The notes under the pieces are model-generated. The model was not told where the DNA came from, made no database searches, and saw only the letters and a list, made by a program, of their open reading frames with translations. Below are positions 1 through 64,000 of a DNA stretch of 64,000 bases, piece by piece (position 1 is the stretch's first letter; every line of letters begins with the position of its first letter). Position numbers and translations under genes: made by a program. Location of the stretch: NCBI GenBank assembly GCA_036785375.1, contig JAWMAR010000268.1, positions 1,860,001-1,924,000 of the forward strand. Reading direction: 5' to 3'. The DNA is from Leucoraja ocellata. Its lineage: Eukaryota.

Positions 1-2934
1 TGAATGGGTGACGTTTCCGGTCGAGATCCTTCTTCAGACTCGAAACGTCTATCTTCAGTGTAAGTCAGCATCTGCAGTTCCTTCCTATACATTTCATCTG
101 CAGTATTATTCAGCTCAGTCCTAAGGGAATAAAAGTCAATGGTCCCAGCACTGAGCCGGGGAACCCACTCTCAACCATTCTCTGAAATGATAGTTCTACC
201 TTTTAGGCTAAAGTCTTATATATGCAGCGGCTGAGAACCTGAATCAGTGTGCCTCGGTTTTGCAGTTTGTTTTTGTGATGGGGTGGCACTGTGGCGCAGC
301 TGTGGAGTTGCTGCCTTACAGCGGCAGAGACCCGGGTTCGATCCCGACTACGGGTGCTGTCTGTACGGAGTTTGCACGTTCTCCCTGTGACCAATTGCAA
401 ATTGTCCCCAGTGTGTGTAGTAGGACAGTGCCAGTGTGTGTGGATCGCTGGTCGGTGCGGACTCAGCCCTGTTTCTGCATTATATCTCTCAACTAAACTA
501 AACTAAACATTCCGTCAAGCTTCTGGGAAACTCAGTCACCTTGGTCAAATCTGATTTATATTTTAAGGACACAAAATGCTGGAGTAACTCAGCGGGTCAG
601 GCAGCATCTTCGGAGATCAGCCGATGTTTGATTGGGACCCTCTTTTGGTCTGAAGAAGGGGCCTGACCTGAAAGGTCACCGTTCCACGATCTGTAGAGAA
701 ACTGCCTGACCCACTGAGTTACTCCAGCACTTTGTGTCTTTTTTTTTTGTATACCAGCATCTGCAGTTTCTTGTGTCTGATTTATCTTTTACTTACGCCT
801 CGCAAGAGATCTGTGTCGCTCTGCTCTATTAACCCTTCCCATGAATCTGTTTCCAGTTTGCTACTGAAGGCTTTTTTGCAGCCAAGCTAACCTTGCACAG
901 TCTGCAGTTACCTCTATGCAGAGACACGGAACTGCAGATGCTGGTTCATACACTAAATGTTATTCCCTGGATCCTGTATCTGTACACTGTGGACATTTGC
1001 TTGTCATCATGTATTGTCTTTCCACTGACTGGATAGCACGCAACAAAAGTTCTTCAGTGTATCGGTGAATGTGACAATCAGCTACGCTAATCTAATCCAG
1101 CAGGTCAGGCAGCATCTCTAGGGAGCATGAATAGGTGACGTTTCAATAGACAATAGATAATAGGTGCAGGAGTAGGCCATTCGGCCCTTCGAGCCAGCAC
1201 CGCCATTCTATATGATCATGGCTGATCATCCAAAATCAGTACCCCATTCCTGCTTTTTCCCCCATATCCCTTGATATCCATTAGCCCTAAGAGCCACATC
1301 CAACTCCCTCTTGAAAACATCCAGTGAATCGGCCTCCACTGACTTCTGCGGCAGAGAATTCCACAGATTCACGACTCTCTGGGTGAATTTGTTTTACTCA
1401 TCTCGGTACACACACTGCCGCCCAGCTTTGTGTCATCTGCAGTCTTGGAGATGTTACCTTTAATTCCTTCGTCTAAATCGTTAAGGAGTAGAATTGAAAC
1501 GGAAATTGTAATCAGAATCTGATGAAAACGTGGTAGATCGGCTGTCAGGAGTGAGGGAGTGAGAGGTGAACGGACTCGGGATTCAAGTGTAAACCTCGCT
1601 GAACCCGGGTCTCTGGCGCCGAGAGGCAGCGTCTTTCCCAGCTGCTCCACCGTGCCCAGAGGTCGCTGCTATGCTCAATCTGCCTCAGACTGGGCTTGCG
1701 ATGAGTCTCGAACTCGAGATGGAACGGGATGCAGTCTATCCCTGAGTCCTGGCCTGCTGCACAATAAAGAAGCGGAAACAATGAATTGCAGGTGGCGGGC
1801 AGCACACAAAAGGACGCAAAACGTTACTCCGAACGTTTTGGGCCAAGACCATACTGCAGTGGGCAGTACCACGGGGCAAGGGCAAGTGTGGGTGCAGATG
1901 GCAGTGAGCGGCTCTGACAACGAGTTAACATGGATGCGCTTGAGTGGAACTGACTGCATTTGCGTAGTTCAGAGCACTGGGCTAGAATGTGCCGTTTTCA
2001 GCTCTCTTCTCCTGTCATATTTGGTCTGATCATTCCCCGTGATCTGGGCTGCAGATGACGGTGCCTCTACAAGCCTGCGGTCAACTCTCCCCTTATTAAT
2101 TTATAACAAAGAAACCAGCCCTCGGTAAAATTCTTCAGCCAGATGTCTGTTGAGAAAGTAGGTCTTATGTAAGGAAAAGTCAGAAGATTTAGATTATCTT
2201 GCTGCTAATTGGGGTAAATAACATGATTTCTTGACAGGACCGAATCTTCACATTATGCTTTTAGAAAAAAAAGTTTCAAGATCAAATGTCTGAAGCGTTT
2301 GTTTTTATTTCATATGTCCGCTATTTTTGAGTCGCAGATCTCTCAGCGTGCCCCGTTTGCGCAGCCTTACAGCGCCAGAGACCTGGGTTCGATCCTGACT
2401 ACGGATGCAGTCTGTTTCACGTTTATACATTCTGCCCGTGACCGAGGAAACACTTTTTCTCACAGAGAGTTGTGAGTCTGTGGAATTCTCTGCCTCGGAG
2501 GGTGGCAGAGAATACTTTCAAGAGAGAGCTAGATAGGGCTCTTAAATTTCCAAATAATTTCCCAATCACCCTTTCTGGCTTAAGCCCTCCCTTCACCACC
2601 TCCGGTTTAAATTCCATTTGGAATATTTTGGAGGACCAAGAAACCAAGAACCAAGGTCCTACCAGGGACACGTGACAATAAACTCTCTTGAACTTGAGTA
2701 ACTCAGAACTGGAGAACAAGGAGAGGTGACATTTTGGACCAAGATGCTTCTGCAAACGGGTCATGAGGTTCCCGACCCTAATCATCACCTCGCCATGTTC
2801 TCCAGAGTTGCTGCCTGACCTGCTGAGCTTGTGTGTCATGTTTGGCCCATATCCCTCTAGCTGTTCCTATCCATGTACCTGTCCAAATATTGCCTTTCCA
2901 TAAGAGTCCAGCATAGGACTGATGAAGCTGATAG

Positions 2935-3228
2935 GCGGCACGGTGGCGCAGCGGTAGAGTTGCTACCTTACAGCACCAGAGACCCCGAGACTACGGGTGC
3001 TGTCTGTACGGAGTTTGCACGTTCTGTTCTCCCTGTTCACCTGCGTTGGTTTCCTCTGGGTGCTCCGGATTCCTCCCACACTCCAAAGACGTACAGGTTT
3101 GGTATCATTGTAAATTGATCCTAGTGTGTGTCGGATAGTGTTAATGTGCGGGGATCGCTGGTCAGCACGGGCTCGGTGGGCCGAAGGGCCTGTTTCCACG
3201 CTGTATCTCTAATCTAAACTAAACTAAA
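2935..3228 (+). mobile_element. HE1-like tRNA-derived V-SINE (representative)
   Basis: tRNA-like head TGGCGCAGCGGTAG, V-domain GGAGTTTGCACGTTCT...CTCCCACACTCCAAAGAC, CR1-derived tail GGCCGAAGGGCCTGTTTCC and (CTAAA)n. Other copies at about 283-510, 6096-6340, 7030-7437(-), 12940-13430, 27700-27965(-), 34697-34985, 38060-38315(-), 40830-41110, 57213-57530 and 60712-61225. Confidence 0.88.
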
Positions 3229-5155
3229 AGCCGCCGTTATAGATTCCCTTCATTTGGCAAACCCATGCCTAATGCACACATACACAAGTGGCCACTATGG
3301 TCAAAGTATTCAAGGGCATCAGTAACTGAAGCAACTGCACGGAATTTCGACAAACTCCGAGGGAACATCTCTGAGATGAGCTATGGTAATTTGCACAGTT
3401 TCCAAGGAAACAGGAATTTCAGGAGGCAATTGTGACTCGTCGGATGAAACAAGCTAATGGCATTGCCTTGGGATCTAAATCTTCCAGGTCAGTTGTTCCT
3501 TGAATCTAATACAAAGTGCTGCCTGTGTGTGTTTAAATATAAAGTACACCTTAGGCAAATGCACTTGTAAGACGTGTCATTGTCTATCTTCATAAGATTA
3601 AACCGATGTCTCGCCAATTGGTGCATGAAAAGGATGGGACATTTATAAGTTAACGTGTTACAAAAAAATGTGAAGAATGAAACACGTATCCTGTGGAATT
3701 CTCTGCCTCAGAGGGCGGTGGAGGCCGGTTCTCTGGATGCTTTCAAGAGAGAACTAGATAGGGCTCTTAAAATAGCGGAGTCAGGGGATATGGGGAGAAG
3801 GCAGGAACGGGGTACTGATTGGGGATGATCAGCCATGGTCACATTGAATGATGGCGCTGGCTCGAAGGGCCGATTGGCCTACTCCTGCACCTATTGTCTA
3901 TTGTTGAAGGCAGGCTAGTGGAGATGAAGATAATCTCTCTGTCTTGATCCCTTGTTGCCCCAGGGTGTGCCAATACTCAACGTAGAGAAGGACATGGAAC
4001 TGTACAGCACAGAAACAGGCCCTTCGGGACTGAAACAGGCCCACTATGTCCATGCCGAACATGATGCCACGCGATTAAGGGTGAGTGTGCCTAATGTATA
4101 TTGTCACTGAATTGCATGCGAAAAAAGAATTTCACTGTAACTTGGGGACAAAAAGTACCATTGAAACATGGAACTGCACAACACACCATGTACGCACCAA
4201 ACATGATGCCAGGTTAACTATTCCCTTCTGCCCACACGTGATCCATGCCTTTCCATTCCCTGCATATCCATGTGCCTATCTAAAAGCTTAACTAAAAGTT
4301 AGGGAGGCCAGGAAGTGAGCGGGCAAGATCATCTCTGACCCCTCTCACCCTGGCCACAAACTCTTTGAATCACTTCCTTCTGGAAGGCGACTCCGGACTG
4401 TCAAAGCTATCACAGCCAGATATAAAAACAGTTTTTATTTATCCATGAGTAGTTGCTCTACTCAACAGCCAGAAATCTGTAGCCTCCCTTTGATCTGGCA
4501 TTTTGTTGGTTCACATGTTTGATCAATGGTGTTTTATCATTAATGTTTTATTATTATTAATGTTTAGTGTTTCATTCGTAACTGTCACTGTATGTCATGT
4601 TGTTACTTGTGGGCGGAGCACCAAGGCAAATTCCTTGTATGTGAAGACTTGGCCAATAAACTTACTTACTTACCTCTTATTGTCACGTGTACCGAGGTAC
4701 AGTGAAAAGCTTTTGTTGCGTGCTAACCAGTCAGCAGAAAGACAACACATGATGACAATCGAGCCGTTTACAGTGGAGAGTTGAATATACGGGGGGCTCA
4801 CGATATTTTCTATTCCAGATTTTCCGCGTCAACAGGGTCGTGAAACCAAATGGTCAACCAGGAGATCGTGAAGATTCCACGCACAAGAGCAGCAAGCAGA
4901 GGTCAGGGTTGAACTGAGGAATGAGGGGAAATAATTCAGGGAGGATTAGAGAGAGAGAGGGGGAGAGAGTGAGAGAGAGATGTATCATTGAGAGAAGGAT
5001 GGTGTGTCAGTGAGAGAGATAGTGTCAGTAACCAAGGTGTGGAGTGCATTGGTGATTCAAGAGAGTTTATTGTCATGTGTCCCAGATAGGACAATGAAAT
5101 CCTTGCTTTGCTTCAGCACAACAGAACATAGTAGGCATGAATATAGAACAGATCA

Positions 5156-5664
5156 NNNNNNNNNNNNNNNNNNNNNNNNNNNNNNNNNNNNNNNNNNNNN
5201 NNNNNNNNNNNNNNNNNNNNNNNNNNNNNNNNNNNNNNNNNNNNNNNNNNNNNNNNNNNNNNNNNNNNNNNNNNNNNNNNNNNNNNNNNNNNNNNNNNNN
5301 NNNNNNNNNNNNNNNNNNNNNNNNNNNNNNNNNNNNNNNNNNNNNNNNNNNNNNNNNNNNNNNNNNNNNNNNNNNNNNNNNNNNNNNNNNNNNNNNNNNN
5401 NNNNNNNNNNNNNNNNNNNNNNNNNNNNNNNNNNNNNNNNNNNNNNNNNNNNNNNNNNNNNNNNNNNNNNNNNNNNNNNNNNNNNNNNNNNNNNNNNNNN
5501 NNNNNNNNNNNNNNNNNNNNNNNNNNNNNNNNNNNNNNNNNNNNNNNNNNNNNNNNNNNNNNNNNNNNNNNNNNNNNNNNNNNNNNNNNNNNNNNNNNNN
5601 NNNNNNNNNNNNNNNNNNNNNNNNNNNNNNNNNNNNNNNNNNNNNNNNNNNNNNNNNNNNNNNN
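5156..5664. other. assembly gap (N run); further gaps at 11607-11788 and 11976-12120
   Basis: Runs of N. Confidence 1.
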
Positions 5665-6559
5665 AGAGATAGTGTGTGAGAGGGAGAAAGAGAATGTGTG
5701 AGAGAGAGAGAGAGAGATGTCAGTGTAATATTGTGAAGGTGTGAGGGTCTTTGATAATGTTGGCTGATTTTCTGTGGCAGTGTGAAGTAAAGGTGGAGTT
5801 GATGTACGATGGGCTGGGCTACATACATGCTGTGTAGCTTCTTGCGTTCTTGGGCAGAGCCGTTGGCAAGCTGTGATGCTGCTGGACAGGACGCATTCTG
5901 TGATGTCTCCGAAGATGTTGGTGCGAGCCATGGATTGAGTCGTTGAGCAGAATCGGAGACATGTGGAATTTCCTTAGCCTCCTGGAGAAGCAGAGGCATG
6001 GGGTGCGCTCATATCTGCAGCCTGAATGTGGTCGGACCAGGACAAACTGTTGGGTGATATTTATGCTCAGAAACATGAAGCTCTCGTCTATTTGAGTGGC
6101 ACGGTGGTGCAGCGGTAGAGTTGCTGCCTCACAGCGCCAGAGACTAGGATTCCATCCTGACTATGGGTGCTGTACAGATTTGTACATTCTCCCCGTGACT
6201 GCGTGGGTTTTCTCCGGGTGCTCCGGTTTCCTCCCACACTCCAAAGACGTACAGGTTTGTAGGTTAATTGGCTTCAGTAAAAATGTAAATTGTCCCGAGT
6301 GTGTGTGTGGGATAGTGTTAGTGTGTGGGGGTCATTGAATTGTTGAAACTTTAAAATAAGAAATGTTTGGGGATTCTTCTGGGTGAAGTAATTGGGAGAG
6401 GTCCCCTACAGCAAGTGGCCTTAGATCTTGGTCAGTAGGGGTGTTGACTTGAAACCTCACCCAATCCTTCCCTCCTGAGATGCTACGGATTTTTATATCT
6501 ACCTATATCTGCAGTTCCTTCCGATACTAAGCATCTGTCCTCCAGTTTGGTACTGCAGA

Positions 6560-6578
6560 CCCGCCATCTAGTGGTCAG
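6560..6578 (-). promoter_or_regulatory. candidate CTCF site
   Basis: The minus strand reads CTGACCACTAGATGGCGGG, a close match to the CTCF core, in unique sequence about 0.9 kb upstream of mir-181. Confidence 0.6.
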
Positions 6579-7477
6579 ACTGAGTGCTGCGCAACACACC
6601 ACACAACATCCACTATAACCAGAGTCCTTTACCTAACAGAGTCTCAGCGCTGGGTAGATTCACGGGACAATCATGAGTTTTATGAATGGGCAATAAATAT
6701 GCAGAAATAAACTCTCAAATAATAAAAAACAAACACTTATTTAATAGGAAAAATGTTGAAACAAGGAATTGCAGATGCTGGTTTAAAGTCTGAAGCAGAA
6801 TCCTGACCCTAAAACGTTACCTATCCATGTTCTCTTGGGATGCTGCCTGACCCGCTGAGTTACTCCGGCACTTTATAGCAGGTCGACTCAGAGCAGAAGC
6901 TTTCATTTAAACATAACATAGAACAGTACAGCACAGGAACAGGCCCTTCAGCCCACAATGTCTGTGCCGAACATGATGCCAAATTGGTCTCCTCTGACCT
7001 TAAAGATGCGCCCTTTAGTACTTGTCATTTAATTTAGACTTTGGAGATACAGCACGGAAACAGGCCCTTCGATGAAGCCAGTCTGTGCCGACCAGCGATC
7101 ACTGTCCTACACACACTAGGGACAATTTACAAGTCTGAAGAAGGGTTTCAGCTCGAAACGTTGCCTATTTCCTTCGCTCCATAGATGCTGCTGCACCCGC
7201 TGATTTTCTCCAGCACTTTTGTCTACCTAGGGACAATTTACAATGAATGGAGGCCAATTAACCTGCAAACCTGTACGTCTGTGGAGTGTGGGAGGAAATT
7301 GGAGCACCCGTTAAAATACCCACGCAGGTCATGGGGGGAACGTACAAACTCCGTACAGACTGCACCTGTTGTCGGGATCGAACCCGGGTCTCTGGCGCCG
7401 TGAGGCAGCAACTCTACCGCTGCGCCACCGTGCCGCCCGATTTAGACAGTGCACAAAAATATTCATCAGCTGTGGAT

Positions 7478-7565
7478 TGGTTACGACTTCAGTGAACATT
7501 CAACGCTGTCGGTGAGTTTGGACATTAGAGGAACCATCGACCGTTGACTGTACCCTGCGGCCGAG
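7478..7565 (+). ncRNA. mir-181: pre-miRNA, miR-181a-type (syntenic position of mammalian mir-181c)
   Basis: 7495-7517 AACATTCAACGCTGTCGGTGAGT is the mature miR-181a-5p sequence. The star arm ACCATCGACCGTTGACTGTACC at 7533-7554 folds back on it. Confidence 0.96.
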
Positions 7566-7674
7566 ATGATATCCGCGAGAGATAGCCAAAGACGGGGGAG
7601 TTATTTGGCAGTGACTGCGTGGTTGCAGAGATGTACTGCAGGGAGCAGTGATCTTGCATTGGATGCTCCCCTAA

Positions 7675-7898
7675 ATGCCCCTGTCCCACTTAGGAAACCT
7701 GAACGGAAACCTCTGGAGACTTTGTGCCCCACCCAAGGTTTCCGTGCGGTTCCCGGAGGTTGCAGGTGGTTGCCGGAGGTTGCAGGTAGTGGAAGCGGGT
7801 AGGGAGACTGACAAAAACCTCCGGGAACCGCACAGAAACCTTGGGCGGGGCGCAAAGTCTCCAGAGGTTTCTGTTCAGGTTTCCTAAGTGGGACAGGG
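7675..7898. mobile_element. MITE with ~83-bp terminal inverted repeats (PIF/Harbinger-like termini CCCTGTCCCA)
   Basis: 7679-7761 is a near-perfect reverse complement of 7817-7898. Termini resemble those of the 61233 element. Confidence 0.85.
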
Positions 7899-8129
7899 TT
7901 ACACTGCGATGGTCCATGAGACAACTGGCGGCCAAGAAAATGCAGAAAGTTGCAGAGCACCCAGAGGAATCCCATGCGCTCACTGGGGGAACGTGCCAAC
8001 TCCACACAGACAGCACCTGAGGCCAGGATGGAAGCCGGGTCTCTGGCACTGTGTGGCAGCAGCACTACCAGCTGCACCACTGAAGGCTGCCACAGGAATG
8101 TAACCAGTTGTTGCTGCCTGTTACACTGC

Positions 8130-8690
8130 AGTTTATTGCCACGTGTACCGAGGTACAGTGAAAAGCTTTTGCTGCGTGCTAACCAGTCAGTGGAAAGACA
8201 ATACGTGATTACAGTCGAGCCATTCATAGTGTACAGTTTCATGACAAGGGAAAAATGTTTAGTGCAAAAAGCCGAACAAGGCAAAGTCCGATCAAAGATA
8301 ATCCGAGGGTCACCAATGAGGTAGATAGTAGTTCAGGACTGTTCTCTAGTTGTGATAGGATGGTTCAGTTGCCTGATAACAGCTGGGAAGAAACTGGTCC
8401 TGAATCTGGAGGTGTGTGTTTTCGCACTTCTATAACTTTTGCCCAATGGGAGAGGGGAGAAGAGGGAGTGGCCAGGGTGTGACTGGTCCTTGCTGGGGCA
8501 GCGTGAGGTGTAGATGGAGTCAATGGAAGGGAGGTTGGTTTGTGTGATGGTCGGGGCTGCTCCACAATCCACTGCAATTTCTTGGAATCTTGGATGGACG
8601 GAGCTGTTCCCAATCCGATCTGTGATGCATCCGGAGGGAAGGCTGCCTACGGCGCATCTGTAGAAGTTGGTGAGAGTTGTTGGGGACGTG
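8130..8690 (-). mobile_element. Rex1/Babar-type LINE 3' fragment between the two mir-181 hairpins
   Basis: LTNFYRCAV...GCIT...LPSIDSIYTSRC...HPGHSLFSPLP...RFRTSFFPAVIRQLN. Related pieces at about 4300-4780, 5780-6090, 12121-12500, 42495-42730 and 59450-59735. Confidence 0.82.
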
Positions 8691-8729
8691 CGGATCTTGT
8701 TGGCGCTGGTCACCAGCGCTGTTGGTAAA

Positions 8730-8807
8730 GGCCACAATCAACATTCATTGCTGTCGGTGGGTTGTAAGTTATGGAAAACTCACTGACCAATGAGTGCAAC
8801 TGTGGCC
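8730..8807 (+). ncRNA. mir-181: pre-miRNA, miR-181b-type (syntenic position of mammalian mir-181d)
   Basis: 8740-8762 AACATTCATTGCTGTCGGTGGGT is the mature miR-181b-5p sequence. Star arm CTCACTGACCAATGAGTGCAA at 8779-8799; basal stem GGCCACA/TGTGGCC. Confidence 0.96.
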
Positions 8808-8827
8808 GGATGATTCAACCTTCGACC

Positions 8828-8858
<31 letters not shown>

Positions 8859-9324
8859 TTGTACCATGCAGACTCGACCAAATAGACCAGGGATTTGTTT
8901 AACCATCTCCATCTTGCAGGGTCTTTGATCAAGCCACGTGAAATGATCCTTTGCATTTTTTTCCTGTGATATTCAGTTTTTAGTTTTCGAGATATATAGC
9001 GTGAAAACAGGCCCTTCGGCCCACCGGGTCTGTGCCGACCAGCGATCACCCCGTACGCTGGCTCTATCCTACACACACACTAGGGACAATTGACGGAAGC
9101 CAACCCCCGCAGGTTTGGGACGTGGGAGGAAACGAGAAGGTGAGGATGCAATCAATTTATAGATTATTAAAAAAGAAATGGTGTCAGGATCTGGTGAGGG
9201 GGGGATGAAACTACAAAGTTGGTATATCCCTTTTTGCGTGGTTTTCCTAATAGAGCTTGTGTTTCTTTTTCTTTCATTTCTATGGCCTTTCTTAACTTTT
9301 TCCCCTAACTTTGTTTAATAGGTC

Positions 9325-10030
9325 TTTCACATTTTGGAGTGATTGATTTGATATATTTACAAAGCTTTTCCAGTCAAGAATAGAACCCAAAACGGAATGG
9401 ATTATATTTGGAATAATAGGAGAAGATACCAATTTAAATAAAGATCAAAATGTTTTTTTTAAATTATGGGTTAATAATTAGAAAGAAATTGATACTTAAA
9501 TTTTGGAAAAATACAACCATACCAACTGTTAAAATGTGGATTAGAAATATGATGGACATAGCACGCCTTGAAGAAATGAGACTCCGACTAATAGATAAAT
9601 ATGACCAATTTTTAAGGAGTTGGTCTCCTTTCATCGACTTTTTGGAATCATGTGATGCAGCGGTACCGTAAAGATTGCTGATTTCAGTTCATGACGCGGA
9701 TAGATCTACATCTCCGAATACAGATTTGAAAAATTATCTTTTAAGGGGCCTTCTCTTCTATTTCTACTTTCCACTTTCTCTCTTCCTTTTTTATTTTTTA
9801 TACACACTTCACGTTTTTCTACTCTCTACCATCTATTTTTCCACTTTTTCCTCTTTCTATTGTTTTCTTTTTCTTGTCTTGCTTACTTCCTTCTCATAAC
9901 ATAAAACTAGAGGTTGTACATAGAATGGATTACGGTATTACATAGTTGGCATCTAAAATTAGGTTCCACTGTACTGTTTTGTGCTGTATTAACTTCTAAT
10001 AAAATAAACAAAAAAAAAAACAAAAAAAAG
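9325..10030 (+). mobile_element. L1-clade LINE 3' end with poly(A) tail
   Basis: ORF2-like C-terminus KKLILKFWK...PTVKMW...FLRSWSPFIDFL; T-rich 3' UTR; AATAAA followed by an A-rich tail. Confidence 0.8.
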
Positions 10031-12624
10031 AATTGGTGTCAGGATCTGGTGAGGGGGGGATGAAAATACGAAGTTGGTATATCCCTTTTTGCGTGGTTTT
10101 CCTAATAGAGCTTTTGTTTCTTTTTCTTTCTTTCTTTTCTATAGCCTGTTTCTTAACTTTTTTCCCTAACTTTGTTTAATAGGTCGTTCTTTTTGATCAC
10201 TTTTTCACACTAACACGACTCTCTCTCACTTTCTTTACTTTCTTTCTTTCTATCTTTCCTTAAAGCTTAAAAAATGAAGGGGCACAATAAATGTAACAAG
10301 ATATATGTGGCTTGCACTATTGTAATTTACTGTACTTCTAATTAAAAAAAAAAATTATTGATTATTAAGTTATTGTATGATTGGTTATTGTTTATTTATT
10401 TGTTGTGATTACGGGCCTGTAAAGCTACAGCAAGTGGGATTTGCATTGCTCGATGGCTGGTATATGCTCATTATTTTGTGTACTAGTCATGTCTCTACTA
10501 TTTATTTCATTCCCCTTACATGTTTTTCCTCTACCTGCTAAATTTTTGTAAGGTGTCCTTGAGACTCTTGAAAGGCGCCCATAAATAAAATTTATTATTA
10601 TTATTATTATTATTATGATCCCATCTTGAACAGCTGCCTGCGAAGTCAGTCTGAAGAAGGGTCTCGACCCGAAACTAGACACAGAATGCTGGAGTAACTC
10701 AGCGGGACAGGCAGCATCTCTGGATGAAATAAATGGGTGACGTTTTTGGGTCGAGACACTTCCTCAGCCCGACTTGAAACGCCACCTATTCCTTTTCGCC
10801 AGAGATGCTGCCTGTCCCGCTGAGCCACTCCAGCATCTTGTGAAGACGGGACTGGGGGCAAAGTATTCTCGACCTACGGCACCACCCAAGCCGTGGTGAG
10901 GCAGCTGCATGAAAGATCAGAGCCCTTCCCTTATTTATTTTTCACGACTTAAATTTCTGAATGTCACATTTTGCCATTTTATACCAGGGTTTAATCTGCT
11001 CTTGTTCGCACCTGAGAAATGCTGTTGACTCAAGTGAGGGGAAACTCTTTGATGTTCAGTTGCTGTGTCGCTGGCTGCAGGTGATGGGGCAAAAAAATAT
11101 TAACACTTCCTGGTCATTTAGACACCGGCTCAACAGATGAATGGTCAGAGGCCAGACACCAGCCAGACAGTGACATAAATGAATGAGCCAACACTGCATA
11201 GGTCAGATTAGCACACAATGCCCACCACAGAGATACTTGGCTGGCTTTAAACGATGGAAAGGACTTTCATATGACTACCCTGTAATTTCTCCTGCAGGGA
11301 AGAGCTGCAGACACTGGTTTAATTCTAAGATAGACACAAAATGCTGGAGTAACTCAGCGGGACAGGCAGCATCTCTGGAGAGAAGGAATGGGTGATGTTT
11401 CAGGTCGAGACCTTTCTTCTGACTGATCAAGGGTCTCTGAAGAAGGGTCTCGATCAGAAATGTCACCCGTCAAGTCAAGAGAGTTTATTGTCATGTGTCC
11501 CAGATAGGACAATGAAATTCTTGCTTGCTGCAGCACAACAGAGTATTGTAGGCATAAATACAGAACAGTTCAGATCAGTGTGACCATATACCACAGAATT
11601 AAAAAANNNNNNNNNNNNNNNNNNNNNNNNNNNNNNNNNNNNNNNNNNNNNNNNNNNNNNNNNNNNNNNNNNNNNNNNNNNNNNNNNNNNNNNNNNNNNN
11701 NNNNNNNNNNNNNNNNNNNNNNNNNNNNNNNNNNNNNNNNNNNNNNNNNNNNNNNNNNNNNNNNNNNNNNNNNNNNNNNNNNNNNNNNTGACTCTGACAT
11801 CGGGGGGAGAGGGAAGTGCAGGGGAGAGATAAGTATTTTTGCCTTCCATCACAGCGAGGAGGAGATGCGCTGTGAGGGATGTCTGTGTAAATTGTGTTGT
11901 GTCTTGGGTCTTTTTTTTCTTGTATGTATGACTGCAGAAACAACATTTCACTTGAGCCTCTATGAGGTTCAAGTGNNNNNNNNNNNNNNNNNNNNNNNNN
12001 NNNNNNNNNNNNNNNNNNNNNNNNNNNNNNNNNNNNNNNNNNNNNNNNNNNNNNNNNNNNNNNNNNNNNNNNNNNNNNNNNNNNNNNNNNNNNNNNNNNN
12101 NNNNNNNNNNNNNNNNNNNNGCTGTTATAGTTCATAGTTTGTTTGAAGTTGAGTTTAATAGCCTGATGGAGTAGCTGTTCCACAACCTGGATGTTGCAGA
12201 TTTCAGGCTCCTGTACCTTCTACCTGATGGCAGCAGGGAGATGAGTGTGTGGCCAGGATGGTGTGGGTCCTTGATGACACTGCCAGCCTTTTTGAGGTAG
12301 CGACTGCGATAGATCCCCTCGATGGTGGGGAGGTCAGAGCCGATGATGGACTGGGCAGTGGTTACAACTTTCTGCAGCTTTTCCACTACTGTACGGTCAA
12401 GTTTGCGAACCAAGTCACGATGCAACCGGTCAGCATGCTCTCTACCATGCACCTGTAGAAGTTCGAGAGAGTCCTCCTTGACATACCGACTCTCTGTAAT
12501 CATCTCAGGATCCACTCCTTCTCTCATGAGATGCTGCCTGGCCCGCTGAGTTACTCCGGCAATTTGTGTCTTATCTCCCTGTAATAATTGTACAATATCA
12601 CAAAGTTCATTTGTGCAACATCAT

Positions 12625-12935
12625 CCGGGGACTCACTGAAGCTCGGTGCAGCCAACGCCAAGGCTCTGTGGGGGAGGACCACAGTCTAGGGTCCTTCTGC
12701 TGCTGGATATTAGGGGGCAGAGTCTGGTGGGGACTCCCCCCAAACAAGGGAACGGAGATCACCCCTAGGGCCCACATGAGTGGCAAGGGTGTTCGGTAAA
12801 TTTGTAAACACTACATTACGACGCAATGAGTATATGTATAGCATTCGAAAATGGTAGAAGATTTTTTGGCACGGTTCCTGCACTGTACGCTTTCTTTTAA
12901 CATTGAATAAAGTTACTTTTCATTTTTATTTTAAA
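12625..12935 (+). mobile_element. Tx1/L1-like LINE 3' end
   Basis: RDSLKLGAANAKALWGRTTV* followed by a 3' UTR ending in AATAAAG and an A/T tail. Confidence 0.55.
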
Positions 12936-14664
12936 AGGTTGAGTTGCTGCCTTACAGAGACCCGGGTTCGATCCTGACTACGGGTGCTCTCTGTATGGAG
13001 TTTGTCCGTTCTTCCCGTGACCTGCGTGGGTTTTATCCAAGATCTTCGGTTTCCTCCTACACTCCAAAGGCATACAGGTTTATAGGTAGTCACCCCCCAT
13101 CGGTCTGAAGAAGGGTTTCGGCCCGAAACGTCGCCTATTTCCTTCGCTCCATAGATGCTGCTGCACCCGCTGAGTTTCTCCAGCAATTTTGTGTACCTTC
13201 GATCTTCCAGCATCTGCAGTTCCTTCTTGAATGCATTTCGTTGTCTCTGTACTGTACACTGACAATGACAATTAAAATTGAATCTGAATCTGAATCTGAA
13301 TTTGAACACAGGTTTATAGGTTAATTGGCTTGGTATAAATGTAAATTGTTCCTAGCATGTGTAGGATAGTGTTAGTGAGCATGGATCGCTGGTCGGCACA
13401 GACTCGGTGGGCCGAAGGGCCTGTTTCTGTGAATGTATGTGTTGCCGCTGAGAATGTCGGAAGAGTTTTTGCACAGCTCTTTTTGTACATATTAATAATT
13501 CTGAATTATTTTTGGAAATTAAAAAAATATGTATTAACCCAGGGACATTGGGGAGGAGGGACAAGTCTGCCACAGACACCCCCTCAAACAGACATATCAA
13601 TGCAGGCGGGGACATGAATGGCAAGACTGCTTGGCGTTAGGATAGTTTGTGCACACTGCTGAATATAAAGCTGATGAATGTATAATCGCTGTGAATGTCA
13701 GAAGAATTTTTGCACTGATCTCTGTTCTGTATCTTTTTTTATATTCTCAATAAAGTTTATTTTTTGTAAAAAGAAATTTGCGTTGAAGTTGGTTGTATTT
13801 TGAATAATCTTCAATTCTACTATGGTGCAAAGTGCTGGAGTAACTCAGCGGGTCAGGCAGCATCTCTGGAGAATATGGATAGATGATGTTTCAGGTTTGG
13901 ACCTTTCCTCAGGGCAGTATTCCAGCACTTAGCCCCAGCATTTTCTGTCCTATTTTGTGATCCAGTAACTGCAGTTCCTTGTGTCTACAATTTTAATATG
14001 TATAAGAATTATATCCATGGAACTGTAAATTGAATGAGACTTAATTTCATTACCAAAGTCTGTACAACATTGCCAGCTATCACATCCAGTTTTAAATGTG
14101 TGCTACCAAATCGTTTTCAGTAGGCACAAAGTGCTTTAGTAACTCAGCGGGTCAGGCAGCATCTCTTGAGAAAAAGGATGGGTGATGTTTAGGGTCAAGA
14201 CCAGACTTCAGAGAGACATCACCCATTATTTTTCTACAGAGATGCTGCCTGACCTGCTGTGTGTTGATACAATGTGGAAACAGGCCCTTCGGCCCAACAT
14301 GCCCACCGACCGGCATGTCCCAGCTACACTAGTCCCACCTGCCTGCGTTTGGTCCATATCCTATATCCATGTACACAAAAAATCTGGAGAAACTCAGCGG
14401 GTGCAGCAGCATCTATGGAGCGAAGGAAATAGGCAACGTTTCGGGCCAAAACCCTTCTTCAGACATGGCCTCCTATATCCATGTGTTTACTCCAGCACTT
14501 TGTGTCTATCTTCGGTATAAACCAGCATCTGCAGTTCCTTTCCACACCAATAGTTTTCAGTATGCATCTAGTTTTAAATAAGTAGTGTTTTCTGCAGTGC
14601 TTTAATGAAACTTGCACTTCAGTTTTTCCCTTCATAGAACATGGTCACAAGCCCTTAGGCTACA

Positions 14665-15143
14665 AGGTTAATTCCCAGGATGGTGGGACTGTCATATGCT
14701 GAGAGAATGGAGCAGCTGGGCTTGTACACTCTGTGGAGTTTAGTAGGACGAGAGGGGATCTCATTGAAACATATAAGATTGTTAAGGGCTTGGACACACT
14801 AGAGGCAGGAAACATGTTCCCGATGTTGGGGGAGTCCAGAACCAGGGGCCACAGTTTGAGAATAAGGAGTAAGCCATTTAGAACGGAGACGAGGAAACAC
14901 TTGTCTCACAGAGAGTGGTGAGTCTGTGGAATTCTCTGCCTCATAGAGGGCGGTGGAGGCAGGTTCTCTGGATGCTTTCAAGAGAGAGCTAGATAGGGCT
15001 CTTAAAAATAGCAAAGTCAGGATATGAGGAGAAGGCAGGAACGGGGTACTGATTGGGGATGATCAGCCATGATCACATTGAATGGCGGTGCTGGCTCAAA
15101 GGGCCAAATGGCCTACTCCTGCACCTATTGTCTATTGTCTATT
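14665..15143 (+). mobile_element. CR1-clade LINE 3' end (representative of a dozen or more copies)
   Basis: RGDLIETYKIVKGLD...RTRGHSL...WNSLP; tail (CTATTGT)n. Other copies at about 1145-1405(-), 3690-3904(+), 16295-16765, 21985-22300(-), 22710-22980(+), 24535-25000(+), 49090-49660(-) and 61780-62660(+). Confidence 0.88.
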
Positions 15144-15490
15144 GGGTCAACGCAACCAATATGCCCCATCCAATCTAGACCCATTTCCCCATGAACCCTC
15201 TCAATCTTTCCAATCCATATACCTGTCTAAATGTATTTTAAATGTTGTTATTGCATCTGCCTCTACTGCTTTCTCTGGCAGCTTGTTCCATATATGTTCC
15301 ACCCTCTGTGTGTGAAAAAGTTGTTTGTTAGTTTTCCCTCTCACCCTAAACCCTTGTCCTCTGGTTCTTGATTCCTCTACCTGTACTGGGAATGAGGGCT
15401 CTGTGCATTCACCCTATCTGTCCCCCACAATTTGATACACCTCTGTAAGATTACCCTTCAGTCTCCTACACTCAAAGGGAATAAAGTCCT

Positions 15491-15871
15491 TCTGAAGGGG
15501 CAGCTCCTCAAAGTTTGGGCTCCACTTTAGTCTGACGCTAATGATTTTTGGGCACCCGGTACAGAGGGGGCCTGGCCTAGATGGCCATTGGCGGGTCCAG
15601 TCAGCGGATAGTCGATGGCCGCAAAGCGGTCGGCTGCCCGCCCCTTTTCCGGGGTTACCTCCGTGGAGAGGGAACACACCGTGTCCACGGGAACTCCGGA
15701 GACCTTCCGCGAATGCTGGTCGCCGCTGGAGGTCGAATGTATTGTTGATTAAATTGCTAATATTTGAATTTGATAACTTTTGTAAAATGCCACTATGGAC
15801 ATTCTTTGATCGTGTTACCACTCTGTATTTTTGTTTGTTCTGAATAAAAGCATTTTGTATTTTTTTGAAAA
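15491..15871 (+). mobile_element. Tx1-like LINE 3' end inserted in a CR1 relic
   Basis: Decayed IFGHPV...FRG...FRECWSP ORF2 C-terminus and AATAAA. 13-bp TSD GGAATAAAGTCCT (15478-15490 and 15872-15884). Confidence 0.7.
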
Positions 15872-16845
15872 GGAATAAAGTCCTAGCTTGCCCAGCCTCC
15901 CCCTACAACTCAGACCCTCAATTCCATGTAACATCCTCGTGAATCTTCGCTGCATTCTCGTTAGGTTAATGACATCTTTCTTATAGCAGGGTGAGCAAAA
16001 CTGAACACAATATTCCCAAGTGTAACCTCAGCAACATCTTAGTGTCATAGAATCATACAGCTCTGAAACAGGCCCTTCGGCCCAACTCCTTCATGCCCAC
16101 TCAAGATGCCTCATCTAAACTATCTGCTTTTGCCCCATATCCCTTTAAATCTTTCCTCTCCTTGTCTTGTACACTAGTTACATCAATTCATGTATTGAGT
16201 GCGTTATTCACACCATGACCACAAAAATATCGTCACAGATCCACAGTTGGTGATTTATTAAAAATATGATTAAAAATTTTAAAAGTGAAAACATGACAGG
16301 ACATGGGGAGGACTAGGTTTAAGGTGAAGGGGAAAGAGTTAAAAGGAATCTGAGGGGTAACTTTTTCACACATAGGGTGGTGGGTGTATGGAACAAGCTG
16401 CCAGAGGAGTTAGTTGAAGCTGGGACTATCCCAACATTCAAGAAACAGTTAGACAGGTACATGAATAGGACAGGTTTAGAGGGATATGGGCCAAACGCGG
16501 GAAAGTGGGACTAGTGTAGATGGGACATGTTGGCTATAGGAGCAGAATTAGGCCATTCGGCCCATCGAGTCTACTCCACCATTCAACCATGGCTGTCTAT
16601 ATCTTTCCCCCTCAACCCCATTCTCCTGACTTCTGCTCATAACACTTGACACCCTTACTAATCAAGAACATATCAATCTCTATCTTAAAAAATATCAATT
16701 GACTAGGCGGGGGGTGCAGTCGTCTGAGGCAATGAACTCCACAGATTCACCACCCTCTGACTAAAGAAGCGGGCAAGATGGGCCGAAGGGCCTGTGTCCA
16801 CTCTGCATGACTGGGGACTCTATGACACAGTCTCTATATTTTCTG

Positions 16846-17003
16846 TGGGTGCAGCAGCATCTATGGAGCGAAGGAAATAGGCAACGTTTCGTCCCGAAAC
16901 GTTGCCTATTTCCTTCGCTCCATAGATGCTGCTGCACCCGCTGAGTTTCTCCAGCTTTTTTGTGTAACCTTCGATTCTCCAGCATCTGCAGTTCCCTCTT
17001 CAC
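16846..17003. mobile_element. palindromic short Penelope-derived element about 165 bp upstream of the nanos3 ATG
   Basis: Same GTTTCG-TCC-CGAAAC centre and the same arms as the copies at 33230 and 41401. Confidence 0.85.
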
Positions 17004-17166
17004 ATCTAATGAGGCCATAAACAGCTTTGAGGATCACTGCCCGACAACACACCACAAACTGATAACAATCTTCAACCAATCTTATCATTCAGTCAGTAAC
17101 AATGCAGGAGTAACCTTTTTAAAGGTGGTTTCCCCAGTCGCCAGCACCTACTAGCAGCCAGGCACC

Positions 17167-18003
17167 ATGTTCAACATGTGGACAGACTATCTAGAGTTGA
17201 GTTCGCTGGTGCAGAGTATGTTTGAATCGCGGCACTCACCGGCAGAATCGAGAATGGAGACGGTGTGGAGAACACTGGACACTGGGCTGGCCGATGTGCA
17301 GAGCTGGAGGGCAGCTGGTGACTCAAGCCAACCTGTCTGGAAGAACAGCGTTACCGAGATACAACACACAGCAGATGCGATGAGGAGCCAGGGTTTGATG
17401 GAACTGGGGGCTGGCCAATTTTTGACAGCAGACACCGGTGCTGTAGGAAGAATGTATCGCAAAGGCATGAAGGAGCATCGCCTGCTCAATGTATTGGGGG
17501 AATCACAGCACATCCCACTGATTCCCAACCCTCCATCTCCCCACATACGTGCAGAAAGACAAACTGGTGTATGGAATTGTGAATCCAATGTCCTGCCATT
17601 AAAACATAGAGAGGTAGAAAGCCATAACTTGCTAGAAGACCTCTTTCCATCGACAGGAGGCTCTGGAGATAAGAAGGCATCCGGAGAACTTTTAGTTGTG
17701 CATTTTGGGGAGAATGGCCTGCTCCTCAGGGGAGACATGTCAGACTGTGATTTCACTGCCAGTAAGATGGGCCAACAGTCCAGTGTATGTACATTCTGTA
17801 AACGAAACGGAGAGTCGAGAAAGACCTACACTTCACATATCCTCAAAGACGCAAGCGGCAAGGTTGTTTGTCCAATTCTACGTGGATACACCTGCCCGCT
17901 GTGCAATGCCACTGGGGACAAAGCACACACCAAACGCTTCTGTCACCTTCAAGGTAATTATCGATCTACCTACAGGAAAACATCCAGACACATGGACAGC
18001 TGA
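17167..18003 (+). CDS. nanos3: Nanos homolog 3, single-exon ORF, 278 aa
   Basis: N-terminal NOT1-interacting motif [11 protein letters not shown]-terminal double CCHC zinc finger [10 protein letters not shown]...H...[12 protein letters not shown]...AHTKRFC; the AHTKRFC ending is nanos3-like. Kozak context GCACCATG. Synteny with mir-181, BRME1 and CC2D1A. Confidence 0.93.
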
Positions 18004-18696
18004 GACTTGTTAGTAAACCACGCTGCAATGTGGCATTTTGGGTCGAGAGCCGTCCTCAGAGGAAAGTCACCCATCCATCCCTTTTCTCCAGAGATGCTGC
18101 CTGACCCACTGAGTTGTAGAGTCGTAGAGTGATACAGTATGGAAACAGGCCCTTCGGCCCAACTTTCCCACACCGATGTTAATCATTATCGTTAATGTAG
18201 CAAAATATATGTAGCAAACGTTTGATACTTTGATATTTTGCTTCTATGCTCTGTGGAGTTTCTTGTAATACTTAATAACAGCCCACAAGTTTAGCTAATG
18301 TATCTCTGTCACACCGGTGTGTCAGTCAAGATCACTTTAGTTTGAAAAGCAGTGTTTTAATTGTTAATTTAAATTGGCAATGTTGTACTGGCTGATGCCA
18401 AACTGACCGATCAGTCAAGATTAACGCAAAAAGCTGGAGTAACTCAGCGGGACAGGCAGAGAGAATGAACAGGAAACGTCACCCATTCCTTCCCTCTAGG
18501 GATGCTGCCTGTCCCGCTGAGTTACTCCAGCATTTTGTGTCTATCTTTGGTTTAAACCAGCATCTGCAGTTCCTTCTTACACATATCAGTCAAGGTGACA
18601 TTGGTTTGAAAATTAGTACGTTTAATAGTTCATTAAAATTAGCAATTGATATTGTAATCACTTTATTTCAAAGTTGTACTTATTTATATTGATCTA

Positions 18697-18703
18697 AATA
18701 AAA
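18697..18703 (+). terminator. candidate nanos3 polyadenylation signal (AATAAA) followed by a T/GT-rich tract
   Basis: First AATAAA I found after the stop codon (about 700 nt downstream), followed by TTTTTTAAGGTTTTTCCTGTG. Confidence 0.55.
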
Positions 18704-18967
18704 TAATTATTTTTTAAGGTTTTTCCTGTGATGGATATTTTAAAATGCAAACATCATTGCGGTAAAACAAAGCCTAGTTTTCTATTTGTGTCTTCCTCTG
18801 TTTACCCAATAACCCTGATGCTTATTTGGTCTAGAGTCAGTTGTATAAATAGTCTGAAGAAGGGTCTTGATCTGAAATGTCACCCATCCATGTTCTCCAG
18901 AGATGCTGCCTGATCCACTGAGTTACTCCAGCACTTTATGTCCATACATTTCGGGGCTTTGTTACAT

Positions 18968-19530
18968 TTCAAGTCAAGTCAAGTCAAGTCAAGTTTATTT
19001 GTCACATACACATACGAGATGTGCATTGAAATGAAAGTGGCAATGCTCGCGGAACAACAAAACAACCAAACAAATTATAAACACAATCATAACACACATA
19101 TTATTTTACATAATAAATAATAGAAGGAAAAACGTTCTGTAGAGTTAGTCCCTGGTGAGAAAGGCGTTTACAGTCCGAATTGCCTCTGGGAAGAAACTCC
19201 TTCTCAACCTCTCCGTTCTCACTGCATGGCAACGGAGGCGTTTGCCTGACCGTAGCGGCTGGAACAGTCCGTTGCAGGGGTGGAAGAGGTCTCTCATGAT
19301 TTTGTTTGCTCTGGAGTTGCACCTCCTGTTGTATAGTTCCTGCAGGGGGGTGAGTGAAGTTCCCATAGTGCGTTCAGCCGAACGCACTACTCTCTGCAGA
19401 GCCTTCTTGTCCTTGGCAGAGCAATTCCCGAACCAGATGGTAATGTTCCCGGACAAGATGCTTTTCACCGCCGCTGCGTAGAAGCACTGGAGGATCCTCG
19501 GAGACACTCTGAATTTCCTCAATTGCCTGC
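18968..19530 (-). mobile_element. Rex1/Babar-type LINE 3' end
   Basis: FYAAAVKSILSGNITIWFGNC...LQRVVRSAER...FQPLRSGKRLR...RSFFPEAIR; (TTGAC)n tail at about 18970-18993. Confidence 0.85.
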
Positions 19531-22339
19531 TCAATTGCATTTTCAAATCATGTTGAGAGTCTGCCTCACTTTCGGATATGGACTCACACATATAGGGCAG
19601 ACCAGGGAAAGAATCCTGAACGGTTTCATCATTGCTTAACATAGACACGAAAAGCTGGAGTAACTCAGCGAGTCAGGCAGCATTTCTGGAGGAAAGGAAT
19701 GGGTGACATTTCGGGTCGAGAGCCTTCTTCAGCCAGCGTTCCTCTGCTGCCTGACCCGCTGAGTTACTCCAGCATTTTATGTCCATCCTCAGTGTAAACC
19801 AGCATCTGCAGTCCCATCCCTCATCATTAAATCCCCGAATGACAACGGTGTGATTTGAACACATATCCAGACCTATCGCCAGGCCTCTAGATCCTAGTCC
19901 AGTAACGGGTCTGAAGACTTGAAACATCACCCATTCCTTCTCTCCAGTGATGCTGCCTGTCCCGCTGAGTTACTCCGGCATTTTGTGTCTTATCTTAGGT
20001 GTAAACCAGCATCTGCAGTTCCTTCCCACACTGAAACATCATCTATTCCTTTTCTTCACAGATGCTGCCTGACTCGAGTTACTCCAGCATTTTTGTGTCT
20101 TTCTTCAGCTTAATATTCTAATGTATACAGCCTTAAAATGAGTCTCTAAAAAAATATGCAAAGCTGACAAATGTTTCCAGAAAGAGTTCCGGACCTGAAA
20201 CGTTACCTATCCATGCTCTCCAGAGATGCTGCCTGACCTGCCGAGTTACTCCAGCACTTTGTGTACTTTTTTTGTAAACCAGCATCTGCAGTTCCTTGTC
20301 TCTCTCCATATATTTCCTGCCCTTCCCTTGGTCAGTAGCTGCTCAAATAGTTAAAGCAATGCTTTAACTATGTCCTACCTGAACAACTATTCCTACTTGT
20401 TCAGGTAGGAAGTACCTGCTAAAAAAAAGTGACTGAACTGTCAATGCACTGAGGAATTAATGTTTTTTTTTTCCAATTTAATAGTGCCAACCAACATCCA
20501 TTCATGATTGAAATTAACGAAAGACCCATGTGATACAGAACAGCACCAGTACAGGCCATTCGGCCCACATTGTCCATGGTGAACATGATGCCAAGTTAAA
20601 CTAATCTCTTCTGCCTGCATGTGGTCCATTCCCTACATATTCATTTGGTGGGCAAGACAGCTTTTATTAGTTTCTACGCACCTACATTCACCTGTCCCAC
20701 CTGATTTTCCCCTCCCCCCCCCCCCTACTTTCTTCACCTCTCCTGTTCCCCGGGCACCTGCTTCCACCATTCACCCATCAACCAGCCTTTGGCCTTAATC
20801 CCATCCCTGATACTGCCACCTACTGGCATCTTCCATCTCAGCCCTAATGTAGGCACTCGACCCAAAACATGAACTTAATGCGTATTAACCTGCTGAGTTC
20901 TTCCAGCATTGTCCCTCGCTGTACATACCGGCATCTGCAGTCTGTGTTATCCACGCACAACTTTCCTAGCAAGTAATTATTGTCTTACTGGGGTGGGAGA
21001 TTGGAACCTGCATGTGGTCCACCCTGTTTTGACGAATGCAATCAACCCGTCATGCACAATCAAGTTAGATCAAATAGAACAAGTTGTCCTACAACTTTAG
21101 GCTGTGCACGCCATACACAAGAAGATTGTCTTACTAACGTGAGTCAAGTTCAAGTTCAAGTGAGTTTATTGTCATGTGTCCCTGATAGGACAATGAAATT
21201 CTTGCTTTGCTTCAGCACACAGAACATAGTAGGCATTGACTACAAAACAGATCAGTGTGTCCATATACCATTATATAAATATATACACACATGCTTGGGA
21301 GGCCGAATAAAGTAAATAGAGTCATACAGGGTGTAAACAGGCCCTTCGGCCCACCATGCCCATGCCGATGGACGTGCCCCATCTATACTAGCCCCACCTG
21401 ACTGCGTTTGGCCCATATCCCTTTAAACTTATCCTATCCATTTACCTGTCTAAATGTTCTTAAACCTTGTGATAGACACAAAACCTTTAGTTTTGTAATG
21501 TTTAGCTAAAATCATTCATTGCAATCTTTTGGTTGAGAAACGGGGCGGTTTATACTTTGTTAGACTAAGGAACCCCATTGCATCCTTGAAGGTTCATTGG
21601 AAAGTAAATGAATATGCATTATGTTTACAAGACGTGAGCATCCCTGTGCAAGACCACACATTGTGACATTTGGTTGTAATCTTCCAGCATGTGTTGATTG
21701 CATGCAAGAGTGAGAGCAAGAGCTGCCAGGAGCCACTTTATTACTGCTGTGTCAGTGTGTTTTAAACCACTCCGCAGACATTTATAGACACAAAGTGCCG
21801 GAGTAACTCAGCAGGTTAGGCAGCATAAGGACATGTGACCCTCCCTTTTCTCCAGAGATGCTGCCTGACCCGCTGAGTTACTCCAGCACTTTATAAGGTA
21901 GACAAAATGCTGGAGAAACTCAGCGGGTGAGGCAGCATCAATGGAGGGAAGGAATAGGTGACGTTTCGGGTCGAGACCCATAAGGTCATAAATGATAGTA
22001 GAATCAGGCCATTCGGCCCATCTATTCTACTCCACCATTCAATCATGGCTGATCTATCTCTCCTAACCCCATTCTCCTGCCTTCTCCCCATAACCTCTGA
22101 CACCTGTACTAATCTATCTATCTCTGCCTTAAAAATATCCACTGATTAGGGCTCCACAGCTTTCTGTGGCAAAGAATTCCACAGATTCACCACCCTTTGA
22201 TTGACAAAATTTCTCATCTTCTTCCTAAAATAATCATCCGTTAATTCTAAGGCTCTGACCTCTAGTCCTAGACTCTCCCACTGGTGGAAACACCTTCTCC
22301 GCATCCAATTGCGTCTATCTTCGGAATAAACCAGCATCT

Positions 22340-22690
22340 GCAGTACCCCTCCATTGTCAGAGTGAGGTTAAACGCATATTGGAACAGCATCTCATATTTC
22401 AGTTGGGCAGCTGTCAACTTAGTGGTATGAATTTGATTTCTCTAACTTCAAGTAACCTCTGCATTCCCTCTCCATCCCTCCGCCACCCAAGTCATACCAG
22501 CCTCTCCTTCCTACCGAACACAGCTAACAATGACCTGTTTCCTTTATCATCATTACTTTTTTGCATATCTTTCATTCATTTGTTCTATATCTCTCTGCAT
22601 CACCGTCTATATCTCGTTTCCTTTTCCTTGACTAGTCTGAAGAAGGGTCTTGACCCAACACGTCACCCATTCCTTCTCTCCAGAGATGAA
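22340..22690 (+). mobile_element. decayed Penelope 3' fragment (GIY-YIG C-terminus plus terminal repeat)
   Basis: EQHLIFQLG...GMN matches the end of the 45.7-47.3 kb ORF. Similar relics at about 30128-30310 (-) and 47905-48150 (+); a YIDD RT relic at about 51895-51980. Confidence 0.75.
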
Positions 22691-23784
22691 ATATAAATGA
22701 TTTACCCCTTTAAGAATAAGGGGTAAGCCATTTAGAACGGAGACGAGGAAACACTTTTTCGCACAGAGAGATGTTGTGAGTCTGTGGAATTCTCTGCCTC
22801 AGAGGGCAGTGGAGGTCAGTTCTCTGGATACTTTCAAGAGAGCTAGATAGGGCTCTTAAAGATAGCAGTCAGGGGATATGTGGAGAAGGCAGGAACGGGG
22901 TACTGATTGGGGATGATCAGCCATGATTACATTGAATGGCCGAATGGCCTACTCTTGCACATATTGTCTATTGTCTATTGAGATGCTGCCTGTCCTGCTG
23001 ATACTCCAGCATTGTGTGTCTATGTTCAGATTAAACCAGCATCTAGTTCCTTTCTACCCATTTCCCCACCATTTTTTTTGTAATCTGCAGTTCTTTGTTT
23101 CCACGTGTATAACATCTGCTTGACAAACACACATCTTGAGCTGTGTGCTGCTGACACGTTCAGCGCTGGTTCTAAATTGAAACATTCCTCAGGGATTGCT
23201 GTGCTCACAACCTAATAGAATGCACCTTTAGAGGTTACTTAATCAATTTTATATATTATTTTAATAATTAATATTGAATGAGCTTGACTTTTCACGCAAA
23301 CTTACCCATCCTAGTTTTGTTAGCCAGAGAGTGAGGTGTCAAATGTAAATGGTAGTTATATTCTGCTGCTGTGAAAAATAATAATTGGTGCGACTGAGTC
23401 CTGCAGTTTAAATCTCTAATTACCCCACTTCATGTTTGTGTTTTTGGATCTTCTCCAAACAATCCCTGCTCATTTATTTTTCCATTGCCCCAGCAGTCAT
23501 TCTTGTGTGCTGTTAACTTTTTTTTTTTGTTCAGTGTCTCATTTGCAAGGCTTTTCAAATTCCAGCCAAGAGCCCCCAAGTGCAGCTGAAACCTCTCCAT
23601 ATTCGGTTCTTGTGTGGCAGATTCCTAGAACTGCTTCAGAAACTACAATTGACAGATTCATTTTCTGGATACAGTTCAGAGAAACTTGGTGGTTGCGGGT
23701 GGTGTGTGTGGTACTGTACATATTATAAGTGTGTAATATTTTTATCTTTTAAAACTTCTGCTCATTAGTCACAAAAATAATGAA

Positions 23785-24111
23785 AATTAGTAAGTTTAAT
23801 AGATCATTAAAATTAGCAATTGATATTATAATCACTGTATTTCAAAGTTGTACTCATTTATATTGTTTTAATAAATAAAATAAGTATTTTTTAAGGTTTT
23901 TCCTGTGATGGTGATTTTAAAAATACAAACATCATTGCAGTAAAACAAAGCCTAGTTTTCTATTTGTGCCTTACTCTGTTTACCCAATAACACCCGATGC
24001 TTATTTGGTCGGTGTATATCTAGAGCAAAGTCTATAAATAGTCTGAAGAAGGGTCTCGATCTGAAATGTCAGCTATTCATGTTCTGCATAGATGCTGCCT
24101 GACCCACTGAG
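23785..24111 (+). repeat. dispersed duplicate of 18611-18922 (nanos3 poly(A) region), flanked by 56-bp direct repeats
   Basis: Colinear high similarity to 18611-18922. Direct repeats at 23729-23784 and 24112-24167. Confidence 0.92.
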
Positions 24112-25080
24112 GTGTGTAATATTTTTATCTTTTAAAACTTCTGCTTATTATTCACAAAAATAATGAAGGTAGAAGAATGATGCTCTGCAGACTTGCTCGG
24201 TGACAAAGGCTTCCAACTTGAAACATCGTCTGTCCATATCCTCCAGATAGGTTGCTTAGTTTATTTTAGAGATACAGCATAGAAACAGACCCTTCAGTCC
24301 ACTGAGTCCATATTAACTATCAATCACACTAATTCTGTTATCCTACTTTCATGCCTTGGTATAATTGTAAATTGTTCCTAGTACGTGTAGGAGCGTGTAA
24401 ATGTATCGGCATCGCTGGACAGCGCAGACTCGGTGTTCCGAAGGGCATGCTTCCACGCTGTACCTCTAACCTTCATACCTGTGGTGAGTTAAGGGAGATG
24501 AATCTTCACAACATATGTTGTATATATTACAAAAGCAGTTTAGATCACCCTGCTATAGGAGGGATATCAGTAAGCTGGAAAGAGTGCAGAACGTTATGAG
24601 GTTGTTGCCAAGAATAGTGGGCATGAGCGTTAGGGAGAGGTTGGGCTGGCTAGGACTTTATTCCTCAGAGTGCAGGAGGCTGTGGGGTGATATGCAAGAG
24701 ATGTATAGAATCATGAAGGGAATAGATAGGGTGGCTGCAGAGTTCTTTTTCCAGGGTGGAGGAATCAAGAACTAGAGGGCATAGAAATCAAGAACTAGAG
24801 GGCATAGGTTTAAAGTGCGAGGGGAAAGTTTTAATATGAACCTGAGGGGCAACCTTTTCACACAGAAAGCACATGCAGTTGAGGTAGGTACAGTAACAAC
24901 AATTAAAGGTCAGGTGCATGGACAGGTATGGTTTAGAGGGATGCAGGAATTGCTTAGATGGGGCATCTTGGTTGAGTTGGGCCTGTTTCCATGATGTATG
25001 ACATGTACAAATGATTACATATATACTATCCTTCATTGAGAACAGATCAGTTGATTGCCGACCTTATTAAGAAACAAACT

Positions 25081-25086
25081 TTTATT
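25081..25086 (-). terminator. candidate BRME1 polyadenylation signal
   Basis: TTTATT on + (AATAAA on -), about 1.85 kb past the BRME1 stop, at the edge of unique sequence. Confidence 0.4.
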
Positions 25087-25667
25087 TCATCCAGTTTATG
25101 AAAATTTCAATATAATAAGAACTACATCAAAATGGGGCAGTAGCATTGCTCCCTACCTAAAGATCATTCACCGAAAGAACATTCTAACCGCTGCAAAACA
25201 AGACAAATTATGCCCCAGGATAACTCTCCATAGTTGGTATGTCGAGTGACTTGAATAGAAACACAAAGCAAAGGAATTTCACCCACATGTTCTCATGAAT
25301 CAGCACAAGGTACACACATTTTTCAATTAATACTACAGTCAAACAATATGAAAGAGAAAGACATTGGGTGTAAATTTCTGCCACCCACAGTGATGTGATG
25401 AAATATTTCTCACAAGACAACAAGATGTTTTCCTGACAGCCTGAGATGTTACTGGCTGGGTTTTCACACCCTCTATACTATTTACCACAACCTTTCTGAG
25501 GACTACTTATTTCAGACAGGTGATGGTGAACTTTTGATTTAAAAAAAAAAGTCACAATCTATTTTTCTTTATCCCTTCCTGTCCAATTAAAACTCTCCTT
25601 ATTTGACAATTGCTTTTAAAATTGTCTATGAAAGGGAAAACAGGATCAGAGTTGAAGGTAGCTAACG

Positions 25668-25925
25668 ATAGACATAAAAAGCTGGAGTAACTCAGTGGCT
25701 CAGGCAGCATCACAGGAGAAAAGGAATAGGTGACGTTTCGGGTCGAGACCTTTCTTCAGACTGAGAGTGAGGGGAGAGGGAAACGACTCTCAGTCTGAAG
25801 AAGGGCCTCGACCCGAAACGTCACCCATTCCTTTTCTCCAGAGATGCTGCCTGCCCCGCTGAGTTACTCCAGCTTTTTGTGTCTATCTTCAGTTTGAACC
25901 AGTATTTGCAGTTGCTTGCTACATA
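25668..25925. mobile_element. inverted pair of short Penelope-derived elements with a hammerhead-like core on each strand (in the presumed BRME1 3' UTR)
   Basis: CTGAAGAAGGGCCTCGACCCGAAACGTC at 25795-25822 on +, and an inverted copy at about 25732-25759. Confidence 0.8.
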
Positions 25926-26931
25926 TTGAAGATAACTACATTTCACAAGGTGGGAACCAGGGATCTAATAGAAATGATGCTTGGCCCTCTCTTGTTCATC
26001 ATCTACATAAGTAAAGGTTCAGAAGCAGGAATTTCAACATTTGTGACCAGAACCAAATTGAAGGATGTGAGTCAGACAGAGGACTGGCTCAACACAGGAG
26101 AGTATTAATAAGCCTGAAGAATAAGTGTGCAACTGAATTTCAAAATAAGGCAAGTATGCGATGTATATTATGGCTACATGAATAAGGAGCCCATGCGATC
26201 CTTGGAAAATAATGAGGTGCAGGAAGAGGGATCTGGGATTATAAATACACAAATAAATGCTAACAGTCAATGCAGGCTAATGAATCTCTGCAGCTTATTT
26301 CTGGAGAAGAAACTGGAATGTAAACAACTAACGTTGGGTCTTTCCAGAACAATGCTTCATGAAACTTGGAATGCTGTTTATATTAAATGGAGTTACAAGT
26401 TTTGGTGGTGCGACAAAGATTAGTTAAGATGGTATCGTATTTCAGATAATCAGGAAAGATTGATTATACAGGCTCTTTTCAATAGAAACAGGAGAACTGA
26501 GGGGTGATTATATAATGAAACTTTTGCGAAAGGGTAAATATAGATGTTTCCTCTCGTGCAAGATCTATAAAATAGTGCTTGGAACCAAAGATCATAGAGC
26601 TATAAGATCTTTGCTTGGAACAACGTCAAAGGAGGATTTCAAGGAAATGTACTTACCAGGGGGTGTCTGCAATTTGGAACTTGTGAGCACAAATAGTATT
26701 GAAGTGAGTGGACCTTGTGGGCAATTAGTATTGAAGTGGTCCAGATGCATTTAGAGGGAAGCTTGATAAACACTGGGGAGAAAGGAACAGAAAGATACCT
26801 GGAGATTTAAATGAGACAGAGAGCTTTTAGTGCAGCATAAACTACAAGTGGACATGTTGAGGCAACTGGCCTGTTTCTATGCTGCAAGTACGTCAGCGAC
26901 TATTGTGAACACCAGCAAGCCCCAACTTTTT

Positions 26932-27073
26932 TCACAGATCTTTTCTCTTCAGTAAATACGGTACATTTGCCGCTCCTTTTGGGAAGTGTGGGTGTCTGCC
27001 GGTAGCTCTTGCTTTCCTGGTTTTGTGCCTTTTCATGCTTTCTAGCTCCCGGTGAGTGATCATAATGATACGA
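26932..27073 (-). CDS. BRME1: BRME1 last coding exon (RIIMITHRELESMKRHKTRK...KRKDL*)
   Basis: Acceptor tttctttgcag, phase 2. Matches human RLIMGTHRDLEAFKR. The total CDS is 3267 nt, i.e. 1088 aa plus stop. Confidence 0.92.
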
Positions 27074-30000
27074 CTGCAAAGAAATGACCAAGAAACAGTT
27101 ACAACATTGTACATATATGTAGTTTATAAGATAATATGGTCAATGATTTAACTTTCCAGCTAAATATTCTGGCCAGCCCTGCCTTGTTCAGTCCTTTACC
27201 TCTCTCCAGTACATCCCCCCCAACCCCCACCCCCCCAATCCCACCGCTTTCAGTCTGAGTGGGGTTCCTGACCCGAAGCATCACCCATCCTTTGTCTCCA
27301 GAGATGCCGTGTAATCCGTTGAGTTACTCCAGTACTTTGTGTCTATCTTCGTTATAAACTGGCATCTGCAGTTCTTTCCTACACATCAACCTTCCCAGGC
27401 TGGCTTTGTGTGCAATGCTCACAGCATTCAAACAGAGACTGCGGATTTCAACACCCACCTTCAGCACGGACATTGTGGGCCGAATGGCCTGCTTCTGTGC
27501 TATACTGTTCAATGTTCTATATGACTGCAACTAATAAGGCAAATAATGTTATAAAAGATACAAAGTTCTGGAGTAACTCAGCATGTCAGGCAGCATCTCT
27601 GGAGAACATGGTTGGATGACATTTTGGATCAGGATCCTTGTTTGTGTCTTATTTTATAAACCAGCATCTGCATTTCCTTGTGTCTGGCAGTATGATGGTT
27701 TAGTTTAGTGATATAGCGTGGAAACAGGTCCTTTGGCCCACCTAGACCGTGCCGACCAGCGAGTCACCTATAGACTAGTTCTGTCTTACACACTAGGGCT
27801 AACTTACAAAAGCCAACTAACCCTGCACGTCTTTGGAATGTGGGAGGAAACCGGAGCACCCGGAGAAACCCCACAAGGTCACAGGGAGAACGTACAAAAT
27901 CTGCACAGACAGCACCAGTGGTCACGCTCGAATCTGGGTCTCTGACGCTGTAAGGCAGCAACTCTATGTTTAGTAAAATACCTAAAGTTCTGCTGAACAA
28001 GAACTGTAAGTTCCTTTGGTCCTTGCTCAACAAAAAACACCAAGGACATGTTAGCAGGTCACTTGTGTTTTATTTATTTACATTATGGCCACCGCACTTT
28101 ACTGTTAGTTAACTGTTCACCAAGATTTCCTATCCAGATGGTAATCCTGCATTCTGCGGTGCTTGTGTGGAGGAGACATTAGCTTTAATTCCAAGGAATA
28201 ATAAACCACTAGGCTTTTTATGGAAGAACATTAAGCACTTCACCTCATCATGCTGCAGAATAATCAAGGAAGAAACATCCATACAGACTGTACTTTATGA
28301 AGGAATTCATGTTTCATTTGAACTCGATGATCTGAAGTTAAATGCAATACCCCTTCAGAAACGCAAACATGCCTTGGCCTGAAGTAAAGACACAAAGTGC
28401 TGGAGTAACTCAGCGGGTCAGGCAGTAACTCTGGATAATATAGACATGCGATGTTTCGAGTCAGGACCCTTCTTTGGACGTATGAAGTAGAGTCCCGATT
28501 CAAAACGTCACCTATCCATGTTCGCCAGGGATGCTGCCTGACCCGCTGAATTATTCCAGCACGTTGTGTCGTTTTTTTGTGTTGCAGCATCTGTTTCTTG
28601 GTTTATGTGACAGTCCAGGACAGGTTAAACAACTCTGCGATTTCTTACAGTCTTGTGTGGAGCTGTTTTCAAACCATGCTGTGTTGCCGGTAGTTACTGC
28701 AAACAGCTTTGTTTTAATTCCAGATTTTATTGAGTGTTATCACTTGAGTGTGATCCAGAGTGTTATTCCAGACTTGAGTGTTATCTCCTCTGGTGGGAAT
28801 GTTCTACCAGTTGCCCTTTCACTGCTATGGGGTTTCCAACGCTGCAGAAACACATATAAAAGTCCAGATGCAACTTGCAACCTCGTGCCTGAATGACGGC
28901 CGTGCTGGCTATTACCTCTATTGAACATAATTAGGGTGTACGGGGTGTTGACAAGTAAAGAGTCAAAGAAATAGAAGGTGAAACTGATCATTTGTTCCTT
29001 TAATAGGGGAATTGCGAATGGAACAAATGTCCTCAGACTCTTGTTCTCGTTAATTCCTCTTCTTCAAATAAAAATTTATTTTACGAGCTAATTACCTCCT
29101 ACCTTTTTACTTTCCTCCCCGGCATAATCTCTTCCTGGCATTACTCATACTGTGAGATTACTGTAACAAAATTGGCCACATCTAGTGCTGCTTTTGGCTG
29201 GCTACTTGAATGCGTACAAGAGCAAGCATTGAGTAAGGGGGTCGGATTCCCTCACCCATGGAATTGCTTGGCCCGTGCACAGTTTCCCCCGACACTGAGC
29301 CTGTATGTGAACTGGCAGCCCAAATACTCCAGATAACATACATATTTCCTTAAAAGTAATCGCACAGCATTCCCTTAGGTCTCCAGTGATTTAAATTTGT
29401 GTGTAAAATATGGATTTGAGCACAAACATACCTCCTTTGGTTCATTCTATATACCCACCACTTCCCATTAAATCTTTCCCCTCTAACCTAAAACCTATGT
29501 CCTCTGATTTTGATTCCCCTACTCTAGATGAAAGACTGTGCATCTACCCCATCTATTCCCCTCATGAGCTCACACACCTTTATAACTGATCATAGATTTA
29601 TACCTAAGATAGACACAGAAAGCTGGAGTAACTCAACGGGACTAATGGTAGCATCTCAGGAGAGGAGTAATGGGTGACGTTTCAAGAATCTTCTTCATAC
29701 CTTCTCTCCAGAGATGCTGGCTGTCCCGCTGAGTTACTCCAGCTATTTGTGTCTATCTTAGGTATAAACCAGCATCTGCAGTTCCTTCCTACACAGAATT
29801 ATATATGTCTTGCATGGAGGGGTCAGCAGCAACTGGCCTCATAGGTAGATCTGCTAACACATGATTGATGCGTTCCCAAGGATCTCAGCGGGACAGGCAG
29901 CATCTTTGGAGGGATGGGTGACGTTTCAAGAACCTTCTTCATACCTTCTATCCAGAGTATTATAGAAAATCGTGTTAGAAAGATAATTTTGTCAATGAGG

Positions 30001-30914
30001 GAAAAGGGATCAGGAGTTAGAAAGTCACAATAACAAAGTTATTTTGTTTAGGAAGGAACTGCAGATGCTGGAAAATCAAAAGTAGACAAAAGTGCTGGAG
30101 AAACTCAGCGGGACAGGCAGCTACCAGAAATTGGCTACCAGAAATTGGAGAATTCAATGTTTATGCCGCAAGGGTGCAGACTGCCCAAGCGGAATATGAG
30201 GTGCTGCTCCTCCAATCTCTGGTGGTGCTCACTCTTGCCATGGAGGAGGCCCAGGACAGAGAGGTCGGATTCGAAATGGGAGGGGGAGTTGAAGTGCTGA
30301 GACACCGGTTCGGAATGGGAAAAATAAAGTTATTTTTCCTGCAGGATTTAAAAAAACATAAAGGTCATTTCAATAGCAGTAAGTTTTCTTTGGGTTACTG
30401 CAAGGTAAAATACCAAGGGTTGTACATTGTTCAACAGAATATCATTGCATAAGTGTCAATTGAAGTGATTGCCTGTTAATTTCAATGGCCCGCGGTTAAA
30501 GTAGCAACTGTGTAGTTAAGAGACTGATTACCGCAGGGAATAATTTCCACCCCTAAACTGTTGAAACCTTTTTTTTCTGATTGTCAATTTCCAAAGTAAC
30601 TTTTAAGTGGTTCGCTATTTGTCGATCAAAATTATGTTGTGACCAATATTTGGACTGCTTGATACAAACAGTGTTCCTGGATTCATAACCCATGTTACAA
30701 TAGAATTACCTCACAGTCATACAGCATGGAATGACTCAGCCCAAACCGCCCATGCCAACTGCCCTTCTACACTAATCCCACCTGGCTGCATTTGCCTCAT
30801 CTCTCTCAAAACCTTTCCTCTCCATGCACCTGTCCAAATATCTTTTCAATGTGGTTATAGTATCTGCCTCAACTACCTCCTCCGGCAATTCATTCTATAT
30901 TCATTCATTCATTC

Positions 30915-31512
30915 ACTGGCTCATCTCCAGTTGGTTCAGAATGCTGCTGCTCGCCTTTTAACAGGGACTCGAAAGAGGGAGCACATATCGCCAATTCTGG
31001 CCTCCCTACACTGGCTCCCGGTGCACTTTCGAGTTCATTTTAAGATACTGTTATTTGTTTTTAAATCTTTGAATGGGCTCGCCCCGCCTTACCTCTCTGA
31101 GCTGCTCCACCCATACGCTCCTGCCCGGTCCCTCAGGTCAGCTGGTCAGCTGCTCCTGGAGGTACCGAGGTCTAGTCGGAGGCTCAGAGGGGATAGAGCC
31201 TTCTCTGTTGCTGCTCCGGCACTCTGGAACACCCTGCCATTGCACATCAGGCAGGCCCCCTCACTGTCCATCTTCAAATCCAGTGTTAAAACACATTTGT
31301 ACTCCCTGGCTTTTGACCATGCCTGAGGCTTTGCTTCTGTCTGTGGTGTTTTTGATGTTTCTTTATTTTACATGTCTTTTCCTACTATTTCTTTTGATTG
31401 TTATTTTTGGTGTGTATTCACTTTTGTGTCAATGATTAGTGATGTACAGCACTTTGTTGCAGCTATGTTTGTTTTTAAAGTGCTCTATAAATAAAATTAT
31501 TATTATTATATT
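30915..31512 (+). mobile_element. L2-clade LINE 3' end with an uninterrupted ORF2 C-terminus, nested in a CR1 relic
   Basis: VQNAAARLLTG...HISPILASLHWLPV...FSVAAPALWNTLP...KTHLY; 3' UTR ending in AATAAA and (TAT)n. CR1 (-) sequence on both sides (about 30715-30900 and 31515-31830). Confidence 0.9.
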
Positions 31513-31988
31513 ATTTACCCACTATATACCCACAGTGTGAAAAAGTTGCCCCTCGATTCCCATTAATTCTTTCCTCTCTCACCTTAAACCCATATCCTCT
31601 GATTCTTGATTCCCCTACTCTGGGTAAAAGACTGCACATCTACCTTATCTATTGCCCTCATGATCCTTATACCACTATAAAATCACTCCTCATCCTCCTA
31701 CGCTCCATGGAATACAGTCCTAGCATGCCCAATCTCTTCCTAGAGCTCAAGCCTTCGAGTCCTGACAACGTGCTCGTAAATCTTCTCAACACTCTTTCCA
31801 GCTTAACAACATTTTTCCAATAGCAATATAAAGTGTTAACAGAACACGATTCACTGTTAAAAGAACTGTGATCATATTTATACTGGGTGTTTCATCTGCA
31901 CCATTTGCACAGAATTCTAAGCAGTTGTATAAAATGTTGAATTACGTACCACTGTTGGAATGCTTTCAAATGCATAAACATTACTCAC

Positions 31989-32078
31989 TTGATTTTGGAA
32001 AGTTCATTAATGAGCCCACAGACGACATGTGTGGCATCTTCCTCTTCTGCAAAAGAAAGGGACTGCCAATCTGCCTCA
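31989..32078 (-). CDS. BRME1: BRME1 coding exon 8 (EADWQSLSFAEEEDATHVVCGLINELSKIN)
   Basis: AG acceptor and GTGAGT donor, 90 nt. Matches the human MEILB2/HSF2BP-binding helix EDATNVVRGLIVELSNLN. Confidence 0.92.
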
Positions 32079-32826
32079 CTGCAAGCACATCAAGAGCAGA
32101 CACATTTAGATTGCAGCAACACTCACTAAGGTCACCAATACTGAATCTGACAAGAACTATTAGGGGCAATTTTCAACTCCTGACCTCTTGCCTTATTTCC
32201 TGGTTGGCAGACAAAAATTGGGAGAACGAGAAATGGCAGAACTACTCGGGGATAATAAGAGCCACATCCTCACAGCGCCAGAGACCCGGGTCGATCCTGA
32301 CCTCGGGTGCTGTCTGTGTGGAGTTTGCACGTTCTCCCAAGGGAGAAATGTCAAATACTACAGGAGATAGCTTTAAGATGAGAAAGGAAAATTTGGATGG
32401 AGACGTGCGAGAGGTTTTCTTTCCCCACATAGAGAGTGGTAGATGCCTGGGACATGCTACCAGGTGGCAGTGATTGGGGCACAATGGTGTAAGCAGACAC
32501 GATAGTGACAATTACGTGGCCTTTAGTCAGGCAGATGAAAATTCAGGGAATGGAGGGATATAGATAACGTAACAGTTGGTATTGGTTTAATTTGGCATAA
32601 TGGTCGGTACACACATCATGGGCCGAAGGGCCTGTTCGTAACTGCACTGCTCTATATTCTACAATCAAAACTAACCTTGTAGGAATTAGATCGAGTCTTC
32701 CCTGTAAGCGGAACTATAGAATTTGTATGAAATTTAAATCAGACACAAGGGAACGCGATAGCAATGTACTAACAAGCTCAAGTTGTGCTTTTTAATTAAA
32801 AATCATGGTTAGTGTTTTACTAATAC

Positions 32827-32956
32827 CTTAAATGGAGGTCTTCCAACTCTGATGAGAAATTAGCATTATCCTGAGGGGCAATGAGCAGTAAATCATCCTT
32901 CATATCCTTGTTATCCGTCACTGGTTTAACGAGTTCCAATCCATAACCTTTATCAT
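32827..32956 (-). CDS. BRME1: BRME1 coding exon 7 (DDKGYGLELVKP...ELEDLHL)
   Basis: Acceptor ctgcttcatag, donor AAG|GTATTA, 130 nt, phase 1->2, open. Confidence 0.75.
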
Positions 32957-33229
32957 CTATGAAGCAGATATGAGTTAATTCTTTTAATTAGTAATTACAA
33001 TAGCTTTCTGTACATTTACAATTCTAGAGATTGCCTGACTGAAAGTTTATATTCCATATATCCAGAGCCAAGGCAGCCACTCTGTTAACACTTCACTAAA
33101 TTATGTAACATGAGCAAATAATCAAAATATGTGTTCGTTATCTCTCTGATTGAGTTCCAACATATCCAGAGACAATGAAGTTTCTGCATCAGATGTTTAA
33201 ACATTTACACCTATAAAGTCTAATGTATA

Positions 33230-33417
33230 GGGTAGACAAAAATGCTGGAGAAACTCAGCGGATGCAGCAGCATCTATGGAGCGAAGGAATAGGCAACGTT
33301 TCGTCCCGAAACGTTGCCTATTTCCTTCGCTCCATAGATGCTGCCGCACCCGCTGAGTTTCTCCAGCATTTTTGTCTACCTTCGATTTTCCAGCATCTGC
33401 AGTTCCTTCTTAAACAA
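33230..33417. mobile_element. palindromic short Penelope-derived element
   Basis: Inverted arms centred on GTTTCG-TCC-CGAAAC. Degenerate flanking direct repeat AAGTCTWATGTAYAGG. Confidence 0.85.
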
Positions 33418-33542
33418 GTCTTATGTACAGGTAGGTTTAGGTTTTTGGATATGTACAATCAAAGACTTGAAAGAAAATTGTGAAACATGTTGCATAAAAA
33501 ACAATGAATAAACATAGACTTTAATCCAAACATAAGCATTAC

Positions 33543-33579
33543 CTGGATGAACCATGCCCGGAATGCATTTGGAAAGAGT
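33543..33579 (-). CDS. BRME1: BRME1 coding exon 6 (TLSKCIPGMVHP), 37 nt
   Basis: Acceptor ttttcattttgtttcag, donor CAG|GTAATG. It supplies the phase 0->1 link needed between exons 5 and 7. Confidence 0.75.
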
Positions 33580-35329
33580 CTGAAACAAAATGAAAAATGT
33601 TAGTGAAATATCAAAGAACCTGTACAAAAAGGAGCTGCATTTATTGGCTGAGTAAGAGATACAGAAATTTGAAAATGTATGCCTCCAGATTTACGAACAG
33701 TCCCTTCCCTAACAGGCAGTTTCTCAAACAGTTCAGTCCCGTATAGGAAACGTGAAGAAGGGTTTCGGCCCCCAAAACGTTGCCTATCTCCTTCACTCCA
33801 TGGATGCTGCTGCACCCGCTGAGTTTCTCCAGCATTTTTGTGTACCTGTGACAGTACTCTCCACAGCTAAAGTGCAGGACTGACCTCCCATCTACCTCTC
33901 GAACTATCTTAATCGGACTTGAGTGCTATATTTTTGCACTAATGGACTCTTTATCTTTGCACTGATGGTATTCATGCCCTGCCTTATCTTTCACTGCTTA
34001 GCATGCAAACAAAAGCTTTTCACTGTACCTCGGTACACATGGCAATAATAAACTAAACTCTGATGCAGCAAAACCAAGTCAGATTCAGCACTGAGCATCA
34101 TCCACCCATTTATACCGATTCTACTTTTATTCTCCCATTCCCTTCAAACTCCGCTAGATTCTACCACTCACCCACACACCAGGAAGGATTCACAGTGATT
34201 AATTAAGCCACCAACTATCTCTGGGTAGTGGAGGGAACGAGCACCTGTTGGAAAGTCACACTTCTCAAGATCGTTAAAACATCCACACCTAGGTCACTGA
34301 AGCTGGTGAGGTAACTGCTCCACCCCACACTGCATCAAAAGGAGGTGACGGGGATTTACACAGTTAGAGGTAATTCATGCATTAAATAGTGATGAAGGAA
34401 TTAGTCCTATAACAATGTAAATGCACTCAGAAATATTTGCTTTGGTTGTTATTTGCAAATTAATAAATCATTTCATTTATTTTGGTTTAGTTTTGTTGCG
34501 AGAAGCACCTTGTCTTTCGGAGCACCTTGAGTTCAGCAGGTCAGGATTAACTCAGCAGGTCAGGCAGAATCCCTGAAGAACATGGATAGGTGATGTTTCA
34601 GGTCAAGACCCTTCTTCAGACCTTGGGTTCCTCATCTGAAGAAGGCTCCTGACCCAAAATCTTCATCTGTTCATTCCTTCCTCAGATCAAACAGGCAGCG
34701 GTGGAGTTGCTGCCACACAGCACCAGAGACCCGGGTTCGATCCTGATTATGGGTGCTGTCTGCCTGGTGTTTGTATGTTCTTCCTGTGACCTGCGTGGGT
34801 TTTCTACGGGTGCTCCAGTTTTCTCCCACACTTCAACGACATACAGGTTTGTAGACTAATTGGCTTTTGTAAAATTGTCCCTAGTGTGTGTAGGATAGTG
34901 TTAGTGTACGGAGTGATCACTGGTTGGTGCGGACTTGGTGGACGAAGGGCCTATTTCCATGCCTTATCTCTAAACTAAACAAAATAATGAAGAACAAAAT
35001 ATTCATTTACAATATTTTAGATTAGGAACCAGATGAATTATTGCGTTTAAGTCTGGGTTTTATCATAAGCAATGTACATAGTTAAAAAAATCATGCTAAT
35101 GAGTTAATTTGTCTTTGGTTGTTAATGCTGATTATATGATTATATATGCCTCCATATATTAATCTTCATCGATTTGATGATATGGAGATGGATCCAATCA
35201 ATAGCTGTATTTTTGCATGTGGTTTGTGTCAGAAAAATGTCATGCTTTTTCACAGAGGACTTTGAGGGATTATGGCTGAAGGTGTATAATATAGTAAAAT
35301 TATTAATAATTGTTAATAAAATCATTCAC

Positions 35330-37768
35330 CTCACAATTGGTACTGTGGTGTGCATTTTGCTCACTTTCATCCTTTTGTTTCACAGTCCAAGATGCTGTCA
35401 CATGTTGAGAATTAACCCTCTCCTGAGCCATAGTGGAGGATCTTTCTTTGGCTTTCTTATGAACAGAAGCAGCAGCTGCTGATTCAACACTTGAAGTTGG
35501 TAACGTCATTGAAAGGTCTCCATCATGCCTTACTGTGAAATCCTCAGCTTGATGTTGCGAGGAAGCTACTGAAATGGTTGTTAGATTTTGACCACTTCTA
35601 GGTAACGTATTGTTGTCTCCAGCTGCCAGGTCACAACTCACTTGCAAATCCATCTCTTCCACAGAAAAAAACGTCTGATTAAACATATCAGACTTATCTA
35701 CATCTTCTTCCTTAAGATGGACTCTGTGTTCTTCTGCAATATCATTCTCATCTCTGTTTACACCCCCACACTCCATGCTTCCTCCATCTTGATTCTGTTT
35801 CTTTTCTTCTTGATGACAACCATCAACATCACCGTCTATTCCATCGCCAGATATCTGTGAAGATGCTGTAACGTCCTCGTTCTTTGTTTCACTGCTGACA
35901 TCCTGCTGAATTTCCTTTCTGTTTAAATCTACCGCATCTGAATCTTCAATGGCACTCATGTGGCATCCAATCTGGAAGCCCTGGTTAGCCTGCGATGACA
36001 ATTTATTACAAATGACTTCTTTAGTGGTGGCCAATGACATGTTATTGATTATCTGGTCTCCTGCATCCTCTGTTCCTTTTCCATTACATTTATCACTAAA
36101 ATGTATCTGATAACTATTTACTTCAATATCAGGAATAACTTCTTCATTGTTGACAGGATGGGCAGGTGTTTGCGAAAGGTTGATATTTATATTTTGCAGT
36201 GTTTTCTCTGAGATTTGTGATCCTCTTTCCAAATCTACATCCCCTACAGAACCATTGCTGTTTTCTGCACACACCTTAAAAGCCACAGGGCTTTTGGACA
36301 CATCGGCCTCCGAACAAATGAGTGCTGAGTTGGCCAACTGAGTTCCAAAAAGGGTTGACTCATTAGATCCAACACATCGTTCTCCTGGTCTGCCTTGTCC
36401 AAATGAATCACACTTCTGGTCTCCAGTGTCCGTTGATATAGCACCACTGTCATGGGTTTCACTTAATGCTTCCTGGATTAGCAGTTTTGTTTCTTCATCA
36501 GCACTGTGGCAATTTATGGAATTGCACCCCTCTATATTATCTCCACAACCATGAATGGTTTCATAAGAATTCTGGGTGATCTCCTGATGTTCATGGCTTC
36601 TGGCTATGTCTGTTTCTGCTTGATCACTGGGATGTATCTCAGACACACTCTCCGTCCTTTTAACTTCTGAAAAGCATTGGCTCAGCTGCTCTTGAAGTTT
36701 AACATCTTGACCACCCGAGTCTCTGTGGAGAATTAGACGGTCGATCATAGAGGGGGCTGGAACATTCATGTCAGACCAGTTGCTGTTAGAGCCATTTTGA
36801 GATTCAAAGTTCATCAAGAGACGATTTCTCACCGAGTTGGGCGACTCTGGCATTTTCGCATTTACATTCCGACATTTATCCCTTACATCAGGCTGAGAAT
36901 TAATTTGACACTTGTCCATTACGTTAGGCTGAGAATTAATGCTGTAGCTCTCCAGCTGATTTTCAGCCTTAGTATCAAGTGAAAGGCCAACAGGCTGTGA
37001 ACATTTTGTCCCCTTTAGGTCACCAGTCAGATTCATTTGCACAAGCAGTTCTTGTTCTTGTTTGTTAACCTCTGAGACTTCACATACTACATGACGAGTC
37101 TCCTCTATACAAGTAATGTCCTTTAATTCTTCAGGGGCAAGCACACTGCTTTCAACATTTTTGTCAGCATTCTTACTGATTTCGAGAGCCCACTTTGATT
37201 GTTTATTTTGGGATGCTACTTCCTCATGGGTGACTGGCACTTTATCAATTGTTTCCTGGTTAAAATGGTGCAACAGTTCATTGTTAGGCTCTCCCTTGAC
37301 GATAGAGGTGCTTAAGTTCTGTGTTTTGCACTCTGTTTGAGTTAATGGCTCAAATGCTGTGCTATGAGCTACTGGGACTGGAGTGCTGCAAAGTGCATCC
37401 ATTTCATATTGATGGCTGCCCAGTTTGCTACTGTTATTCTTTCCTTCAGTAACATCAGGATTTATGGGATTGGAGTAGCACATTAGCCCTTCAATGGAAT
37501 GATCTACAAAGTCTGTTCCCACTTGCATTGTTGAATGTGATACACAGTTGTTGCTTCCTTGTTGAATGCAGTTGTCATTTGTAAAAATCTCCTGCTGCAT
37601 GTTCCCTGACACTTTAGAATCGAGATGACTTGCGTCAGAGGCAAACTGTTCTGAAGGCTGTTGCGATGCCTGCTCTTGGTGTTTGGTAGTAGCCAGACTG
37701 AATCCTGAACCCTCGAGGACCACACCATGTGATCTGTCATCTCCTTCCGTTTTACTGATGTTTGAGCT
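35330..37768 (-). CDS. BRME1: BRME1 coding exon 5, large acidic/disordered exon (813 codons)
   Basis: Corresponds to ORF 35303..37816. Acceptor tcattatttaag, donor GAG|GTGAAT, 2439 nt, phase 0->0. S/E/D/Q/N-rich composition, like the central BRME1 exon. Confidence 0.88.
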
Positions 37769-39126
37769 CTTAAATAATGAAGAAAAATTAAATAAGGACA
37801 CGTCTAATGCATTCATTTACATTCTATAGCTGGAATACATCAATATTTGTTTTATATTTAGGAAGGAACTGCAGGTGCTGGTTTACACCAAAGATAGACA
37901 CAAAAGCTGGAGTAGCTTAGTGGGTCAGACAGGATCTCTGGAGAAAAGGAATAGGTGACATTTGGGGTCAGGACCCTTCTTCAGACTTAAAAAAGGGTTT
38001 TGACCTGAAACGTCACCTATTTATTTTCTCCAGAGATGCTCCCTAACCCGCTGAGTTTAGTTTAATGATAAAGTGTAGAAACAGGCCCTTCGGCCCACCG
38101 GGTCTGCGCTGACCAGTGATCCCCGCACATTAACTTTCTTACGCAACTAGGGACAATTTATATTTATACAAAGCCAATGTATGGCTTTAGAGTGTGGGTG
38201 GATACCGAAGATACTCCGTACAGGCAGCACCCATAGTCAGGATCCAACCCGGGTGTCCAGCGCTGCCAGCAGCGAGTAAGGCAGCAACTCTACCGCTGCA
38301 CCACCATGCTGCCCTCCAGCATTCTGTGCCTATGTTTGTTTCATGTTATTGTCCTACATATGATTTTGCTTTGTGGTTTATTTTGTTATTTTACACAAAG
38401 GGATACAATAAATGAACCTAAAATTTACAGAAAACCTTCCAAGAGTACAGTCTGATGAGATCTCTTCCACTGAATATACAGGTACCATCGTTCTGAGTTT
38501 CAGAAAGGAAATGCATCACAGGCCAACTGAAGTCTTTGGAAGGCTGCAGTTACTCAAATCAATGGGCCAGCTGGTAAGAGTACCGCATGGGGTATTATCA
38601 TGATACAATTCGGATTCAGTTCTTCATCTATGTTAACTTTGCTGATCTCAGCCAAGTCAGTGAAAGGTATACAATGCAACTTTTAAAGATCAGGCTGAAG
38701 AAAGGAATAAAACACAAACATCTGGAAATATTCTGCTACGGGCTGCGGAGAAACAGAGATAATGGTTCAGTTAATGACCTGAAAAATAGTATTCCAATTA
38801 TCATTCTGTGACACAAAGGGGTGGTGGGTGTACGAAACGAGCTGCTGGAAGAGGTAGTTGAGGCAGGGACTATCACAACGTTTAAGAAGCAATTTGACAG
38901 GTACATGGATAGGACAGGTTTGGAGGGATATGGGCCAAATGCAGGCGTGAGACTACACTAGTAGGCAAACTAAAATCTTCAGAATATTTCCAATAATTGA
39001 GATCAAAGAAATACAAACTCTGACATGACCTACTGGTCAATTCATTGACATATATCTATATATAAAAGCAGATATGATACAACTAGTATTATAATGCCAT
39101 CCCATGAAACAAGTGCAGCAAAATAC

Positions 39127-39225
39127 CTCTTTGCTTGTCTTCTGCAGAACATTCTTCAATGAATCACTGCGCGTAAGTCGATTTTTTGGCTTTGGAAAGA
39201 CGGGGACATATCTTCCAGCTGAATT
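39127..39225 (-). CDS. BRME1: BRME1 coding exon 4 (NSAGRYVPVFPKPKNRLTRSDSLKNVLQKTSKE)
   Basis: AG/GT bounded, 99 nt, phase 0->0. Matches the human motif NSFGRFVPQFAKSRK. Confidence 0.88.
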
Positions 39226-41222
39226 CTATGGAGTAAATTACAAACTGAATAAAATAAAACTGAAATGACATTTATTTGTGAAAATAATATTTATTTTGCA
39301 AGGTACACAGCTTCAGTAAATACAATGCTTTGTGCAGGCGTCTCAACTATTTATAATCTGCAGTGATGATTTGGATGAAGGGACAAAATGCCCAAGTCAA
39401 GTCAAGTTAAGTTTATTTGTCACATACACATACGAGATGTGCAGTGAAATGAAAGTGGCAATGCTTGCGGACTTTTGTGCAAAAGACAAACAACAAAACA
39501 ACCAAACAAATTATAAACACAATCATAACACACATATTCTTTTACATAGACCAGCAGCCAAACTTGCTGATGATACAGTGATAGGTGGGTGAACAAACTG
39601 TGAAAATAATGTATGGAGTTTGCAGAGGGATGCAGATCTGAGTAAATGAGCAAGCGTGGGCAGATGGGAGTATATTCTGTGAAAATAGGATATTATCTAC
39701 TTTGGAAAGAAGAATGAAAGAATGAATATTTACATGGTGTGTGGCTACATGTTGTGATAATGGAGAGATCTGAGGGTCCAGTACAAGACACACAAGTAGG
39801 TATAACGTGTGTAGAAAGGAATTGCAGATGCTGGTGCATACTGAGGATAAAATGCAGAGTAACTCAGTGGGTCAGGCAGCATCTCTGGAGAAAGAGGATG
39901 GGTGATGTTTCGCGTCGGGACCCTTCATCACACTGGCCAGTCAGACGGGTCCCGACCTGAAACATCACCCAACCTTCTTCTCCAGAGTTGTTGCCTGACC
40001 TGCTGAGTGACTACAGCACTTTGTATCTATCCTGGGTATAACAAGTTATGCTAATAGAATATTGGCCTTTCTTGCAAAGGATATGGATTACAAATTCAAT
40101 TGATTTTAATTCAATTCTACAGTGTGCTGGCGAACTACATCTAGCATCTTACATCCCTTATAATCCAAGGAAGGATGTGCTTGCATTAGAGAATGTGAAG
40201 GGATAGTATACAGCTCATTAATTCCTGGGGTGAAGGAGATGATGCATGAAGAAAGGTTGAGCAGTTTGGATCTACGATCATTGGTGTAAAGAATAAGAGA
40301 ATATCTTCTTGAAGCGACCAAGAGGGGACTGATGGCGTGAATGCTCAGCTATTTCTCACAGGAAATTCTCCTACAATATTCTGCCCTTTGGCTCCAATTT
40401 ACAAACCGTGTCCAGTTTTGTGTGAAGGATACTAAAAGGAAATATAAACTTTCACCACATTTATACTTCTGCAATGTTTAAATCTGAGGAAATCAGACTA
40501 TATAACTCCATCTCTAAGGGATTGCCATGGAAAAATTGAGTTAATGGTGAAACTTATGTTTTTTGGTGTCTAATTAGTAAATCAAGGCCAACAAGGGATG
40601 TTCTGATGTTTTATATCTCAAGTGCAAGAGAGAAGTGTGTTTTTTACTTTCTCATACGTGAACCAATTCTCTTCCAATGTGCCAGTAAATATATTGATAA
40701 AAATGTCTCAATGTTGTGGGTTAATTCCACTACTGACTATGGTGTAATGCTATACAGAAGCAAGCATAATCCAACTTCTATTAAAGTGAAGTACAAATCT
40801 GTGCTTGGTTGGCAGTGCTAAATGAGCAGTAGGCACAGCTGTAGTTGTACCCTTACAGCACCAGAAACCAAGGTTCGATCCCGATCTTGGGTGCTGTCTG
40901 AATGCAATTTGCATGTTCTCCTGTGACCAGGTGGGTTTCTTCCGGGTGCTCCAGTTTCCACCCACATCCCAATGTAATGCATATTGTTGGCTAATTGGCC
41001 TCTGTGAATTGCCCCTAGTGTGCATGCAGTGGATGAAAGAAGTGTGATCGTGTGAAGCGATCAATGGTCGGTGTTGGCTCGGTGGGCCGGAAGGCCAGTT
41101 TCCATGGAGTACCTTTTAAACAAGCAATCAATAAAGCAGATGCACATAGGACACTGATTCCAAAGTTCTAATGAAGGCAATGCACATTTAAAACATATAA
41201 TATGTAAGGTATGCCAACAAAC

Positions 41223-41310
41223 CTGGGAAAGTGGAAATGATAACTGTTCTCCTTCCTGAGATCCATTCACTCTGCCTTTTTCCTCTACTGCTGATACATC
41301 CAGATCGGTT
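41223..41310 (-). CDS. BRME1: BRME1 coding exon 3 (TDLDVSAVEEK...LSFPLSQ)
   Basis: Acceptor cattactttag, donor GTTTGT, 88 nt, phase 2->0. Ends FPLSQ, like human LPPSQ. Confidence 0.82.
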
Positions 41311-41400
41311 CTAAAGTAATGAGAAAATAGCAATTAAGTGAATCTAATTAAAGTGCATGACACAAGGAACAATTTTGAGAACTAATGCAGTCTTTTATCA

Positions 41401-41587
41401 AAGGTACACAAAAAAGCTGGAGAAACTCAGCGGGTGCAGCAGCATCTATGGAGCGAAGGAAAAAGGCAACGTTTCGGGACGAAACGTTGCCTTTTTCCTT
41501 CGCTCCATAGATGCTGCTGCACCCGCTGAGTTTCTCCAGCTTTTTTGTGTACCTTCGATTTTCCAGCATCTGCAGTTCCTTCTTAAA
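41401..41587. mobile_element. palindromic short Penelope-derived element
   Basis: Perfect 76-bp inverted repeat (41401-41476 and 41480-41555) with a 3-nt loop. Flanking direct repeat CAGTCTTTTATCA (41388-41400 and 41588-41600). Confidence 0.9.
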
Positions 41588-43314
41588 CAGTCTTTTATCA
41601 ATCTTTTTCTACCCAAGAGAAAATAAAGGATTAACCACCTCAGAGCTAAATAAAAATGCTGGTGATGCATTAATGTTTTTCATATTCCCACAACATTTCA
41701 CCCAATTCCCATCAAGATGTATTAATGGAGAAACTAGCAACCATCTGGAAAAGTTGCGAGATAGTCTCCAACGACCGCACAAAATAATTGGAGCTTCAAA
41801 AATTGACCTCCCCCTCATGATCAATTAAACTTTTGAAAATTGCATCACAAATACTATTAGCTATACTAAATGCAGCAATTCGGAGATCAAAATAACCCAA
41901 TGGACCTGAAGGGGAAGAAGATATTCTTGACCCCAAGGGATTGTCTCAGAAGTAGCTAGATCTCTTCCGCTCTGGATTCCGTGGTGGTTAACTAACACGC
42001 TTGACAGAGAGTTGGGTGGGTATTTAGGGACATGATGTGCTTCTTCTGTTGTTTACAGCGAGCATAGCCAGAGGTTATGAAATATTAATTTATTCCACAC
42101 TAAGGGGCAAAGGCAAGAGAATGGGGAAAGATAGAGACTGAAGCCATGACTGAATGGCAGAGGAGACTTGATGGGCTGAATGGCCTTATTCTGCTCCATC
42201 CATCCTCTGTTTATTGTGTCTCATTCAGTGTGGTGCTATCAGTTCAGTTTCCTGTCAGTAGACACAAAATGCTGGAGAAACTCAGCGGGTGAGGCAGCAT
42301 CTATGGAGAGAAGAAATTGGCGACATTTCGGGTTGAGACCCTTCTTCAGAGGAGGTACAGTGGTGGAAGAACCTTCATGTGGTCCGCCCTGTTTCGACGA
42401 ATGCAATCAACCTGGCGTGCACAATCAAATAAGATCAAATAGAACAAGTTGTCCTACAACTTTAGGCTGTGCACGCCATACGCAAGAAGGAGGTACAGTG
42501 AAATGTTTTTGTTGCGTGCTATCAGTCAGCAGAAAGACAACACACGATACGTAATCGAGCCATTTGCAGTGAATAGATACACGATAAGGGAATAACATTT
42601 AGTGCAAGATAAAGCCAGCAAAGTCCGATTAAGGATAGTCTGAGGGTCACCAATGAGGTAGATAGTAGTTCAGCACTGCTCTCTGGTTGTGGTAGGATGA
42701 TTCAGTTGCCTGATAACAGCTGGGAAGAAACTCAGTGTTGGAATGTTTGAATGTCTGGGCTATGACAACAGAGTGATGGTCGTCCATCACTTTGGGTAAA
42801 AACAAAGTGAAGGAACTCGGCAGGCCAGGCAGATTCTTCTTCGGACTGATGACAAGTTTGTAGAAGATTCCTGACCCGAAATATCTCCTGTCCATTTTCC
42901 TCCCACAGATGCTACCTGATCTGCTGAGTTCCTCTGGCATTTTGTTTTTTTTACTCAAGATGCTAGCTAGCATCTGCAGTTTCTTGTTTCTCTATCACTT
43001 TTTAAGTTGCCTCTCAGGAAACTGATATTCTAGAACCTGGATTTCATCCTGCGATGCGGAAAATGCCAGCGTGTGATTTATTTTAAGGTGGAGTGGCTTT
43101 TGCGAACTGATATGAAGAAAGGATAGGCACAGATTTAAGCAGCAACTTGCTCAAGGATCATGGGCAGGAAAAAGTTGCAATTATCCATTAACAATTTATC
43201 CATAATAACATATGAAGTCACAATGAATAGTCCTCCCGAATTCATAGCTGTTAGATTGTACCATGTTCGCACATTATATTGATTTTAAGAGGTTAAGGGA
43301 GGACAATATTTCAC

Positions 43315-43525
43315 CTTTGTTTTTTACATTCCAGATTGTGGTTTATGGTTACTGGTTCTTCATCCTCTCCAGGTTCCATGGCAATTCCCTCTGTGCCTTG
43401 TCTTTCAGTCGCAGTGTTGCATTCTATTTCCATCGTGTCTGTATTCTGGTCCTTCCCAGCTTGGAAACGTTTCTTTCTCAGTGTTCCTGCAACAGGTAAC
43501 AATGTTCTATTTTCTCTTTCTTCAA
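43315..43525 (-). CDS. BRME1: BRME1 coding exon 2 (EERENRTLL...ECKKQR)
   Basis: Acceptor ctcctttgccag, donor GTGAAA, 211 nt, phase 1->2, open and compatible with both neighbouring exons. Confidence 0.78.
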
Positions 43526-44941
43526 CTGGCAAAGGAGTTAAGAAACGGGGACTCTTAAATATTCACCGCGCTTTGGGGTAGAATACAGTATATTTAAGAC
43601 TCTAAATTACATTCTCAAAATATGAATGAATTTAAAAGCAGCCACTAAATAAAGGTAAAGCACAATGCTGCAAAAGTATAAACAAAAGTGAATCAGGAAA
43701 CATTTATTGGAATAAAAACATTATAACATTAACAATTATTCCAGAACTTTGGAATAGTATATTATGAAAATGTTACACTCTCGTTGTGTTGTGCCACATT
43801 TAATTTATAAATGTCCGAGCTTCATGAACTCTTGTACTTCTCAGAATATTCATGTTACAGTTACAAAAAAGGCAACCCTGATTCACAGAAGACCTCCAGA
43901 TTCCTCAAGTGAGTGGAAAGGGTTCTCCTTAAATCTATTCTAGTTTATATGAAGATGCTTGGAGCACAATAGACAATAGGTGCAGGAGTAGGCCGTTCGG
44001 CCCTTCGAGCCAGCACCGTCATTCAATGTGATCATGGCTGATCATCCCCACTGTGATGAAAGGCAAAAACGTCCAATCTTCTTCCTCTTTATTCTCCCGT
44101 GGTCGGGGCAGTCGAACCACCCGCAGTCGGAGCAATCAAAGCCCCCGCAGCCGGTGGTCGAAGCCCCCGCGTCGGGGTGATCGAAAATCCCACTCATAAA
44201 AAGTCACCAGTTTAAGTGTCATGAATGGGTATATTTTGTTTACAATGCCGCCGTTTTTCTATGTAACATCCATGTTGTGTCACATAAATCAGGAAAAGGC
44301 CTGTTTGAAGACAATTGCCCCGCTTAAATATGCATCTGCTTTTTGTTCTCTAAACAGCCTCAGAATAGTTTGACTCTGGTCCTAGCCGGCTCGGATTCTA
44401 CTGACTAATAAATAGTTAGCGACAATTAAATAAATTACAAAAGATAATGGCATGTGTGAACATTCGAACATAAAAACAATAGAAAGAAGGGAAATAAGAG
44501 AAAAATATTTGCAGCTTCTCCAGATTAAGTGCTGAAAGCATTGCAGGTGCAATGAAAGTTGTAAAGCAGCTGTGTGATCTTGGTAACGGGCCAGAATAAG
44601 GGGCCTGATTTTGGCAAGTACTTATGAAAGTGTAATCGTGTTGGAGATAGCATATTTACGGCTTAGGGGAAAGTTCAAAGCCTTACATTGTATATTTCTT
44701 GATTAAAGATATGAAATAAGGGGGAAAGCTTAACACTATTGCAAGAATCACACAACCAACTCCAGCATTTTTAGAGCAAAATCTTTTAGCCTCTAACCAT
44801 CTAACTGCAATATAAAACTAATTATTGTTGTTAACTTAAAATAATGACTTGCAAATCACTTCAGTTTCAGGGAAAAAGCAAATCTGAGAAAGTATCTCGG
44901 CAAGATTGGTGGAAAATGATGACAGACAAGCTTACACTTAC

Positions 44942-44972
44942 TTGCAGGAATTGACATCTTTCTTTTACTCAT
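44942..44972 (-). CDS. BRME1: BRME1 coding exon 1 (MSKRKMSIPA)
   Basis: Acceptor ttgctttgcag with the exon starting at 44986; ATG at 44972; donor GTAAGT; phase 1. Resembles the human N-terminus MTKRKK. Confidence 0.8.
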
Positions 44973-45726
44973 ACCCAAGATATTTTCTGCAAAGCAACAA
45001 AAACTAAAAGTGACACATATCACAGCAAGTTATGGTGTACAAATAAAAATAAGTCTGAAGAGTGAAATAAAGAGAGAATATCTATCAGTAAGGCTATAAA
45101 AAGCTAAAACAGTGCTCAAGTAACAATTTTAAATAGAAACCTGCATTAGAACTAAGTGACTACATATACTTATTTTGCAATAAAATTACTGAATTTATTT
45201 GTTGCTAAATTAATACAAGTGTGGAAACTGAATGTTAACCATTCAATTCAATTATTAATAGCATTGAGGGAATTTTAAAGTTATTACATGCAGGATCTTA
45301 AGAGTTGTAATTTCAGCATTTCCTGCATTAAATGCTAAAATAATTATCCCATATTAAGCAGTAATAACAGTTATGATCATTTATTTCTCTCCCATATGTG
45401 TGACATCCATGTCTAATGGCAGTGTGCTCAGCTAATACAGACCACATAAATATCTTGTACTCAAACACACAGCTTGGACATCTTAAAAGAAACAAGAACA
45501 TTTCCACTTTAACAGCAAAGGACACTTTTAAATCCAAAGAACAGCAGAAAGTAATTACTTCACCAAATGAGCAACAAACACTGCTTTAATTACACTGTTT
45601 GTAATGAGGGTCTTAATCAAATTAATCTGTGGCATTCTCAGCAACAAAGTTTGAAACAAATTCCAGAAGTATCTCAGTAACATTTTGTTTACAAGCATCA
45701 GATGAGCATAGAAAGGAACTGCAGAT

Positions 45727-47275
45727 AACTCCTCTTAAACACTGTGTACACTCTACTGCGTTATCTCTTCAAGATATGCCTACCTTGAAGAAGTTCTCCT
45801 CTTCTCTCTGGAGACAGTTTCACAACCTCCTCTCTAACTGTCCCCCATCTGTGATCCCTCCTGCCCTCCAACTGTACGACCACATTCTTACCCAGACTCG
45901 ATACCACAGCCACATCTGCTTCCTCGGGGCCTGCCTGCGCCTCCATCTCATACCCCATGGCTTCCAGCTACAGTTCCCTACCTCCCAGTTCGGACCGCAA
46001 CTGGACCATCGGTACCGACTGGCCATCCACCGGCATACCCAGCAACTGACTGACTTCATCCACTTCACCACTAATTTCCATCCGGCACTGAAATACACCT
46101 GGACCATTTCCGACACTTCCCTACCATTCCTTGACCTCACTATCTCCATTGCAGGTGATAGACTTCTAACCGACATACACTATAAACCCACTGACTCCCA
46201 TGGCTATCTGGACTACACTTCTTCCCACCCTGCTTCCTGTAAGGACTCCATCCCCTACTCCCAATTCCTCCGTCTACGCCGCATCTGCTCCACGGATGAG
46301 GCGTTCCACACCAGGACATCTGAAATGTCCTCACTATTCAGGGAACGGGGGTTCCCCTCCTCCACCATAAATGAGGCTCGCACCAGGGTCTCTTCCATAC
46401 CCCGCAACACTGCTCTCTCTCCCCATCCCCGCACTCGCAACAAGGGCCGAGTCCCCCTAGTCCTCACCTTTCACCCCACCAGCCGTCACATACAAAAAAT
46501 AATCCTCCGTCAGTTTCGCCACCTCCAACGTGACCCCACTACTCGCCACATCTTCCCATCTCCCCCCATATCTGCCTTCCGCAAAGACCGCTCCCTCCAT
46601 AACTCCCTTGTCAATTCTTCCCTTCCCTCTCGGTCCACCCCCTCCCCGGGCACTTTCCCTTGCGGCCGCAGGAGATGCAACACTTGTCCCTTTGCCTCCC
46701 CCCTCGACTCCGTTCAAGGACCCAAGCAGTCGTTCCAGGTGCGACAGAGGTTTACCTGCATCTCTTCCAACCTCATCTATTGCGTCCGCTGCTCTAGATG
46801 CCAGCAGATCTATATCGGTGAGACCAAGCGGAGGTTGGGCGATCGTTTCGCCGAACACCTCCGCTCGGTCCGCAATAACCAAGCTGACCTCCCGGTGGCT
46901 CAGCACTTCAACTCCCCCTCCCACTCCGCCTCCGACCTCTCTGTCCTGGGTCTCCTCCATGGCCACAGCGAGCAGCACCGGAAATTGGAGGAACAGCACC
47001 TCATATTCCGTTTGGGGACTCTACACCCCCGGGGCATGAACATCGAATTCTCCCAATTCTGTTAGTCCTTGCTGTCTCCTCCCCTTCCTCAGCTCCCCTG
47101 CTGTCTCCTCCCACCCTCCAGCCTTCTGGCTACTCCTCCTTTTCCCTTTCTTGTCCCCACCCACCCCCACCGCCGATCAGTCTGAAGAAGGGTTTCGGCC
47201 CGAAACGTTGCCTATTTCCTTCGCTCCATAGATGCTGCTGCACCCGCTGAGTTTCTCCAGCTTTTCTGTGTAACC
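45727..47275 (+). mobile_element. Penelope-like retroelement, internally deleted, with an in-frame ORF (ATG 45776 to stop 47065) encoding the RT C-terminus/thumb and a GIY-YIG endonuclease
   Basis: LPFLDLTI...IHYKPT and SIPYSQFLRLRRICS (PLE RT C-terminus); CGRRRCNTC; NLIYCVRCSRCQQIYIGET...RFAEH (GIY-YIG). No YxDD motif. Flanked by the direct repeat AAGGAACTGCAGAT (45713-45726 and 47276-47289). Confidence 0.93.
47182..47209 (+). ncRNA. minimal hammerhead-ribozyme-like motif in the Penelope 3' repeat
   Basis: CTGAAGA-A-GGGT(TTCG)GCCC-GAAA-C-GTT: conserved core boxes, helix II, a palindromic ACGT in place of helix III, and an NUH triplet. Such minimal motifs are established for Penelope-like elements. 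Confidence 0.65.
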
Positions 47276-50081
47276 AAGGAACTGCAGATGCTGGTTCTGG
47301 TCAAAGATAGACACAAGTGTTGGAGTAACTCAGCCGGTCAGCCAGCATTTCTGGAGAAAAAGGATGGGTGACATTTTAGGTCGGGACCCTTCTTTGGATT
47401 AAAGATTTTTTTTTAGAGCCATACAGTACGAAAATTGGTCCTTTGATCCAACTTGCACACACCGACCAAGATGCCATCCACACTTGTCTATCTGCAATGT
47501 CTTTTAAATATTGTTATTGTACCTGCCTCAACTACCTCCTCTAGCAGCTTGTTCCATATACCCACCACTCTCTGTGAAGCTTCCTATTAAATTGCTCCCC
47601 TCTCACCTTAAATCTATGTCCTCTGGTTCTTGATTCCCCTACTCTGGGTAAATGGTTTGGGCAATTTACTCTAAAATGTTCCATATTCCTGCGCCTGCAG
47701 TCTATCTTGTGGCATTTCTTCGGGAGCTTATTGCCATAGCAACAAATCACCTATCCATGAGGGTATCCATGTGAACTGTTCAAACAGTACCCTTTCACAG
47801 ATTTACAGTAAACTTGTGTTTAATACATGTTATAGAACTGAAGGGTTCAAGAAGGCAGTAAACTTCTACTCCCACCTTCAGAACAGTGGCTAGCTCAACA
47901 TTAAACTGATGGCAAGACCAAGCGTTGACTCGGCGACATTTTGCTGAACATTTGCGTTCAGTCCGCCAAGGCCAATTGGATCTCCTGGTTTCTAACCATT
48001 TTAACTCCCTTTCCGATTACCATACTGGCCTTTCTGACTTTGGCCTCCTCCGCTGACAGAGTGAGGCCACACGCAAATTGGAACACTTCATATTTTGCTT
48101 GGGTAGCTTACAACACAACGGTATGAATGTTGAATTGTCTAATGTTAGGTAATTTCTACAAACACTGGCCTACCCCATTCCTTTGATTTTATCCTCCGCT
48201 CATTGCACTCCTCATCCTCCCTCCACTATAAGTCGGTTAACCAGTTACAAAGATCGCAACTTGTATTCCTCTTGGGATCATATCGTCCCTAGCCAACATT
48301 CGGCCTATTAGGGAAACATCCTGCCCGAGGTAATCTGTTGCCAGCTCTTATATGTCATGGTCTTTACTTGCTTCCAGTTACCCTTATCCCCCCCCCCCCT
48401 CTTCCCTCCTCCCCATAATCACTGGAGCAGGTTCCCAACTCAAAATGTCACCTGTCCATTTTCTTCAGAAATGCTGCCTGACCCGCTGAGATAGTCCAGC
48501 ATTTTGCATCCATCTTTAGTATAAACCAGCATCTGCAGTCCCTTTATATTATATTTTATTACACTGATATGCCAGGCCAGGCAATAAGGTTATAGCAGGT
48601 GGGAGACCCTTTGCAAAAGTCCAATATACATAGCATTATCTGCTATTCTCACTGAATTAAACATCTATTCATAATTTCAACTGATACCTTACTTAATTTA
48701 TAAGCATTTGACAGCTAAACTGAATATCATTCATTTCATGTGTTGTCTGCTGATCAATAATCACATGGTCAGCGGTTGGTGTGTGAGGGAGGGAGGAGAA
48801 GGGTAACTGACAGGCGCCCGCCCTGCTGAGTTTATCCAGCACTCTGTGTTTTGCTCAAGATTCCAGCATTTGCAGTTTCATGTGACTCGATAATTTTGGA
48901 GGAACTGTGCTTTGGAGATTTCAATTTGGCATTATGGGAGGGAAAATGCTTTAAAAACTGGTTTGAGAATGTTGGAGTAGTACCCCACCCTAGGCAGCAT
49001 TCAAGCATGCAGCTTCCCGAGCTCTGGGCCACCTGTCTCACCCGTAAGGCCAAATTCAGCCCAAAAAACTCGTCATACAGCTTTATAGATAGTCATATGG
49101 CATAGAAACAGACTTTTTGACCCAACCTTTCCGTGCCAACCAGGATGCCCATCTAAGCTAAACCTATTTGCCTGAATTTGGTTCATATCCCGAAACCCTT
49201 CCTTGGTTGCCCTCCCGTGGGAAAAATACTGTGCATTTACAGTCTATTCCTCTCATGATCTTATACATTTCCATAAGAACCTGAGGCAGATGTGATCGCT
49301 GCCTCCCCTGGTGCTTTTTCATTGTAGTTTTACGATGAGACCAGCGAGCACAAATGTAATATATTTATATGCGAAACAAGTTACCTGTACTATGGAAGGC
49401 AAGGACGTGTAATGAAGGATCGGCCTGCGCTCCAGTCCAAGCCTGCCCAACCTCTCCCTGTAACTCTGGCCTTCGAGTTCTGGCAACTTGACCATTAATG
49501 AAACATCGCTGTACCCTTTCCAGCTAAGCACCACTCTTCCTGTAGCAGAATGACCAAACCTGACCACAATACTCTGAATAACGCCTCACCAATGTCTTGT
49601 ACAACTGTAGCATAACATCCTAACCTCTATAGTCAATACCCTGCCCTGACTGACAAAGGCCAATGTTCTTCTTCTTGGTTTCTTGGTCCTCCAAAATGTT
49701 CCAAATGGAATTTAAACTGGAGGTGGTGAAGGGAGGGCTTAAGCCAGAAAGGGTTATTGGGAAGAAAGAGCTACTTTAAATTTAGTTGCATCTGGTTGGG
49801 TAACTGTAGTAGGGTGGAGATTATTCCATGCTTTATTTGTGCGGGGGAAGAACAGAATCATTTAATCCTTCTCATTAACACGCTCTTTTCGCAAGTTTCC
49901 GATATAAATATATACTCAAATGATCTAACTACCTGGATATTTTTCGTGTTAATAAACTCCGCGTTCCCACACGAAGCTCACAGCTCCTTCCCGCCCGATT
50001 CGCCAGTGTAATATGCGCCTGCGCGGCACCTTGGGTAGTGTAGTTCCATTGTGGTCCACTCTGACTGTAACGATGGACAGC

Positions 50082-50440
50082 GAACTACATCTCCCGGCAG
50101 GCACAGCGCATGTTGCTCCGTCGCTTAGTGACCGGATGAACTACAACGCCAGGCAGGCACACAGCTAACAACGATAAGTCGAACTACAACTCCCGGCAGG
50201 CACAGCGCAGGGTTGCCCCTATTGCAAACGACGTCAGCTTGAACTACAACTCCCGGCAGGCACAGCGCACGGTACCCCTATTGCAAACGACGTCACGTTG
50301 AACTACAACTCCCGGCAGGCACAGCGCAGGGTTGCCCCAATTGCAAACGACGTCACGTTGAACTACAACTCCCGGCAGGCACAGCGCAGGGTGCCCCTAT
50401 TGCAAACGACGTCAGGGTGAACTACAACTCCCGGCAGGCA
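50082..50440 (+). repeat. minisatellite, 59-60 bp unit containing GAACTACAACTCCCGGCAGGCA (ZNF143/SBS-type motif)
   Basis: Units start at 50181, 50241, 50300, 50360 and 50419, with degenerate units at 50082 and 50138. An inverted motif lies at 50023-50046. Confidence 0.92.
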
Positions 50441-50845
50441 GAGCAGCCGCCATTTTCCTCTAGCACCGAAGGAACGAACACGAAAACCTGCGTCCAGCGC
50501 GGCTCCGGGTTCGTTCACGACAGTGTGGGCATTTGTTTACGGCTGTTTGGGCGTTTGTTTGCGGCTGTGTGGGCAGAGCCGTCAACTTGCGCTTGTTTGC
50601 CCGCCGGCGGTGGCGAGCAAAGAGCAAAGAGGGGGCGAGGTGAAGGCGGAAGCGCGGAGAGTTGGCGCTGTGGCAGACGTGATCTCCCCTCACACTCCGG
50701 CCTGAGCACTCGGAATATTCCCATTCTCATCGAGATGTGTTCCCCTCTCGGCGGCCCCGCCTAGGTGGGGTGGGGTGGGGATCGAAGGTTTCGGACGTGT
50801 AGTTCTCCCCTCGGATATGAGGCTGTGAGAGCCGGGCTGCGGGCG

Positions 50846-50905
50846 ATGAACAGGCGCAAGAGAGCTCCGGAGCCCAAGGGCCAAGGAGTGGCCAAGGCCA
50901 GACAG
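50846..50905 (+). CDS. CC2D1A: CC2D1A coding exon 1 (MNRRKRAPEPKGQGVAKARQ)
   Basis: ATG...CAG|GTGAGG, 60 nt. Resembles human MHKRKGPPGPPGRGAAAARQ. Head-to-head with BRME1 as in human, which favours 1A over 1B. Confidence 0.88.
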
Positions 50906-53455
50906 GTGAGGCCGGGGCGGCGGCTGCGAATGGGGGATCTCTGGTCAAAGCCACGGGGTGGGTGTCAGGTGTCAGGTGAGGGGGAGGGGGAGGGGGAGGG
51001 GGAGGGGGGGGTGCAGGTGAAGGGCTGGAGCAAGCGGGAAGTCCAGGCGAGGGGCTGAGAGGGGGCGGTCAGGTCAGGTACCGGGGGTCAGACGAGAGTC
51101 CGGTGCTACCTCCGGGCAGATTTAAAGTTTCACAATCAAATGAGTTTCACATGTTAACTCATAAAACACAAGCAGTTACTTCATTATTGAGGTCTGAGAA
51201 TTACTAATTGAATTTGAATCTGAATTTCCCTGAAAAGGGGATTAATAACCTATCTATCTATCTAATTTTATTAATAATAGCCACAGCTTAAGGCTACATT
51301 TAAAAAAGAACAACATCTAAAATATTGCAGTATTGGATAATTGAAATCCACCCTCTTAGTGTTATGACAACACTGCCACAGAGTGGTAGGACAAGAGTTT
51401 ATTTAAGAGTTAATTAACCTCGGAAGCCTGATCTGCCCTACATGTATGCACTTTACATTAGAATTAGTTTGAATACTTGTATATATCTGATAGGGGAAAC
51501 AAATGTTTATCAATCATGGCTGATGTATCAGGAGGTGCTACAAGTGACTACAGATGTTGGAATCTTGTGCAAAACACAAAGTGCTGGAGAACTCAGCAGG
51601 TCAGGCAGTATCTATGGAGGGGGAGGGAAATGAACATGTGATTTTTCAGGGTGGGACTCTTTTTCAAACTTCCCCATAGCCAACAATGAACCACTCTACA
51701 TTTTCTTGAACATTGTCTGCTTTGATCTGTCATTTTTGCACCTAATTCTTCCATATCTCTAGTTTCCCTCTCACCTAACTCTCAGTCTGACGAAGGGTCT
51801 TGACCCGAATTGTCACCCATTCCTTCTCTCCAGAGATTCTTCCTGTTCTGCTGAGTTACTCCAGCATTTTGTGTGTCTTTTCTTTTTTTGACCGATCTAC
51901 ATCGATGACTGACTGGGGATGCTTCCAGCACCTATGAAGAACTTGTTGATTTAATCAACTTTATGACTAACTTCCACCTGCCATCAGTCTGAAGTAGGGT
52001 CGAGCCCCGAACCATTGTCTGTCCAACCCTCCACATGATTGAATGGCAGCGTAGACCTGATGGGCCAAATGGCCTAATTCTGCTTTTATAACTTATGCAC
52101 ATATTTGATTGTAACAGTTTGTAATACTAAACCAGAAAAGTGGAACAAATGTGAACATTCTACAAACTCAAAAGATTTGATCCATGATGTGGGAAGAATT
52201 AGGCAACTTGTTAACAGTATAGCTTTAGACAACTGATCAATATGCTATGCCAAGCAATTTCTGAAACCATGACAAGAAGATTGTGTGCTTTAGTAGTGTC
52301 AATTTGCAGGAGATTTATTTTGATGCAGACATTATTAGGTAAAATTCGACTAGAAAAATGTTTGTTTTAAGATGTCACTTTTCCTATGGTTAATACCAAA
52401 ACTATTTAGCACCGATCATTTCCTGCATGTTCCAGCTGATGTCAATTTATTTCCAGTGTTTATACAAGGGCATGAATATAACAATAATGCTGTTGTGTGA
52501 ACATTTCTAGTCATAGCCAATTGAATTATGTTGGCAGTAGAAATGGATTGTAATAAGAAACATTGTGTACAACTAGTTAGCGTTTATTTAAGCAGTATAG
52601 CTCCACGAGTGAAAATGTTGAAAGGCCTTTCACTCACAAAAATAAAAAAAAACATTAACCAGCACAGCTGAACGCTGAACCTAGCCATGCAATGCTGACA
52701 GTGACTGAGTGGCAAAGAGTGTGATGTATTGCACCAGTGGAAAGCAATTGAAAATGACTGCACATGGATGTGAAGTAATTGTGGCATTGATTTATGTTTA
52801 GTTTAGAGATACAGCATGGAAACAAGCCCTTTGGCCCACCGAGTCCACGCCAACCAGCGATCCCTGCACACTCACACTATCTGACACGCACTATGGACAA
52901 TTTACATTCAAGATTCAAGAGAGTTTATCTGTATTAGTAAGGCAGCAACTCTATCACTGCACTGCCCCATGTATATTTGTAACTATGTACATTTAATCTG
53001 GTTCATAACTGCACTATATTTTGAACAATGATAGTTATTACTGTTGGAGTTGTCTGATGTGTTTCCTAAATTTGCAGTTTTTATTTTGTGAGTGAAAGGG
53101 TTTTCCACATTTGTCATCAAGTAAAGATAATGCCTAATGCTACGTGTTAATGACAATGTAGAAGCAAGGAATTGCAGATGCTGGTTTATACCAGAGATAG
53201 ACACAAAGTGCTGGAGTAGCTCAGCAGGTCAGGCAGCATCTCTGGGGAACAAGAACAGGTGACTGCTGAGTTAGTCCAGCATTTTGTGTCTTTTTTTGTG
53301 TTCATGGGTTTGTCTCCAGTGAGATCCTGAACAATGCAAACTGAGACAGAAAGTAAGCCCAGTTATAAGAGTGATTTTCACGCAGTTTCATTTGGAAATG
53401 CTGTACCTCTGTGTTTACAGGACATCACGTTTATAATAAGTGTGTTTTTTCACAG

Positions 53456-53585
53456 CTTGGCTTGCTGGTCGACTACGGGCCAGACGGTATGATGGATGTG
53501 AATGAAAATGAAGCTGACTTAGAAGCAGAACTGGCAATGATTACTGGACAGAAGCCAGCTGGTAGAGGAAACACAAAAGGAAAAG
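53456..53585 (+). CDS. CC2D1A: CC2D1A coding exon 2 (LGLLVDYGPDG...NTKGK)
   Basis: Acceptor tttttcacag, donor GTATGA, 130 nt. Matches human LGLLVDLSPDG...LEAE. Confidence 0.92.
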
Positions 53586-56500
53586 GTATGATACGAGATT
53601 TACCACTTTTCCCGTCCTCATAAATATAATTAGCATAAAGGGTTAGAGCAAGTTTCTTATTGGATGTTATCTCGGCCAGTTGTTTAAAACATCTCTAAGC
53701 TGTGTATTGCTGCAACCTCCCATTACTTTCATTTGAATAACTTTCAATCCTATTCAACAGGCCTTGACCTAATTAGAAATGCGTATAATTATTACACTAA
53801 GACCCACAATAGAAATATTAATACACAGATCCATGCTGAGACCCCAGCGTGATTCAGCTGGGCTGCCAGTAATTCTATTTGTCAGAAGCTGTCAGATGCC
53901 TAGAAAAGATCCTATGGATTTAATACAAAGAGGAGCACTGTAGTTCTTACTGGTACGAAACAATGTTTATCTCCCAGTTAACATAGCCAATATTTAAAAA
54001 TTCAGAAATAAAACATCAGATTTGTTTTTGGAAGTAACCTGTGAACAAATTATTTGGCTCATAAGCTGACCAGATTAAAAAAATATATCAGTAATTTAGA
54101 GATTTTTACATAAGACACGAAAGGTAGCTTCAAAATCTTTCTTTATCCGCAGAAGAAGATTAAACGGATCTTCTGTTTAATATGAAATCCATTACGCAAA
54201 CATAGCTTCTGGCCTTCATTGCAAGGAATAGCATTACGTCATTTTCAAGGTAGACAAAAATGCTGGAGAAACTCAGCAGGTGAGGCAGCATCTATGGAGT
54301 GAAGGAATGGGTGGCGTTTCGGGTCGCGACTCTTCTTCAGACATTTTAAAGGTTATTTTTCTTTTGCATCTTTTCTGAGTGAGGGCTGAGGTGATTAAGG
54401 GCAAGGAGTAAACAATTCCTCCTACTTGTGTCAGGGTATCTGGCACTTTTGGATCAGTCTTGCAATGCACCAGGTATATTTTTCCCTGTCAGATCTTTTA
54501 GACAAAACTCTAATTAGAAGGGTTTTGGCCCGAAATGTTGCATATTTCCTTCGCTCCATAGATGCTGCTGCACCCGCTGAGTTTCTCCAGCATTTTTGTG
54601 TACCTTCGATTTTCCAGCATCTGCAGTTCTTTCTTAAACACTAATTGCCACCTCTTTTTTTCGATTTCATTTAACTGCGATCAGTACTGTATTACTTTAC
54701 AAAACAGTTTGCATTTATATGGAAGATGGACACAAAATGCTGGAGTAACTCAGCGGGACAGGCAGCATCTCTGGAGAGAAGGAATGGGTGATGTTTTGGG
54801 TCGACCCTTCTTCAGACTAAGGTTTCAGACAGAGTTAACATGGATTTAGGCAATCATGTTTGACAAATATGTTGGAATGTTCTGAATTTGTACCTGGCAG
54901 AATAGATAAAGGGGGAGGATCGATGGTTGTGGTTTGCTTGTACTTTCAGAAGCTTGTTGATGAGATGGCACACACGGTTATTGAACAGATTTAGAGTGAA
55001 ATCAGCATCTCTAGAGCAAGATACTATCGTACTTCGAATGGGTTGATGAAAAGTCGGCATATATATAGGTCACCTTTGGGTTAGGAGGCTGGGATTAGTG
55101 GGGTACCATGAGAAGATGCTGGGGCCCCAACTGTTCACAATCTGTCAGTGATTTGGATGAGGGAATCGTGTAAACATTGTCATTGCTTTGCATATCTTTC
55201 ATTCATTTGTTCTATTGCTCTATATCACCATCTATATCTCTCAGTTCCATATTTTTATATAGCTCCATAGGTGCTGCCTCACCTGCTGAGTTTCTCCAGC
55301 ATTTTTGTCTACCTTCGATTTTTCCAGCGTCTGCAGTTCTTAAACATGTATATCTCTCATTTCCCTTTTCCCTAACTGTCAGTCTGAAGAAGAGTTTCGA
55401 CCCGAAATGTCACCGATTCCTTTTTTCCAGAGATGCTGCCTGACCCACTGAGTTATTTCAGCTGTTTGTCTATCTTCCTTGTAAAAAATATAAGCAGGTT
55501 TGTAGATGATAAAAAGTTGGGGAGCAGTGTGCATTATGAAGAGGGTGCAGAAACCTCTGGGTTATAGATGGGTTAAGTGCGAGAAAGCAAGGACATGTCA
55601 AATGGAATATAATGAAGCAAAACATGAAGCTGTCCTTTTTGTTAGAAACAATGCAGTAATCTGTTAAGAGACTGAAATGTGTTAGTGTTAATGAGACTTT
55701 GGTGTCTTTGTATGTGTATTACTGTAAATTAATATGCACTTATGACAATGAATTAGAAAGCACAGCACATGTTATTATTTGGTGTAAGAGCATTTGAGAA
55801 AAAAATAATAGATTAATCTTACAACAACATACTAAATCATACGGAATGTGTCTCGAATATTGTGTACAGCTCTGGGCTTACTATCCAAGAACGAATAGAG
55901 AGTGTGCAATGAACAATTGTCAAATTAATTGCTGGGTCAGAGGGTTTCTCTCATGTGGAGAGACTAGATGAGCTGGGTCTGTGCTTAATTAGAATTTAGC
56001 AAACTAAGAAGTGATCATATGGAACATAACCTTTTTGATACAGTAGGTGCAAAGTTTGCCCTGATGCGATTTCTTTAAACCAGTGGTCACAATGTGAAAA
56101 TAAGTACTCATCCATTCAGGGCTGTGGAGAGTTGTATTTCCCGAGGGAGCAGTGAGCCTTTGTAGTTTTCCACCCAGAATCGTGAACATCTGTTCAATGA
56201 GAATACACAGTGGAAAATAATTGACTGATTTTATTTTTTGATATTTGGGAATATGTGGTTAGTGCCTGAAAGTGACAGTTAAAAGATCAGCCGTGTTATA
56301 ATTAAATGCTGAAGTAGAGGCAGGGGGCTGAATGGCCATCCTCTGCTTCTGTTTAAGATAGACACAAAATGCTGGAGTGACTCAGTGGGTCAGACAGTAT
56401 CTCTGGAGCAAATGGATAGGTGATGTTTCAGGTTGGGACCCTTCTTCAAACAGACTCTGCTTCTTTTCTGAAGAGACCCAGTCTGAAGAAGGGTCTCGAT

Positions 56501-56991
56501 CCGGAACATTACCACTTCCATCTATCCAGAGATGCTGCCTGTCCCGCTGAGTTACTCCAGCATTTTGTGTCTATCATTTGCCTCTCTTCCTCTGTTCCTG
56601 TTTCTTGTGCTTGTGACGTGCCGACGATATTAATTTGAAATCTGCACGCTGCACAAAATGTTTGTTCACTGAATGAAGCAGCAATGTAAAACAGGTTAAT
56701 TTTTACTGCAAATTAACATGCAGGTGCAACACATCATAGAGAAAACAGAGTATGTGAACATCTGTAAGAGCAATTAAGTACGAGTATAAATGTACAGCAA
56801 CATTCTTGCTGAATGTGTCTGGAATATTGTGTGCCGGTCTGGCCTTATTATCATTTGAAAGACATATTTAGGAAAGAAAGGTGCAGAGTGAACAATTGTT
56901 AGATTGACTCCTGGATTAGAGGGTCTATCGTGTGAGGAGAGACTAGATAGACTGGGCCTGTGTTTATTTAGATGGTCTCTTGCTTTTGTAG

Positions 56992-57098
56992 CTCCACTCC
57001 CAATGGAAGCGATTGAGAGAATGGCTGCTCTGTGCATGAAGGATCTGGATGAAGAAGACATTGATGATGATGTGGACGATGATGACGCAGACTTGATG
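56992..57098 (+). CDS. CC2D1A: CC2D1A coding exon 3 (APLPMEAIERMAALCMKDLDEEDIDDD...DLM)
   Basis: AG acceptor and GTAAAG donor, 107 nt, phase 1->0. Matches human PLPMEAIEKMASLCMRD. Confidence 0.93.
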
Positions 57099-58896
57099 GT
57101 AAAGATGTTTTCTCATTATATATTTGATTTGTTTTGCCTGAGCTGAAGCCCAGTTCTGGTTTTTATTGTTTTCTGTGGCCCTACACCATTTAAAAAAAAA
57201 AAAGAAAAAAAGGGCAGTACATTGGCGCAACAGTAGAGTTGCTGCTTAATAACGCCAGAGACCCAGGTTCGATTCTGGCTACGGGTGCTGTCTGTACGGA
57301 GTTTCCACGTTCTCCCCGTGACCGTGTCGGTTGTCTCCGGGTTCTTCAGTTTCCACTCGCATTCCAAAGACGTACGGGTTTGTAGATTAATTGGCTTTGA
57401 TAAAAATTGTAATTTATCCCTCGTATGTACAACAGTGCTAGTGTGGGGGGTGATTGATGGTCGACGCGGACTTGGTGGGCTGAAGGACGTATTTTCGCAC
57501 TGTATCTGTAAAGTAAAGTCTAAATTAAAATAAAGGACAGATCTATGATTGAAACTTCAGGTCTCAGCAGAATAGCGGCAATGTTACCTGCAATAATACT
57601 TGGATCGTTAAATATTCAAACTGGGAATCTTTTTTTCCTTTTGAAACCAAATAGGCTATTGAGCTAGTTATACTTGATTTCCGACAGGATTGTTATTGAT
57701 TCAGCACGCATATTGTGGGCTTAAGGACCTGTTCCTGTGCTATAATGTTCAGTTCTAAAACCTGCAAAGGCATCCTGCATTTTGTGTTTAAATAAGGCAC
57801 ATCTTATATCTGATTCATGTGTACGTGCAGAAAAAGCCTGCGGTCGTGCTGGTGTGACTACCATTGTCTTGCTCAACATTCTCCGATCGAAACTTAAGAG
57901 CCTTTTATATCCCTGTTAGTTGGGCTAATAACAGAAATACCTTGGTGATTTAGAAAACTAGGTGTCTGATTAATAATTTATCAGTTTGAATCTAAGTGTT
58001 TGTTTGACTACAGGTGTTAAAATATTCATGTACAATGCTGCCAACCCTCCTTGTACTATGTAGAAAGGTGCTGCAGATGCTGGTTTATATCAGTATAAAA
58101 AATACCAATTCCGGCATTTTGTATCTACCTTTTACTACAACTGTTTGCCGCATGTTATATATCTTTGTATTGAAGAATATTGGGTTTTTTTGCAGCACAA
58201 ATGTTTAGGGAGAATGGATTTAAATAATCCCAATTAGCGCTACATTCTGAAGTGGCATTTGAGTACAATAGGGAGGCATGACAGCTGCTACCTGCTGCGT
58301 AGACATGTCAAATCCACCGTTGAATCTTTGCTGCTCCTCACTCTGCCTTTGTTACACCATGCTGTTAGTATGCATCCTGTCTATCATTATGCTTTTCACA
58401 GCCTTTCTTTTAATGTGTGGGAAGGAACTGCAGTTGCTGGTTTAAACCGAAGATAGACACAAAAATCTGGAGTAACTTAATGGGACAGGCAGCATCTCTG
58501 GAGAGAAGGAATGGGGGACTTTTCAGGTTGAGATCCGTCTGAAGAAGGGTCTCGATCCGAAATATCACCCATTCCTTCTCCGGAAATGCTGCCTGTTCTG
58601 CTGAGTTACTCTAGGATTTTGCATCTAGTTACAAGTATATCTTTTCTGAAATAGGAAGACCAGATACATGAGAGAGTACAAAATACAGCTGATAGTACTC
58701 CAGATTTTTGGGTCTATCTTCCATTTCTTTTAATGTTCTCTTTCTTGGATTTTGTTTAAATAGCTGAGATTTGCTGTCCTGGGCATTACTGCTGCAGAGA
58801 CAGCCAAGAGCTGGCAGTTTCATGAGCTCCAGTCATGCATTTGAATTTAGATAATTCTGCGTAATTGAAGACTATTTTAAGTTACTACTTTTCCAG

Positions 58897-58989
58897 GCAG
58901 AATTGAATGAAGTCCTTGAAGATGATGAACCAAGTATGAATGTCACCCAACCTGCAGAAACAAAACCTACGCCTGACAGAACTTCACAG
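58897..58989 (+). CDS. CC2D1A: CC2D1A coding exon 4 (AELNEVLEDDEP...RTSQ)
   Basis: Acceptor cttttccag, donor GTAGAT, 93 nt. AELNEVL is conserved. Confidence 0.9.
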
Positions 58990-61232
58990 GTAGATTAAAT
59001 TTAATTTACATTCATGTTTTAAAATGAAATAAATATATTACATTTGCATTTCTTGCAGTTGCCATTTTAAGTTACATTTGGAATGTAGACTTTTAATTTC
59101 CTTTAAAGCGTGGTTCATTTAGCAATGAAGGCACGGTAAACTAGATGCTGTAATCTTAAAACATAAAGTGTTGGAGGAACTCAGCCAGTCAGGCAGCACC
59201 TGCGGAGGGACATGAACAGATCAATTGGTCTGAAGAAGGATCTCATCCCAAAATGTCATCTGTTCCTTTCCTTCCACCGATGCAGCCCGACCATTGCATT
59301 CCTCCAACACTTTGTGTTTTGATTTGGCAATGAATGTTTCCAGCCCCAAGTTTAATCTCTGCATTATTACTGCCATGAAAGTCAGCAGGGACAGAGTGAG
59401 CCTGTTTCTATGCTGTCTCAGTTCAGTTTAGATAAATGTCACTTAGTTCAATGAAACGTTTTTATTGCGTGCTATTCAGTCAGCAGAAGACAATGCATGA
59501 TTACATTCGAGCCATCCGCGCGCGGTGTGCAGATACATGATAATTGGAATGGCGTTTAGTGCAAGGTAAAGCCAAGGTCTGATCAGAGATGGTCCGAGGG
59601 TCACCAATCAGGTGAATAGTAGTTCAGGACCGCTCTCTAGATGTGGTTGGATGGTTCAGTTGCTTGATAACAGCTGGGAAGAAACAGTCCGTGAATCTGG
59701 AGGTGTTTGTTTTCACACTTCTATACTTTTTGTCCGATTTCTCGTTTTGCCTTTTTCAATGCTCTTTGACTCTTTTAAGTTTTAAGGGAAGACTAATATA
59801 CGATACGATAAACTTTATTCATCCCCGGAGGGAAATGGGTCTGCCAACAGTCACAACAAGGTACACGAAAACTTGAAATTAAAAGTGAAAGTAAAAAGGA
59901 CAGGTGATTGTTGGCTGGCTGCCGTGTGCACAGCGCCTAAACCGGAACGAAGGAACAAACAAACAAACACAGGCTTATTCCCTGGGCAGAGGATTCTAAA
60001 ACTCCAACCCCAACAGAACAAGTAGCTTAAACAGAAACGCTAAAATACATTAATTTTGCATTGCTGATTCATGGGAAGCAGAATGCACAATTAAGAAGAA
60101 ATTGGATGAATAATTGAATATAAAAAGGGAAATTAATAAAGAAGACAAATGTCTTTAAAGCCACTTGGTCATGTTGAGGAGAAATCTTTGTACTGTATGT
60201 GGTCGTAGAATTTAATCTAAGGTGTCTACCTAGATTAATATTGAGTAGTCAGATTTGTTCTTCTGGGACTAACATCTATCTTCAGACCTAAAAATGTTAA
60301 CTGAGGCTTTTTTCCTGACCTTGGGACCTTGGCAACTGGAATCTTTGCCTTATCAGCATTCTGGACTGGACTCTCACAACGCACCAGAGTTTAATTCTTA
60401 ATAGAACTCGGTCTACAGAATGTTATATTAAATCAATATGCACAAGGAAAAGCTCTTGCAAAGTGCTATGGGAGGATGGGGTAGTGCGGGGGTATAATCT
60501 CAAAGTAGCGATTGTCCATTCAAAACAGAAAAGAATAATTAAATCTGAGGATTGTACATCTTTGGAAATGTTCTGCCTCACCAGAGGTGTAGTTACTGCT
60601 CAAGCAGCCGAATCAGTTACTGTCCCGTTTCTTGTGTTCTTTTATCAATCTGTTGTCCTAGCAACGCTCTAGCGATCAGAAGTATTTTCTTGGTTTAGTA
60701 CTTGTGCTCAGTAAGGTGGTGCAGCGGTAGAGTTGCTGCCTTGCAGCGCCAGGGACCCGGGTTCGATCCTGATTATGGACACTTGTCTGGACGGAGCTTG
60801 TACGTTCCCTCTGTGACCGTGTGGGTTTTCCCCGGGTGTTCCGATTTCCGCTTACACTCCAAAGACATCCACGTTTGTATGTTGGTAGACACAAAATGCT
60901 GGAGTGACTCAGCGGGTGAGGCAGCATCTCTAGAGAGAAGGAATGGGTGACGTCTAGTGTCTCGACCCGAAACGCCACCCATTCCTTCTCTCCAGAGATG
61001 CTGCCTCATCAGCTGAGTTACTCCAGCATTTTGAGTCTCCCTTCGATTTTACCAGCATCTGCTGTTCTTTCTTACACACGTTTGTAAGTTAACTAACTTT
61101 GGTGAAAAATATAAATTGTCCCCAAATGTGTAGGGTAGGGCTAGTGTATGGTGATTGCTGGTCGGCTTGGACTCAGTGGGTCAAAGGGTCTGTTTCTGCA
61201 CTGCATCTCTAGTTTAGTTTAGTTTAAAATCA

Positions 61233-61539
61233 AAGCCCTGTCCCATGGTACGAGTTCATTCCAAGACCTCCCGAGTTTGACCTGATTCGAACTCAGAGAT
61301 TTACGGTAATGGCCACTCGTCGGTACTCGGGGCTCTCGTGGACATTTTTCAACATGTCGAAAAATCTTCACGAGTCTTCCTGTGCTTACCTGCCGTTAGC
61401 GAGTCTTCCCGAGTACCTAAGAGATGTCCCCGAGCTCCGACGTACCCGCTACGTTCATTCTCCGTGCTTACCCCGAGTTTGATTTTTGTTTAGGCTCGGG
61501 AGAGCTCTTGGAATGAACTCGTACCGTGGGACAGGGCTT
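61233..61539. mobile_element. MITE, PIF/Harbinger-like
   Basis: Termini AAGCCCTGTCCCAYGGTACGAGTTCATTCCAAGA and its reverse complement. 3-bp TSD TCA (61230-61232 and 61540-61542). Confidence 0.85.
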
Positions 61540-61617
61540 TCACAGCGTGAATTGTTGTAGATAGCGTTGCACTCTTAAGATCATGAACTAATTGAGTGTG
61601 CCTCTGTTTAATTGCAG

Positions 61618-61749
61618 CTCAGTACATCATCTGTAGGCAGCCTGGAAGGCACCCTGGTGGAGAGGATTGACATGTACAAATGTGCGATAGACAATGCGAA
61701 ACAATCTGGCGAGAGCTCCAAACTGCGAAGATACGAACGTGGCCTTAAG
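61618..61749 (+). CDS. CC2D1A: CC2D1A coding exon 5, first DM14 repeat (LEGTLVERIDMYKCAIDNAKQSGESSKLRRYERGLK)
   Basis: AG acceptor and GTTAAA donor, 132 nt. DM14 signature. Confidence 0.93.
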
Positions 61750-62940
61750 GTTAAAAATATCCACTAGTTTTGTAGATATGGTGATCAAAAAAGCTTTTGG
61801 CACGTTGGCCTTCATTAGTCAGAGTATTGAGTATAGAAATTTGGAAGTCATGTTGCAGTGATACAAGACATTGGTGATGCCACATTTCGAGTATTGCCTT
61901 CAGTTTTGTTCACCATGTTATAGGAAAGATGTCATGTTGGAAAGGGTGTGGAGAAGATTTGACGATGATGATTCTTTATTGCCACATTTACCTAAGGTAC
62001 AGTGTAATTTTTTGTTTTGCATTGCATGGACAAAGTATGCAAAGTCGCCACATATAGGGTGCCTGAAGAAGTGCCCATAGGGTGTCTGAAGAAGGGTCTC
62101 CACCCGAAAAGTCACCCATTCCTTCTCTCCAGAGGTGCTGCATGTCCCGCTGAGTTACTCCAGCTTTTTGTGTCTATCTAGGGTGCCAATGATGTGTACG
62201 TGGATGTTGCCAGGACTCTGGGGCCTGAGCTGTAGGGAGAGTTTGAGCAGAGGTGACTCTATTCCTTGGAGCGCAGTGGAGGATGATGAGGTGTGATCTG
62301 ATAGAGGTGTACAAAATCATGAGAGAAATAGATCGGGTAAATGCACAGTCTTTTGACCACAGTAGGGTTATCGAGAACCGGAAGGAATAGGTTTATGCTG
62401 TGGGAGGGAAGATTTAATAGGGAGGTGGAGAAGAGGGGTAACCTTTTTACACAAAGAGTGGTGGGTGTATGGAACGAGCTGCCGAAGGCGGTAGTTCAGG
62501 CAGGTACTATGGCGACATTTAAGAAACATTTTGACAGGTACATGGATAGGATGGGTTTAGAGGGATATGGGCCAAAAGCAGGCAGGTGGGAGCAGTGTAG
62601 ATTGGACATGGTGGTCCGCATGGGCAAGTTGGGCCGAAGGGCCTGTTTTGCTGCTGTGTGAATGACTTTGGTGCTCCTGTACAATTAGAATTGTTGGATC
62701 TTGTCTGTTTCCGTGGGGCAATGCCAACTGAACGTTGAGTTTCGGAACTTGTTGCTGGTGTGAGTTTCAGGCCTAGGTTGTCTTATGTCCTTACATTGGG
62801 CTGGAGCTGTCACTTTCTGACCACTGGAAGCCCTTTGAGCTCTTTTAATGGTCAAGGACACCTGGATTGTGGAGTACAGTCAAATGAGAAAAAAAAAATT
62901 TTTAGTCCTATTAATGATTTTTTTTTTTCTTTTCTTTAAG

Positions 62941-63280
62941 ACTCTACAATCGATGTTTACATCTGTGAAGAAAGGGAAGCAGATTGATGAAGAAGACATC
63001 CCACCCGCCGTGGCTTCCGGGAGAAATAATAACACAGCCACTCCACCCGCCTCGGAGACAGCAACACCCTCAACAGGGGATCGGTCTTTGTTGATCGACC
63101 TTTCTGTGCCCACAGAGCACCCTGTGCCACCGCCAAAGCCTGCAGCACCTGCTCTGCTACCCAAGCCAAAGATGTCCGTACCCCAAGTTATTGCTCCATC
63201 AGCCGCAGAGCAAAGCCCACGGGCACTGCCGGTACCCGCAAAAATAGAAACAACCATCGCTGTGTCTAATAACAAAGCAG
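62941..63280 (+). CDS. CC2D1A: CC2D1A coding exon 6 (TLQSMFTSVKKGKQIDEEDIPP... proline-rich linker); gene continues beyond the window
   Basis: Long pyrimidine-tract acceptor, donor CAG|GTAGGA, 340 nt. Completes the DM14 repeat. Confidence 0.92.
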
Positions 63281-64000
63281 GTAGGATTGGAATTCTCCAA
63301 CCTGTCCAATGCTTTCTATTGTTGTAGACATACAGCTAAGAAACAGGCCCTTCGGCCCAGCTTGCAACATGTCCCAGCTGCACCCACCACCCTTTGTGTG
63401 AAGAAATGACCCCTCAAGTTCCTATTAAATCTTTTCCCCTCCACCTAGTTCTTGATTTTTCTACTCTGGGCATGAGACTGTGCATCTACCCGATCTATTC
63501 CACGTGTAATGTTAATGTAACTGCAGATGCTGGACAAATCGAAGTTAGACAATTCAGATTCAGATTCAATTTTAATTGTCATTGTCAGTGTACAGTATAG
63601 AGACAACGGAATGCATTTAGCATCTCCCTTGAAGAGCGACATAGCAAACGATTTGAATAAAAATAATAAGTGAATAAAAATAATAAGTGATAAGTAATAA
63701 AAACAATAATGCTAGAGAAACTCAGCGGGTGAGGCAGCAGCTATGGAGCAAAGGAACAGGTGACATTTCGGGTCGAGACCCTTCTTCAGACGTAGATGTA
63801 GGAAGGAACAGCAGATGCTGGTTTAAACCGAAGAGGAGGTACTGTGCGAAGAAGGGTCTCGACCTGAAAGTTCTCTCAATGTTGATGCAATAAGTGATAG
63901 GAGCTGAATTCGGCCCTTCGGCCCATCGCATTGACTCCGCCATTCAACCCTGGATGGTCTATCTTTCCCTTTCACTCCCGTTCCCGTTCTCCTGCCTTCT

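Follow-up and report, generated by a model that had tools for sequence, protein, structure and literature searches.

A 64-kb stretch of the Leucoraja ocellata genome (contig JAWMAR010000268.1; hereafter the window) carries many short, dispersed repeats with a hammerhead-ribozyme-like core, which raises the question of whether these repeats form a mobile family of their own or are by-products of another element. An earlier sequence-only reading proposed a non-autonomous, retrozyme-like family mobilised by Penelope. In the present analysis, the short elements are very probably dead-end insertion products of Neptune-type Penelope retrotransposons. Overall, this is known biology at an extreme density, in a host in which no description was found.

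Size and subfamilies of the repeat family

A blastn search of the 64-kb window with two window copies as queries revealed 83 pLTR-derived arms in 55 loci on both strands, and the same search gave 0 matches in each of five shuffled windows. The arms total 7,954 bp, or 12.6% of the non-N bases of the window.

2..63845, both strands: whole family of pLTR arms, from blastn and consensus comparison

A dispersed family far above chance had thus been recognized correctly, but the estimate of about 30 short copies was too low; the motif or a decayed form of it is present at all eight positions that had been quoted for it. Twelve young arms (subfamily A) have a median divergence of 3.8% from their own consensus, and the 71 arms of older B types one of 13.8%. 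Subfamily A copies lie 2-6% off their consensus, which matches the pLTR of an element bearing an open reading frame (ORF). The short repeats are 5'-truncated 3' ends (pLTRs) with at least two Neptune-type Penelope subfamilies as their source.

No description of the family in a skate or shark was found in the literature, in which some searches were swamped by unrelated papers, and the main text of two little-skate genome papers does not mention Penelope. The chondrichthyan families in the supplements of Li et al. (2026) may already include that of the skate. No relatives were found in viral contigs or prokaryote genomes. Among the sequencing runs listed as carrying relatives, none was recorded as RNA, which has no bearing on expression. 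ARAGORN predicted no tRNA genes in the window.

The Penelope element and its relatives

One long copy and two 3' fragments of Penelope are present in the window.

45713..45726, plus strand: left target duplication (TSD), 14 bp, within the tail of an older minus-strand copy
45727..47275, plus strand: internally deleted, putatively Neptune-type Penelope that belongs to subfamily A and has the short pLTR end as its 3' limit
45730..45742, plus strand: final 13 nt of the tail sequence, found at the Penelope 5' end
45776..47065, plus strand: ORF of 429 aa with an in-frame fusion, near 46042, of the N-terminus and the C-terminal part of the reverse transcriptase (RT)
47066..47179, plus strand: pyrimidine-rich 3' UTR ending in TCAG, directly 5' of the hammerhead
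47180..47211, plus strand: intact minimal hammerhead, predicted cut after 47209
47276..47289, plus strand: right TSD, 14 bp, identical to 45713-45726
47276..47394, minus strand: older B copy whose tail served as the Penelope insertion target
47915..48544, plus strand: older Penelope 3' fragment with endonuclease end, longer UTR, decayed hammerhead and tail
30045..30308, minus strand: Penelope 3' fragment with a deletion of the hammerhead, so that the endonuclease end runs into the distal pLTR and tail

The limits of 45727-47275 proposed earlier coincide with the 14-bp TSD, and this Penelope ends in the same sequence as the short elements, whose derivation from Penelope 3' ends is upheld. The end of the tail also lies at the Penelope 5' end, which shows that the next unit begins with the tail; the ATG follows about 33 nt beyond the tail end. 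Residues 1-73 of the ORF match residues 1-73 of a 904-aa relative, and residues 90-426 match 568-902. RVT_1 occupies 391-578 in this relative, and the alignment jumps to residue 568, so most of the RVT_1 region is missing in the window copy. In all, about 480 aa including the RT core are missing; a 63-fold step in depth is found at 46042 (run X15). The GIY-YIG Penelope noted earlier is present, but this 1.5-kb copy lacks the RT core.

Downstream, the ORF contains the C-terminal part of the RT, a CX4CX2C linker and GIY-YIG. The GIY-YIG match has an E-value of 0.0027, below the Pfam cut-off, and relatives at about 50% identity have a single ORF with RT and C-terminal GIY-YIG. The linker (CGRRRCNTC) has cysteines that are invariant in the protein alignment and follows the Neptune definition CX2-5CxxC (PMC8557442). 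Placement in the Neptune clade is based on this motif, not on a tree. As hallmarks of Penelope elements, Craig et al. (2021, PMC8557442) name inverted copies that are truncated at the 5' end and a tail of 30-40 bp on one side, and both are present in the window family. The skate element further resembles the Neptune clade in its putative C-terminal GIY-YIG, the Cys linker between RT and endonuclease and its 5' truncation. Unlike Neptune elements, nearly all insertions in the skate window are pLTR-only, and the single long copy has lost the RT core in frame.

Structure and conservation of the hammerhead motif

Minimal type I hammerheads (min-HHR) are known from Penelope-like elements of metazoans (Cervera and de la Pena, 2014, PMC4209133), and the earlier assignment of the skate motif to this class, with a palindromic ACGU helix III, holds. 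The Penelope motif at 47180..47211, which lies 116 nt past the stop at 47065, comprises a 2-bp helix I, CUGAAGA, an extra A, a 4-bp helix II with UUCG loop, GAAA and the ACGU palindrome. Like the published min-HHR (PMC4209133), the family has CUGANGA plus one extra base, G10.1-C11.1, GAAA, palindromic 15.2/16.2 and NUH, and it is located in the pLTR, mostly as solo copies with some opposite-strand neighbours. The extra A between position 9 and helix II, formerly regarded as an anomaly, belongs to the published consensus and occurs in 33 of 35 distinct motifs (two from the window). Helix I was rightly called short: it has 2 bp in window copies (3 bp at 13105), and 2 bp is the minimum of the published range. 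Both subfamily consensuses carry ACGU at 15.2/16.2 without a loop III; the CpG of helix III is mutated in 41 of 110 cells (37%) in subfamily B and in 4% of subfamily A cells.

Forty of the 83 arms span the hammerhead. CUGANGA, GAAA and NUH boxes in order are kept in 19 of these and in both consensuses, a 4-bp helix II in addition in 12, and the fully intact motif in five (7135+, 13105+, 14462-, 47182+ and 58539+), four of which belong to subfamily A. The literal pattern thought to be widespread has exact matches only at 13105 and 47182. Similarly, 25795, cited as an example copy, does contain the motif, but a C.A mismatch leaves it a 3-bp helix II. The first helix II pair (10.1-11.1) is G-C in 14 of 18 copies and G.U in three.

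All motif differences between A and B preserve the fold: in helices I and II, U-A is replaced by U.G, and the cleavage base changes from C to U. Among 18 selected copies of the window, two-sided covariation was seen in 0 of 6 pairs, and the covariation check suggested for these copies is accordingly negative. When motifs were searched for without regard to structure, 27 of the 35 distinct ones could pair helix I (shuffle mean 6, maximum 13) and 30 could pair helix II (shuffle mean 16, maximum 21). Compensatory change in the helices holds across related families, not among window copies. In these relatives the motif lies 100-320 nt past the ORF in 16 of 43 loci (reverse strand, 0/43; shuffles, 0/860), and among the relatives is a core with helices identical to those of the published Acropora digitifera Neptune motif. 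Non-CpG mismatch in the core is 8.4% versus 9.9% in the downstream block +45..88, so that the core is not clearly better kept than this conserved block, as the suggested comparison of core and flanks had asked. Relative to all of the downstream sequence from +29 to +90 (13.1%), the core does show better preservation (p = 0.006), which we tentatively ascribe to subfamily-variable positions.

An Rfam search (E up to 5) gave no match to a hammerhead family; matches to MIR1507 and similar families were the palindromic pairs described below and fell under the gathering score. Inspection by eye led us to reject a second hammerhead register, with its cut shortly before the cluster of 5' copy ends, because helices I and III cannot form.

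When folded from -3 to +94, eight of nine copies had a helix II probability of <=0.09, because GAAGG pairs with downstream CCUUC, and the core is predicted to be sequestered in naked monomers. The 4-bp dimer helix has little stability (about -1.7 kcal/mol). In this lineage the motif might be a catalytically dead relic even in the masters, kept only as an RNA structure or promoter element, a question orthogonal to the origin of the copies. Such a relic would agree with the low helix II probability, with a helix I of two base pairs, or three in a single copy, where relatives mostly have 3-6 bp, with a cleavage site that is the start of no copy and with the failure of eight of nine Xenopus dimers to cleave. 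However, every A/B difference keeps the fold, motifs with a 2-bp helix I occur in the published set, and the anole motif cleaves only with its protein, so poor folding of the naked RNA is expected. Catalytic death in the masters is possible, although we lean against it.

Copy ends and insertion signatures

The 5' end of 28 of the 83 arms is the first base of helix I, a position that recurs in two sequencing runs, and no arm (0/83) begins at the predicted cleavage site; therefore, cleaved RNA is probably not the template for insertion. What fixes this end may be the start of transcription or a stop at a splice acceptor, and the TCAG that closes the Penelope 3' UTR could represent either an Inr-like start or a splice acceptor. 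We give about even weight to an RNA start at the Inr-like TCAGTC and to everything else, the remainder being divided equally between a block at a splice acceptor and some other cause. No sequence is shared ahead of the -2/-3 ends (agreement 0.33-0.35). A spliced template with an upstream exon was rejected, as no GT..AG joint occurred among the joints listed and there was no common preceding sequence. An apparent cluster of 5' ends at +48..53 was dropped (6 seen, 5.8 expected).

The 3' ends are bimodal, with 37 of 83 arms at +85..100 and 26 of 83 at +116 or beyond. The tail is about 35 nt long. Thus, the proposal that short copies end in the tail applies to the latter 26, but the 37 end about 35 nt earlier; TTCCTTCTTAAACA is found exactly only at 33403 and 41576 in the window. 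The 5' region that follows the tail has no match in any window copy.

Target duplications are 7-17 bp long. A TSD score of >=9 was obtained for 11 of 43 units, including TSDs around whole pairs, versus 2 of 291 random intervals; the other 32 units had none at this score. Among 21 head-to-head pairs, the tail is on one arm in 19, on neither in two and on both in none (score 18, p = 1e-4), although three of the 21 are circular for this test because the partner was defined only by its tail. Other cut-offs gave 20/1/0 (score 16) and 16/5/0 (score 20). Alignment scores were used, a loose tail pattern (17/3/1) having given false positives on inspection. Such ends, tails and inverted pairs are what truncated Penelope insertions ordinarily leave behind, and insertion by Penelope machinery, as had been suggested, is upheld.

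16847..17000, both strands: near-perfect palindromic A pair, arms starting at +11, 5' core box lost
25664..25926, both strands: head-to-head inverted B pair, mismatch in both helices II, tail on the plus arm only
33229..33419, both strands: near-perfect palindromic A pair with arms that begin at +11, flanked by a 12-bp TSD that has one mismatch
41400..41589, both strands: near-perfect palindromic A pair, starting at +11, 14-bp TSD

The three perfect palindromes share a TCC/GGA loop that is present in none of the linear A copies of the window, which hints that this subclass may have its own master. In run X20, 59 contigs show the +11 end of this subclass, and the pair at 41400..41589 is predicted to fold as a hairpin of about 70 bp (z -22.7).

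Origin of the short copies

In the model that we prefer, the Penelope protein would cut the target and prime reverse transcription inside its own RNA at two start sites about 35 nt apart, corresponding to the short end and the tail end. Most cDNAs would end after 90-135 nt, with the first base of hammerhead helix I as the commonest stop. A single cDNA would give a solo copy, and two cDNAs, one per start site on opposite target strands, would give a head-to-head pair with one tail and a shared TSD. The hammerhead would be inherited from the master pLTR, long maintained there, and would decay neutrally in the copies, which contain nothing from beyond the tail and probably do not move again. The ends, tails, TSDs, decay and cross-family covariation are direct observations; the two-cDNA step is inferred by analogy with in vitro work on a Poseidon element, and the immobility of the copies would follow from their structure.

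Alternatively, short masters with a start site of their own could be transcribed, and the Penelope protein could insert them anew in trans, as in a self-propagating SINE-like or retrozyme-like family. The very high density of copies, the palindromic subclass with its own loop variant and widespread +11 end, and the report of Penelope-derived retrozymes from one chondrichthyan genome would fit such a family, as would the sharp 5' end common to copies, which is also expected from a short independent master RNA. However, no tandem arrays of the unit were found in the window (18 TRF rows), and the three direct neighbours (19921/20033, 55262/55372 and 63821/63801) never have two intact motifs. In addition, post-tail sequence is in no copy, the consensus of the young A copies matches the pLTR of the ORF-bearing element, and two raw RNA runs showed no pile-up of begins and ends, a weak negative. 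Likewise, no unit-length circle joint occurred among the joints listed for two RNA runs from related organisms, whose libraries were unsuited to this. A self-propagating, retrozyme-like family is therefore unlikely, and the proposal of one is not sustained. The sequence-only reading had itself named absent covariation, a core no better kept than its flanks or an existing record as solo pLTRs as evidence against it; this is largely what was found, solo Penelope hammerheads having already been described.

Dead-end insertion could be extended, tentatively and with more doubt than belief, to the view that skate genomes contain of the order of a million solo or inverted Penelope pLTRs that are mostly run-off cDNAs of the Penelope mRNA 5' leader. 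If so, reverse transcription would start at the leader tail and run off the RNA end at the first base of helix I, and the genome would be a natural 5'-end map with uncleaved RNA as template. The transcription start (or splice acceptor) would then coincide with the 5' end of the ribozyme, and the leader hammerhead would be born with a 2-bp helix I and stay off. In addition, a palindromic derivative may be amplifying separately as a hairpin element.

Comparison with known systems

The published min-HHR set (PMC4209133, Table S1 and Fig. S3) includes no cartilaginous fish. Motif counts of 4,000 in coelacanth and 9,000 in Xenopus have been reported (PMC4209133); the skate density looks far above these if the 64-kb window is typical of the genome.

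In the Poseidon element PAc of Anolis, two internal start sites bound the tail and both strands are extended (Frangieh et al., 2024, PMC11167929). An RNA element downstream of the start sites is required, and unprocessed RNA is the main substrate (PMC11167929). The skate family is similar in having a tail bounded by two probable start sites, both strands apparently extended and no sign of RNA ends at the hammerhead site. It differs in clade and in the position of the ATG, which lies beyond the tail end, whereas the PAc ORF begins inside the hammerhead. Moreover, PAc activity was measured, while the skate element is known from sequence alone. Copy ends thus offer an in vivo read-out on the role of the hammerhead in Penelope transposition: the absence of starts at the cleavage site, with about one-third at the first ribozyme base, agrees with the in vitro evidence for an uncleaved template, and the rule of one tail per pair fits the two-start-site, two-strand chemistry of the anole element.

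Non-LTR retrozymes consist of units of 150-450 bp arrayed head to tail, and both canonical hammerheads and circular RNAs have been described for them (Cervera and de la Pena, 2020, PMC7229834; Li et al., 2026, 10.64898/2026.07.22.740005). The skate copies resemble them (PMC7229834) in being short and non-coding, with a type I hammerhead, Penelope pLTR kinship and TSDs of >4 bp. Unlike retrozymes, they are solo or inverted, minimal and mostly broken; two consecutive units with intact hammerheads do not occur in the window, and helix I has 2-3 bp in place of 6 bp with a loop-loop contact. The skate family adds neither a new ribozyme class nor a new retrozyme.

Individual copies and host genes

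The following copies include some that lie close to or within host genes.

7133..7228, plus strand: solo A copy with intact motif, 17-bp TSD, starting at G(-2)
13093..13231, plus strand: solo A copy with tail and the best motif of the window (3-bp helix I, GUC site)
14372..14464, minus strand: solo A copy with intact motif, 14-bp TSD, nested in the interrupted inverted pair 14121-14548
18062..18590, both strands: three arms in the putative nanos 3' UTR, all without CUGA box
58413..58627, both strands: inverted B pair in a cc2d1a intron, plus arm (core 58539) passing the descriptor

Self-cleaving motifs had been anticipated in introns and UTRs. For the UTR this is not supported, as the CUGA box is absent from all three arms that follow the nanos stop and precede the first AATAAA; the mapped introns contain a single intact motif in sense (58539+, cc2d1a), whose helix III is AUAU, apparently by CpG decay. 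Some copies could in principle have been co-opted as cis-acting ribozymes or RNA switches (pri-mir-181, cc2d1a introns, nanos 3' UTR). The intact copy at 7135+ is in sense and precedes the first mir-181 hairpin by about 350 bp, 58539+ is in sense in its intron, and RNA from both strands contains abundant pLTR sequence. However, intact copies are mainly young (four of five in subfamily A), the nearest intact pair on one strand is 6 kb apart with a weak dimer helix, intronic arms have no strand bias (12+/9- and 4+/4-), UTR arms have no core box, and predicted folds pair the core away. Co-option is thus extremely unlikely. The window is gene-dense, and the family also supplies long intronic hairpins.

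Family size and state of the motif

A blastn search with two window copies as queries recovered 83 arms (single short copies derived from the pLTR of a Neptune-type Penelope 3' end) in 55 loci of the 64-kb window, against no match in five shuffled windows, which bears out the dispersed short Penelope-derived element described by the sequence-only reading. Arms cover 12.6% of the non-N bases. Numbered from the C of CUGA (+1), the short unit spans about -3 to +95, and an optional tail reaches about +132. Twelve arms, among them the end of the long Penelope element, belong to a young subfamily, A, with a median distance of 3.8% from its consensus; the remaining 71 (B) are older and mixed (13.8%). 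The hammerhead is spanned by 40 of the 83 arms, with the core kept in 19, core and 4-bp helix II in 12 and an intact motif in five; a looser descriptor allowing a 3-bp helix II additionally picks up the core at 25795. At 0.87 loci per kb, the loci in a 2.2-Gb genome would number about two million and the intact motifs about 10^5, an upper-end guess extrapolated from a single gene-dense window.

This kind of element is already known, and the skate family may already be catalogued in Dfam or Repbase. Literature searches found no skate description of these Penelope end fragments, and the main texts of two little-skate genome papers never mention 'Penelope'.

The hammerhead in Penelope relatives

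Cervera and de la Pena (2014, PMC4209133) give the Penelope hammerhead consensus as CUGANGAH, G...C, GAAAN, a palindrome and NUH. Their motif set contains 2-bp helix I examples, the motifs are mostly solo with some opposite-strand pairs, and dimer cleavage is reported as low. The extra A after the CUGANGA box, earlier regarded as an anomaly, is nothing unusual, since the base between 9 and 10.1 is listed there as conserved and is A in 33 of 35 distinct motifs from our core-box search (33 of relatives, two of the window).

Of eighty metagenome loci encoding relatives, the 43 used were those whose ORF end is near-complete and whose downstream DNA is long enough. A motif lies 100-320 nt past the ORF in 16 of the 43, with none in 43 reverse strands or 860 shuffles. 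In the structure-free search, which required the core boxes alone and retained chance matches, helix I pairs in 27 of the 35 motifs (partner shuffles: mean 6, maximum 13) and helix II in 30 (mean 16, maximum 21); because the motifs share kinship, this comparison is not a probability. By its position after the ORF and its pairing above shuffles, the motif is a true Penelope minimal hammerhead at the level of the masters. Two relatives, L001 (612 and 3678) and L024 (269 and 3421), are apparently full-length: each of their two pLTRs carries a hammerhead, and their ORFs exceed 900 aa.

Decay in the window copies

The window copies, judged by their sequences, appear not to be under selection for the hammerhead. 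The proposed helix II covariation check came out negative: in 18 selected copies, two-sided changes occur in no helix pair and the level of pairing is not above shuffles. The most decayed position in B is the helix III CpG (37%). Mismatch is 8.4% in the non-CpG core, 9.9% at +45..88 and 13.1% at +29..90; the core differs significantly from the last (p=0.006), which contains subfamily-variable sites. Predicted helix II probability is at most 0.09 in eight of nine copies folded from -3 to +94, because in these folds the core GAAGG pairs with a downstream CCUUC. Flanks can reverse this loss, 62086 reaching a predicted 1.0 with 20 nt more. The two fragments earlier proposed for cleavage assays are not predicted to fold better than shuffles (z 0.8 and 0.6).

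Retrozyme-like organization and RNA

Retrozymes are described as tandem arrays with a hammerhead in every unit (PMC7229834; Li et al., 2026, preprint), and are reported from one chondrichthyan (Li et al., 2026). In the window, TRF found no such array and no direct neighbours carry two intact motifs, so the proposed retrozyme-like family is not sustained. Raw RNA runs from two related organisms contain reads of the pLTR part on both strands, numbering in X21 about 2,000 and 1,750 for the pLTR and about 100 and 30 for the ORF. Begins or ends pile up nowhere in these runs, whose libraries are weak for cleavage ends. This pattern fits passive co-transcription of many copies.

The long Penelope element

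Long element of the window:
45727-47275, long Penelope, 14-bp target-site duplication (TSD) at both limits

The 429-aa ORF of this element aligns with two parts of a 904-aa relative, aa 1-73 and 568-902. Since most of the RVT_1 region of the latter (391-578) falls outside the matched parts, the element is an in-frame deletion derivative unable to supply reverse transcriptase. Depth rises 63-fold at 46042 in contig run X15, and thus the family does not normally carry this deletion. The linker, CGRRRCNTC, agrees with that given for Neptune and Nematis (Craig et al., 2021, PMC8557442), and this motif, rather than a tree, suggests a Neptune-type element. The element opens with the final 13 nt of the tail, which confirms, as noticed in the sequence-only reading, that each tail is where the following unit begins. 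The element lies within the tail of an older copy. This insertion into its own family (45713-47289) is a single case, consistent with reports of an endonuclease recognising the tail.

Insertion anatomy

The 3' ends of the 83 arms are bimodal: 37 at +85..100, 26 at +116 or beyond, three between and 17 shorter. Exactly one tail is present in 19 of 21 head-to-head pairs, none in two and both in no pair; the partner is tail-only in three, and four further pairs, with an arm cut by the window edge or another insertion, were omitted. TSDs of 7-17 bp surround solos and whole pairs (score of at least 9 in 11/43 units vs 2/291 random intervals), and a pair is therefore a single event.

Frangieh and colleagues (2024, PMC11167929) described an anole element in which two internal start sites bound the tail, both strands are cut and extended, and an RNA segment downstream of these sites is needed; ribozyme cleavage is described as protein-dependent and dispensable for insertion, and the cut site has no RNA-seq ends. 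The anatomy in the window fits this chemistry. Post-tail sequence occurs in no copy within the window, and such copies would be unable to recruit the Penelope protein. In the distant relative L034, a short arm (3624-3715, with an inverted partner) ends at +91 in TTTTGTGT, and the tail in CAGTTTCTT. These ends lie near the skate ends, which suggests that start-site signals are conserved across Neptune-type elements.

Of the 83 arms, 30 have their 5' end at -5..+1, where a uniform spread of the 73 in range would place 5.8 (p=1e-14); two of these (22625, 48413) in fact extend upstream, leaving 28, and 18850 and 24039 represent one locally duplicated event. A flank of at least 160 bp is duplicated there with the short element (about 18700-18945 and 23880-24111). 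The peak is no reference artefact: it is also present where a TSD or inverted partner sets the boundary, and among the matches listed, loose ends with unrelated flanks occur before 47180 in at least 173 and 189 contigs (runs X15 and X20) and before 47179 in at least 108 (X15/X20). None of the 83 arms begins at +28..30, the expected start of cleaved RNA; with 2.9 expected, this is no enrichment rather than proven depletion. Eight arms begin at +21, the 3' foot of helix II; six begin at +11 (three palindromes). The +21 ends may be pause sites. Copies extending further upstream carry a pyrimidine tract, mostly with YAG directly before UCUGA, which could be read either as an Inr-like TCAGTC or as a splice acceptor. 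The D. virilis pLTR contains the start site and an intron; the end of this intron at helix I is described in PMC4209133.

Palindromes and other repeats

Near-perfect palindromes at 16847-17000, 33229-33419 and 41400-41589 have in common a TCC/GGA loop that the window's linear subfamily A copies all lack, and are possibly a separately amplified hairpin subclass. The third has this loop in the opposite orientation with respect to the tail; a coding exon is only about 90 bp away, and this palindrome is predicted to form long dsRNA.

Other repeats and gaps:
12132-12620, minus strand, ORF fragment, no Pfam match
19145-19672, minus strand, ORF fragment, no Pfam match
30643-31326, plus strand, ORF fragment, no Pfam match
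about 5150-5665, 11480-11630 and 11820-12005, assembly gaps, 836 N in total

The ORF fragments resemble C-termini of LINE ORF2 proteins; the first lies within an insertion of ~1 kb splitting one pLTR arm (11436 / 12512). Just before the 13093 copy, at about 12950-13090, lies another kind of repeat, which has a tRNA-like B-box (GGTTCGATCC) and resembles shark and ray SINEs; an ARAGORN scan of the window gave no tRNA.

Genes and host transcripts

Genes of the window:
7484-7563 and 8729-8809, plus strand, mir-181 hairpins
17164-18003, plus strand, nanos, zinc-finger ORF
43508-35306, minus strand, coding exons of a large-exon gene whose relative carries PF15710
50825-63279, plus strand, cc2d1a, exons matching batoid proteins

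The large minus-strand exon has 94% identity with a Leucoraja erinacea protein, and with the batoid matches of cc2d1a this assigns the DNA to a skate or a near relative. The gene order appears to be that of the human chromosome 19 block mir-181c/d, NANOS3, BRME1, CC2D1A; nanos3 and brme1 are putative names in the window. Self-cleaving motifs had been suggested in UTRs. From the nanos stop to the first AATAAA, the CUGA box is absent from all three arms. Arms in introns of the window show no strand bias. Three intact motifs are sense candidates: 7135 (close to mir-181), 13105 and 58539, and the nearest partner of each is several kb away. A 59-bp tandem repeat (50181-50444, 4.4 copies) lies upstream of the first cc2d1a exon, and every unit of it contains the palindromic GACGTC and a ACTACAAnTCCC motif, presumably the ZNF143-associated motif of bidirectional promoters.
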